Shown piece by piece: positions 1 through 64,000 of a stretch of DNA of 64,000 bases. Origin of the DNA: Chiloscyllium plagiosum. Lineage: Eukaryota. Positions within the stretch are counted from its first letter, which is position 1, and every line of letters begins with the position of its first letter. The notes under the pieces are model-generated. The model did no database searches. It was not told the origin of the DNA and saw nothing but the letters and a program-made list of their open reading frames with translations. The translations under genes and the position numbers were made by a program. The stretch spans positions 91,839,695 through 91,903,694 of the forward strand of contig NC_057720.1 in NCBI RefSeq assembly GCF_004010195.1, written 5' to 3'.

Positions 1-352
1 TAGTTAAAATGGTCAATTAAAGTGTCAGTATTCATTTTATGAAAACTCCATTGTCCTCTTATCTTTGGATTTCAGCTTAATGCAGCAGTACAAGTTCACA
101 GGGTTCAATTACTATTCTCAGCCATTTTGTTGTATTATTTCAAATTGAAAAGCCATTTGTGGTTAGTAAAAATCGACATATACTTGTTGCTTCAAATTTT
201 AGATCCTCAAGGTCAGCTTCATAGATAAGGCCAAGATTGTAAAGAGAGTCTGATACTAAATAAAAGCTAAAAAAAAACCGTGGGTGTTGTAAATGAGGAA
301 CAAAAACAGAAATTGCTGGAAAAGCTCAGCAGGTGTGGCACCATGAACTGTT

Positions 353-385
353 CTGAGGAAGGGTCACTTGACCTGAAAAGTTAAC
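353..385 (+). ncRNA. Decayed hammerhead motif in a short fold-back element (about 300-437)
   Basis: CUGAGGA-A-GGGUC(ACUU)GACCU-GAAAAGUUA, flanked by inverted arms. Confidence 0.5.
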
Positions 386-784
386 TCTGACCTTTTCCCC
401 AGATGCAGCCAGACCTGCTGAGGTAATCTGTTTTTGTAAAGAGTCTGGTTGAGCAGCAGACAGTGCTCAGGGAGAGGGATAGAGTTTGTACTGGGAGCTG
501 AAAAGGATGGCTTGGATCTTCCCAACGTGTTTCCCAGCGAGCCTGGCTCCTCAGTCCTGACTGCTCTTAGCTGCTGTGATTGTCACTGATTGGACACTTA
601 TTATTAGAGATTCTGACCACAGCAGAAAGCCACAGTGCAAAAAATAACTGCAAAGACTGTCAGATCACAAGGTTGAAACTTCACCATCAGAGGAAGTGAA
701 AGAAGGAGCTCGGAGCAGCTGGACGTTTGTTACTGAGACGGGAGAAAACTGTGAACGGTCTGCACTCCCTGGAATCTGACAGCA

Positions 785-1065
785 CATAAGAACATAAGGG
801 CTAGGAGCAGGAGTAGGCTATCTGGCCCCTCGAGCCTGCTCCAACATTCAGTAAGATCATGGCTGATCTTTTCCTGACCTCAGCTCCCCCTATCCGCCCC
901 CTCACCATAACCCTTAATTCCTTTACTGTTTATAAAATTGCCTGTCTTAGCTTTGAAAACATTTACTGAGGAACCACTTTGCTGGGCAGGCAATTCCATA
1001 GATTCACCACCCTCTGGGTGAAGATGTTCCTTCACAATTCAATCCTAAATCTGCTCCCCCAGTAC
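785..1065 (-). mobile_element. CR1-type LINE 3' end
   Basis: ACATAAGAACATAAG tail and reverse-complement CR1 3' motifs (..FTQRVVNLWNCLP.. type). Confidence 0.7.
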
Positions 1066-2309
1066 AGGGGGAGGCCATTCAGCCCATCGTGTCTGTGAGT
1101 GATCCAATTAGTCCCACTGCCCCTCTCTCTCTCATCATATTGCAACAAATTTTCCCTTTTCAGCTCGATCTCCTGTTGCCTGTTGTAGACCTGGTCTACA
1201 GCAGAGACTGCCCCTAACCTGGGTTCCAAATTGGTATCTCATTCATTCATTGGGAGACAAGCTGCCTGGGCTGGGAAATGGAGCTCAGGACCCTGAACAT
1301 TCCCTCTCCCCTCCTGTGGGACACTTGATGCTGAGGGGTTAGTTAAATGGAGCCCTACAATATATCCCTACCATGCACACCTCCCCATTCTGTGTGTAAA
1401 ACGCTGGAGCCTGCCAGCAGGATATTCAACTGCAGGAGCCATCATCAGTTTGACCAATTCTGACCACCCCAATTCTCCGTAACATTCCAACTCATTACTA
1501 ATATCAAATCTGGCCATCTCCTCCTTGGTGTGAGATAGGGAATGGGCCACTCCATTTCAGATAATTTGGAATTTATGGAACATTGATGGAAGAAGCTGGG
1601 GGAGGTCATCAGAATCATGGAGTTTGGAGATGGGATGAACAGGAATAAGGGTTTCTATGGTCAGTGGGCTGATGTAGTGCAGACACAAACAATGTTGTGG
1701 AGATTGAAATAAGAGACCAATGTGATGGAGAGGATGTGGGGTTTGAAGCTCCAATACTGGAGGGTCCAGTGGGAAAGAAATTCAGGCTTATTGCTGTCCA
1801 TTGGACATTCCAGTGGGATGGAGGCCCATGTTTACTGATCTCTGTTAGAGCTTCCAATTGATTTCAATGAAATTGGAATGTTGGCATTTCTTGCAGCAAT
1901 GGGAATCTTGGTATTTATTATAAAAGGACTGGATTACAGAAATAAAGAAATATTGTTACAATTCTGCGAGGCATTGGTGAGACCTCATCTGAAGCATTGT
2001 GTCCAATTGTGGTCTCCTTACTTGGTGAAGGATATGGTGGTACAGGATGCAGTTCAGAGGATGTTCACCAGACTGATTACCGGGATGAAAGGGCTGTGAT
2101 ATGAGGAATGGTTGAATAGCTTGGGCTTATACTCACTAGAATTCAGTCACATGAGGGGAGATCTGAGTGAGGTATATAAAATACTTAAGGGGATTGATAA
2201 GGCAGACATGAAACAGATGTTCCCTCTTGTGGGCCAGTCTCAAACAATAGGTCATAGATATAGACTGAGAGAGGTAGGATCAAAACTGAGATGAGGAGAA
2301 ATTGTACGT

Positions 2310-2615
2310 GGCTTGGTGGCGCAGTGGTTAGCACTGCTGCCTCACAGTCCTGGGACCCGGTTCGATCCAAGCCACTGGCAACTGTGTGGATTTGACCCAT
2401 TGTCCCCCTGTCTGCATGGGCTTCATCTGGGTGTTCTTTCCACAGTCTAAGATGTACATATTAAGGGGATTAGCTGTGCTAAATTATCTGTAGTGTCCAA
2501 GGATGTATCGGGAAATGTAGGGATACTGTGTCTGTGTGGAATGCTCTATCAAGGGCCGGTGTGGACTTGTTGGGCCAAATAGCCTGTTTCCATACTTAGC
2601 GATTCGGTTCTATTC
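2310..2615 (+). mobile_element. HE1-type tRNA-derived SINE inserted in a CR1 3' end
   Basis: GGTGGCGCAGTGGTTAGCACTGCTGCCTCACAG...CCCGGTTCGATCC (A and B boxes); 3' TTGTTGGGCCAAATAGCCTGTTTCC. The CR1 (about 1890-2305) resumes at about 2616. Confidence 0.85.
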
Positions 2616-3244
2616 TAACTACTTCTCTCAGAGGGTAGAGAATCCGTGGAAATCACTGCCCCCAGAGCGCAGTAGAGACAGAATCAATTAACAGGCCCAA
2701 ATTTAACGGTCTTTACTGGAGAGTGGGAATGAATTCCATGCTTACTGGTCTCCATTTGACTGTCCAATGGGACATGGACAACAACATGAGTGTGCAGCTC
2801 CTTTCCTTTCTGTTGTAACTGTGTGATAGTCCAATCCTCATCCCAGTAAAACTGGAGCCTGACCATGGAAAGGGAAGGAGAGGGGAAAGGATTGGAACAT
2901 GATGTGGATGGACAGGATGGTTCAGTGGGTCAGAGCCTGTCCTATCCCTCCAGCTCACACTGATGGCCTGAGGATCTCGTCTCTCTGCTGGGCCTTCATG
3001 GAATGAGGTTTGTGTCCAAATCAGTCCCCAGTGAGAATAGGCCAACAGCACAGAACTGCCCTTCATTTGACAAGAATCTGATCGTCTTCCTGAGAGAGAG
3101 GCCAAATCCTTGTCAGTGTGGAAAATAGGGCTTTATTCCAGTAGTAGACATGTTTCTGGGGTCAAGGGTTAACATCCATTAGTGGGGCAGAGCAGAGAGA
3201 GATTTACCCTGTATTTAACTGTTACCACCTGAGACATTGTGGGA

Positions 3245-3525
3245 AAGAGAGAGAGGGAGAGAGAGAAAGAGAGCGAGAGGGAGAGATAGTGAGTGTGTGT
3301 GTAAGAGAGAGCAAGAGAGAGTCTGAGGCTGTGTAAGGTGAGTAAATGGGGAGATAGAGAGAGAGGTAGAGGGAGGTAGAGATGGTGAAGTTGAAGAATA
3401 GATATATAGAGAGAGTGAGGTTGGTTATGAGACTGTGTAACTGAGAGGGAGGAAAGAGAGAGAATGACAGAGTCGTGTGAGGCCAGGAGTAAAGGGTATC
3501 CAGTGAAAGAGAGACAGACGGACAG
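3245..3525 (+). repeat. GA-rich low-complexity tract
   Basis: Degenerate (GA)n purine-rich run. Confidence 0.8.
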
Positions 3526-3823
3526 ACAGGTTCTGGTCACCACATTATGAGAAGGATATGACTGTACTCGAAAGGGTGCAGAGATTTCCCAGGATGCTGC
3601 CTGGCCTGGAGGGTCTGAGCTATGAGGAAGGATTGGAAAGGCTGGGATTGTTTCTCTTGGAGCAGTGAAAGTTGAGAGGGAACCTGATAAAGGGCTATAA
3701 GATTATGAGGGGCAGAGATAGAGTGGACAGGAAGGCAATTTTTCCATGAGTAGAGGCATCAATATCCAGAGGCAGAGATTGAAGATAACACAGACATACA
3801 AAGCTAGAAACAGGGAGCAAGAA

Positions 3824-3893
3824 TAGGGTTAGGGTTAGGGTTAGGGTTAGGATTAGGGTTATGTTCAGGGTAAGGCTTGGGGTTAGGGTGAGG
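3824..3893 (+). repeat. Interstitial telomere-like (TTAGGG)n tract
   Basis: TAGGG(TTAGGG)3 TTAGGA TTAGGG followed by degenerate units, about 11-12 hexamers in total. Confidence 0.85.
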
Positions 3894-4036
3894 AATTGGC
3901 CCTGTGAGTCTGCTCTGTCATTCAATATGATCATGGCTGATCCTCTCCCTCAATGCCAAGCTGGGATTAGTATTGTTAGATCATTGATGACCTGTGCAGA
4001 CTTGTTAAATGCTGTTCATGGCATTGAGCTTCCGAA

Positions 4037-4595
4037 TGAGAGAGAGAGAGTCAGAAAACAGAGAGCAGGAGAGAGAGAGAGAGTGTGTACATTGTGGGAT
4101 TGAGTGAGAGAGGGCGAGGCATTTAGCTGCTGCCCCAGGACTCACTGTTCCAATGTCCTGGAATAACGCCTGCGAAAGAGATCAGTTAGAGAGTGACCGG
4201 AGGGAGACAGAGAGAGAGAGAGAGACAAAGAGAGAGGGGGACAATGAGAGATTGAGGGGATGAAGAGAGAATGAGTGAGGAAATAGTTAGAAAGATAAGT
4301 GAAGGAGAGGAATGGATGATAAGAGAGAGACATAAGGAGAGAGACCAACCAACACAGAAGGTAAGGGAGATAAACAGAGTATCAAACATACATGGAAATA
4401 GCGAAGGATATAAGTGGCTATATAATTGGGAGAAGACAGAGTCAGAAATGGAAATATAAAAAGAGGGAGAAAGTCAATGAATGACAGGAATATATTCAAG
4501 TGAAAGCAGAGAAAGGGAAAAATGGGAAAAGGGAGGGAGGAAGGAGGGAAGGAAGAAAGAGAGAGAGAGAGAAAGAGAGAGAGAGAAGAGGAAGT
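4037..4595 (+). repeat. GA-rich low-complexity tract directly upstream of the V promoter
   Basis: (GA)n and GGAA-rich runs. A similar tract at 5560-5704 leads into the gap. Confidence 0.8.
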
Positions 4596-4630
4596 GTGAG
4601 GGGCTGACGTGGCTCTTTCTGCCTGATGCC

Positions 4631-4684
4631 ATTTACATACTGAGGAACACCCAGTCAGACTCTCACAGGCTGCAGCTTTATAAA
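4631..4684 (+). promoter_or_regulatory. Ig light-chain V promoter: octamer variant plus TATA box
   Basis: ATTTACAT at 4631-4638 (one mismatch to the IgL octamer ATTTGCAT) and TATAAA at 4679-4684, about 60 nt upstream of the leader ATG at 4745. A TGACGT motif lies at about 4604-4609. Confidence 0.8.
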
Positions 4685-4744
4685 GCAGAGCCCAGTGAAG
4701 GGACAGTTTATCAGGAACCAGGCACAGGGACAGGAGCACACACC

Positions 4745-4793
4745 ATGATTTCACACATCCAGCTGATCTGGCCCCTGGCATTCTGTGTCACAG
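4745..4793 (+). CDS. IGKV: Ig kappa (NS4-like) V leader exon
   Basis: CACCATG start; encodes the hydrophobic peptide MISHIQLIWPLAFCVT(G); phase-1 GT donor at 4794; 186-nt intron ending in CCCCTCAG at 4979. Confidence 0.93.
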
Positions 4794-4979
4794 GTACAAA
4801 TCTCTCTCCTTCCACCTTGAATCTTTAGCTGCTCTCCATTTCACTCCAATTCCACTGACTTGTGATAGAAGGAAAAATGCTGAAACCAGAGGAATGTTCA
4901 GTGTCTCCAACAACCTTTCATTTGACAGGCTCTTTCTGTGACAGTTCTGATTTCACTGTGTTTCTCTCTGACCCCTCAG

Positions 4980-5281
4980 GTATCAGTGGGGACATCATCA
5001 TGACCCAGTCTCCCCCGGTGCTGTCAGTGGGACTGGGCCAGACTGCAACCGTCACCTGTAAATCCAGTCAGAGTGCCAGTGGTGATGTTGAATGGTACCA
5101 GCAGCGAGAAGGTCAGAAACCCTCTCTCCTGATCCACGATGCAGTAGCACGATACACAGGAGTCTCCAAGAGATTCACCGGGACAGAAGTGTCCAGCACA
5201 CACTTCACCCTGACAATCAGCAACGTTCAGAATGAGGATGTCGCTGATTATTACTGTATGCAGAGTGAGAGCTGGCCTTGG
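4980..5281 (+). CDS. IGKV: Ig kappa (NS4-like) V exon, germline and unrearranged, open frame
   Basis: (G)ISG-DIIMTQSPPVLSVGLGQTATVTC...WYQQREGQKPSLLI...FTLTISNVQNEDVADYYC-MQSESWPW. Both Cys, the Trp and the DxAxYYC motif are present; the framework matches what I recall of shark kappa/NS4 V regions. Confidence 0.95.
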
Positions 5282-5309
5282 CACAGTGATGCAGAGTCGT
5301 ACAAAAATC
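5282..5309 (+). other. 12-bp-spacer recombination signal sequence of the V
   Basis: CACAGTG (5282-5288) + ATGCAGAGTCGT (12 nt) + ACAAAAATC (5301-5309). A V with a 12-RSS is the kappa configuration. Confidence 0.97.
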
Positions 5310-5704
5310 TCAATACACACAGTCCCACCGCCTGTACTGACACATCCCACAGTTATGTTAAAATTAAACTGAATAAATTAAACCATATTGGGATTGTCAC
5401 TATCCCTTACACACTCCAGTCCCTGTTGTGTCCACCGCTCACTGAAGGCCTCAAGTTTCCCTCTTACACTCCATGGTCACATGGGAAGAACAGCTGGAAG
5501 ATTTAACAAATAAAAAAATGTTCACAAACTGCTTGAGCCCTGCTAGACACAACGCAGAGCCAGAGAGATAGAGAGCATGGTAGAGAGAGGGGGGGAAAAA
5601 TGGAATGAGAAAAACAGAGAAAGAAGGCATGGGAGACAGATACAGACAGAGAGAAGGTAAGTGTGAGTGAGAGACAGAGAGAGACAGGGAGAGGGTGAGA
5701 GTGA

Positions 5705-6357
5705 NNNNNNNNNNNNNNNNNNNNNNNNNNNNNNNNNNNNNNNNNNNNNNNNNNNNNNNNNNNNNNNNNNNNNNNNNNNNNNNNNNNNNNNNNNNNNNNN
5801 NNNNNNNNNNNNNNNNNNNNNNNNNNNNNNNNNNNNNNNNNNNNNNNNNNNNNNNNNNNNNNNNNNNNNNNNNNNNNNNNNNNNNNNNNNNNNNNNNNNN
5901 NNNNNNNNNNNNNNNNNNNNNNNNNNNNNNNNNNNNNNNNNNNNNNNNNNNNNNNNNNNNNNNNNNNNNNNNNNNNNNNNNNNNNNNNNNNNNNNNNNNN
6001 NNNNNNNNNNNNNNNNNNNNNNNNNNNNNNNNNNNNNNNNNNNNNNNNNNNNNNNNNNNNNNNNNNNNNNNNNNNNNNNNNNNNNNNNNNNNNNNNNNNN
6101 NNNNNNNNNNNNNNNNNNNNNNNNNNNNNNNNNNNNNNNNNNNNNNNNNNNNNNNNNNNNNNNNNNNNNNNNNNNNNNNNNNNNNNNNNNNNNNNNNNNN
6201 NNNNNNNNNNNNNNNNNNNNNNNNNNNNNNNNNNNNNNNNNNNNNNNNNNNNNNNNNNNNNNNNNNNNNNNNNNNNNNNNNNNNNNNNNNNNNNNNNNNN
6301 NNNNNNNNNNNNNNNNNNNNNNNNNNNNNNNNNNNNNNNNNNNNNNNNNNNNNNNNN
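5705..6357. other. Assembly gap (653 N), probable location of the J segment
   Basis: N run about 400 nt after the V RSS. No FGxG J or 23-RSS is seen elsewhere between V and C1. Confidence 0.6.
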
Positions 6358-8520
6358 AACAACTTTCCTCTCAGCCTTCATTTCTCCAAGGAAGACAATC
6401 CAAACTTCTCCAATATATTTTCAGAGCTCATGTTCCACATTCCCAAACCTTCCATGGGAATTTTTTTTACCCATCTTCAAAGTATTCATATCCTGCATGA
6501 ATTATTCACCTTATCTGTTCCCCGTAATCCCATTTGCCTGCATTTTGGTCATTTCTTCCTCTATCTTTCCTATCCATGCACCTGTTCAAATGTCATGACT
6601 TCCTCTGGCAGCTCATTCAATACATGCACCACCCTTTATGTGAAAGAGATGCACCTCAGGTCACTTTTGAATCTCTCCCCTTTCATTTTAAACCTCTGCC
6701 CTCTAGTTTTGGACTCCCCAACCCCGTGGAAAAGACCTTGGCTAGTCACCTTATCTATGCCCATCATGATTTTATAAACCTCTAAAATGTCACCCTGTAG
6801 TGTTGGATCTTCCAAGGAAAATAGCTCAGGCCTAACCAGCCACTCTTTATAACTTAAACCATCCAGTCTCGATGACATCCTTGTCATCTTGTTTACACTC
6901 TTTCCAGTTTAATGACATCTAGCCAATAGCAGGGTGACCAGAAATGTGGCCTGATCAATATCTTGGAGAGCTGTAACATAATGTCCCAACTCCTGTACTC
7001 AATGCTCTGACCAACGAAGGCAAGTGTACCAAATGCTTTCTTTACCACTCTGTCTCCATGTGATACCAGTTTCAAGGCACTATGTGCCTCCCTGCCTGAC
7101 AAAACTCCCCATGTCCCCATAATTAACTGTGTTAGCCCTGGACTGGTTTTTGTACCAAAATGCAACACCTCATTATTATTTCAATACGGAATGTAAATGT
7201 ATTCTCAAATAGCCTTCGTCACTGCCCACTAAGCCACCAATTTTGGTGTCATCTGCAAACTCACAAACCATACCTCCTATATTTTCATTCAAATATTTTC
7301 TATAAATGATGAACAATGATGAACCCCGAACCAATCCTTTTACCACACCGCTGGTCACAGACTTCCAGTCTGAACAATAACCTTCTACCACCACTCTCTG
7401 TCTCCAACCATTAAGCCAATTTTGTACTAATTGGCTTGCTATCCCTGGATCCCATTTGATTTAACCTTACTAACCAGTTGTACCTGTCAAAGGCCTTCCT
7501 AAAGTCCATGTAGGCAATATCTACCACTCTGCCCTCAGCTATCTTCTTGGTCATGTCTTCAAAAGGCTCAATCAAATTTGAGAGACTCGATTTCCCACTT
7601 ACAAAGCCTTGTGGACTCTCCTTAACCAATCCTTGTCATTACAAATGCATGTAAATCCTGTCTTTTAAAATCCCCTCCAACAACTTACTCACCACTGACA
7701 TCAGACTCACCAGTCTATAATTCCTTGCAGACCTTCTTAAATAATGGCACAACATTAACCACGCTCCAGTCTTCCAGCACATCACCTGTGGCTGTTGATG
7801 ATCCAAACATCTCTGCAAAGGGTGTCGCTGTCTCTTCCCAAGCTTCACAAAAAGTACTGGGATTGACCTGATCAGGTCCTGGGGATTTGTCTCCCTTTTT
7901 GAGTTTAAAGAACCGGTCACTGCACCTCTTCTTCTGTAATGAGGACTCTTCTCAAGACAGCAACATTTATTTCCTTCACTTCACTACCTTTATTAGTGGT
8001 AAATATTGAGGCAAAATATTAGTTTTGTGACTCATTCATATTCTGTTTGAAAAAAAAGGTGAACATTTTGAAGTGTGAGATATTTGGAGATTATCCATGG
8101 AATACAATCCATGATCATGACTTTACTCTGGATTGTCCTTTGTCCTTTTCCACTGTCACCCTAAACCTTGTGATACAATTGTCACTCTTCCCTAAATGTC
8201 CTCTCACTGACACTTGATCTACTTGGGCCTCCTCATTCCCAAGATCCAGGTTTGGAGAGCTTTGTTTCTCATTGGAATGGGAACACACCACTGGAGAAAA
8301 TTCACCTGAACACACTCTCATAACTCTGGCCCTTCTTTGCCCTTCATACTGCTACTATCCCAGTGTGAATTCCTTGCAGATTCCCCTCTACATCCTTCCC
8401 ACTAGTCGGTGAACTACAGACTGCACTGAACAATCTGATTGCACCTTTTTTTTGTTCCTTATCTTGAACCAAATCGCTTCTGTTCTTGACCCCTCTGGGA
8501 TATCCTCTTTCTCCAACTCT
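6358..8520 (-). mobile_element. Degenerate CR1-type LINE ORF2 fragments
   Basis: Minus-strand peptides FADDTKIGG, DFRKAFD, NYRLVSL and GHLGKSDN; many stops and frameshifts. Confidence 0.85.
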
Positions 8521-8689
8521 GTATATAACTCCCATCAGGCTCTTTGTTCCTTTGTATTTTCTTAAGTTGACTCACACAAATTCTATGCATTCCAACTTTA
8601 TATTTCCTCTTTCTGTCGATGTAATTTCAATTCTAACTGACAGAGTAAACCCGCTCCCCAACACCCCAACCTGCACATCTACAGATCAT

Positions 8690-10260
8690 TAGAAACACAG
8701 AAACATAGAAAATAGGTGCAGGAAGAGGCCATTTATCCCTTAGAGCCTGCATCACCGTTCAATATGACCATGACTGATTATGCAATCTCAGTATCCCATT
8801 CCCACTCTCCCCCCATATCCCTTGATCCTTTTAGCTGCAAGTGCCATATTCCTCTTGAATATATCGAACAAACTGGCTCCACCAGTTTTCTGTGGCAGAG
8901 AATTCCACAGGTTCATAACATCTGAATAACTTAACCCTTATTCGTGATCTTTGACCCTGAGTTTTGGATTTCCCTAATATTGGGAACATTCTTCCAGCAT
9001 CAAGCCTGTCAAATCCCATCAGGATTTTACATGTTTCTATGAGATTCCCCTCATTCTTCTAAATTCCAGTGAGGACAAGCCCAGTTGATCCAGTCTTTCC
9101 TCATATGTCAGTCCTGCGTCCCGGGAATCAGTCTGGAGAACCTTCGCTGGACTCCCTCAATAGCAAGAATGTCCTTCCTCAGACTAGGAGACTAAACCTG
9201 CACACAATACTCAAGGTGAGGCCTCACCAAGGCCCTGTTTAATTCTGCAAGACATCCTTACTCCAATACACAAATCCTCTCACTGTGAAGGCCAACATGC
9301 CATTAACTTTCCTCACTGCCTGCTGCACCTGCATGCCACCTTTCAGTGACTGTTCCACCATGACACCCAGCTCTCATTGCACCTCACCTTTTCCTAAACT
9401 TCCACCATTCATTAATAATCTGACTTTTGTTTTACCACCAAAGTGGATAGTCTCACATTTACCCACATTATATTGCATTTGCTAAGTATTTGTCCAGTCA
9501 GCCAGCCTGCCCAAGTCACCCTGTAGCCTCTTAACATCCTCCTCACAGCACACATTACCACCCAGCTGAGTGTCATCTGCAAGTTTGGAGGGATTACATT
9601 GAATTCCTTTGTCCATATCATTTATGTATATTGTGAACAGCTGGGGTCCCAGCACTGAACCCTGCGGTACCCCACTCATCACTGCCTGCCATTTATTCCA
9701 ACTCTCTGCTTTCTATCTGCCAACGAGTTCTCTCTCCATGTCAATACATTAGCTCCAATACCATGAGGTTTAATTTTGCTCACTAATCTCTTGTAAGGGA
9801 TCTTGTCAAAAGCCTTTTGAAAGTCCAGTCACACAACATCCACTGAGTTCTGAGGGAGGGTCACTCAATCTGAAATGTTAACTTCGCTTGCTCTCCACAG
9901 ATGCTGCCACACCTGCTGAACGTTTTCATCAATTTTTGTTTTTATTGTCCACTGATTCAGCCTTGTCCACTCTCTACTGATCACATCCTTCAAAACCTTC
10001 CAGAAGATGTGTCAGGCCTGATTTCCCTTTAGTATATCCATGCTGACTTAGACCTATCCTGTCATTGCTTTCCAAATGCTTGGTTATTGTATCTTTAATA
10101 ACTGACTCCAGTGTTTTCCTCATGTATAATTCCTCATTTTCACTCTCCCTCCTTTTATTAAAAAGTGGAGTTATATTGGACACTGTCCAGTCCATTGGAA
10201 CTCTGTCAAAGTCTACAGAATGCTGGAAAATGGTCACTAATGTGTCCACAATTTCTACAA
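8690..10260 (-). mobile_element. Degenerate CR1-type LINE (RT region and 3' end)
   Basis: [20 protein letters not shown] and KLADDTQLGG on the minus strand; AGAAACATAGAAA tail. Confidence 0.88.
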
Positions 10261-10709
10261 TAACAGTTTTTCTGGTACTGTTATTCAAGTCTTTTCTTCT
10301 TGGAGTTACAAAGCCTTACATCTTTACCACATTTACGCTAAAGTCACTTTATAACACGCTCTAATTCACAATAACAGGAGCCATTCTGAAGCCGTCAGGG
10401 AAAGGACTCTGAGTTGCAGAGCATCAGACCCTGGGGAATTACAAATTTTGATACCGTCAGTCTCCACAATACCACATCCCAACTTATAAGGATTATCTTC
10501 AGTTCCTCCTTCACACTTGACCCTCTATCCCCTTGCATTTCCTTTCAATAGGATGTGCATCCCTGGATATTTAGTTCCCAGCCCTGATCCCCTTGCAGCC
10601 ACGTCCCTGCACTACAGGCTCATTTACCTTGTTTCATATACTCAGTGCATCTAAGTACAACACCCTCAGTCATGCACTGACTGCCTCCTTCTCATAGTTA
10701 TCTCCGTCA

Positions 10710-10950
10710 GAAATCATAGAAACCCTACAGTGTTGAAGCAGGCCATTCAGCCCTCCAAAAAGTATCCCACCCACCCTTCAATTCCCATAGATAATCCTCC
10801 TAACCTACACTTCTTTGTGACAATGGGAGGAAACCCAAGTAGACACGGGGAGAATGTGTAAACTCCACACAGACAGTCAGTTGGAATTGAGTCTGTGTCT
10901 CCAGAGCTGTGAGACAGCAGTGCTAACCACTGATCCACCATTCCACCCTG
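10710..10950 (-). mobile_element. HE1-type SINE, degenerate (paralog about 26300-26550)
   Basis: Reverse-complement HE1 head (CTGTGAGACAGCAGTGCTAACCACTG) and tail. Confidence 0.75.
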
Positions 10951-12257
10951 CTAGGCATCAAGTTCAATTCCTGATCTTTTCCATACTCTCCATCCTATTA
11001 CATGTTCTGGATGCTTTCACAAATTCTCATGAGCCCCTATCTTCCTTATTTACCTTGGTTTGTGTGGTACCACTTTGTCTACTTTATTCCAAATGGTTCG
11101 TGCGTTAAAAGACAAAGCTTTTACGTTTGTTCTATTGTTGAGCTTCCCTGCACTTTTATGTTTCCTTCGTACAATATGACATTCACAATATTCTGTCCTT
11201 TCCTTTTATTTTCTGGTAACAATCAATCCCATCACTAACCAGCAATCCTCCCTTCTCCTTTGCCATCCATTTTCTCATTTTCCATCCAACTGTTCCAGTT
11301 ATTTTCTCTTTGAATCATATTCAGGCTGATATTTATCCCTGAACAAACATCACTCAAAATGTTCCTTGGTTCATGGTTGCTTGTGGGATCTTGCTGTGTA
11401 CAATCTGGCTTCCACGTTTCCTGCATTCCTTCAGTGACCATATTTCAAACAAGTCCCACACTGTCTGCAAATGGCTTGGAGACAGCATGAATCTTTCTTT
11501 TCTTTGGATGAACTGGGAGTCTTTCAGATGTGAAAGATGCCGTTCCAATATTGCACAGTCCTCCTTCTGAACTACAGTTTCTGTTTTGTCCCTCTCTTTT
11601 GTGAAAATAGATGGAAAGTTTTCATGAGGAACCATTGCTCCATCTTGCACCACCGCACACAAGTTCCCTTCCTGCTCTCGAATGGGCCTCCTACATTCCT
11701 TCATTCTCTTCTTGTTCTTTCTGTGGTTATAAACATCACTGGGATTTCCTTCACTTCATTTGGACACATTTCATCCTGTCAGCTCTTTGCTTTCCTCAGG
11801 TCCGGGTTAATTTCACCCCTGCATTTTGTTTTTCAGCCCAGTTTTACCAAGTCACTGCCCAGGTCAGTAAAATGGTTTGTTCCCAAATGAAAACTTTTAC
11901 ACTTGCCCCATAGTTCTCCATTTCCATCCCTCCTCTCAATCTCACTGAGTTCTGATCACTGTCTCTGAAATGCTCCCCCATTGAGAGCCCTTCCAGCTGC
12001 TCACATTCATTCCCTAAACGATGGTCTAACACTGTCCCTTCTCTTTCACCATCACCTTCTCAGGGGCAATTAGGGATGGGCAATAATGGCCAGTGACACC
12101 CACATCCCAAGAAGCAATTTGAACAATGCCTGTTCTTTTATGGGATTTGATAGGTATTGGATATAAATGTTTAAAATGGATTGTTTTGCCAGTTCATGTT
12201 CAGAGAGTTGAAATCCTTTTGAATGGCAGAGATTAAAATTGTTTCTCTTGTCTTCAG

Positions 12258-12586
12258 GCCGTGAGAACTCTCAGCCCAAGCTGACCCTGCTGCCCCCCTC
12301 CCCGGAGCAGGTCAATGCCAAGGGCACTGCCACCCTGGTGTGCCTTGCCAATCACTTCGATCCTGATGAGCTGGAGGTGGAGTGGAAGAAGGATGGTGCA
12401 GTCATTTCGGATGGGGTTCAGACCAGTAACTACCTGCGAGCTTCGGACAGCACCTACAGTGTCAGCAGCCTGCTGACCCTCTCCGGGTCTGACTGGGAGT
12501 CCAACACTCGCTTCTCCTGTGCCCTCACCCACGTGACCCTCCCCTCTCCCCTCAGCAAGAGCATCAGGAGATCAGAATGTGTGTAG
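12258..12586 (+). CDS. IGKC: Ig kappa (NS4-like) constant exon, copy C1
   Basis: Acceptor TTGTCTTCAG ends at 12257; phase-1 exon of 329 nt, RENSQPKLTLLPPS...ATLVCLANHFDP...WKKDG...FSCALTH...KSIRRSECV-TAG, with C1-set Cys/Trp and the penultimate Cys. Confidence 0.95.
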
Positions 12587-13110
12587 AGTGTTTGAGACAG
12601 TCCACAGAGGAGACACAACTTTAAATAGAACAGGGTTGAGCTGGCAGGGCAAAGGTCATTGTCAGCACTGAATTTCAACTCTCTTCCTTCTTGGGACTGG
12701 CTCAGAGACACTTCTGAGGTTCAGGGGTTAAGGCAGGTCATTGGGACAGTGTAAAGGAGATTTAATTTGTATCTAACCCCGTACTACCCCTGTTCTGGGA
12801 GTGTTTGTTGGGGACAGCGTTGACTTGTGATGTCAAGTAAAACTCCTCGATACTGAAGACTGTCAGCTGTACAAAATCAACGTGAACCTCAGAAGTCTCT
12901 GCTTCACTAAACCAGATCTCCTTCCTGCTCAGCTGCCAGTTCCAATTTCAGGTTCTGTCACTGTTTAAAGGGACAGGATTCTTTTTTTTTTGAGAAAATC
13001 TTCACAAGTGTTGTGCCTCAAGCTCCATTGTGGCTGTGAATTTGAGCAGCTTCCTCTGTCTGGGCTGTTAATTGCAGTCTGTTTTCTGTCAATGTCAATC
13101 TGGAAAAGGG

Positions 13111-13116
13111 AATAAA
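13111..13116 (+). terminator. Probable polyadenylation signal of C1
   Basis: AATAAA about 525 nt after the stop, followed by a T/GT-rich tract. It is conserved at the equivalent site in other copies (21487-21492, 28712-28717, and 46596-46601 on the minus strand). Confidence 0.65.
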
Positions 13117-13620
13117 GATGAAGAAGATTCAGTTTCTGTCTCTGAGTGCTTTGTATATAGACTGCTCCAGCCTCAGCTGATTGGCTACGTTTCAGCAAAT
13201 GGTTATCATGGTTGGCTCTTTGGATGGTCAATCAATGACACATCAGCTAAAGACTGGATTTGAGCCAATCTTCAATCATTTTCAAGAGATCCCTTCGATC
13301 TGGAATCTGTCAAGTTGACAAGATTCGAAACAGAACAGAAACTGAAATCTGCTGGGGCCCAATCATTCCAATCTGAGGCATTCCCTCTTCACTCTGTTGG
13401 TCCAGACCCAGCTGGTGGGATCGCACTGAGCCCACTGTGCTGCTGCTGAGTCACATTTCAAATGAGCTGGGGCCAATCACAGACACTGGAGGCTTCAGTC
13501 ATTACATTCATTTCTCCCACCTTAGCCTTTTCCTCACAGTGACAGCTCAAAGCTGAACTGAGTGACAACTTAGCTCAGAAAGAGGATCAGTCAGAATCTT
13601 ACATCATACATGACTGTCAG

Positions 13621-13770
13621 TAGGTGTGTGTCCCTGAGTGTGGGTGTGACTGTTACCCAGTTAATGTCTGTAGGTGAGTGTCCCTGAGTGTGGGTGTGAC
13701 TATTACCCAGTTAATGTCTGTAGGTGTGTGTCCCTGAGTGTGGGTGTGACTGTTACCCAGTTAATGTCTG
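13621..13770 (+). repeat. 50-bp minisatellite, 3 units
   Basis: Unit TAGGTGTGTGTCCCTGAGTGTGGGTGTGACTGTTACCCAGTTAATGTCTG at 13621, 13671 and 13721. Confidence 0.95.
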
Positions 13771-13798
13771 TGGATTTGTGTCTCAGCTTTCCTGCATT

Positions 13799-15990
13799 TC
13801 ATAGAGTCTCAGAATCATAGAGATGGACAGCATGGAAACAGACCCTTCGGTCCAACTCACCCATATCGACCAGATGTATGAAACTAATGTAGACCCATTT
13901 GCCAGCACTCGGCCTATATCCCTCCAAACCCTTCCTATTCATACACCCATCCAAATATCCTTTAAATGTTGTAACTGTACCAAACTGCACCACTTCCTCT
14001 GGCAGCTCATTCCATACATGAACCACTCTCTGTGTGAAAAAGTTGCCCCATAAGTCCCTTTCAAATCTTCCCCCTCTCACCCTAAACCTATGCCCTCTAG
14101 TTCTGGACTCCCCCCCCCCAAAAGGGAAAACGCCTTGTCTTTTTACCCTATCCGTGGGGCTCATGGTTTTATAAACCTCTATAAGGTCACCCCTCAGCCT
14201 CCGACATTCCAGGGAAAACAACCCTAGCCTGTTCAGTCTCACCCCATTGCTTAACAAAAACAGCAACACTGGTAACATTCTTGTCAATCTTTTCTGACCC
14301 CTTTCAAGATTCACAACTTCTTTCCGATAGGAGGGAGACCAGATTTACACACAACTTTCCAAATGTGGCCAAACCAATGTCCTGTGCATCCACAACCTGA
14401 CCTCCCAACACTTGTATTAAATTCTGACTGATAATGGAAAGCATACCAAATGCCTTATTCACTATCTTTTCAACCTGTGACTCTAATTTCAAGGAACTAT
14501 GAACCTGCACTCCAAGGTCTTTTCGTTCAGCAACACTCCCCAGTACCTTACCATTAAGGCACGGTGGCTCAGTGCCTCAGTGATTAACACTGCTGCCTCA
14601 CAGTGCCAGAGCTCTGGTTCAGTTCCAGCCTCGGGTGACTGTCCGTGCGGAATTTGTACATTCTCCATGTGTCTGCGTGGGTTACCGCCCATAGTCCAAA
14701 GATGTGCAGTTTGGGGAATTAGACATGCTGAATTGTCAAATGTTCAGGCATATATACGTTAGGTTCATTAGTCAGGGTTAAATGTAAAGGACCAGGGTAG
14801 GGGAACGGATCTAGATGGGTTACTCTTCAGAGGGTCGGTGTGGACTTGTTGGGCCAAATGGCCTGATTCCTTACTGTAGTAATTCCATGATTAAGCATCT
14901 AAATCCTGGCCTGATTTGACTTTCCAAAATACAGCAACTCGCATTTATCTAAATTAAACTCCATCTGCCACTCATCGGCCATTGTGCTCTGCGGTAACCT
15001 TCCTCACTGCCACTACATCTCCAATTTGGTGTCATCTGCAAACTTACTAACTATACCTCCTATGTTCACATCTAAATCATTATGTCAATGACAAAAAGCA
15101 GTGGACCGAGCACTGATCCTTGTGGCACACCACTGATCACAGGCCTCCAGTCTGAAAAGTAGCCCTCCTCTATCACTCTCTGTCTTCTACCTGCAAGCCA
15201 TTTCTATATCCAAGTAGCTAGTTCTCCCTGTATTCCATGTGATCTAACCTTGCAAACCAATCCACCACAAGGAAACTTGTTGAATGCCTCACTGAAGTCC
15301 ATACAGATCATGTCCACTGCTCTGACATCATCAATTGTCTTTGTTACTTCTTCAAAAAACTCAATCAGGTTAGTGAGTCATGATTTCCCAGGTACAAAGC
15401 CATGTTGACTATCCTGAATCAGTCCTTGTCTTTCCAAATACATGTAAATCCTGTCCCTCAGGACTCCCTCCAACTATTTGTCCACCAACTATGTCAGGCT
15501 CACCAGTTCCTGGTTTTTCCTTACCACATTAGCTAAACTCCGGTCTTTCAGCACCTCACCTGTGACCATCGATGATATAAATATTTCAGCAAGTGGCCCA
15601 GCAATCACTTCCCTAGCTTCCCACAGAGTTCTGGGGTGCACCTGATCAGGTCCCAGTGATTTATCTATTTTTATGCATTTTAAGACATACTGCACTTCCT
15701 CCTCTTTAATATGGACATTTTTCAAGATGTCACCATCTATTTCTCCAAATTCTCTATCTGCTGTGTCTTTCTCCACAGTAAACATTGACGCAAAGTACTT
15801 GTTTAGTATCTGCCCCATCTCCTGCAGTTCCACACATAAGCTGCCTTGCTGGTCTTTGAGGGGTCCTATTCTGTTAATTATTACTCTTTTGTCCTTAATG
15901 CATTTATAAACTCCCTTTGGATTCTCCTTAGCCCAATTAAGCAAAGCTATCTCATGTTCCCTTTTTGCCATCCTGATTTCCCTCTGAAGT
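13799..15990 (-). mobile_element. CR1-type LINE, 5'-truncated (paralog about 29450-31508)
   Basis: RRLRGDLIEVYK, FFTQRVVHVWNELP and KSLGPDQVHPRTL. Confidence 0.9.
14558..14890 (+). mobile_element. HE1-type SINE inserted in CR1 (paralog about 30090-30425)
   Basis: GGCACGGTGGCTCAGTG head; flanked by an ATTAAG direct repeat. Confidence 0.85.
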
Positions 15991-17510
15991 AGGAGGAGTT
16001 AGCAATTCTGGAAAGTGTGAAAATATTTAAGTCCCCTGAGCCGGATGGGATTTATCCAAGGATTCTCTGGAAAGTGAGGGATGAGATTGCCGAGGCTTTG
16101 GCATTGATCTTTATGTCATCATTGTTGACAGGAACAGTGCCAGAATACTGGAGGAGTACAAATGTAGTCCCCTTGTTCACGAAGGGGAGTAGAGACAACC
16201 CTGGTAATTATATACCAGTAAGCCTTACTTCGGTTGTGGGTAAAGTGTTGGAAAAGATTAGAAGAGATAGAATTTATAATCATCTAGAAATGAATAAGTT
16301 GACTAGGGATAGTCAACACGGTAGATTGGGCCTCACAAACCTTATTGAATTCTTTGAGAAGGTGACCAAACAGGTGCATGAGGGTAAAACCGTTGATGTG
16401 GTGCATATGCACTTCAGTAAGGCATTTGATAAGGTTCTCCACAAAATACCGAGGCATGGCATTAAGGGTGATTTAGCGGTTGGGATCTGAAGTTGGCTAG
16501 CTGAAAGAAGACAGAGTGTGGTTGTTGATAGATAATGTTTATCCTGGAGTTCAGTTACTCTTTTGGGGTCACTGCTGTTGCCATTTTTATAAATGACCTG
16601 AATGAGGGCATAGAAGGATGACTTAGTAAATTTGCAGATGACACTGAGGTTTGTGGAGTTGTGGATTTTGCTGAAGGATATTACAGCCTACACAGGGACA
16701 TGGATAAGCTGCAGAGCTGGGTTGAGAGGTGGCAAATGCAGAGTTTAATGCAGAAAAGTGTGAGGTGATTCACTTTGGAAGGAGCAAGAGGAATAAAGAG
16801 CACTGGGCTAATGGTAAGAATCTTAGTAGTGGAGATGAGCAGAGAGATCTCGGTGTTCATGTCCACAGATCCTTGAAAGTTACCACCCAGTTTGATAGGG
16901 TGGTTAAAAAGGCTTTTGGTGGGTTAGCTTTTATTGGTAGAGAGATTGGGTTTAGGAGTCATGAGGTCATGCTGCAGCTGTACAAATCTCTGGCGTGGCC
17001 GCAATTGGAGTATTGCAAATAGTTGTGGTCACCGCATTAAAAAAAGGATGTGGGAACTTAAGGGTTCAGAGGAAATATACTAGGATGTTGTCTGGCAGGG
17101 CGGGAAGGCCGTCTGAGGAAAGGATGAGGGACTTGTGGCAGTTTTTGTTACAGAGAAGAAGCTTGAGAGTTGTCTTAATTGAGACGTACTAAGATAATCA
17201 CAAGGTTAGATAGGGTGGACAGTGAGAGCCTTTTTCCTCAGATGTTATGGGGACATAGGTTTAAATTGAGGGGTGATAGATATAGGAGAGATGTCAGAAG
17301 TAGTTTATTTACTCAGAGACGAGTAGGGGCATGGAATGCACAGTCTGCAACAGTAGCAGACTCGCCAACACTAAGGGCATTTAAATGGTCACAGGATACA
17401 CATATGGATGAAAATGGTATAGTGTGGGATAGATGGGCTTTAGATTGGTTCCATAGGTCGGCACAACATCGAGGGCTGAAGGGCCTGTACTGCACTGTCA
17501 TGTTCTATGT
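15991..17510 (+). mobile_element. CR1-type LINE, 5'-truncated, head-to-head with the previous one (paralog about 31509-33055)
   Basis: KSPEPDGIYPRIL, PGNYIPVSLTSVVGK, FSKAFDKV; TTCTATG tail. Confidence 0.9.
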
Positions 17511-17617
17511 TTTATCTTCTCGATCTGACATTGCTCACCACCGCCCTCTCCAGGACAATTAGGGAAGGACAACAAATAGCAGACAAATCAAAGCTTGCCC
17601 CATCCCAGGGGCCATTC

Positions 17618-17646
17618 CTGAAGAAGGGCTCATGCCCGAAATGTCG
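17618..17646 (+). ncRNA. Minimal hammerhead motif in a short element (about 17612-17745)
   Basis: CUGAAGA-A-GGGC(UCAU)GCCC-GAAAUGUC. The paralog at about 33158 has CUGA changed to CCAA. Confidence 0.6.
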
Positions 17647-19945
17647 ATTCTCCTGCTCCTTGGATGCTGCCTGACCTGCTGCGCTTTCCCAGCAATGCAT
17701 TTTCAGCTCTGATCTAAAGCATCTGCAGTCCTCACTTTCTCCATCCCAGGATAAATCAAAATAAATGACGTACAATTCAAATGATTAAACTGGTGAGGCT
17801 TAAATCCATCTCTTTGAAACACTGGAGCCTCGGCCATGACCTGGGTGAACCTGCATTTTTAAATTGCAAGGTGGAGTGCCCTATGGATCAGGCACAAAAT
17901 GAATTACACTCAAAGACCGAACAAACGGCTACCAAGGTGTGTCACCAAACTGCAATAAACAGCAATTTGTCAGGAAGAACGCAAGAGAAAGCCATTAGTG
18001 GGTGTAAGAGGGTAAGACAGACAAGAGTCAGGTGTCATTGAATGCTTCATAAATGCACTAAAGCTGTTGGGATAGAGCAGGGAAATGTGATTAATTTCAT
18101 TTTTGCATTGAGAGCTTTCCTGGTTGTAATGACTCAAAACGTTAAAGGATGAAGTGTAGCTCATATTGTAAACAATGTACTGCAGTGGGTAAGAAAGGAT
18201 GTTGAGCAACATAAATGCTTAAAATTGGGAAAGAAAATCGGAAAAAAAGAAATGGGAAAGGCCAATGGGATTTTGGAATGAATATTGAGAGTGAGGAGAT
18301 GGAGGGGAGAGTGGCCAGGACAGCTGTACTGAAGAATGGTTAGGTCACATCTGGAATATGGTGTACAGTTAGGGGCTTCATTGAGGGGCAATGCAGAATG
18401 GGACAGGGATTGGGGACCTAGGTTACAAGGAAACGCCAGAACAGGATCTCAAGGAGGGAGGGAGGGTATTCTGATATTCAAAACATCTTAATGAAATCGA
18501 CACAGTAAATGTAGATTTACTGTCAATGCCGGCAAACAGAAAGGCAGGTACAGGAAGGAGATCAGGAAAAATATTTTGATGTAGAGATTGGAATTTGGTG
18601 AGTGCTGGTAAACTGGGTCCTCCATTCAAAATGGGACAGAATTACTTCTTGGAATTTGAACAGGTCTGAAGCAAAAGAGCAAATTAGGATCAAATAGTCA
18701 TTTGAGAATTTTGAACTGTGGCATTTCTTGTAAATTGTCCTGATGCATGCAAGACAAAAAGCTTCAACAAAATGTTTTGTTTTTTGCAACATTCAAATTA
18801 GGATCAGTTTGGAGGGAAAGAATGAACATGGAAATGTATTAAGTTAACAATGAAAATTGGTCTAAATTCAGCAGAGACCAGGATAGCTTCAGCTTGAACT
18901 TAATACAGCAATTATCAGGTGAAATTTAACCACTGCAATGATTTAACCACCTTCCACCAGTTTGATTGTTTGAATTGTCCATCAGTTATGTTGATTACTC
19001 CTAGGATGGGGACAGCGTTGACGTGTCTGCTATTTATTGCCCTTCCCTAACTATCCTGGAGAGGGCAGTGGTGAGCCATGAGTTTCTCGAAGAAGATCTG
19101 ACAGACGGACAAGATCATGTGCTGGGCCTGAGAACAGCTGTCCCTCAGGAGAATGAGGTGTCTCACAAGGGAAAACCTGGGAGTGGTGGAAAGGCATAGG
19201 CAGACCGGCTAGGCTGCAGAGGGCAGAACCAGTTTCGACGAATGAGCTGATGGCCTTCCGAGCTGAGTTGCAGACTCAGGCTTTCAGAGCTGCACAGCTT
19301 ACACTGTTACTGACCATAGCTCCATGATTGATGAGGCCTGCCCCAGGAGAACATCCACAGAAAGCTGCCTCCTGTGTGTCTGATGTGTCTGTGTGTCTCT
19401 CAGATGTGACTGAGCAGGGAGCAAGGGTTTCAGCAGCAACAAAGATGTTACTCTAGTGCCCCTCCCAATTTCACCCATCAACTTTACAAACGCCTTCTTG
19501 GGAAAGGGCTCAGCACCTGCTATCGCCTGCTTTAATGTCCCACACCCCACCTCGAGACAACAGACCCCACTGCCCCCGTCCCCACCACCTGTTCACCATC
19601 TCTCTCCTGAAGGCATTATCTCTGGCTGGGGAAACATCTCGAGCTTCCCCAGGTGGTCTCATTCCCTCAAGTGTGGGCTGGGATGGGGAAGCAAGGCAGG
19701 CTATTGGACTGAGAGATGTCAGCCTGGCCTCAGTGGGCAGCACTCTTCCCCTCAGACTCACAATGTAGCAGACTGGGGATGAGCCATTGGGAAATGCAGG
19801 GTTACAGGGATAATGTAGTGGTTTGGATCTGGGTGGGATGCTCTACGGAAGATTGGTGTGAACTCATTGAGGTGAATGGCCTGCTTCGACACTGTACAGA
19901 TTTCATCATTACATGATTCTATCTCTGAAGCAAATTATCCATGCA

Positions 19946-20395
19946 GAGGGAGTGCCATACTGTCAGAGGGTCAGTACTGAGTGAGTGCCACACTATTGGA
20001 GGGTCAGTACTGAGGGAATGTTGCACTAATGGTGGGTCAGTACTGAGGGAATGTTGCACTAATGGTGGATCAGTACTGAGGGAGTGCTGCACTGTCAGAG
20101 CATGAGTACTGAGGGAGTGCTGCACTGTCAGAGGGTTCGTACTGAGGGAATGCCGCACTGTAAGAAAGTCAATATTGAGGGAGTGCTGCACTGTCAGATA
20201 GTTCATGCTGAGGGACTGCTGCACTGCTGGTGTGTCAATACTGAGGGAGTGCAACACTGTCAGAGGTTCAGTGCTCAGGGACCATCTTTCAGATGGGATG
20301 ATCTGATGTCTGCCCTCTCAGGGCGCAGTAGAAGATGCCATGACACTATTAGAAGAGCAGAGCAGATCCCCATGGTGTCCTGGTCAATATTTTAA
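19946..20395 (+). repeat. ~30-bp tandem array running into a Deu-domain SINE remnant
   Basis: About 11 units of GAGGGAGTGCTGCACTGTCAGAGGGTCAGTACT-like sequence, then ATCTTTCAGATG...GTCTGCCCTCTCAGG...GGTGTCCTGGTCAATATTT, resembling the DeuSINE (SacSINE1/AmnSINE1) core. Paralog at about 35650-36055. Confidence 0.7.
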
Positions 20396-20780
20396 AAATA
20401 TACCTTTTAAAGAATACCTGGATCAGCACCTAAAATATCCGAACATTCAATGCTTTGGGCCCAGTTCTGGAAAGTGGATGGAAAGTAGATTTAGTTTTGC
20501 CTTGGTGGGACAGACATGATCGGATGAGGGACCTCTTCTACACTGTATGATTCTCTGATTCTGTGAAACCTCTGGCTGATGACCACGTATTGTCCTCCTT
20601 CGGCTGATGAGTCAGTCTCTTCTCCATGTTGAACAGCACTTGGAGGAAGCTCTGAGGGTGGTGAGGGCACAGAATGTACTCTGGGTGGGGGACTTCAATG
20701 TTCACCATCAAAAAGGAATTTTAAAAACATCAGGTTTGTTGGGTATTGGATACAAATATTCAAAATGATACTTTTTCTAG

Positions 20781-20864
20781 TCCACGCTCACTTCTCCTGT
20801 GCCCTCCCATGTGACCCTCCCCTCTCCCCTAAGCAAGAGCATCAGGAGATCAGAATGTGTGTAG
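20781..20864 (+). pseudogene. IGKC: Truncated Ig kappa C (3' 84 nt only), followed by its 3' UTR to about 21530
   Basis: Matches the last ~28 codons of C (..FSCAL..LPSPLSKSIRRSECV*) with small deletions. It is preceded by sequence homologous to the C-upstream intron and followed by the C 3' UTR and AATAAA. Confidence 0.9.
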
Positions 20865-21968
20865 AATGTTCTAGACAGTCCACAGAGGAGACACAACTTT
20901 AAATAGAACAGGGCTGAGCTGGCAGGACAACGGTCATTGTCAGCACTTAATTTCAACTCTCTTCCTTCTTGAGGCTGGCCTCTGGGAGACTCTGAGGTTC
21001 AGGGGTTAAGGCAGGTAACTGTGACACTGTAGAGAGAGAGATTCACTCTGTACCCATCCAGTGCTGTCCCTGTCCTGGGAGTGTTTGACAAGGACAGTGT
21101 GGAGACAGCTTTATTCTTTGGTGGGAACAGTACAGAAAGAGCTTTACTCTGTATCTAACCCTATTCTGTCCCTGTCCAGGAGACTGTTTGTTGGGGACAG
21201 TGTTGACTTGTAGTAACCTTTCACAGATATTGAAAACTGTCAGCTGTACAAAAACAATGTGAACCTCAGAAGTGTCAGCTTCAGTAAACCAGATCTCCTT
21301 CCTGCTCAGCCCCCAGTTCCACCTTAAGGTTTTGTCACTGTTTAAATGGACAGGATTCTCAGGTTATTGAGAAAATCCACACAAGTGTTTTCCTCAAGCT
21401 CCATTGTGGCTGTGAATTTGAGCAGCTTCCTCTGTCTGGGCTGTTAATTGCAGTCGGTTTTCTCTCAATGTCAATCTGGAAAAGGGAATAAAGATGAAGA
21501 AGATTCAGTCTCTGTCTCGTGTGTGCTTTGGAAATGGCCCAAGCTGAAGCCTCAGGGAAAGGGTGTATGAAGTGAAACCCTCCACCCTCAAGGCCCGGAA
21601 GATGAAGGGGAGAATAGAGAGGGCAATTGGGTCCCAGGAGCAGGAGGGCAACAGGACCAGAAGGGGCACTTTCAGCAGGAATGCAGGGCCCTGAGAAAAT
21701 CATCCCCAATAAATGGGGAAAAGAAGAAAGGTACCTTGGAGTTCAGAAAGATTGAAGAATGATGCCGAGAGTAAGCTGAACTCAGATTGTAGATGGGGAA
21801 GGTCCAACCCAGAGTGTGGAGGGTACCTTTCACTCCATAAACCCCCATCCACCATGGTGGTGCTCTGAAGGGGCAGTACCCATCCTGAATACCTGTGCCC
21901 GATGAATGGAGAAGATCCTGTGTCCATATGTGTGTGGGTGGGGGGTCGCCGAGCTGTGAATTTGTGTT

Positions 21969-22683
21969 GCTGTTCTCTGTTTTGCTTGTCCTATAATAGT
22001 AATGTTGTCCCAGTCGAACTCATGTTGCTTGTCATCTGCGTGTGTGGCTACTAAGGATAGCTTGTCGTGTCATTTCGTGGCTAGTTGGTGTTCATGGATG
22101 CGGATCGTTAGCTGTCTTCCTGTTTGTCCTATGTAGTGTTTTGTGCAGTCCTTGCATGGGATTTTGTACACTACATTGGTTTTGCTCATGCTGGGTATCG
22201 GGTCCTTCGTCCTAGTGAGTTGTTGTCTGAGAGTGGCTGTTAGTTTGTGTGCTGTTATGAGTCCTAATGGTTGCAGTAATCTGGCTGCCAGTTCAGAAAT
22301 GTTCTTGATGTATGCTAGTGTGGCTTGTCCTTTGGCCGCATCCATGAACACCAACTAGCCAAGAAACGACACGACCAACTATCCTTAGTAGCTCAACACG
22401 CAGATGACAAGCAACATGAGTTCGACTGGGACAACATTACTATTATAGGACAAGCAAAACAGAGAACAGCCAGAGAATTCCTAGAGGCATGGCACACATC
22501 CGCAGATTCGATCAATAAGCACATCGACCTGGACCCAATATACCAGCCACTGCAGCGGACAGCTGGAACTGACAACCAGAAGCGGCAGAGACAAATCACT
22601 ATAAATGCCAGAGGATACATCACAGAAGCGCTTCACAGGAGGCCCCCAAGCATTGAGGATGTCACCTAGACAGGGGGAGAAAC
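21969..22683. mobile_element. Penelope-like element 3' region (GIY-YIG endonuclease) with an inverted terminal copy
   Basis: Minus-strand NVVYKIPCKDCTKHYIGQTGRQLTIRIHEH; plus-strand REFLEAWH...SINKHIDLDPIY; 135-bp inverted arms at 21969-22103 and 22336-22470. Confidence 0.9.
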
Positions 22684-22899
22684 TATATATTTATATATCT
22701 CACACACAGATGCATCCATCAAAACCACTGGGATCAGCCCCCTCCAGTAGTGAACGAACTGAAGGGGTTCATGGGGGGACTCTGTGATGGGAGAGCTATC
22801 AAAACCCTGGAGTGTAAGGGTGGGCTCCCTGGGCACTCTCTGGCAGTCTATCCGAACATAATGGAGTGAACTCACTCAGGGAGTGTTCAGAGCAGATTG

Positions 22900-23230
22900 G
22901 CTCATTGCTGATGGACTGGCAATGGGTCTTTACACATTGGTCATTTCAAATGTGTCCTGGCCCATATCGGGTCAGGGAGGGCTGAGGACCAGGACAAGTT
23001 CACCTTCACGTTTAAAGACCAACAATATTGATGGAGCTACCTGCCCCAAGGGCTCCCCAATAGTCCCTCCATCTTCCAGGAGAGCATGGCACAAGGGTTC
23101 AGGTCAGCTCCCCCAAACAGTTTGGACAGTGTGTGTCTGACTTGCTGCTGTTTGTGGGAACTGAGGAGGAGGACTTGTCCCTTTGGGATGACAGAACTCC
23201 CAGGAGTTGCTCAGAGGGATCCCGATGTTG
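22900..23230 (+). mobile_element. Decayed retroviral/LTR reverse-transcriptase fragment (paralog about 37660-37990)
   Basis: Across frameshifts: (F)TxLVISNVxW, DQDKFTFTFKDQQY-W--LPQGLPNSPSIFQ, QCV(S/A)DLLL. These correspond to the retroviral LDxxNxFW, LPQG-NSP and YVDD motifs. Confidence 0.75.
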
Positions 23231-23884
23231 ATCCCTTCCCTGGAATAGCAGATGAAAAGTTGCTGCATTTCTCAGGCTCCTTGATGCCACACACCATCAA
23301 AGAGGTCTTGATGTCAAGTGCTGTCACTCTGCCCTCACCTCACTCGCATGGTCAGAGAGAGCTGAGTCCACTGACACACATTTATCTGAATGAATTCCAC
23401 TTGATACTGATCAGCCCATCTGACTCTCCCAGGCCGTCTATATCCTCATGTCGTCTTGTACTGCTTCAGGACACCCCCATTCGTGAAGGTCAATAAATGG
23501 AAAGCACGAAAACTTTAATTCAGATACTGAAGACAATTACTGGATTAATAGAGGAATGGGTATCTTTCATTTGTAAGTGGGATCTATATTTATTTATTAA
23601 ATTAAAGTGACTCAGGTTAAATACAACTGTAGTGAATGTATAAATCTACAGCAACTCCCACACAGGGTGTTTGGACTGGAGACTGAGTTGAAATAATTGG
23701 TAACACATCAGGGAGGTGTGGAGATACCTGGAGACCTTGTTCCAGAAGGAAGTTATAAGCCTCAGGACTGGGCAGTCCAATTCCATGTGTAGTAAGGGGC
23801 AGGAGGATATGACAATGAGGAGGGAAAGTAAGGATTTGGAGAGCACTGTAGGACAGGAAAACCCCTCACTCTTGCTGTAGTTAT

Positions 23885-24197
23885 TAGATTAGATTACATT
23901 ACAGTGTGGAAACAGGCCCTTCGGCCCAACAAGTCCACACCGACCCGCCGAAGAGCAACCCACACATACCCCTACATTTACCCCTTACCTAACACTACGG
24001 GCAATTTAGCATGGCCAATTCACCCTAACCTGCACACCTTTGGACTGTGGGAGGAAACCAGAGCACCCGGAGGAAACCCACGCAGACACGGGGAGAACGT
24101 GCAAACTCCACACAGTCAGTCGCCTGAGGCAGGAATTGGACCCGGGTCTCTGGCGCTGTGAGGCAGCAGTGCTAACCACTGTGCCACCGTGCCGCCC
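23885..24197 (-). mobile_element. HE1-type SINE, young full-length copy
   Basis: CpG-rich near-consensus copy ending GCTAACCACTGTGCCACCGTGCCGCC, with an (AATCT)n tail on the minus strand. Confidence 0.9.
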
Positions 24198-24201
24198 ATA
24201 A

Positions 24202-25397
24202 TGTGGGTATGCTCACCGAGCTGGGAAGTTGATTTGCAGACATTGTTATCCCTTGTCTAAGTGACATCTTCAGTGCACTGCGACTCCTGTGAAGCGCTGT
24301 TGTGCTGTGTCTTCTGGAATTTATTTGGTTCCATTCCTGCTGTTTCCAGTTACTGGTTCCTGATGGTCATTGCAGTGGTCGGTATATTGGGTCTCAGTCA
24401 ATGTGTTTATTGTTGGAGCCCATGGATGATTATCATGCCTCTAGAAATTCTCTGGCTGCCGTCTGCTGAGCTTGTCCTGTTATCATAGTGTTGGTCCAAT
24501 CGAATTTGTGGTCCCTGTCATCTGTGTGCATAGCTATTCGGGACAGCTGCTCATGGAGTTTACTGGCTCGTTGTTGCTCATGGATATGGATGGCTAGTTG
24601 TCTGCCTGTTTGTCCGAGGTGTTTCGTGCAAACATTGCATGGAATCTTGTAAACTACATCTGTCTTTCTCTCCATGGGCCTTTTGTTCTCATGAGTCATT
24701 GTCTGAGCGTGGCTGTCAGTTTCTGGGCAGTTTATGAGTGGATGGAGAAGTCTAGCTGTCAGTTTTGTGATGTTTTTATATAAGGTAGCGTAGCTAGTGA
24801 GTTAGGTCATTGCATTTCCTCATCACGTTGTTTGTCTCTTAGGCATCTGTGGATGAAGTTATGGAAATATCTGTTCTTGGCAAAGTCTTTGTAGAAGTGT
24901 TCTTCCCTTTGCAGGTCGGGAGTGCTGCAGTGTGTTGTAGCCCTTAGGAACAGGGGCCTAATGCAGCTTCTCCTGTGTGTGTTTGGGTGGTTGCTGTTGT
25001 CATTCAGGATCTGGCTTTTCTGTCCACTTTTGTTGTGCATTCACCATTCTGTGCTCTTTCTACCATCACTTCCAAAAGTGGGATTTGGTTGTTAATTTCT
25101 TCCTCTTTTGTAAATTTGAGCCCTGAGAACATGGTGTTGATAATCCACTGTGTGTTCTCGATCTCTGTTCTCTTTATTATCATAAAAGTGTTGTCCAAGA
25201 ATCTCATCCAGAATTTGGGTTGGATTTGTGGGATGGCTGTTTGTTCTAGTCTTTGCAACAGCGCTTCCCAGGAGGCTCCAAAGCCCTGAAGGTATCACCT
25301 AAACAGGGGATGAAACGTCTGCAAATCAACTTCCCAGCTCGGCCGAACACACCCACAACCATGGCAACCAGCACCCGAGCTACAAATCTGTGCGCCA
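24202..25397 (-). mobile_element. Penelope-like element, degenerate RT + GIY-YIG, with inverted terminal repeats
   Basis: QPKFWMRFLDNTF (YVDD-like), EEINNQIPLLEV and DVVYKIPCNVC; 24202-24275 is the reverse complement of about 25285-25357. Confidence 0.88.
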
Positions 25398-25897
25398 NNN
25401 NNNNNNNNNNNNNNNNNNNNNNNNNNNNNNNNNNNNNNNNNNNNNNNNNNNNNNNNNNNNNNNNNNNNNNNNNNNNNNNNNNNNNNNNNNNNNNNNNNNN
25501 NNNNNNNNNNNNNNNNNNNNNNNNNNNNNNNNNNNNNNNNNNNNNNNNNNNNNNNNNNNNNNNNNNNNNNNNNNNNNNNNNNNNNNNNNNNNNNNNNNNN
25601 NNNNNNNNNNNNNNNNNNNNNNNNNNNNNNNNNNNNNNNNNNNNNNNNNNNNNNNNNNNNNNNNNNNNNNNNNNNNNNNNNNNNNNNNNNNNNNNNNNNN
25701 NNNNNNNNNNNNNNNNNNNNNNNNNNNNNNNNNNNNNNNNNNNNNNNNNNNNNNNNNNNNNNNNNNNNNNNNNNNNNNNNNNNNNNNNNNNNNNNNNNNN
25801 NNNNNNNNNNNNNNNNNNNNNNNNNNNNNNNNNNNNNNNNNNNNNNNNNNNNNNNNNNNNNNNNNNNNNNNNNNNNNNNNNNNNNNNNNNNNNNNNN
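25398..25897. other. Assembly gap of exactly 500 N (probably an unsized scaffold join)
   Basis: Round length, identical to the gap at 55107-55606 and unlike the irregular gaps (653, 759, 474 N). Confidence 0.8.
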
Positions 25898-27858
25898 TGG
25901 ATACTGTCCAGTCCATTGGAACTCTGTCAAAGTCTACAGAATGCTGGAAAATGTTCACTAATGTGTCCACAATTTCTACACCACTTTCTAAAGGACTCTG
26001 AGTTGCAGAGCATCAGACCCTGGGGAATTACAAATTTTGATACCGTTAGTCTCCACAATACCACATCCCAACTTATAAGGATTATCTTCAGCTCCTCCTT
26101 CACACTTGACCCTCTATCCCCTTGCATTTCCTTTCAATAGGATGTACATCCTTGGATATTTAGTTCCCAGCCCTGATCCCCTTGCAGCCACGTCCCTGCG
26201 CTACAGGCTCATTTACCTTGTTTCATATACCCAGTGCATCTAAGTATAACACCCTCAGTCATGCACTGACTGCCTCCTTCTCATAGTTACCTCCGTCAGA
26301 AATCATAGAAACCCTACAGTGTTGAAGCAGGCCATTCAGCCCAGTCTGAACCTCCAAAAAGTATCCCATCCACCCTTCAATTCCCATAGATAATCCTCCT
26401 AACCTACACATCTTTGTGACAATGAGAGGAAACCCAAGTAGACACGGGGAGAATGTGTAAATCCCACACAGACAGTCAGTTGGAATTGAGTCTGTGTCTC
26501 CGGGGCTGTGAGACAGCAGTGCAAACCACTGATCCACCATTCCACCCTGCGGTGCCTCAAGTTCAATTCCTGATCCTTTCCATACTCTCCATCCTATTAC
26601 ATGGTCTGGACACTTTCATAAATTCTCATGAGCCCCTACCTTCCTTATTTCCCTTGGTTTGTGTGGTACCACTTTGTGTACTTTATTCCAAATGGTTCGT
26701 GCGTTAAAAGACAAAGCTTTTACGTTTGTTCTATTGTTGAGCCTCCCTGCACTTTTAAGTTTCCTCAGTACAATATGACATTCACAATATTCTGTCCCTT
26801 CCTTTTATTTCCTGGTAACAATCAATCCCATCACTACCCAGTAATCCTCCCTTCTCCTTTACCATCCATTTTCTCATTTTTCATTCAACTGTTCCAGTTA
26901 TTTTCTCTTTGAATCGTATTTCAGGCTGATATTTATCCCTGAACAAACATCACTCAAAATGTTCCTGGGTTCATTGTTGCTTGTGGGATCTTGCTGTGTA
27001 CAATCTGGCTTCCACATTTCCTGCATTCCTTCAGTGAGCACATTTCAAACAAGTCCCACACTGTCTGCAAATGTCTTGGGGACAGCATGAATCTTTCTTT
27101 TCTTTGGATGAACTGGGAGTCTTTCAGATGTGAAAGATGCTGTTCCAATATTGCACAGTCCTCCTTCTGAACTACAGTTTCTGCTTTGTCCCTCTCTTTT
27201 GTGAAAATAGATGGAAAGTTTTCTTGAGGAACCATTGCTCCATCTTTCACCACCGCACACAAGTTCCCTTCCTGCTCTCGAATGGGCCTCATACATTCCT
27301 TCATTCTCTTCTTGTTCTTTCTGTGATTATAAACATCACTGGGATTTCCTTCACTTCATTTGGACACATCTCATCCTGTCAGCTCTTTGCTTTCCTCAGG
27401 TCCTGGTTAATTTCACCCCTGCATTTTGTTTTTCAGCCCACTTTTACCCAATCGCTGCCCAGTTCAGTAAAATGGTTTGTTCCCAAATGAAAACTTTTAC
27501 ACTTGCTCCATGATTCTCCATTTCCATCCCTCCTCTCAATCTCACTGAGTTCTGATCACTGTCACTGAAATGCTCCCCCATTGATAGCCCTTCCAGCTGC
27601 CCACATTCATTCCCTAAACAATAGTCTAACACTGTCCCTTCTCTTTCACCATCACCTTCTCAGGGGCAATTAGGGATGGGCAATAATGGCCAGTGACACC
27701 CACATCCCAAGATGCACTTTGAACAATGCCTGTTCTTTTATGGGGTGTGATAGGTATTGGATACAAATGTTCAAAATGGATTGTTTTGCCAGTTCATGTT
27801 CAGAGAGTTGAAATCCCTTTGAGTGGCAGAGATTAAAATTGTTTCTCTTGTCTTTCAG

Positions 27859-28187
27859 GCCGTGAGAACTCTCAGCCCAAGCTGACCCTGCTGCCCCCCT
27901 CCCCGGAGCAGGTCAATGCCAAGGGCACTGCCACCCTGGTGTGCCTTGCCAATCACTTCTATCCCGATGAGCTGGAGGTGCAGTGGAAGAAGGACGGTGC
28001 AGTCATTTCGGACGGGGTTCAGACCAGCAACTACCTGCGAGCTTTGGACAGCACCTACAGTGTCAGCAGCCTGCTGACCCTCTCTGGGTCTGACTGGGAG
28101 TCCAACGCTCGCTTCTCCTGTGCCCTCACCCACGTGACCCTCCCCTCTCCCCTCAGCAAGAGCATCAGGAGATCAGAATGTGTATAG
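27859..28187 (+). CDS. IGKC: Ig kappa (NS4-like) constant exon, copy C2
   Basis: Acceptor TTGTCTTTCAG ends at 27858; 329-nt intact exon with the canonical FYP motif; I count 10 nucleotide differences from C1. Confidence 0.95.
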
Positions 28188-29221
28188 AGTGTTTGAGACA
28201 GTCCACAGAGGAGACATAACTTTAAATAGAACAGGGCTGAGCTGGCAGGACAAAGGTCATTGTCAGCACTGTATTTCAACTCTCTTCCTTCTTGGGACTG
28301 GCTCAGAGACACGTCTGAGGTTCAGGGGTTAAGGCAGGTCAGTGGGACAGTGTAAAGGAGATTTAATTTGTATCTAACCCTGTACTACCTCTGTTCTGGG
28401 AGTGTTTGTTGGGGACAGCGTTGACTTGTGAAGTCAAGTAAAACTCCTCAATACTGAAGACTGTCAGCTGTACAAAATCAACGTGAACCTCAGAAGTCTC
28501 TGCTTCAGTAAACCAGATCTCCTTCCTGCTTCGCTGCCAATTCCAATTTAAGGTTCTGTCACTGTTTAAAGGGACAGGATTCTCTTTTTTTTTGACTAAA
28601 TCTCCACCAGTGTTTGCCTCAAGCTCCATTGTGGCTGTGAATTTGAGCAGCTTCCTCTGTCTGGGCTGTTAATTGCAGTCTGTTTTCTGTCAATGTCAAT
28701 CTGGAAAAGGGAATAAAGATGAAGAAGATACAGTTTCTGTCTCTGAGTGCTTTGTATATAGACTGCTCCAGCCTCAGCTGATTGGCTACGTTTCAGCAAA
28801 TGGTTGTCATGGCTGGCTGCTTGGATGGTCAATCAATGACACATCAGCTAAAGACTGGATTTGAGCCAATCTTCAATCATTTTCAAGAGATCCCTTCAAT
28901 CTGGAATCTGTCAAGTTGACAAGATTCTAAACAGAACAGAAACTGAAATCTGCTGGGGCCCAATCATTCCAATCTGAGGCATTCCCTTTTCACTCTGTTG
29001 GTCCAGACCCAGCTGGTGGGATCGCACTGAGCCCACTCTGCTGCTGCTGAGTCACATTTCAAATGAGCTGGGGCCAATCACAGATGCTGGAGGCTTCAGT
29101 CATTACATTCATTTCTCCCACCTTAGCCTGTTCCTCACAGTGACAGCTCAAAGCTGAACTGGGTGACAACTTAGCTCAGAAAGAGGATCAGTCAGAATCT
29201 TACATCATACATGACTGTCTG

Positions 29222-29421
29222 TAGGTGTGTGTCCCTGAGTGTGGGTGTGACTGTTACCCAGTTAATGTCTTTAGGTGTGTGTCCCTGAGTGTGGGTGTGA
29301 CTGTTACCCAGTTAATGTCTGTAGATGTGTGTCCCTGAGTGTGGGTGTGACTGTTACCCAGTTAATGTCTGTAGGTGTGTGTCCCTGAGTGTGGGTGTGA
29401 CTGTTACCCAGTTAATGTCTG
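29222..29421 (+). repeat. 50-bp minisatellite, 4 units
   Basis: Same unit as 13621-13770 with one extra copy. Confidence 0.95.
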
Positions 29422-32400
29422 TGGATTTGCGTCTCAGCTTTCCTGCATTTCATAGAGTCTCAGAATCATAGAGATGGACAGCACGGAAACAGACCCTTCG
29501 GTCCAACTCACCCATATCGACCAGATGTATGAAACTAATCTAGACCCATTTGCCAGCACTCGGCCCATATCCCTCCAAACCCTTCCTATTCATACACCCA
29601 TCCAAATATCCTTTAAATGTTGTAACTGTACCAAACTGCACCACTTCCTCTGGCAGCTCATTCCATACATGNNNNNNCCCTATCCGTGGCGCTCATGGTT
29701 TTATAACCCTCTATAAGGTCACCCCTCAGCCTCCGACATTCCAGGGAAAACAACCCCAGCCTGTTCAGCCTCATCCCATTGCTTAACAAAAACAGCAACA
29801 CTGGTAACATTCTTGTCAATCTTTTCTGACCCCTTTCAAGGTTCACAACTTCTTTCCGATAGGAGGGAGACCAGATTTACACACAACATTCCAAATATGG
29901 CCAAACTAATGTCCTGTGCATCCACAACCTGATCTCCCAACACTTGTATTAAATTCTGACTGATAATGGAAAGCATACCAAATGGCTTATTCACTATCTT
30001 TTCAACCTGTGACTCTAATTTCAAGGAACTATGAACCTGCACTCCAAGGTCTTTTCGTTCAGCAACACTCCCCAGTACCTTACCATTAAGGCACGGTGGC
30101 TCAGTGCCTCAGTGATTAACACTGCTGCCTCACAGTGCCAGAGCCCTGGTTCAGTTCCAGCCTCGGGTGACTGTCCGTGCGGAATTTGTACATTCTCCAT
30201 GTGTCTGCGTGGGTTACCGCCCATAGTCCAAAGATGTGCAGTTTGGGGAATTAGACATGCTGAATTGTCAAATGTTCAGGCATATATACGTTAGGTTCAT
30301 TAGTCAGGGTTAAATGTAAAGGACCAGGGTAGGGGAACGGATCTAGATGGGTTACTCTTCAGAGGGTCGGTGTGGACTTGTTGGGCCAAATGGCCTGTTT
30401 CCATACTGTAGTAATTCCATGCTTAAGCATCTAAATCCTGGCCTGATTTGACTTTCCAAAATACAGCACCTCGCATTTATCTAAATTAAACTCCATCTGC
30501 CACTCATCGGCCCATTGTGCTCTGTGGTAACCTTCCTCACTGCCCACTACATCTCCAATTTGGTGTCATCTGCAAACTTACTAACTATACCTCCTATGTT
30601 CACATCTAAATCATTATGTCAATGACAAAAAGCAGTGGACCGAGCACTGATCCTTGTGGCACACCACTGATCACAGGCCTCCAGTCTGAAAAGCAACCCT
30701 CCTCTATCACTCTCTGTCTTCTACCTCCAAGCCATTTATATATCCAAGTAGCTAGTTCTCCCTGTATTCCATGTCATCTAACCTTGCAAACCAATCCACC
30801 ACAAGGAAACTTGTTGAATGCCTCACTGAAGTCCATATAGATCATGTCCACTGCTCTGACATCATCAATCATCTTTGTTACTTCTTCAAAAAACTCAATC
30901 AGGTTAGTGAGTCATGATTTCCCAGGTACAAAGCCATGTTGACTATGCTGAATCAGTCCTTGTCTTTCCAAATACATGTAAACCCTGTCCCTCAGGACTC
31001 CCTCCAACCATTTGCCCACCAACTATGTCAGGCTCACCGGTTCCTGGTTTTTCCTTACCACATTAGCTAAACTCCGATCTTCCAGCACCTCACCTGTGAC
31101 CATCGATGATATAAATATTTCAGCAAGTGGCCCAGCAATCACTTCCCTAGCTTCCCACAGAGTTCTGGGGTGCACCTGATCAGGTCCCAGCGATTTATCT
31201 ATTTTTATGCATTTTAAGACATACTGCACTTCCTCCTCTGTAATATGGACATTTTTCAAGATGTCACCATCTATTTCCCCACATTCTATATCTGCTGTGT
31301 CTTTCTCCACAGTAAACATTGACGCAAAGTACTTGTTTAGTATCTGCCCCATCTCCTGCAGTTCCACACATCTTTGAGAGGCCCTATTCTGTTAATTATT
31401 ACTCTTTTGTCCTTAATGCATTTATAAACTCCCTTTTGATTCTCCTTAGCCCAATTAAGCAAAGCTATCTCATGTTCCCTTTTTGCCATCCTGATTTCCC
31501 TCTTAAGTAGGAGGAGTTAGCAATTCTGGAAAGTGTGAAAATATTTAAGTCCCCTGAGCCGGATGGGATTTATCCAAGGATTCTCTGGAAAGTGAGGGAG
31601 GAGATTGCTGAGGCTTTGGCATTGATCTTTATGTCATCATTGTTGACAGGAACAGCGCCAGAATATTGGAGGAGAACAAATGTAGTCCCCATGTTCAAGA
31701 AGGGGAGTAGAGACGACCCTGGTAATTATAGACCAGTGAGCCTTACTTCGGTTGTGGGTAAAGTGTTGGAAAAGATTAGAAGAGATAGGATTTATAATCA
31801 TCTAGAAATGAATAAGTTGACTAGGGATAGTCAACACGGTAGATTGGGCCTCACAAACCTTATTGAATTCTTTGAGAAGGTGACCAAACAGGTGCATGAG
31901 GGTAAAACGGTTGATGTGATGGATATGCACTTCAGTAAGGCATTTCATAAGTTTCTCCACAAAATACCGAGGCATGGCATTAAGGGTAATTTAGCGGTTT
32001 GGATCAGAAGTTGGCTAGCTGAAAGAAGACAGAGCGTGGTTGTTGATAGACAATGTTTATCCTGGAGTTCAGTTGCTAGTGGTGTAACGCAAGCATCTCT
32101 TTTGGGGTCACTGCTGTTTGCCATTTTTATAAATGACCTGAATGAGAGCATAGAAGTGTGACTGAGTAAATTTGCAGATGACACTGAGGTTTGTGGAGTT
32201 GTGGATTGTGCTGAAGGATATTACAGCCTACACAGGGACATGGATAAGCTGCAGAGCTGGGCTGAGAGGTGGCAAATGCAGAGTTTAATGCAGAAAAGTG
32301 TGAGGTGATTCACTTTGGAAGGAGCAACAGGAATAAAGAGCACTGGGCTAATGGTAAGATTCTTAGTAGTGGAGATGAGCAGAGAGATCTCTGTGTTCAT

Positions 32401-35400
32401 GTCCACAGATCCTTGAAAGTTACCACCCAGTTTGATAGGATTGTTAAAAAGGCTTATGGTGGGTTAGCTTTTATTGGTAGAGAGATTGGGTTTAGGAGTC
32501 ATGAGGTCATGCTGCAGCTGTACAAACTCTGGCGTGGCTGCAATTGGAGTATTGCAAACAGTTGTGGTCACCGCATTAAAAAAAGGATGTGAGAACTTAA
32601 GGGTTCAGAGGAAATATACTAGGATGTTGCCTGGGAGGGAGGGAAGGCCTTATGAGGAAAGGATGAGGGACTTGTGGCTGTTTTTGTTACAGAGAAGAAG
32701 GTTGAGAGTTGTCTTAATTGAGACGTACTAAGATAATCACAAGGTTAGATCGGGTGGACAGTGAGAGCCTTTTTCCTCAGATGTTGAGGGGACATAGGTT
32801 TAAATTGAGGGGTGATAGATATAGGAGAGATGTCAGAAGTAATTTATTTACTCAGAGACTAGTAGGGGCATGGAATGCACAGTCTGCAACAGTAGCAGAC
32901 TCGCCAACACTAAGGGCATTTAAATGGTCACGGGATACACATATGGATGAAAATGGAATAGTGTAGGATAGATGGGCTTTAGATTGGTTCCATAGGTCGG
33001 CACAGCATCGAGGGCTGAAGGGCCTGTACTGCGCTGTCATGTTCTATGTTCTATGTTCTCGACCTGACATTGCTCACCACTGCCCTCTCCAGGACAATTA
33101 GGGAAGGACAACAAATAGCAGACAAATCAAAGCTTGCCCCATTCCAGGGGCCATTCCCAAAGAAGGGCTCATGCCCGAAATGTCGATTCTCCTGCTCCTT
33201 GGATGCCGCCTGACCTGCTGCGCTTTCCCAGCAATGCATTTTCAGCTCTGATCTAAAGCATCTGCAGTCCTCACTTTCTCATTCCCAGGATAAATCAAAA
33301 TAAATGGCATACAATTCAAATGATTAAACTGGTGAGGCTTAAATCCATCTCTTTGAAACACTGGAGCCTCGGCCATGACATGGGTGAACCTGCATTTTCC
33401 AGATTGCAATTGGAGTGCCCTACGGATCAGGCACAAAATGAATTACACTCAAAGACCGAACAAACGGCTACCAAAGTGTGTCAGCAAACTGCAATAAACA
33501 GCAATTTGTCAGGAAGAACTCAAGAGAAAGCCATTAGTGGGTGTAAGAGGGTAAGACAGACAAGAGTCAGATGTCATTGAATGCACCATAAATGTACTAA
33601 AGCTGTTGGGATAGAGCAGGGCAATGGGATTAATTTCATTTTTGCATTGAGAGCTTTCCTGGTTGTAATGACTCAGAACTTTAAAGGATGAAGTGTAGCT
33701 CATATTGTAAACAATGTACTGCAGTGGGCAAGAAAGGATGTTGAGCAACATAAATGCTTAAAATTGGGAAAGAAAATCGGAAAAAATGAAATGGGAAAGG
33801 CCAATGGGATTTTGGAATGAATATTGAGAGTGAGGAGATGGAGGGGAGAGTGGCCAGGACAGCTGTACTGAAGAATGGTTAGGTCACATCTGGAATATGG
33901 TGTACAGTTATGGGCTTCTATGAGGGGCAGTGCAGAATGGGACAGGGTTAGGGGGTCTAGGTTACAAGGAAACGCCAGAACAGGATCTCGAGGAGGGAGG
34001 GAGGGTATTCTGATATTCAAAACATCTTAATGAAATCGACACAGTAAATGTAGATTTACTGTCAATGTCGGCAAACAGAAAGGCAGGTACAGGAAGGAGA
34101 TCAGGAAAAATATTTTGATGTAGAGATTGGAATTTAGTGAGTGCTGGTAAACTGAGTCCTCCATTCAAAATGGGACAGAATTACTCCTTGGAATTTGAAC
34201 AGGTCTGAAGCAAAAGAGCAAATTAGGATCAAATAGTCATTTGAGAATTTTGAACTGAAAAATGCCTGGTTTATGAAGCTTTTCATTTTGCCCTAATCAG
34301 GATAATTGTAAAAGTACCAATCAAAGGGGAAAAACATGACATTTATATTGCATATGAGGAAAGTGCTGATCGGTTGAGGTGTTGTAACTATGAACACGTC
34401 AGTTTAAATATTATTTTCCTCTGCTGTGGCATTTCTTGTAAATTGTCCAAGGCAAAAAGCTTCAACAAAATGATTTGTTTTTTGCAACATTCAAATTAGG
34501 ATCAGTTTGGAGAGAAAGAATGAACATGGAAATGTATTAGTTAACAATGAAAATTGGTCTAAATTCAGCAGAGACCAGGATAGCTTCAGCTTGAACTTAA
34601 TACTGGAACTATCAGGTGAAATTTGACCACTGCAATGATTTAACCACCTTCCACCAGTTTGATTGTTTGAATTGTCCATCAGTTATGTTGATTACTCCTA
34701 GGATGGGGACAGCGTTGACGTGTCTGCTATTTATTGCCCTTCCCTAACTAGCCTGGAGAGGGCAGTGGTGAGCCATGAGTTTCTCGAAGAAGATCTGACA
34801 GAGGGACAAGATCATGTGCTGGGCCTGAGAACAGCTGTCCCTCAGGAGATTGAGGTTTCTCACAAGGGAAAATCTGGGAGTGGTGGAAAGGCATAGGCAG
34901 ACCGGCTAGGCTGCAGAGGGCAGAACCAGTTTCGACGAATGAGCTGATATCCTTCCGAGCTGAGTTGCAGACTCAGGCTTTCAGGGCCGCACAGCTTGCA
35001 CTGTTACTGACCATAGCTCCATGATTGATGAGGCCTGCCCCAGGAGAACATCCACAGAAAGCTGCCTCCTGTGTGTCTGATGTGTCTGTGTGTCTCTCAG
35101 ACATGACTGAGCAGGCAGCAAGGGTTTCAGCAACAACAAAGGTGTTACACTAGTGCCCCTCCCACTTTCACCCATCAACTTTACAAACTCCTTCTGGGGA
35201 AAGGGCTCAGCACCTGCTATCGCCTGCTTTAATGTCCCACACCCCACCTCGAGACAACAGACCCCACTGCCCCCGTCCCCACCACCTGTTCACCATCTCT
35301 CTCCTGAAGGTATTATCTCTGGCTGGGGAAACATCTCTAGCTTCCCCAGGTGGTCTCATTCCTCCAAGTGTGGGCTGGGATGGGGAAGCAAGGCAGGCTA

Positions 35401-36438
35401 TTGGACCGGGAGATGTCAGCCTGGCCTCAGTGGGAAGCACTCTCCCCTCAGACTGAGAATGTAGCAGACTGGGGATGAGTCATTGGGAAATGCAGGGTTA
35501 CAGGGATAATGTAGTGGTTTGGATCTGGGTGGGATGCTCTTCGGAAGATTGGTGTGAACTCATTGGAGTGAATGGTCTGCTTCAACACTGTACAGATTCC
35601 ATCATTACATGATTCTATCTCTGAAGCAAATTATCCATGCAGAGAGAGCCATACTGTCAGAGGGTCAGTACTGAGGGACTGCCACACTGTCAGAGGGACA
35701 GTGCTGAGGGAGTGCCACACTATTGGAGGGTCAGTACTGAGGGAATGTTGCACTAATGGTGGATCAGTACTGAGGGAGTGCTGCACTGTCAGAGGGTGAT
35801 TACTGAGGGAATGCCACACTGTCAGAAAGTCAATATTGTGGGAGTGCTGCACTGTCAGATAGTTCATGCTGAGGGACTGCTGCACTGCTGGTGTGTCAAT
35901 ACTGAGGGAGTGCAACACTGTCAGAGGTTCAGTGCTCAGGGACCATCTTTCAGATGGGATGATCTGATGTCTGCCCTCTCAGGGGCAGTAGAAGATGCCA
36001 TGACACTATTAGAAGAGCAGAGCAGATCCCCATGGTGTCCTGGTCAATATTTTAAAAATATACCTTTTAAAAAATACCTGGATGAGCACCTGAAATATCC
36101 GAACATTCAATGCTTTGGGCCCAGTTCTGGAAAGTGGATGGAGAGTAGATTTAGTTTTGCCTTGGTGGGACAGACATGATCGGATGAGGGACCTCTCCTA
36201 CACTGTATGATTCTCTGATTCTGTGAAACCTCTGGCTGATGACCACGTACTGTCCTCCCTCGGTTGATGAGTCAGTCTCTCCTCCATGTTGAACAGCACT
36301 TGGAGGAAGCCCTGAGGGTGGTGAGGGCAGGAATGTACTCTGGGTGGGGGACTTCAATGTCCACAATCAAAAAGGAATTTTAAAAACATTGGGTTTGTTG
36401 GGTATTGGATACAAATATTCAAATGATACTTTTTCCAG

Positions 36439-36525
36439 TCCAACGCTCACTTCTCCTGTGCCCTCACCCACGTGACCCTCCCCTCTCCCCTCAGCAAGAG
36501 CATCAGGAGATCAGAATGTGTGTAG
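36439..36525 (+). pseudogene. IGKC: Truncated Ig kappa C (3' 87 nt only), second copy
   Basis: SNAHFSCALTHVTLPSPLSKSIRRSECV* fused directly to C-upstream intron sequence (TTTTCCAG|TCCAAC). The 3' UTR follows up to the gap at 36782. Confidence 0.9.
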
Positions 36526-38882
36526 AGTGTTCTAGTCAGTCCACAGAGGAGACACAACTTTAAATAGAACAGGGCTGAGCTGGCAGGACAAAGGTCATTG
36601 TCAGCACTGAATTTCAACGCCCTTCCTTCTTGAGACTGGCCTCTGGGAGACTCTGAGGTTCAGGGGTTAAGGCAGGTTACTGTGACACTGTAGAGAGAGC
36701 TTCACTCTGTTCCCAACCAGTGCTGTCCCTGTCCTGGGAGTGTTTGACAAGGACAGTATGGAGACAGCTTTATTCTGTTTCNNNNNNNNNNNNNNNNNNN
36801 NNNNNNNNNNNNNNNNNNNNNNNNNNNNNNNNNNNNNNNNNNNNNNNNNNNNNNNNNNNNNNNNNNNNNNNNNNNNNNNNNNNNNNNNNNNNNNNNNNNN
36901 NNNNNNNNNNNNNNNNNNNNNNNNNNNNNNNNNNNNNNNNNNNNNNNNNNNNNNNNNNNNNNNNNNNNNNNNNNNNNNNNNNNNNNNNNNNNNNNNNNNN
37001 NNNNNNNNNNNNNNNNNNNNNNNNNNNNNNNNNNNNNNNNNNNNNNNNNNNNNNNNNNNNNNNNNNNNNNNNNNNNNNNNNNNNNNNNNNNNNNNNNNNN
37101 NNNNNNNNNNNNNNNNNNNNNNNNNNNNNNNNNNNNNNNNNNNNNNNNNNNNNNNNNNNNNNNNNNNNNNNNNNNNNNNNNNNNNNNNNNNNNNNNNNNN
37201 NNNNNNNNNNNNNNNNNNNNNNNNNNNNNNNNNNNNNNNNNNNNNNNNNNNNNNNNNNNNNNNNNNNNNNNNNNNNNNNNNNNNNNNNNNNNNNNNNNNN
37301 NNNNNNNNNNNNNNNNNNNNNNNNNNNNNNNNNNNNNNNNNNNNNNNNNNNNNNNNNNNNNNNNNNNNNNNNNNNNNNNNNNNNNNNNNNNNNNNNNNNN
37401 NNNNNNNNNNNNNNNNNNNNNNNNNNNNNNNNNNNNNNNNNNNNNNNNNNNNNNNNNNNNNNNNNNNNNNNNNNNNNNNNNNNNNNNNNNNNNNNNNNNN
37501 NNNNNNNNNNNNNNNNNNNNNNNNNNNNNNNNNNNNNNNNCTCTGTGATTGGAGGGCTATCAGAACCCTGGAGTGTAAGGGTGGGCTCTCTGGCAGTGTA
37601 TCTGAACATAATGGAGTGAGCTCACTCAGGGAGTGTTCAAAGCAGATTGGCTCATTGCTGATGGACTGGGAATGGGTCTTTACACAGTTGGTCATTTCAA
37701 ATGTGCCCTGGTCCATATCGGGTCATAGAGGTCTGAGGACCAGGACAAGTTCACCTTCACATTTAAAGACCAACAATATTGGTGCAGCTGTCTGCCCCAA
37801 GGGCTCCCCAATAGTCCCTCCATCTTCCAGGAGAGCATGGCACAGGGCTGTGAGAGTACAGTTCAGCTCCCCCAAACAGTTTAGACAGTGTGTGGCTGAC
37901 TTGCTGCTGTTTGTGGGAACTGAGGAGGAGGACTTGTCCCTTTGGGATGACAGAATTCCCAGGAGTTGTTCAGAAGGATCCAGATGTTGATCCCTTCCCT
38001 GGAACAGCAGCTGAAAAGCTGCTGCATTGCTCAGGCTCCTTGATGCCACACACCATCAAAGTGGCCTTGATGTCAAGTGCTGTCACTCTGCCCTCACCTC
38101 ACTCGCATGGTCAGGGAGAGCTCAGCCCACTGAATCACATTTATCTGAATGAATTCCACTTGATACTGATCAAACCATCTGACCCTCCCAGCCCGTCTAT
38201 ATCCTCATGTTGTCTTGTACTGCTTTGGGTTAACCCCATTCGGGAAGGTCAATAAATGGAAAGCAAGAAAACTTGAATTCAGATACTGAAGAGAATTACT
38301 GGATTAATAGAGGAATGGGTATCTTTCATTTGTATATTTCTTTATTAAATTAAAGTGACTCAGGTTAAATACATCTGTAGTGAATGTATAAATCTACAAC
38401 AACTCCCACACAGGGTGTTTGGATTGGGGGCTGAGTTGAAAGTATTGGTGACACATCAGGGAGGTGCAGAGATACCTGGAGACTTTGTTCCAGAAGGAAG
38501 TTATAAGCCTCAGGACCAGGCAGTCTAATTCCATGTGTAGGAAGGGGCATGAAGGTCTGACTATGAAGATGGCAATTAAGGTTTTGGAGAGCACTGTAGG
38601 ACAGGAAAACCCCTCACTCTGGGATTTGAACAAAAAAACCCATGAAACTCAATGTCATGCTCACGAATGTAGTTTGGACAAGGGAACCCAGCCATCACCC
38701 GGTCTGTGGCTCCAGTCCCACAGTGACGTGATTCATTCTTAATGGCCCCATGATCTGGCTCAGAACTCAGTCCGAGTAACTAGAGATGGGCAATAAATTT
38801 GAGTTTTAATTTACAATAGTTTATAAAATAGTTCATTTTAAAAGCTATTTAAAATAGTTAAATCTATGTTAACCTGAGTGTA

Positions 38883-39195
38883 CACGGTGGCACAGCAGTT
38901 AGCACTGCTGCCTCACAGCGCCAGAGACCCGGGTTCAATTCCCGCCTCTGGCGACTCTCTGTGTGGAGTTTGCAGGTTCTCCCCGTGTCTGCGTGGGTTT
39001 CCTCCGGGTGCTCCGGTTTCCTCCCAAAATCCAAAAATGTGCAGGTTAGGTGAATTGGCCATGCTAAATTGCCCGTAGTGTTAGGTGAAGAGGTAAATGT
39101 AGGGGAATGGGTCTGGGTGGGTTGCGCTTCGGTGGGGCGGTGTTGACTTGTTGGGCCGAAGGGCCTGTTTCCACACTGTAAGTAATCTAATCTAA
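38883..39195 (+). mobile_element. HE1-type SINE, young full-length copy
   Basis: CACGGTGGCACAGCAGTTAGCACTGCTGCCTCACAGCGCCAGAGACCCGGGTTCAATTCC head and AATCTAATCT tail. Confidence 0.9.
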
Positions 39196-39623
39196 AGGCA
39201 TAATTCAAAATTTGCTGATGGTATGCAACTTGGATGTATTATGGCTCATGAAGAAGATAGTGTCTAACTTCAAAAAAGATATAGATAAGTTAATGGAATG
39301 ATGTGGATAGAATTTAATAGAGATGTCACTGATTCATTGTGGAAGGAAAACGTGGAGAGACAAACAAACTAAAGGGTACAAGTATGGGTGGGTGTAGGGG
39401 CAGTAGGACCTGGATTTTTCTGTGCATCAGTCACTGAAGGTGGCCGGATAGGGAGCTGTTCTCATGACAGAGCAGCTGATTAAAGCAGATGCCATATCAA
39501 CATGAACATAGAGTACAGCGTGGATGTGAAAAGAATGCGTCCTTTTCAGGGAGAATATAAAACTAAAATAAGTTCCCTCATTTAAGACCAAGATAAGCAG
39601 GGATTTTTTCTTGCTTAAGGTCA

Positions 39624-40452
39624 TTTTTTTTTATTTCAAAAATATACTTTATTCATAAAATACTTTAATGGTCTGTACAGTTGGACATGCCATACATATG
39701 TAAACATTCCATTTACATTTACAGGAAAACAGAGTAATAATTCCTATTTACAGGTCTGTACAATTACATTTTTAGCTGAGGCGTCAGCAGGGCCCAAATG
39801 ACTGCGCGGGCCCCCTGTTCTTCTTTAGGCAGGCAGATGTTACACTGTGGACTTTCCCCACCGCGCCTTGGCGGCAGCTGCCCCAAGCTTCAGCGCGTCC
39901 CTCAACACGTAGTCCTGGACCTTGGAATGTGCCAGTCTGCAGCACTCAGTCGGGGTCAACTCCTTCAGCTGGAAGATCAGCAAGTTTTGGACCGCCCAGA
40001 GAGCGCCCTTCACCGAGTTGATGATCCTCCAGGCACAGTTGATGTTCGTCTCGGTGTGCGTCCCGGGGAACAGGCCGTAGAGCACGGAGTCCCGCGTCAC
40101 GGCGCTGCTCGGGACGAACCTCGACAAACACCACTGCATTCCTCTCCAGACTTCTTCTGCGTAGGCACATTCCAGAAGGAGGTGTGTGACAGTCTCGTTT
40201 CCCCCCCGCCGCAGCCGCTTCGAGGGCAGCGTGCGGTGCGGCAGAGAGTCCGGGCGTGCATAAATGATCTCACAGGCAGAGCCCTTCTCACCACCAGCCA
40301 AGCCATGTCTTGGTGCTTGTTGGAAAGTTCTGGCGATGATGCATTCTGCCAAATGGCTTTGACAGTCTGCTCAGGGAACCGCTCGATAGGATCCGCCCTC
40401 TCCTTTTCCCGAAGGGTCTCAAGGACACTAAGTGCTGACCACTTCCTGATGG
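39624..40452 (-). mobile_element. Young Tx1/L1-clade LINE 3' fragment
   Basis: CCHC-type C-terminus CPRSGC..ETVTHLLLEC..VW, CpG-rich; TTTATT (polyA signal on the minus strand) at about 39648 and a T-tract at 39624. Confidence 0.82.
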
Positions 40453-40777
40453 TTGGAACTCTTCTTCAGACATAGAAATGAAACCTCTGAATGCTTGTAG
40501 TGAGGAAGTAGGTAGCCATTGCTTATCATAAATCTATCAGAGTGAGGCAAGAATGTGGAATAGTCAGGTCAGCCATGGGGAGCAGGCTCAAGAGGATGAA
40601 TCTCCTTCATTTGTCCCTAATTCGTATGACCGTGCGTCCAGTTCCACCGTTGAAGGATCAGCGCCTTGAAAGTTTGTGATTTTCAATAAAGCAGCTGAAG
40701 TGGCTGCTGGTTTGTGTGGGCGCGAATGGAAGGGGACTTTACCCATAATCCTCAGCAGCAGGGCAAGCGCTCTCTCA

Positions 40778-40791
40778 CCACTAGAGGGCAG
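40778..40791 (+). promoter_or_regulatory. Strong CTCF core motif
   Basis: CCACTAGAGGGCAG matches the CTCF core consensus and lies in non-repetitive DNA. Confidence 0.7.
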
Positions 40792-43249
40792 CTGCCTCAT
40801 TGTCCCTGAACAGGAAAATGTAAAGAGCAGCTCTGCTTGAAGCTAACGGGCTCAATCTATAGAGACACATAGAGTGTACTGCTTTAGAAGCAGGGCACTT
40901 ATCGCACCACAATGAAAATATCCCCTGTGATAAGAAAAGTACTTTGATGTGACTTTTGTTTGTCTTCACAGTGTGCTGCTTTGTTCATTCTGTTAAACAT
41001 GTCGACAAGGCCAGTACTGAGTGGCACAAAGTATATTTCCTCCTCTAAACCCTTTCCAAAACACCCTCTCCATCTTTCTTTACTCTCTATTGACTCTTCT
41101 ACAATTGTCCCTGTTCCCTCACTACGTCACGGTCCCAGAGGAATTAATGGCTGGAGTTCATGACCCCACATTGTGTGAAGGTTGGTGTGAAGTGAGGCCA
41201 GTGTTTTGGAGCTTGGGCTCCTGCTTCAGGCCCAGGTGTAGGGGCCTGTTCAACAATCTGCACATTGTCCTTTTTCTCTTTCTGACCGTACTGGAGTTTT
41301 CATGCTGCAGTAACTTGCTGGCAACAAGGTGTCTTGTCTAAAATGATCGCAGCATTGGACAGATCTCTGCTGTTGATTTTTTTCTCTCTCTCTCAGGAGC
41401 CTGCTCTGTATTCAGTGCCTGTTATCATTAGTTTGTTGGAGTTCATATGTCAGCTGCTGCTTCTTTGCTATGATACTGAAAAAAAATCATCAATGCCTCT
41501 TGAGATTTAAATACTCCTTCTTCATGGAAGTGGTTGGCAGACTTTTTAACATCATTTAACAAACTAATGATGTGAATGCATCAGTGTTGTTTATGGCTGG
41601 GAGCATTTAACATCATGGTCCTAGTTTTTAATGGATCCTCACTCATGATGATACAGTTTGCAATGTTTCTCTCCCCTTTTCTGTTATTAAGAAGCTTGCA
41701 AATGTGTTATGATGAGGACAATGCAACTTCAACACCATTTGACAGAGTGGGTGGCTGTTTGAATTCTCATATAATTATCATCCAGCTTTCAAAGAAAATG
41801 CTGTAGTCTCTGAAATTAGATTGTACTCAGGTTTTATGCATATTGTGTTTGTATTTTATTTTTGGAATGCCAATTTGTCATAAAAATATCCTGTTCAGTT
41901 TTGTAGCTCAGTGGTTGTGTTTGTTCCCTGAGATACTGAGAGTTTACACAACACACCATTTGCCTGTGACCTAGTTGTTCGCTGAAGCCATTGCCTTGCT
42001 CTCTGCAGTTATACCATCAACTTGGTGTCTCAGTGTGAGCCAGGAGGCCGCTGCATGATGACTTCCTGTTCCACTGTCGGTGTAAAGGCAAGTGGGAACT
42101 GTCGAGGTTAATCCCATCATGAACAACAGAACATTATATTCAGCTGGAACTACCTCCACTGACTAATTTCTTTGGCCGCCATTGCACTAAAAGCAAATCC
42201 CTCCCTTTGCCAGCACAAAGAGAAAGTGCCCGTCAGATTCCCTTGTGTGTGATGGATTAGCCCAATAGGAGCAGCGCTGGTAGCTCATGTATCAGCCTGG
42301 ACAGAATCCTGAACAAACTCCAAATGAAAGCACGTCCTTCAGTAGATCTGCTGCTACACAAAATATGGAATTGGAATCCTTGTTCCCAAATCACCTCGTC
42401 AAACCTAAATACAATTGAAAAAATATAAACCAAACCCATTTCCCAAGGACATGTGTCACAACAAGAAAGTGGGGAGCAGACAATTACTGTTCGCCTGTCT
42501 CTGGGGAGCGTCGCTTTTCCTGTCTCCTCTCTCTTTGTGGGATATCATTTTTACCATCCTTTCTGTCTGAGAATATTACTGTTCCTGTCCCCACTCTCTT
42601 GGAGACAGGGTGGGGGTGTCACACCCACCCAGTTTGTTCGTCCCAATTACTCTCGCGAGATGTGTAATCCCTGCTTCACTATGTGTGTGAGCCATGTGTG
42701 AAAGCCCAGCACAGCTAACCCTTCACTTCAATCAGATCACAGGGTCTGAGGTTGGTCCGTACTATCTGGACCCAGACAAAAGCACTGACTGACTGGATCA
42801 CGATCAAGATAACCCAGATCAAGTCCCAATGAGATTGCTGTTGACCTTCTCCCTCAAAGTCCACTGAGGAGGTGGTCATTAATCCCAGTGTTGTCACAGA
42901 TTAAGTTCTCCCAGAGATTCATGATTCATTCTAGATTTTACATTAGGGTGTGATGTTGTCAGGTGACAGCTGGGAAGACATGAGGATAAAATATAAAAGG
43001 AGAGAGGATTATATATGTGTTATACATTCCTTGAACTTCGTATGTTTGGAAATGGTTTGCAGCCAATGGAATACTTCCAAAGTCCAGACATTGTTGTAAT
43101 GTGGAAACTGTGACAGCCTGGGCAAGGCAGATCTTTTGGCAGCACCACCCAGAGACTGGAGGCTGCTACTGCAAGCAGGCTTCAAACCAGCTCTGCTGTG
43201 AGGGGAGGACACTGGAGCACACAAGGACATGGGAAATAGGAGCAGGAGG

Positions 43250-44467
43250 AAGCCTCCAATTGGAAATGGAGAGGTAAAGAAAGAGCAGGGAGGTGTCTGA
43301 GATGGATGAAGTGAAGTTGAGGACAGGGTGGAAGTTGTGGGGAAAGTGAATGAACTGCTCCAGTTCAGCCTGGGTGCAGGATGCTGCACCGATGTAGTCA
43401 CTGATATAATGGCAAAAGAGTTGGGGCACAGTGCCTGTATAGTTGCTGAAGAGGGACTGGTTGACATAACTCAACTGGGTGCCCATCACTACTCCCTGGA
43501 CCAGTTTGGCTAGACGGAGGAGTGTATTGGTGGAGGGGGACTGGATGGGTCTGTTGCAGAGGAAAAGGTGTTGGGCCTGGAGGCTATCCTTGTGGACATA
43601 TATAAGGACTGCACATCCATAGTGGAGATAAGGCACTTAGGGCTGGGAAACTGGAGGTTACTGAAGAGATGGAGGGCATGGTTGGTGTAGCGGATGTAGG
43701 TGGGCAATGTCTGAACCAAGGAGGAAAGTTGAGGTAGGATGAGAGGATTTGGGTGGGGCAGGAGCATGCTGAGACGATGGATCAGCTGGATAGTTGGGCT
43801 TGTGGATCTTGGGGAGCAGGTAGAATTGGGCAATGCAGGGCTGGGGGACTATGAGATTGGAGACAGTGGAGGGGAGATCACTGGAGGCAATGGGGGCACT
43901 GACAGTGTGAGTGATTTTGGCCTGAGGGGTCATGGCGGGGTTATGGGCAAGGGGGAAGTAGGCCGTGGTATCTGAGAATTGGCGTTTGGCCTCTGTGACA
44001 TTTAGGTTTGTTCCCCAGACTAACACCACCCCACCTTTGTCAGCGGGTTGGATGGTGAACCAGGGGTTGGCGCAGAGAGAGTGGAGTGCTCGATCGGAGG
44101 GGGTGTGGTTGGAGAGGGTGAGGGGAGAAATTGAGGCGGCTGATGGCACATCAACAGTCAGCAATGAAGAGGTCTCGGGTGTGTACACAGCTGATGGTGG
44201 GGGGGTAACCAAATAGAGGAGGAAGATTGGAGGTGGGAGTAGAAGTCCTCAGAGGGAGGTTGGGAGTTTTTGTTAAAGAAGTAGACACAGAAGTCAAGGC
44301 AGCGGTAGAAGAGCTCCACGTCATGGCGGGTGTGGGACTTTTTGAGATGGGTTCGGACGAGAATGACCATAAGCCCTTTCCTGAGGATAGACATTTGGCC
44401 TCAGAGAGTTTGAGGTTGGGGGGATAGTAAATATGGGGCAAGGCACAGGGGTGAGGTTTTCGGGGTG
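43250..44467 (-). mobile_element. Penelope-like (Neptune-type) RT remnant
   Basis: IQPADKGGVVLV, FYLLPKIHKP, TMDVQSLY, GVVMGT, YISDYIG and FHPVLNFT motifs across frames. Confidence 0.8.
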
Positions 44468-45969
44468 NNNNNNNNNNNNNNNNNNNNNNNNNNNNNNNNN
44501 NNNNNNNNNNNNNNNNNNNNNNNNNNNNNNNNNNNNNNNNNNNNNNNNNNNNNNNNNNNNNNNNNNNNNNNNNNNNNNNNNNNNNNNNNNNNNNNNNNNN
44601 NNNNNNNNNNNNNNNNNNNNNNNNNNNNNNNNNNNNNNNNNNNNNNNNNNNNNNNNNNNNNNNNNNNNNNNNNNNNNNNNNNNNNNNNNNNNNNNNNNNN
44701 NNNNNNNNNNNNNNNNNNNNNNNNNNNNNNNNNNNNNNNNNNNNNNNNNNNNNNNNNNNNNNNNNNNNNNNNNNNNNNNNNNNNNNNNNNNNNNNNNNNN
44801 NNNNNNNNNNNNNNNNNNNNNNNNNNNNNNNNNNNNNNNNNNNNNNNNNNNNNNNNNNNNNNNNNNNNNNNNNNNNNNNNNNNNNNNNNNNNNNNNNNNN
44901 NNNNNNNNNNNNNNNNNNNNNNNNNNNNNNNNNNNNNNNNNTAGGGATTCTATGACAGTCCATTCCAGATTCCCACCAACCACTGAGTGAAAACAGTCTT
45001 CCCCAAATCTCATTTGCGGTGTCCATGATGAAATCTTTCAAACCATTCATTTTGTCTAGTGTCGTTTAGCTCTTGACCTCCTTGTTCAATAAATGCTTTA
45101 TTCTTTTTGATAAAATATGAGTTCTCAGACAGGGACAGGTAACTTTGTCCAATCAGGGAGTCCTGGCTGACAGATAAAAAGGGGAGTGTCAAAAGGACTG
45201 ATACTCTGGAACCTGACTCTGAATAACAACCTGCCAACCAACCCCCTCCTGCTGTCACCGTCCCCAAGGGGCTTACTCTTGATCCCTCTTCGATCCAGCC
45301 TGTGCTGCCTTTGGGAAAGGTTGGCCTTTCGTTAATCACCCAGGAATGTGGTCATCATCCCAGAGCAGTCACACTTTTAACCTGAGGGGATCCCAGCTGG
45401 GGCGGGGGAGAGAAGGTGGCACCTTCATGGTGGTCATACCTGTCATTAATCCACTGCAACCTCTCTTGGGGCTGCAAGAGTTCAACCTCCCTCCCTCAGA
45501 CAGCTCCCCTCCCTGGAAGGTAATATTGCTGCATCTAGTTTTGGGTTAATTAACCAGTGAAATATGACTATGGGGAGCCAGCATTGGCTGTGACCCTGGA
45601 TCCAGAAAATCCCCTCGGAATTCGGCAACACATTCGGGAGCACAGTGCCCACTGCCTCTGAAATCCCTCCCTTACTGAGAATACACTCTCAGTATTCACA
45701 TTTTTCAGCTGCCATCTGAATTTACTATAAATTCTGTGTCCAATGATCCTGCCCCTCCAGATGAAGGAACAGCACTCCGAAAGCTTCTACTTCCAAATAA
45801 ACCTGTTTGACTATAACCTGATGTTGTGTGATTTTTAACTTTGGCCATCTGAATGAGCTGCCATTCAGACTGAATCAGCTGAACTGTTTTTCATTCATGA
45901 TTTGAGAATATAAAAGCCTCATCTTCAATCCCCAGCACAAAGTCCGTTCTCAATCCATTGTTTGGAGAC

Positions 45970-47880
45970 ATAGACCTCAGAGAGACACCTCCAGGCAGCA
46001 CAGAGTAACATACTCGCACTGAGAGAGACACCTACAGGCTGCACGAAGTAACACACGCACTCTGACAGACAGGCCGCACTGAGTAACATGGTCACACTCC
46101 ATGCTGAGGATCGGTCTCTCCGAATGTGCGTGTGTTACTCGGTGTTGCCTGTAGGTGTCTCTCTGAGTAACACGCCCACACTCAGAGAGACACCTACAGG
46201 CAGTATTAAGTTAAACACACACTCAGAAAGGCGCTCAGCCAACAATGTCTGTGAATGGCCGAAGATTGTTTAAGCAGCTACCCAACATGCAGCAGAGATT
46301 GCACAGTTCGATCCCATCAGCTGGGCCAGGACCAACAGAGTAAAGAGGGAATGCGTCAGATGTACTTATTAAGTCCTAACAGCTTTCAGTTTCTGTTCTT
46401 TTTGGAATCTTCTAACCTGCATAAGTTCCAGATCAAAGGGATCATTTGAAAATGAGTAATGATTGATAATTGTAATTGATTGACAAGCCAACCAACCAAT
46501 CTTGACAATGACCTGCTGAAATGCAGCCAATCATCTGAGGGGTGGGGAGGTGGTCTACTTTCAAAGCACACAGAGACAGAGACTGAATCTTCATCTTTAT
46601 TCCCCTTACCAAATTGACATTGACAGAAAAGAACTGCAATTAACAGCCCAGACAGAGGAAGCTGCTCAAATTCACGGCCACAATGGAGCTTGAGAAAAAC
46701 ACTTGTGGAGATTTGCTCAATAACAGGATAATCCTGTCGCTTTAAACAGTGACAAAACCTTAAATTAGAACTGGTGGCTGAGCAGGAAGAAGATCTGGTT
46801 TACTGAAGCAGAGAATTCTGAGGTTCACATTGTTTTGTACAGCTGACAGTCTTCAGCAACTTCAAGAGATTTTACTTGGCATCACAAGTCAACATTATCC
46901 CCATCAAACACTCCCAGGAGGAGGACAGCATGGGGTTTGACATAGCGTAAAGCTGTCTCGACACTGTCGCAATGACTTGCTTTAACATCCAAACCTCAGA
47001 AGGTTTTCGGAGCAGTCCTGAGAAGGAAGAGAGTTGAAATTCAGTGCCGACAATGACTTGAATTCCTGCCAGCTCAGCCCTGTTCTATTTAAAGTTGTGT
47101 CTCCTCTGTGGACTGCCTCAAACACTCTACACACAATCTGATCTCCTGATGCTCTTGCTGAGGGGAGAGGGGAGGGTCACGTGGGTGAGGGCACAGGAGA
47201 AGCAAGCGTTGGACTCCCAGTCAGACCCAGAGAGGGTCAGCAGGCTGCTGACACTGTAGGTGCTGTCCGAAGCTCGCAGGTAGTTGCTGGTCTGAATGCC
47301 GTCTGAAATGACTGCACCGTCCTTCTTCCACTGCACCTCCAGCTCATCGGGATAGAAGTGATTAGCAAGGCACACCAGGGTGGCAGTGTCCTTGGCATTG
47401 ACCTGCTCCGGGGAGGGGGGCAGCAGGGTCAGTTTGGGCTGAGAGTTCTCACGGCCTGAAAGACAAGAGAAACAATTTTAATCCCTGCCACTCGAAGGGA
47501 ATTCAACCCTCACAATATTCACTGACAAAACAATCTTTTACAACATTTTTAGTCAATACAGAATAAACTCGACAAAATGACAGGCATTGTTCACATTGCT
47601 TCTTGGGATGTGAGTGTCACTGGCAGGGTCAGCATTTATTATCCAACCCTAATTGTCCCTGAGAAGGAGTTGGTGAAGCAGCAGAGAGAGAAGGAACAGT
47701 TTTGGACCATCGTTTATGGAATGAATGTGGGCAGCTGGAAAGGCTATCAATGGGGGAGCATTTCAGTGACAGTGATCAGAACTCAGTGAGATTGAGAGTA
47801 GGGATGGAAATGGCGAACCATGAAGCAAGTGTAAAAGTTTTCATTTTACTAAACTGTACAGTGTTTTGGTAAAAGTGGAT
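45970..47880 (-). repeat. Older inverted paralog of the C region and its flanks
   Basis: The reverse complement aligns by eye to about 11840-13770 (intron end, C exon, 3' UTR, downstream flank, minisatellite-related motifs), with more diverged flanks. Confidence 0.85.
47127..47455 (-). CDS. IGKC: Ig kappa (NS4-like) constant exon, copy C3 (inverted)
   Basis: Minus-strand acceptor TTGTCTTTCAG (AG at 47457-47456); 329-nt intact exon RENSQPKL...NAKDTATLVC...ESNACFSC...KSIRRSDCV*. Confidence 0.95.
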
Positions 47881-49809
47881 CGGAACCAGCGACATGATGG
47901 GAAATCAGTGTCAGGGCAGTGGGAGCCCTCGAAGGACGAGACAGAGATCGTTCAGAATCTGTTCCCACAAAGAGTAAGGGTGGGACTTCCAAATCTAGAC
48001 CAAATGAACAAGAGGATTGGGGCCATGTACTGACATGGATTGGGAACTAGTTGGCAGACAGGACAGAAAGAATGAGTCTTTTTCTGAATGGCAGGTAATT
48101 ACCAGTTGTGGTACCACACGGGTCAGTCCTTGGTACTCAGTTATTCATAATATATAATAATAGAGTCATAGAGACCCAAAAGGCCCATTAGCCCATTGTG
48201 TCCAAAAAACAACAACCCAATAATTGTCAACCATTTTTGCAGCAAAAGGGAATTAAATGCGGAATGTTTAAGAAGGAATTAGATGTAGTTCTTAGGATTA
48301 AAGGGATCAAAGAATGTGGGGAGACAGCAGGAACAGGGGACTGTGTTGGATGATCAGCCATGATCATATTGAATGGTGGAGCAGGATTGAGGGGCCGAAT
48401 GGTCTACTGCTGCTCCTGTGCTTGATGTTTCTATCTGTAGCTCAGATAATGAAGGAATGTCTCTCATCATTTTGAAGCTGGAAGTCAGATGTGTGTGGAA
48501 GTGGAAGATGTGGCAATGGTGATTAATGCAGGTCAGGAAGGTGGTTAGGAAGACACATGGGATAAACTGTTTTTTCTTTTTCCCTGGATCAGCAGCATTT
48601 ATTGCCCATCCCTAATCACCCAGAGGGCAGTTTAGAATCACCCACATTACTGTGGGTCTGGAGTCACATTAGGGAATCAGATGGTGTTTTCCTAACAATC
48701 AACGATGGTTTCATGGTCATCATTAGACTCTTAATTGCAGATTTTCTTTTGATTGAATTTGAATGCCACCAACTGCTGGATTCTAACCCTGGTTCCCAGA
48801 ACATTACCTGGATCTCTGGCTTAACACTTCAGCTATAATACCATGAGGCCATCACCTCCTTTATCTCATTTGGTTGACAGTGAAAGCAAGGAGTTTGTTT
48901 ATTCTGGAACTGTATAAAACCCCAGTTAGAGCACAGTGAGAGAACTGTATACGGTTCGGGTCACCACATTACAGGAAGGATGTGATCCCTCGAGAGACCA
49001 GGACAGAGGAGGAGTTCATCTGGAATGGCGACTTTGAGCTTTGAGGAATGATTGAATTGGCTGGGAGTGTTTTCATTGGGACAGAGGAGGCAGAGGGGAG
49101 ATTTGATGGTGGTGTGTAAAATGATGAAGGACCTGGATCGAGTGGGTAGGAAGGACTGATTTCCATCAGCACAGACAGCAGTAACCATGGGGAGAGATTG
49201 AAATCAGTTGGGGGCAGGGTTAGAGGGGAGTTGAGGGTATTTGTTTTCACCCACATGGTGTGATGTGGGACTCACTGTCTGAAAGGGTGGGAGAGGCAGA
49301 AACCCTCATCATATTGAAAAAACACTTGGATATTCACTTCAGGAAAGAGTCACGTTGGGTGTCTGTGTAGAATGTTCTGGATTATATTTCAAACCTTGCT
49401 GCACAACACTGGGCTGACGACAAGGGTGAGACTGCAAAGAGTCTCAGTGTCCTGGGATCAGACAGGGTCACTGCTCCTAATGACCCCATCCCCCCTGGAA
49501 GGTGAGAGTGCTCAGACAATGGATGAGGATCCGGATCAGGAGACTCCAACCTTAAAGAAAGACTTGCATTTGTGTAGCACCTGTCCCCAACTCAGAATGA
49601 CCCAATGGATCTTTCCAGCAGACTGTGCACAGCGGGATCCCAAACACTGTGGGATAATTAGCAGAGAAATACATTCTCAGTGATTTTGACTGGGGGATAA
49701 ATATTGACCAGGGACACCAGGGGGAACTGCCTGCTCTTCATCCAACAGTGCCATGGAATGGCATCTTTCACAACTGAAAGACTCCCAGCTTATCCAAAAA
49801 ATGGAGAAA

Positions 49810-50480
49810 ATTCCTTGAAGATGAAGTTGCAGGTAGGTAGGGGAGTGACAACGTCATTTGGTTTGTTTTCCTTTATTGGTCAGTGCATTGAGTATTGGAG
49901 TTGGGAGCTGTTGCAGCTGTACAGGACATTAGTTAGGGGACTTTTGGAATACTGTGTGCAATTCTCGTCACCCTGCTACAGGAAAAATGTTGTGAATCTT
50001 AAAATGGTTCAGAAAAGATTTACAAAGATATTGCCAAGTTTGGAGGGTTAGCGCGAAAGGGAGAGGCTGAATAGGCTAAGGCTGTTTTCCCTGGATCATT
50101 GCAGGTTGATGGGTGACCATATAGAGGTTTATAAAATCATGAGGGACATAGATAGGGTGAATAGAGAAGATCTTTTCTCCAGAGTGGGGGAGTCCAGAAC
50201 TGGAGGGCATAGGTTGAAGGTGACAGGGGAAAGATTTAAAAAGGACCTAAGGGACAACATTTTCATTCAGAGGATGTTAAATGTGTGGAATGAGCTGCCA
50301 GAAGAAGTGGTGAAGGCTGGTACAATTACAACATTTAAAAGGCATGGGTATGTAAATAGGAAGATGTTAGAGGGATATGTGCCAAATGCTGGCAAACAGG
50401 ACTAGATTAATTTAGGATATCTGGTCAACATGGACGAGTTGGACCGAAGGGTCTGTTTCTGTGCTGTCCATCTCTCTGAT
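49810..50480 (+). mobile_element. CR1-type LINE 3' fragment
   Basis: LQLYRTLVRGLLEYCVQF, GDHIEVYKIM and VWNELPEEVV. Confidence 0.88.
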
Positions 50481-50849
50481 TCTAATTGTATTTCAATCCA
50501 GCCCTTAACACTTCAGGCTCTCCCAAAGACATTTACAGGTAGTTTTGTTTGACAAGCAGTCACTGTTGCAATGTCAGTAACGTGGCAGCCAGTTTCTGCA
50601 CAGCAAGATCCCACGTGAAGCAATGAGATCAAAGAGCAATAATGATGTTGGCTCAACAATAAATATTGGCCTGAATTCAACCCAAAGAGAAAGTAATTTG
50701 GTTCAGTTGGATGAAAATGTGAAAATGGAAGGTGAAGGAGAAGGTAGGATTGCTGGTTAGTGATGGGAATAATTGTTACCAGAAAATAAAAGAAAGGGAT
50801 GGAATTTTTGAATATCAAAGTAACCATAAAAGTGCAGGGAAAATCAATA

Positions 50850-53695
50850 ATAGAACAAACTTAAAGAGTTTGTATCTAAATGCACGAAGCATTCCGAGTA
50901 AAGTCGACGAAGTGATGCCACAAATTGAGGTAAATTGAGTTTCTAAGAAATTTAAACCAGTTAAAGTGGAGGGAGAGGTTATTCAAGTTTCTAGAAGATG
51001 TGATAGGACAGAGAGTGTGGGAAGGATCAGAGATCAAACATTAAGCACAGCAGATAAGGGGACAATGATGGGAAGGAGGGCAGTCCATGCAGGACTTAAA
51101 AGCACACAGTATACACAATGAGCTTGTCGTGCAGGTTGAAACTGGCAGATACGGTGCTGTGGCTGTCACAGAGACATGGCTGTAAGGGGATCCGGGCTGG
51201 GAACTAAATATCCAAGGATCCATGTCCCATCAAAAGGACAAGCAGATGGGCAAAGGGGCAAGAGTTGCCTTGTTAATAAGAAATGAAATTAAATCAATAG
51301 CAAGAAGTGATAGAGAGTCAGAAGGTGTAGAATCTGTGTGGGTAGAGTTGAGGAACCGCAAGAAATAAAGAATCTGATGCAAGTTATGTCCAGGTCTCCA
51401 AGCTGTAGTCAGGGGGTGGGGAATGAATAGGTGGACTGGATAGAACGTCTCAAGGAAAGGGTTTCATGGAATGTCTACGAGATGGTTTTTGAAACAGCTT
51501 GTTATTGATCATTTGGAACAGGCAGTTTTGGATTCAGTGATGTGTAATGAGGCAAAGTTGATTAGTGAGCTGAAGGTGAAAGTATCCCTATGGATAAGTG
51601 TCCATAATATGATAGAATTCCCCCTGTAGTTTGAGAGGGAGAAGCTGCAATCAGATGGAACAGGATTTCAATTGAGTAAAGGTAAGTACAAAGACATGAG
51701 GAAGGAGCTGGCCAGAGTTGATTGGAAGGGGAGCCGAGCAGGTAATTTGGTGGGGCAGCAAACAGCAGAGTTTCTGGGGATAATTCAGGAAGCAGAGCAG
51801 GAATTCATCCCAAAAAAGAAGAAACATAATAAGGGGAGGACAAGTCAACCATGGCTGATGAGTGAGGTCAAGGACAGCATAAAAGCAAAAGGAAAAGCAT
51901 CCAATGTGGTGGAGAATAGTGGGAAGCCAGAGGGTTAGGAAATCTTTAAAAACCTGTGGGGGATAACGAAAAAAGCATTAAGGGTGGAGAAGGTGAAATG
52001 TGGGGGTAAGCAAGCCAGTAATATACAAGGAGATTGCAAGAGTTTCATCATATATATAAAAAGGAAGAGGGAGGCAAAAATAGACTTTTGATCGCTGGAA
52101 AATGAGGTTGGAGAAAGGATAATAGGAAATGAAGAAATAGCCGAAGAATTGAATCTTTGCATCAGTCTGCACCATGGAACACAACAGCAGGATCCCAGTA
52201 CTTCAAGACTGTCAGGGGTCAGAGGTGAGTGTAGTGGACATCACTAAGGAGGTGATACTGGGGAAACTGAAAGGTTTGAATGTGGATAAATCACCCAGAC
52301 AAGTGTGTTCTGAAGGAGATCACTGAGGAGATTGTGGGGACATCTTTCAGGAATCAATGGAGTCAGGGTGTGGAGGTGGGGTGAGGAGGGATTTGGTGGG
52401 GGCAAGGGACAGTAAAATGGCTCACATAACAGCCCTGTTTAAGAAAGGAGGGAAGTAGAAGATGGGACATTGCAGGCCAGTTACCCTGGACTCATTTGTT
52501 GGTAAGGTTTCAGATTTCAATTGAAGGATGAAATTGTAGAGAACTTGGAAGTGCATTGAGAAAATAGGGCTGAGTCAAGGGGAGGTCATGCCTGGCAAAT
52601 CTGTTAGAATTCCTTGAGGAGACAATGAGCCAGTCAGACAAAGGAGAGTCTGAGGAAGTAACCTATTTGGATTTTCCAGAAGGCATTTAACATGAGATAA
52701 GCGCCCATAGTGTTAGGGTGAGGTACTTGCATGGACTGAGGACTGGCAGGTTGGCATAAAGCAGAGAGTGAGGAACAACGGCAGCTGGTGACCGGTAGAG
52801 TCCTGTAAGTGTCAATGTTGGGGCTATAACTATTCATGTTATACATTAACAACCTGGATGAAGCAAGTGAAGATATTGTTGCTAAGTTTGCAGACGACAA
52901 GGTGGAGGGACAGGCAGTGTTGAGGAAGTGGGAAGGCTGCAAAGAAGTGGCAGATAGAATACAATGTGTTACAGTGTGAGGGTATGCACTTTGGTAGGAA
53001 GATGAGATGCAAAGACTGTTCTCTAAATGAGGAAAGCCTTTGGAAATCTAAAGCACAAACCTCATTCAGGATTCTCTGAAGGTTAACAGGTAGGTCCAGT
53101 TTGTGCTTGGGAAGGCAAATGAAATGTTCGCATTCATTTAAACAGAGCCAGAATACAACTACATTTTGAATATTGTGAGCAGATTTGGGACCCATGTTCT
53201 AAGAAACAATGTGCTGGCATTGAAGGGGTTTACAAGAATGATCCTGGGGATGAAGGGCTTGTCATATGAGGCATGGTTGAGGACTCTGGGTCTGTACTCG
53301 ATGGAGTTTAGAAGGATGAGGAGGGACCTTATTGAAATTTACAGAATACTGACAGGCCTGGATAAAGTGGATGCAGAGAAGATGTTTCCAAAAACCGGAG
53401 AGACTCGGTAACCAGGGCACAGCCTCAGAATGAAGGGCCGACCCTTTAGAGCTGAGATGAGGAGGAATATCTTCAGCCAGAGGGATGTGAATCTATGGAA
53501 CTCATTGTTACAGAGGGCAGTGGAGGCCAAGTCACTGAGTGTATTTAAGACAAAGATAGATAGGTTCGTGATTGTTAAGGGGATGGAAAGTTCCTGTGGA
53601 GCAGGCAGGAGAATGGGGGTGAGAAGCATATCTGCCAAGATCAAATGGCCGAGTAGATTCCATGGGCTGAATGGCTGATTTCTGCTCCTATTTCT
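50850..53695 (+). mobile_element. Degenerate CR1-type LINE ORF2 (endonuclease through RT to 3' end)
   Basis: LYLNARSI, VAVTETW, KFADD and RRMRRDLIEIY in order, with many lesions. Confidence 0.85.
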
Positions 53696-53749
53696 TAAAG
53701 TCATCTGGAGAGTTTCCCCAAACCCCTGGAACACTGAACCCACTGGACT

Positions 53750-55106
53750 GTGAGCCCTGCTGGAGCTGTTTGTCATCAGAACTCTGCAAAGAGATAATCC
53801 AAGAGTGGAAAGAGTGTGCATCCATGTGGGAACTTCAGAATGTTTCCCAGCTCCTGGAATACCATGAGTACAGGAAGTGTGGTCAGTGACAGTAGTTGGA
53901 GCTCCAGGTTTTGGAGCTTGAGCAGCAGCTGGTGTCAGTGCGGAGCGTCCTTGAGGCTGAGAGCTCCGTGGAGAGCACATTTCTAGATGTGGTCACTCTG
54001 CAGCTTCAGAGTAGGCAGGGAGAGAGGGAATGGGGGAGCACCAGACAGTCCAAAAGGACCAGGCAGCTAGTACAGGAATCCCCTGAGTGCATACCACTGT
54101 CCAACCAGGATTCAGTTCAGAATCCTGATGAGAATGATGGTTCATCTGAGGAGTGCACCCAGAGCCAAGTCCCTGGCACCATGGGGGGTTCAGCTGTACA
54201 GGGCGGCACAAGGAAGCCTGGAAGAGCGATAGTGAGAGGAGATTCGAGAGGGAGTGCAATTGATAGGTGCTTCTGCAGCTGCAAATGGGAATCTAGGATG
54301 GTGTGTGTTGTCTCCCTGGTGCCAGGCTCAAGGATGTCACTGAGCAGCTGCAGAACACCCTGAGGGGAGAGGGGGAACAGTCAGCAGTCGTGGTCCACAT
54401 CGGTCCCAGTGACAGGGGGAGAAAAAGGATGTGGTCCTGCAGTCAGAATTTAGGGAACGTGGAAAGGAATTAGGACCAGGAACTAAAAAGAAGGAATCTG
54501 CTCATTACTTCCAGTGCCCCCCCACAAGTGGAAAGAAAAACATGAGGATAACACAGGTGACTGTGGGGCTGGAGAGCGGGTCCAGGAGGGAGGGCTTTAG
54601 ATTCTTGGGACATTGAGACTGGGTCTGGGGGAGATGGGACTTGGACAGACCAGACAGCGTTGCTCCTGAACAGAGCTGGGATTGAGCTCCTTTGGGGTGA
54701 ACTGGGCTGTGGGAGCCAGTGGGGAATATCATAGAGAAACACCAAGGTCCACGGAATCCTCAGTGCAGTCAATAAGTCACCACCCAGTGGGAAGGATGTG
54801 GAGGAATACAAATGCAAGAAATTTACAGAGACCTGCAAACATGATAGAATCGTTATAAATGGGGGGACGGGGTCTTTAATTTCTGAATATAGACTGGGGT
54901 AGTAGCAGTGTAACAGGCAGAGAGAGGCCAGAGTTGTGAGAGTGTGTTCAGGTGAATTTTCAGGTGGCATCGTGGACAGTGAAGAAGGCTGTCTCAGAGT
55001 ACAATGGGATCTTGGCCAACTGGGTCAGTGGGCTGAGGAATGGCAGATGGAGTTTAATTCAGATAAATGTGAGTGCTGTATTTGGTAAGACACAGGAGAT
55101 GGGTGA
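53750..55106 (+). mobile_element. Degenerate CR1 ORF1 (zinc-finger/esterase-like) and ORF2 pieces
   Basis: CASMWE, a leucine-rich coil, AIVRGDS, LPGAR- and VVVHIG-type motifs. Confidence 0.7.
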
Positions 55107-55606
55107 NNNNNNNNNNNNNNNNNNNNNNNNNNNNNNNNNNNNNNNNNNNNNNNNNNNNNNNNNNNNNNNNNNNNNNNNNNNNNNNNNNNNNNNNNNNNNN
55201 NNNNNNNNNNNNNNNNNNNNNNNNNNNNNNNNNNNNNNNNNNNNNNNNNNNNNNNNNNNNNNNNNNNNNNNNNNNNNNNNNNNNNNNNNNNNNNNNNNNN
55301 NNNNNNNNNNNNNNNNNNNNNNNNNNNNNNNNNNNNNNNNNNNNNNNNNNNNNNNNNNNNNNNNNNNNNNNNNNNNNNNNNNNNNNNNNNNNNNNNNNNN
55401 NNNNNNNNNNNNNNNNNNNNNNNNNNNNNNNNNNNNNNNNNNNNNNNNNNNNNNNNNNNNNNNNNNNNNNNNNNNNNNNNNNNNNNNNNNNNNNNNNNNN
55501 NNNNNNNNNNNNNNNNNNNNNNNNNNNNNNNNNNNNNNNNNNNNNNNNNNNNNNNNNNNNNNNNNNNNNNNNNNNNNNNNNNNNNNNNNNNNNNNNNNNN
55601 NNNNNN
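55107..55606. other. Assembly gap of exactly 500 N (probably an unsized scaffold join)
   Basis: Round length; it separates the Ig-bearing contig from the RABGAP1L exons. Confidence 0.8.
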
Positions 55607-56630
55607 AGAGAATCCCCTAACACAATTGATCTCTTGGAAGCCGACGTACTCCTCGTTGCATTAGAGCCAGCCTCAATACCAGAAACTTAGCTGTTTGTGC
55701 TATGTTCCCCTGAGAATCCATCACCCCCTACATTTTCCAAAACATTATACCTGTTTGAAATGGGTATATCCACAAAAGTCTCCTGTCCTCGTTGCCTACC
55801 TCTCTTACCCTTCCTGGAGTTAAGTCGTGTCTGTGGCTGTATCTGAGACTTTCCCCCCTTCCTATAACTGCCATCCATCTCATACTATTACTGTTGCAAA
55901 TTCCTCATTGCTTCTAACTGTGTCTCCAATCGATCCATTCGATCTGATAAGATTCACATCCAACAGCATTTATGGCAGATATAATCCGCAGTTACCCTTA
56001 AACTCTCTTTAGACTCCCACATCTGATAAGATGTACATATCACTGCAAAGCCATTTTTGCTCCTTCACAATCTACAGACCCAGAAAATAACACTGTCTTA
56101 TTCCTTTACAAAACACGGCACCAAGTCAAATTAATAGTTATGGCTTATATTTTAAGTTTAATCAAGAGACTTATCTCCAAAAACATAGAGTCAAGAAAGA
56201 ACCCACTGTACTCACTACTGCAGCCTTTCTATTGGACAGACTTAAAACAACTATTAACTTATCTGATTCTGTATTGTGAACTTCACCCAAACAGGTTCCT
56301 CCAAGATTAGTTGTGAAATTCACTGTTTGTTAATTTTCCCAGATGCACTCCGATGTCTAGCGATACATGAATTCGAAAACAGCAAAGGCAGTAACCGTGC
56401 AGTCTCTCTCTCTCTCTCTCTCTCTCTCCTGCACTGTCCTCACCATGTGCTTACTGCTGTTGTTTTGACTTTTTTTCCCCAAAGTTCCAAAACAATGCAA
56501 CAGCATACAAAACAGTAATTGCTGCTCCTGGAATTTGAGGAAATCACTTAAAATACCTCAAAAAAAAAGGAGCAGCTCTTACAGCCAGAAATTTTTCCCA
56601 TCCTGCATCTTGGATTACCCAGAATCCAAA
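55607..56630 (-). mobile_element. CR1 5' region / ORF1 start
   Basis: Minus-strand VDIPISNRYNVLENVGG, typical of CR1 ORF1. Confidence 0.6.
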
Positions 56631-57544
56631 CCCAGCATCAGTTTAAGGTCAGAGGAGAAAGAATAAATGGGAACCTGAGGGGCAACCTTTTTACACAGAG
56701 GGTGGTATACATATGGAATGAGCTGCCAGTGGAAGTAATTGAGGTGGGTACATTAACAACATTTAAAAGGCATTTGGACAAATACATGGATAGGAAAGGA
56801 TAAGAAAGATTTGGGAGTAAGTGGGGACTGCAAATGCTGGAGATCAGAGTCAAAAAGTGTGGCACTGGAAAAGCAGAGCAGGTCAGGCAGCATCCGAGGA
56901 GCAGGAGAGTAGATGTTTTGGGCATAAGCCTAATTTGGGCAAAGTACAAGGAAATGGGGTTAGCGTGGGTGGACATTTTGGTAAACATGGACCAATTTGG
57001 GCCAAAGTGTCTCTGTGCTGTAGCACTCTATGACTGTATGTGACCATTGACTTCTGCAGCTGTGTGACACCTGTCCTTGGCACATGTAATTTTGCACAAG
57101 TACAGTCCGTGAGCACTTTAATATGTACAGTTTTCCCAACAAAGAGATATCTTTTTACACACTTCCACGAGAGGAAACATCTACATACACAATTGCAATC
57201 ACATGCCAATTGCTAATTCTGAATCATCTGCCTGCCTATTTAAATGTGTTTTTCAAAATAAAGTGTTTATTTATTTCGACTAAAAATGCTACTGCAGGCT
57301 ATAAATATTCACATTCTCTCCAGGTGTTAGAATTCTGGCGTTTTACTGACTTCCTTAGTGACCTGATTGAACAAAGTATCCTAATGTTGCCTGTCCTTTA
57401 AAAATCGTAAGAATACAGGTTAAAAATGTGTAGAATTCTTTTAAACTGTGAGCTGACATGGGGGCACATCTTTACAGGGTGGAGACAGTGTTTGTGGAGC
57501 TGGGAACTGAGCCTTGATTTTCACTGCTGTTTTGTTCTCCGCAG

Positions 57545-57619
57545 GCGTACTCTGTGTATGACGAGGACATTGGCTATTGCCAGGGCCAGTCGTTCCTGGC
57601 TGCTGTACTTCTGCTGCAC
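57545..57619 (+). CDS. RABGAP1L: Rab GTPase-activating protein 1-like, TBC-domain exon (75 nt)
   Basis: TTCTCCGCAG acceptor and GTAAGT donor; encodes AYSVYDEDIGYCQGQSFLAAVLLLH with the TBC YxQG glutamine finger. DEDIG matches RABGAP1L rather than RABGAP1 (DEEIG) as I recall them. Confidence 0.92.
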
Positions 57620-59702
57620 GTAAGTACATTGTTGTGCGTCAGAGAATTTCATGTCACCACATACGTTATGGCAGTCAGGACTTCTGACCTTCATCCACCC
57701 CTTGTGGCAATCACTTTCTGTGCACGTAGCTGGGCAGTAAACCAGTTAATGAGATTAATGAGGAAGAGCCAGGTTGGGTTTTGCAATGGTCCTGCGGCTT
57801 ACACTATCACCTCCAGTAAGCGTCACGGGAGAAGGTACTTGGCAGTTATCAGGTGGCTGTCTGCCACAGGAACAGAAGAAACTCACGTGAAGGACCTCAA
57901 CCTGGCAGTGAGATGCTATTCCTCAGGCTGTTGAAGCCAGGTAGGAGGTGAGCCCTTAGAGTTGGTAGCCTCCCCCCCTCCCCCTTCCCCCAACCATCAA
58001 GTTCCAGATTCTCAATCCCAAGCTGCTGCACATGAGCAGACTGTGATCCCCTACCCCTTGACTTTAGTTGGAAATATTGCTCCATGTGTACCACACTAAC
58101 AAGAGGTTCTGGTACTTCAGAAAAACCTTCTCAGAAGGTTGGAACTTGAAATGAGTACGGGTTTTAAGAAGGAAGCAAGAGGCTGGCAGCAAAGGCAGCT
58201 CCATTAACCGTGACACACGATACAGGAGCACAATAGGCTAATCTGGCTGTCAAATCCACTCCCTCAGTCACTGAGATCATGGCTGTCCTGATAATCTTCA
58301 ACTCCACTTTTCTTGCCTTTTCCTGTAACCCCTGATTCCCTTACTCTTTCAAACTCTGTCCATCTCATCCTCGGATACACTTAATGACCCTCCTTGACAT
58401 CCTTCTGTGGTAAAGGATTCCGCAGATTGACTGCCCTCAGCCGATAAGAATTTCTGAGCTGCAGTCGCTGTTTTAAGATTGAGGACTGAGGCAGTCAATT
58501 TGTGCGCAGCAAGCTCCGACAAACAGAAATGTGATGACAACTAGGTCATATGTTTCAGTGATGTGGATCCAGAGCTAAATGTAAATTGTTCGGGGCACCT
58601 GGGATGCCATGGGTCTGTTTGCGTACCCTGGGAGGCAGACCGATGTTCATGTCTGATGGTGGGGAGCTCATTTCACAGAATCACAAAGTTGTTACACTGT
58701 AGATGGAAGCTGTTCAGCCCATCATATATCCACTAACAAACTGAATGCGCATCATTACTTACTGCCATTCTCCTGCCTTTTCCAAAAATCCTGCACTTAA
58801 CTAAATTATCATCTATTGCCCTCTTGAATGCCTTAATTGAACCTGCCTGCACCAGGTCGGGAGCTCCAAAACCAAATCGCTCACAATGTGCTTCATTTGT
58901 AAGTTACCTTATATTTTCACCCTCTGTTCTCACTTCTTTTATGGGAGGGAACCTTTTCTCCCAATCTACTCCATCCAGCCACCTCTTGATTCTGAAAACT
59001 ACTATTAACTCTGCTCTCAGCACTTTTCTCTCCGTGGAAAACAGTCCCATAGTCTCCAATAGTCTGATGCCCAGAACGGCACAGTACTGCAGCTGAAGTC
59101 TATCTGGTGTCTTGTGATGGTTCAGACTAGCTTCCTTTCTGTTGTACTCTTTGTCCCTATTATTGAAGCCTAGGATAGTGTATGCTTTATTAATTGTATT
59201 ATTAATTATTAATTGAAGCACTGGCATACCTGTCTTGTCACCTTTAATGACTGAGGCAGATATCCACCCAGGTCACTGTGCCCTGCATAGTTAGGATAGT
59301 GCCCATTATTAAGAGTCTTTCTCCATATTCTTTCCATGAAAGTGCTGTTTACTATGCTTCCATATTTCGTATCTTCCACTAATTTGGAAATTGTCCCCTG
59401 CACATCAAGAAGTTGCTAGTCAGTGAAGGTAAACAGATCGGTCTCTAACTGCTGGATTTCTCCTTACAAATTCTTTTCGAGCAAGGGCACAATGTTTTCA
59501 ATTCTCTAGTTCTCCATCAGTGCCTCTGTGATTTCCACCCTTCAATATTAATGGCAAGGTCCTGGGGAGTGTTGCTGAGCAAAGAGTGAGGGTTCATAGC
59601 TCCTTGAAAGTAGAGTCACAGGTAGATAGGATCGTGAAGAAGGCGTTTGGTATGCTTTCCTTTGGATGTAAGTTTGCTAACTAGCTGGAAGGTTCTTTTT
59701 CA

Positions 59703-59736
59703 GATGTTTCATCACTATACTAGGTAACATCATCAG
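59703..59736 (-). ncRNA. Minimal hammerhead motif, slightly decayed (same type as the Penelope termini)
   Basis: The minus strand reads CUGAUGA-U-GUUAC(CUAGUAUA)GUGAU-GAAACAUC. Confidence 0.6.
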
Positions 59737-59910
59737 TGAGCCTCCGATGGTGTTAGTGACCCACTTTCTATTTATGTGTTTACGTTTCCAAAACTCAAAA
59801 CTCGCTAATGCTTTCCTTTATTGGTCAGAGTATTGAGTACAGGAGTTGGGAGCTGAAAATGTGTTGCTGGAACAGCGCAGCAGGTCAGGCAGCATCCAGG
59901 GAACAGGAGA

Positions 59911-59946
59911 ATCGACGTTTCGGGCATAAGCCCTTCTTCAGGAATC
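59911..59946 (-). ncRNA. Minimal type-I hammerhead ribozyme motif, intact core
   Basis: The minus strand reads GAUUC-CUGAAGA-A-GGGC(UUAU)GCCC-GAAACGUC-GAU: both conserved boxes, a perfect stem II, a palindromic ACGU stem III and a GUC cleavage triplet. Confidence 0.75.
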
Positions 59947-60875
59947 TGCCTGACCTGCTGCGCTGTTCCAGCAACAAATTTTCAGCTCTGATCTCCAGCA
60001 TCTGCAGACCTCACTTTCTCCTACCGGAGTTGGGAGGTCATGTTGCAGCTGTACAGGACATTGGTTAGGCCACTGTTGGAATATTGTGTGCAGTTCTGGT
60101 CTCCTTCCTATCGGAAAGATGTTGTGAAACTTGAAAGAGTTCAGAAAAGATTTACAAGAATGTTGCCAGGGTTGGAGGATTTGAGCTACAGGGAGAGTCT
60201 GAATAGGCTGGGGCTGTTTTCCCTGGAGTGTCGGAGGCTGAGGAGTGCCCTTATAGAGGTGTATTAAATCATGAGGGGTATGGATAGGGTAAATAAAGAA
60301 AATCTTTTCCCTGGGGTGGGTGAGTTCAGAACTAGAGGACATAGGTTTAGGGTGAGGGAAAAATTTAAAAGAGACCTAGGGGACAACCTTTTCATACAGA
60401 GAGTGCGAGTATGGAATGAGCTGCCAGAGGGAGTGGTGGAGGCTGGTACAATTACAGCCTTTAAAAGGCATCTGGATGGGTATATGAATAGAAAGGGTTT
60501 AGAGGGACATGGGCCAAGTGCTGGCAAATGGGACGAGATTAGGTTAGGATATCTGGTTGGTATGGGCGAGTTGGACGGAAGGGTCTGTTTCCATGCTGTA
60601 CATCTCTGTGACTCTATGACTCTAATATTCTTGGATCATTTGTTTCCAGTGCCCTATCACCTTTAAATACCAGTGTCTATCCAATGCCCCTCCTTATCAA
60701 TTTTAAACCTTTCCAATGATTGTGTTTTCTCCTCTGACACCATAGCTTGGTCAGCATCTCCTTCCCTATGAAAGACAGATTCAACTTATTCATTTAATGC
60801 CTCAGCCATGTTCCCTGCCTCCACGTGTAAATCTCATTGGTTGTTCCTAATTGGTCCTACTCTTCCATTTCCTAC

Positions 60876-61545
60876 ATAGAGTCATAGAGACGTACAGCAC
60901 GGAAACAGACCCTTCGGTTCAACCCGTCCATGCCGACCAGATATCCCAACACAATCTAGCCTCACCTGCCAGCACCCAGCCCATATCCCTCCAAACCCTT
61001 CCTATTCATATACCCATCCAGATGCCTTTTAAATGTTGCAATTGTACCAGCCTCCACTACTTCCTCTGGCAGCTCATTCCATACACGTACCATTCTCTGA
61101 GTGAAAAAGTTGCCCTTTAGGTTTCTTTTATGTCTTTTCCCTCTCACCCTGAACTTATGCCCTCGAGTTCTGGACTCTTCCACACCAGGGAAAAGATTTT
61201 GTCTATTTATCCTACCCATGCCCCTCATGATTTAATAAACCTGTATAAGGTCACCCTCAGTCTATGACGCTCCAGGGAAAAGACCCCAGCCTATTCAACC
61301 CCTCCCTTAGCTCAAATCCTCCAACCCTGACAGCATCCTTGTCAATCTTTACTGAACCCTTTCAAGTTTCACAAAATCCTTCTGATAAGAAGGAGACCAG
61401 AATTGCACGCAGTATTCCAACAGCGGCCTAACCAATGTCCTGTACAGCCGCAACGTGACCTCCCAACTCCTGTACTCAATACTATGACGAATAAAGGAAA
61501 GCATACCAAATGCCTCCTTCACTATCCTGAATAGCCTGCGACTCC
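60876..61545 (-). mobile_element. CR1-type LINE 3' fragment
   Basis: CATAGAGTCATAGAG tail; FFTQRMVRVWNELPEEVV on the minus strand. Confidence 0.9.
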
Positions 61546-61549
61546 ATTA

Positions 61550-62960
61550 CTTTTGCTGTTTATGTGTTCTGTAGAAGACGTTGGGATTATTCTTTATATG
61601 AGCTGCCAATCTTTATTTTTAACCTCTCCTAGCTGCTCTTATTTGGGTTTTCACTTCCCTTCTGAATCTTCTGCATTCATCTTGGCTCTCAATTCAATTT
61701 TTTACCTCATACCCATCAGGTTTTTTTTTTCTTCCTCTATCTCCATTTACGTCCTGGGATCTCCAGCTCCAATCTGTCCAACCCAGCTCTCCTCTTTCCC
61801 TGCTGAACTCAGATTCTGGGTTGTCCTTTGTTCTTTCCCACTGTCATTTGTAAATTTTATAATTACAATGATCACAGTCCCCTATGTGCTTCCCCCACTG
61901 AACTTGATCAACTTGATCCACCTAATTCCCAAGAACTCGAGCAGCTCCTCTTTTTTTTGGTTGGACTAGGCACACACTGTTGTAGAAAGTTCTTCTGAAT
62001 ACAATCTTGGAATGACCACTGAGCAATGTGATTGCACCATTTTTGTTCCTTAGCTTTTGCCAAATTGATTCTGTCCTTGAAACCTCTTTGACATCCGGTT
62101 TCTCCACCACTGCACTGAACTCCATAACCAATACTGCCATGGTTCTCCCTTTCATGTCTTTTCTGAATACCTTGTGACCAGGATTATTTAACACCCATTC
62201 CTGCTGAGTCTTCAACCATGTCTCTGTAGCCATAATGTCATAATTTCACGAGGCAATCTGCACCTGTACCTCAACAATCTTATTGACTACACGCTGTATG
62301 CTCACAAATATGTTACCCTGATTTAGATTTATTTATTTCCTTCTTTTCCGCAACTTCACCTCTTAGTCTGCTAGATGTTATTGTCTTGGTGTGTTCCCTG
62401 TGTCTTTCCCTGTGTTCTTGTGCACCAGAGTGATACTTTCTCATCTGCTCTCCAGGTTCTCCAACCCCTTCCTCCTTTTCTCTGATTGTTAGTTTAAATC
62501 TCATGTCACCCAAAGCACTAGCCAAATGCCGTCCAAGAAACTCTGTCCCAGCTTTGTTCAGGTGCTCCCCGTCCAGCTTGTACCGGTGCCATCATCCCCA
62601 GAGCCAATCTCAATTGTCCATGGAATCTAGAGGCCCATCGTATGCCATCTTTCCAACTATGTATTCACCTGCCTTATCCTTCTGTTTCACCTTTGTCAGT
62701 ATTCTGCAGAGATACCCATTTAGTGAGAGAAATCTTGTGGAACTCCTACTTTGCTTTCTTTGGCTGTCTAGAGTTGCCCATTCCCTAACTGCTTGCATTG
62801 CCTCTAACCTGCATGAATATACTATCCATACAGTTCTCTTCCAAACAGATGTACCACATTGACACCACTGTAGCTGAAGATTTTACAGCTGGTGATCCAT
62901 CCTGCACATGTCTGTCTTGATCATATGAACTATCCAACCCCCCCCATTTGCCAGAGGATG
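61550..62960 (-). mobile_element. Old CR1 endonuclease/ORF1 remnant
   Basis: MATETWLK..W.LN.PGHKVFRKD and ESIW..LRNK on the minus strand. Confidence 0.7.
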
Positions 62961-63470
62961 GGCGTATCATACCTTAATCTTACTTTTGTAATGTTTCCTT
63001 TTGACTTATTTTTTCTAGTGATGGGTCATTTTATAAATTTACATTTTTGCAAAATTCCCTGACTTTGAAATGTAGTACCTAATAGCATCTACTCATAAAG
63101 CGACCTCTTCTTCTTCCCCTTCACTGAATGCCCGCTCAGCAAGCTTAAGTTCTTGCAATGAACCTGACCGAAAGCATCTTTCCTCCCATGCACCGAATTC
63201 TCAACTTCCACCAAGTATATGCTGTCTTATCTCACTCTGTTATGGTCTGACCATTTCTGCCCATACCACACTCAGAGTGCCTGTGTAGACTTTGAGTTCA
63301 GTATCAGAATGAATTTTTAAATGTATGGGCTCAGCTGAGAGTGCTACCTCTGAGTAATAGTGAACATTGTTGGCTTCAGGGCTGATCAAAAATGTTAGTC
63401 TGATCTGTTCAGAGACCTTCTATGGCTAATGAATGTCATCCTGACTTGTGGAATAAATACCTATTCACAG

Positions 63471-63596
63471 ATGCCGGAGGAGCAGGCATTTTGCGTCTTG
63501 GTGAAGATTATGTATGATTATGGTCTCCGGGAACTCTACAAGAACAACTTTGAGGATCTACATTGCAAATTTTACCAACTGGAGAGGCTACTCCAG
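63471..63596 (+). CDS. RABGAP1L: Rab GTPase-activating protein 1-like, next TBC-domain exon (126 nt)
   Basis: TTCACAG acceptor and GTAAGC donor; encodes MPEEQAFCVLVKIMYDYGLRELYKNNFEDLHCKFYQLERLLQ, in frame with the previous exon. Confidence 0.92.
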
Positions 63597-64000
63597 GTAA
63601 GCACCAAGTGCCTTGTCTCACCAAAACTTGCTACCACACACGGATCGAGATGAAAATTCTGAGAGTTTATTCAATATTGTCTTGTATTTTTCCTTCGGAA
63701 ATATTGCATTTCACTATATGTTTTTGTTCATTTGAATATGTATTCAATGGTTGTAATTGTCTGCAACAATAGGTGGGCAGGGTTTCACTCTTGCCACCTC
63801 AGCGAGTGTTGAGCTGGTGTTGCAGGTCGCAGATCCCTCTTGGAACATGGGTTACTTCATGTTCAATAATTTCAAAGTGTAGCAAGTGCAGTCATGTTGC
63901 CAGTTGTGAGTCAAGTATCAGCATGGACACCTTCATTAAATCTACTTGATAGGGTAGAATTATACTTGTTTGTATGTTTCTCCTGAAAGACAGTACCTTT

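Follow-up and report, generated by a model that had tools for sequence, protein, structure and literature searches.

Here, we describe hammerhead ribozyme loci in a 64,000-nucleotide stretch of the genome of the shark Chiloscyllium plagiosum (the window), which probably represent the hammerhead-plus-tail termini of several lineages of Penelope-like elements (PLEs), the short ones being likely dead-end products, copied from the first 95-130 letters of the element RNA. Minimal hammerheads (min-HHR) are known in the pLTRs of metazoan PLEs (Cervera and De la Pena, 2014; PMC4209133). A strict descriptor found 7 window sites with at most one mismatch, while 8 dinucleotide shuffles gave 0-1 each, and family profiles yielded zero matches in the reversed control. 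A sequence-only reading of the window had named 12 coordinates in ten loci; a hammerhead-like layout is present at or beside all 12, and the ten loci stand as independent, mostly decayed insertions once strands and pairings are corrected. The motifs of 24236, 34270, 59703 and 59911 are on the minus strand (the core of 24236 starts at about 24272; C3 is at 34300-34305, 59736 and 59941). 17618 and 33158 are a single insertion duplicated with a 15.6-kb segment, and the true partner of 18740 is a decayed copy at about 34448, 34270 being the opposite arm of the same element. The features are, with target-site duplications (TSDs):

247..433, plus: family A insertion with partial inverted arm, hammerhead (C3 353, a single stem III palindrome change) and short tail; TSD 237-246 / 434-443.
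9846..9947, plus: family A stub starting at the hammerhead 5' edge (C3 9850, A9 changed); TSD 9839-9846 / 9948-9955.
17610..17740, plus: family B stub with long tail; hammerhead (C3 17618) with intact core boxes and a C-to-T change in the palindrome; TSD 17600-17609 / 17741-17750.
18735..18803, plus: decayed hammerhead and tail of family E, an old family.
22336..22683, plus: 3' end of a putative Poseidon-type PLE with a decayed endonuclease segment; broken, cut-off hammerhead from 22653; inverted fragment at 21958-22328.
24201..24801, minus: 3' end of a putative Poseidon-type PLE; endonuclease frame 24433-24801; hammerhead 24276-24201, GAAA box broken.
25256..25397, plus: family C terminal piece, starting 30 nt ahead of the hammerhead (C3 25286, A9 changed) and entering an N gap.
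33150..33281, plus: copy of the 17618 stub via segmental duplication, core broken.
34255..34490, both strands: family E element, duplicated, with both arms present (minus 34255-34305; plus about 34440-34490, first box lost).
43166..44248, minus: broken PLE reverse-transcriptase fragment.
45722..45843, plus: family D insertion comprising a TATA-like box, hammerhead (45758, a small deletion damaging the first box) and short tail; TSD 45711-45721 / 45844-45854.
56814..56931, minus: additional family B stub, absent from the earlier list, starting within stem II.
59661..59760, minus: hammerhead of a putative Poseidon-type subfamily (C3 59736, palindrome broken).
59853..60021, both strands: family B head-to-head insertion, with a minus arm (C3 59941, first A 59945, short tail end) and a long-tail plus arm; TSD 59838-59852 / 60022-60036.

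The sole perfect core and palindrome among these is 59941 (minus strand), the other loci carrying 1-3 core changes. TSDs flank five window loci (353, 10 bp; 9850, 8; 17618, 10; 45758, 11; 59911, 15) and were not found at the C/F and E loci. Stand-alone, ORF-less, TSD-flanked insertions had been described earlier, and the five checked are of this kind, at 100-190 bp.

CUGAnGA and GAAA boxes are the majority state in all five families (A-E), and an extra base lies between positions 9 and 10.1 in A, B, C and D. The layout previously described as shared thus holds for the boxes and fails for the extra base in family E (18740), which lacks it and has a stem II of 2 bp and a palindrome of 6 nt. Stem III is a loop-less palindrome (ACGU in A, B and C; AGCU in D; AAGCUU in E), and the NUH triplet is present, with C, U or A at position 17. 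Counted over family majorities, without R-scape, compensating pairs occur in stem I (pair 1, C-G, U-A and A-U; pair 2, U-A, C-G and A-U) and stem II (pair 2, G-C and U-A; pair 3, G-C, C-G and A-U; pair 4, U-A, C-G and G-C), the exceptions being U-U in stem I of main B and the 2-bp stem II of E. Boxes and covariation together bear out the structural conservation proposed in the sequence-only reading, including the stem II covariation for which it had suggested a check; its statement that stem II is unrelated between families does not apply to A (353, 9850) and B (17618, 59941), which are related lineages by cross-hits. An Rfam scan, also suggested there, returned no hammerhead family match up to E=10, and dimer co-folding preferred swapped stems, by a method that does not model the catalytic dimer. 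These ribozymes resemble the min-HHR of PMC4209133, as far as the accessible text of that paper goes, in the type I core, the extra base before stem II, the G10.1-C11.1 pair, the palindromic positions 15.2-16.2, several families per genome, some close opposite-strand pairs, and a preponderance of single motifs, attributed there to truncated PLEs.

In a genome sample, the family-profile search found 104 hammerhead insertions in 574 kb, or one per 5.5 kb, close to the roughly one per 6 kb claimed before, and 31 of 108 core-bearing arms (about 29%) are intact. Genome-wide, this gives roughly 600,000 copies, and hammerhead counts in shark genomes are probably mostly counts of dead stubs. The accessible text of PMC4209133 names no shark and puts the maximum for a vertebrate genome at about 9,000 motifs, against the roughly 600,000 insertions here.

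Four of the five families (A, B, C and D) are termini of endonuclease-bearing PLEs. Each runs 5' via a truncation ladder into a GIY-YIG-type endonuclease gene; a parent ORF was sought for family E and not found. The earlier proposal that Penelope machinery produces the insertions is supported. Upstream of the terminus, reverse transcriptase (RT) and endonuclease (EN) are found for B and C, and EN alone for A and D. These domain names are assigned from motifs, and Pfam gave no match naming any RT or EN fragment. The B-type hammerhead terminates 15 of the 20 chosen genomic relatives of the window RT fragment (43166..44248), with EN found upstream; parents were recognised in 8/30 for family A and in 25/30 for family D. 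By motif only, A, B and D, which carry a cysteine linker, would be of Neptune/Nematis type and C of Penelope/Poseidon type. In family B, and seen there only, the terminal repeat both precedes and follows the ORF; at one locus an RT match lies 1169 nt downstream, and the long ORF begins 37 nt behind the tail. An inverted 5' copy, an optional tail and a TSD are all present. Very long "open frames" among RT matches turned out to be N gaps, which left no intact element of full length. EN+ PLEs (PMC8557442; PMC3846280) are similar, in the accessible parts of those papers, in having RT followed by a C-terminal GIY-YIG-type domain with a cysteine linker (as in A/B/D), partial tandems, inverted 5' arms, an optional 30-40 bp tail on one arm, TSDs, and a terminal repeat with TATA and initiator motifs. 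They differ in that only the terminal 95-130 nt remain in most insertions here.

In three families (A, B and D), 40-47% of 5' ends are at the hammerhead 5' edge, with rates per nt at -10..0 of 0.081 in B (upstream 0.015, inside 0.008), 0.123 in A (0.017 and 0.015) and 0.050 in D (0.018 and 0.008), the last losing significance without inverted arms (P=0.11). Family C has no pile-up (0/31 ends at -10..0). Instead of falling on a single base, ends are scattered between about -8 and +5; parents missing from the reference panel would mimic ends near -5, and of 17 B copies of this kind about 3 seem long on visual inspection. An overshoot control placed 130/145 within 2 nt, and about one third to one half of copies terminate within the hammerhead or tail. 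Given the concentration of ends at one site in A, B and D, the case that the sequence-only reading had allowed for, with all copies randomly truncated, does not apply. The accessible text of PMC4209133 does not describe such a sharp 5' boundary. One could still see ordinary 5'-truncated 3'-end copies, left by a reverse transcriptase that stalls or switches template at the folded hammerhead, given the truncation ladders in all families, the stem II microhomology used at many fold-back joints, the end rate climbing already inside the hammerhead (+1..+9), and family C, which fits plain truncation. We consider this unlikely, as the peak is on the far (5') side of the structure, with stems II and I already passed, the rate falls right behind it (family A has 0 end events at -11..-20), and stalling predicts neither an untemplated G nor jumps into ORF-start sequence.

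The pile-up site is an initiator-like A, the first letter of stem I, with a TATA-like box about 30 nt upstream (motifs identified by eye in alignments), from which we infer that this A may be a Pol II start site. Stubs beginning at such a likely capped RNA start would be dead-end copies and not mobile families of their own. Among 7101 exact young-B copies without the parent's upstream bases, the first 100 listed have G42 C38 A10 T10 before that A (hand count); the templated base is C, and G is in excess among non-C bases (P=5e-12). Target-free joints have G26:A13 (hand count), or 18 G vs 10 A when only unambiguous joints are taken (P=0.09 against 1:1), and a second joint set has G in 5/7 (read by hand). 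A small mixed-age local sample had no G enrichment (1/34 in unselected B), and since TSD ends favour G and this G often lies within the TSD, some of the excess could reflect target preference.

The sequence-only reading had proposed separate non-autonomous families, and short B copies do not cluster apart: a tree of family B alone (47 rows, 129 columns, 21/43 branches open) has 14 short/long label changes against a shuffled mean of 14.6, with 226/500 shuffles as low. One older B cluster has mostly short copies, and its placement is not settled by the tree. That short copies are self-propagating, with an internal promoter or as promoter-bearing solo termini mobilised in trans, seems to us quite improbable, given this lack of clustering, the young subfamilies in which short copies have long ones as their closest neighbours, the position of the TATA-like box upstream and so lost from stubs, and the two-hammerhead units without common breakpoints. 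It is nonetheless the reading to which SINE-like fixed 5' and 3' ends with TSDs and the mostly short older cluster would lend themselves; the Penelope promoter of D. virilis is internal (PMC2377424), so that a start-site stub might be transcribed, and rotifer pLTR sequences suffice for trans mobilisation (PMC3846280), as the accessible parts of those papers state. None of the papers listed in a literature search spoke of non-autonomous Penelope elements.

Stub 3' ends fall at two fixed sites (short and long tail), TSD lengths are mostly 13-16 bp (TSD found in 8/17 vs 1% in the control), and 55/58 inverted B pairs combine a long tail with a short one. Our preferred reading, dead-end copying of the RNA start, would proceed as follows. 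The PLE protein would cut each DNA strand, the two nicks lying about 14 bp apart, and reverse transcription would be primed inside the RNA at two tail sites, as for the anole element in vitro. Priming on the leader copy would lead to run-off at the capped 5' end, the cap sometimes being copied to give the extra G. A single primed nick would leave a simple stub, and two primed nicks a head-to-head pair in which a long tail is matched by a short one. If reverse transcription jumped back into the RNA (template jump), it would make a two-hammerhead, retrozyme-like unit with private breakpoints. Cleavage by the hammerhead may require a dimer or assistance from protein, and since stubs retain the uncut 5' part, it would mostly not precede copying.

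Leader-body (two-hammerhead) loci number 28 (non-redundant), span about 245-550 nt, share no breakpoint pair and include jumps into ORF-start sequence. Such head-to-tail units, the proposal that retrozymes derive from PLE termini (10.64898/2026.07.22.740005, accessible text), and roughly twice the expected number of 5' ends right at the predicted cut site (26/100 listed vs about 13 expected, hand count, some of the 26 being internal deletions) might suggest insertion from ribozyme-cut or circular RNA, like animal retrozymes. This is highly improbable: starts within 5 nt of the cut site number only 393, compared with 7101 at the 5' edge (an approximate ratio, as the cores differ), stubs retain the entire uncut ribozyme, and 505 arms (about 1.5 Mb of 3.56 Gb) include 20 same-strand pairs within 1 kb and no fixed-unit, multimeric head-to-tail array. 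Animal non-LTR retrozymes (PMC7229834; 10.64898/2026.07.22.740005) likewise have type I hammerheads, no ORF and a PLE origin, and are described in the accessible text as tandem arrays of one unit with mostly canonical ribozymes and circular RNA; copies here are dispersed singles, head-to-head pairs or head-to-tail units with private breakpoints.

For the Anolis Poseidon element PAc, internal priming occurs in vitro and uncut RNA is the dominant substrate (Frangieh et al., 2024; PMC11167929). Also shared, by the accessible text, are two internal RT start sites matching the tail, nicking and extension of both strands, and a hammerhead at the pLTR-ORF junction. The differences are that run-off stubs and cap copying are not derived in that text, that the long ORF of B begins behind the tail and not in stem II, and that it is the putative Poseidon-type family here (C) that lacks a 5' peak. 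More tentatively, and at somewhat less than even confidence, we suggest that shark PLEs might prime mainly on the 5' leader, that hundreds of thousands of stubs could record the start site, the cap and both priming sites, and that run-off jumps could make two-hammerhead units, which would supply the first step that is missing between Penelope element and retrozyme and probably a route to PLE partial tandems. Among the papers listed in literature searches for run-off or cap copying, none was on the topic by title or abstract start.

The ribozymes and elements belong to known kinds, so the framing as new non-autonomous families falls, and the families may already be listed in Repbase/Dfam or in supplements of PMC4209133 or 10.64898/2026.07.22.740005 (one chondrichthyan included). 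The remaining value is mechanistic and bears on how PLEs come by terminal repeats, inverted arms and tandems. The insertion footprints in this genome, very large in number, fit the one in vitro study and would extend it to run-off at the RNA start, to two nicks with two priming sites, and to template jumps leading to two-ribozyme units. An exact base is named for 5' RACE, and a young, near-identical subfamily is available for biochemistry. In a poly(A) single-cell run of a related species, 2069 reads on both strands had no RNA start peak; 93% continue into unlike sequence with no end peak, and a sister run gave 0 reads. One tail-to-head joint was seen in the former run, in 2 reads.

The hammerhead loci of the window are a real feature, and both the ribozymes and the elements that carry them are of known kinds. 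A hammerhead-like motif lies at or adjoining all 12 coordinates listed in the sequence-only reading, four of them on the minus strand, and these represent 10 independent insertions in five repeat families (A to E), in line with the at least ten loci claimed there:

353 and 9850: family A
17618/33158 and 59941 (minus strand, noted earlier as 59911): family B
22653, 24236 (minus strand), 25286 and 59736 (minus strand): family C and a related subfamily
45758: family D
18740 and a two-armed duplicate at 34255-34490: family E

A strict descriptor (at most 1 mismatch) matched 7 window sites versus 0-1 in each of 8 shuffles, and 59941 is the only perfect hammerhead among the window loci. In family majorities both boxes (CUGAnGA and GAAA) are retained, stem III is palindromic, and stems I and II contain compensatory pairs, which upholds the proposed retention of stem II pairing across families; the extra base of the shared layout is absent from family E. 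The claim of stand-alone insertions with target-site duplications (TSDs) holds in part, with TSDs of 8-15 bp at five window loci. A weak family D profile match (17 bits) at 40647-40699 is possibly a very old stub (a short ORF-less insertion of hammerhead and 3' tail).

Search profiles built from fetched copies were run on 60 fetched 10-kb stretches whose positions were round numbers (574 kb without N), yielding 138 insertions, of which 32 are inverted pairs (head-to-head terminal copies, or arms) and 104 have a core-bearing arm. The latter amount to one per 5.5 kb, close to the one per 6 kb first estimated; a reversed control gave no match. Extrapolated to the 3.56-Gb genome, insertions would number about 0.62-0.64 million and take up 2.8% of bases; in the sample, 31 of 108 core-bearing arms have an intact core.

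The loci are very probably termini of Penelope-like elements (PLEs). In family B, a ladder of 5' extensions reaches a cysteine-linker GIY-YIG-type frame, and a B-type hammerhead is found at the end of 15 of 20 reverse transcriptase (RT) loci, chosen from 171 matches with long frames favoured. The promoter-side motif of family A matches 631 genomic copies, and a same-strand endonuclease lies just upstream in 8 of 30 fetched copies. Family D hammerheads lie at most 900 nt downstream in 25 of 30 endonuclease loci, the family C hammerhead lies downstream of RT and endonuclease frames, and a search for a parent ORF of family E found none. RT and endonuclease are names that we assigned to the parent frames from motifs; a Pfam search did not name their domains. 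On a tree of 47 family B copies, 29 short and 18 long (half of its branches unresolved), short and long labels change 14 times versus a shuffled mean of 14.6. Because labels change as in shuffles and parents were found, most support for the separate non-autonomous families proposed earlier is removed: A, B, C and D are termini of endonuclease-bearing PLEs, and short copies are not set apart on the B tree.

Stubs are not random truncations. 5' ends were mapped against panels of long copies, excluding query-centred matches, immunoglobulin-cluster paralogues, arms without a 3' end and, in family B only, loci that had been selected by RT. Relative to the first C of CUGAnGA (C3), ends fall at -12 to +5 in 71/151 B, 40/99 A, 23/57 D and 1/31 C copies; ends share one boundary in A, B and D, against the case, raised earlier, of all copies being randomly truncated, and C has no pile-up. 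The per-base rate at -10 to 0 relative to upstream is 5.5-fold in B, 7-fold in A and 2.8-fold in D. This peak persists in A and B when inverted arms are removed and when the fixed-position sample stands alone; in D it does not. A TSD sits right at the boundary in 8 of 17 boundary-starting B copies (control 1%), about 3 of the 17 resembling long copies of subfamilies outside the panel, and in 3 of 33 older A copies. Read by eye, the boundary coincides with the A of an initiator-like hexamer (base -4), where stem I begins; about 30 nt upstream, a TATA-like box is kept despite otherwise divergent upstream sequences. Reads of a related species have 82 loose ends, at many loci, at the same boundary base.

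Stubs are probably run-off copies of a capped leader, a reading in which the start site and its cap, like priming and cleavage, are inferred. Stalling at the hammerhead fold is an unlikely source: it suits the rise of the 5'-end rate within the hammerhead and does not suit a peak beyond, on the far side of the fold. That short copies are self-propagating elements is quite unlikely, and keeps some probability because the fly Penelope promoter is internal (PMC2377424).

A run-off copy of a capped leader could also carry a trace of the cap. Among the first 100 listed of 7101 exact young B copies that lack the -10 and -16 bases of the parent, the A is preceded by G in 42, C (templated) in 38, A in 10 and T in 10 (hand count). 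Much of this G falls inside TSDs, which tend toward C at the start and G at the end, so target preference contributes to the excess. At fold-back joints, where target DNA is not involved and both templates offer pyrimidines, 100 rows have G26 A13 T8 C53 (hand count); minus ambiguous rows, G:A is 18:10 (P=0.09 versus 1:1, 0.01 versus genome composition). G stands at 5 of 7 head-to-tail joints, and a small mixed-age sample had no G excess. Given the TSD overlap, the weak joint counts and that mixed-age sample, cap copying behind the extra G is only suggested. AC directly precedes the first A in 9 of the first 100 listed young B copies, which may mark a subfamily variant or else a second start.

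In family B, 3' ends concentrate at two sites, some 90 and 126 nt past C3, and 55 of 58 inverted pairs have one long and one short arm. Of 57 rows for inverted insertions, in which some insertions appear once for each arm, 46 have TSDs of 13-16 bp. These features match an anole element reported to have both strands nicked and extended, two internal priming sites, and uncut RNA as the main template (PMC11167929).

The terminal B segment is also the leader, ahead of the ORF: 3 of 129 long-tailed B arms continue into one shared sequence, in which an ORF begins 37 nt past the tail; one locus also matches RT 1169 nt downstream. This ORF-start sequence has 1571 first-look candidates in the genome. 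In about 22 of 28 non-redundant ORF-start loci (read by hand), 115-425 nt of body are joined to a second terminal copy; 7 of these copies start exactly at the A and the rest between -342 and +37, and no shared breakpoint pair was found among the 28 loci. The layout of these two-hammerhead units is retrozyme-like, with no sign of amplification. Head-to-tail units of this kind, 245-550 nt long and with breakpoints unique to each, occur in fetched stretches L381-L410.

Copies starting at most 5 nt before the predicted cut number 393; among 100 listed, 26 start exactly at the cut and 10, 16, 13, 13 and 22 at -1 to -5 (hand count). Starts at the cut are about twice the equal-rate share, some being internal deletions, a weak hint that cut RNA may occasionally be copied. 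As the templates of stubs in general, cut or circular RNAs would explain few copies and are very improbable.

Minimal hammerheads were described in PLE repeats in 2014, mostly single and sometimes as opposite-strand pairs (PMC4209133); the usual PLE features include inverted arms, tails, TSDs and TATA/initiator motifs (PMC8557442, PMC3846280), and a 2026 preprint presents a PLE origin of retrozymes (10.64898/2026.07.22.740005). Among the papers covered by a literature search, none on run-off stubs or cap copying was found. The 5'-end boundary and footprints offer a testable mechanistic clue.

The window holds immunoglobulin V and C1 exons, of light-chain type and in a duplicated cluster (4979-5287, 12233-12586; C exon copies near 27854 and 47064-47535), and its D, C and RT insertions are found again in neighbouring immunoglobulin cluster copies. 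This arrangement suggests that the animal is a shark. A segmental duplication of about 15.6 kb (10177-23872 versus 25898-38620, 90-97% identity) has a third partial copy, inverted, at 46237-47846, and both duplicated segments contain a 33-bp tandem repeat (19881-20345, 35575-36006). Stubs of one hammerhead family are inserted in another family's tail or terminus, and multi-family clusters occur within a few kb (L010:1313-1500, L123:1498-1559, L242:5650-7930). An abundant SINE-like repeat (23884-24196, 38883-39195, 10799-10951, 14559-14883), which we take to resemble the elasmobranch HE1 SINE, has one copy that adjoins the 24236 Penelope copy where its tail ends. A CCHC-type zinc-binding region lies in a minus-strand frame (39780-40475) that presumably resembles the end of a Tx1/L1-type LINE, and CR1/L2-type RT fragments lie at 15489-16490 and 31023-32161.
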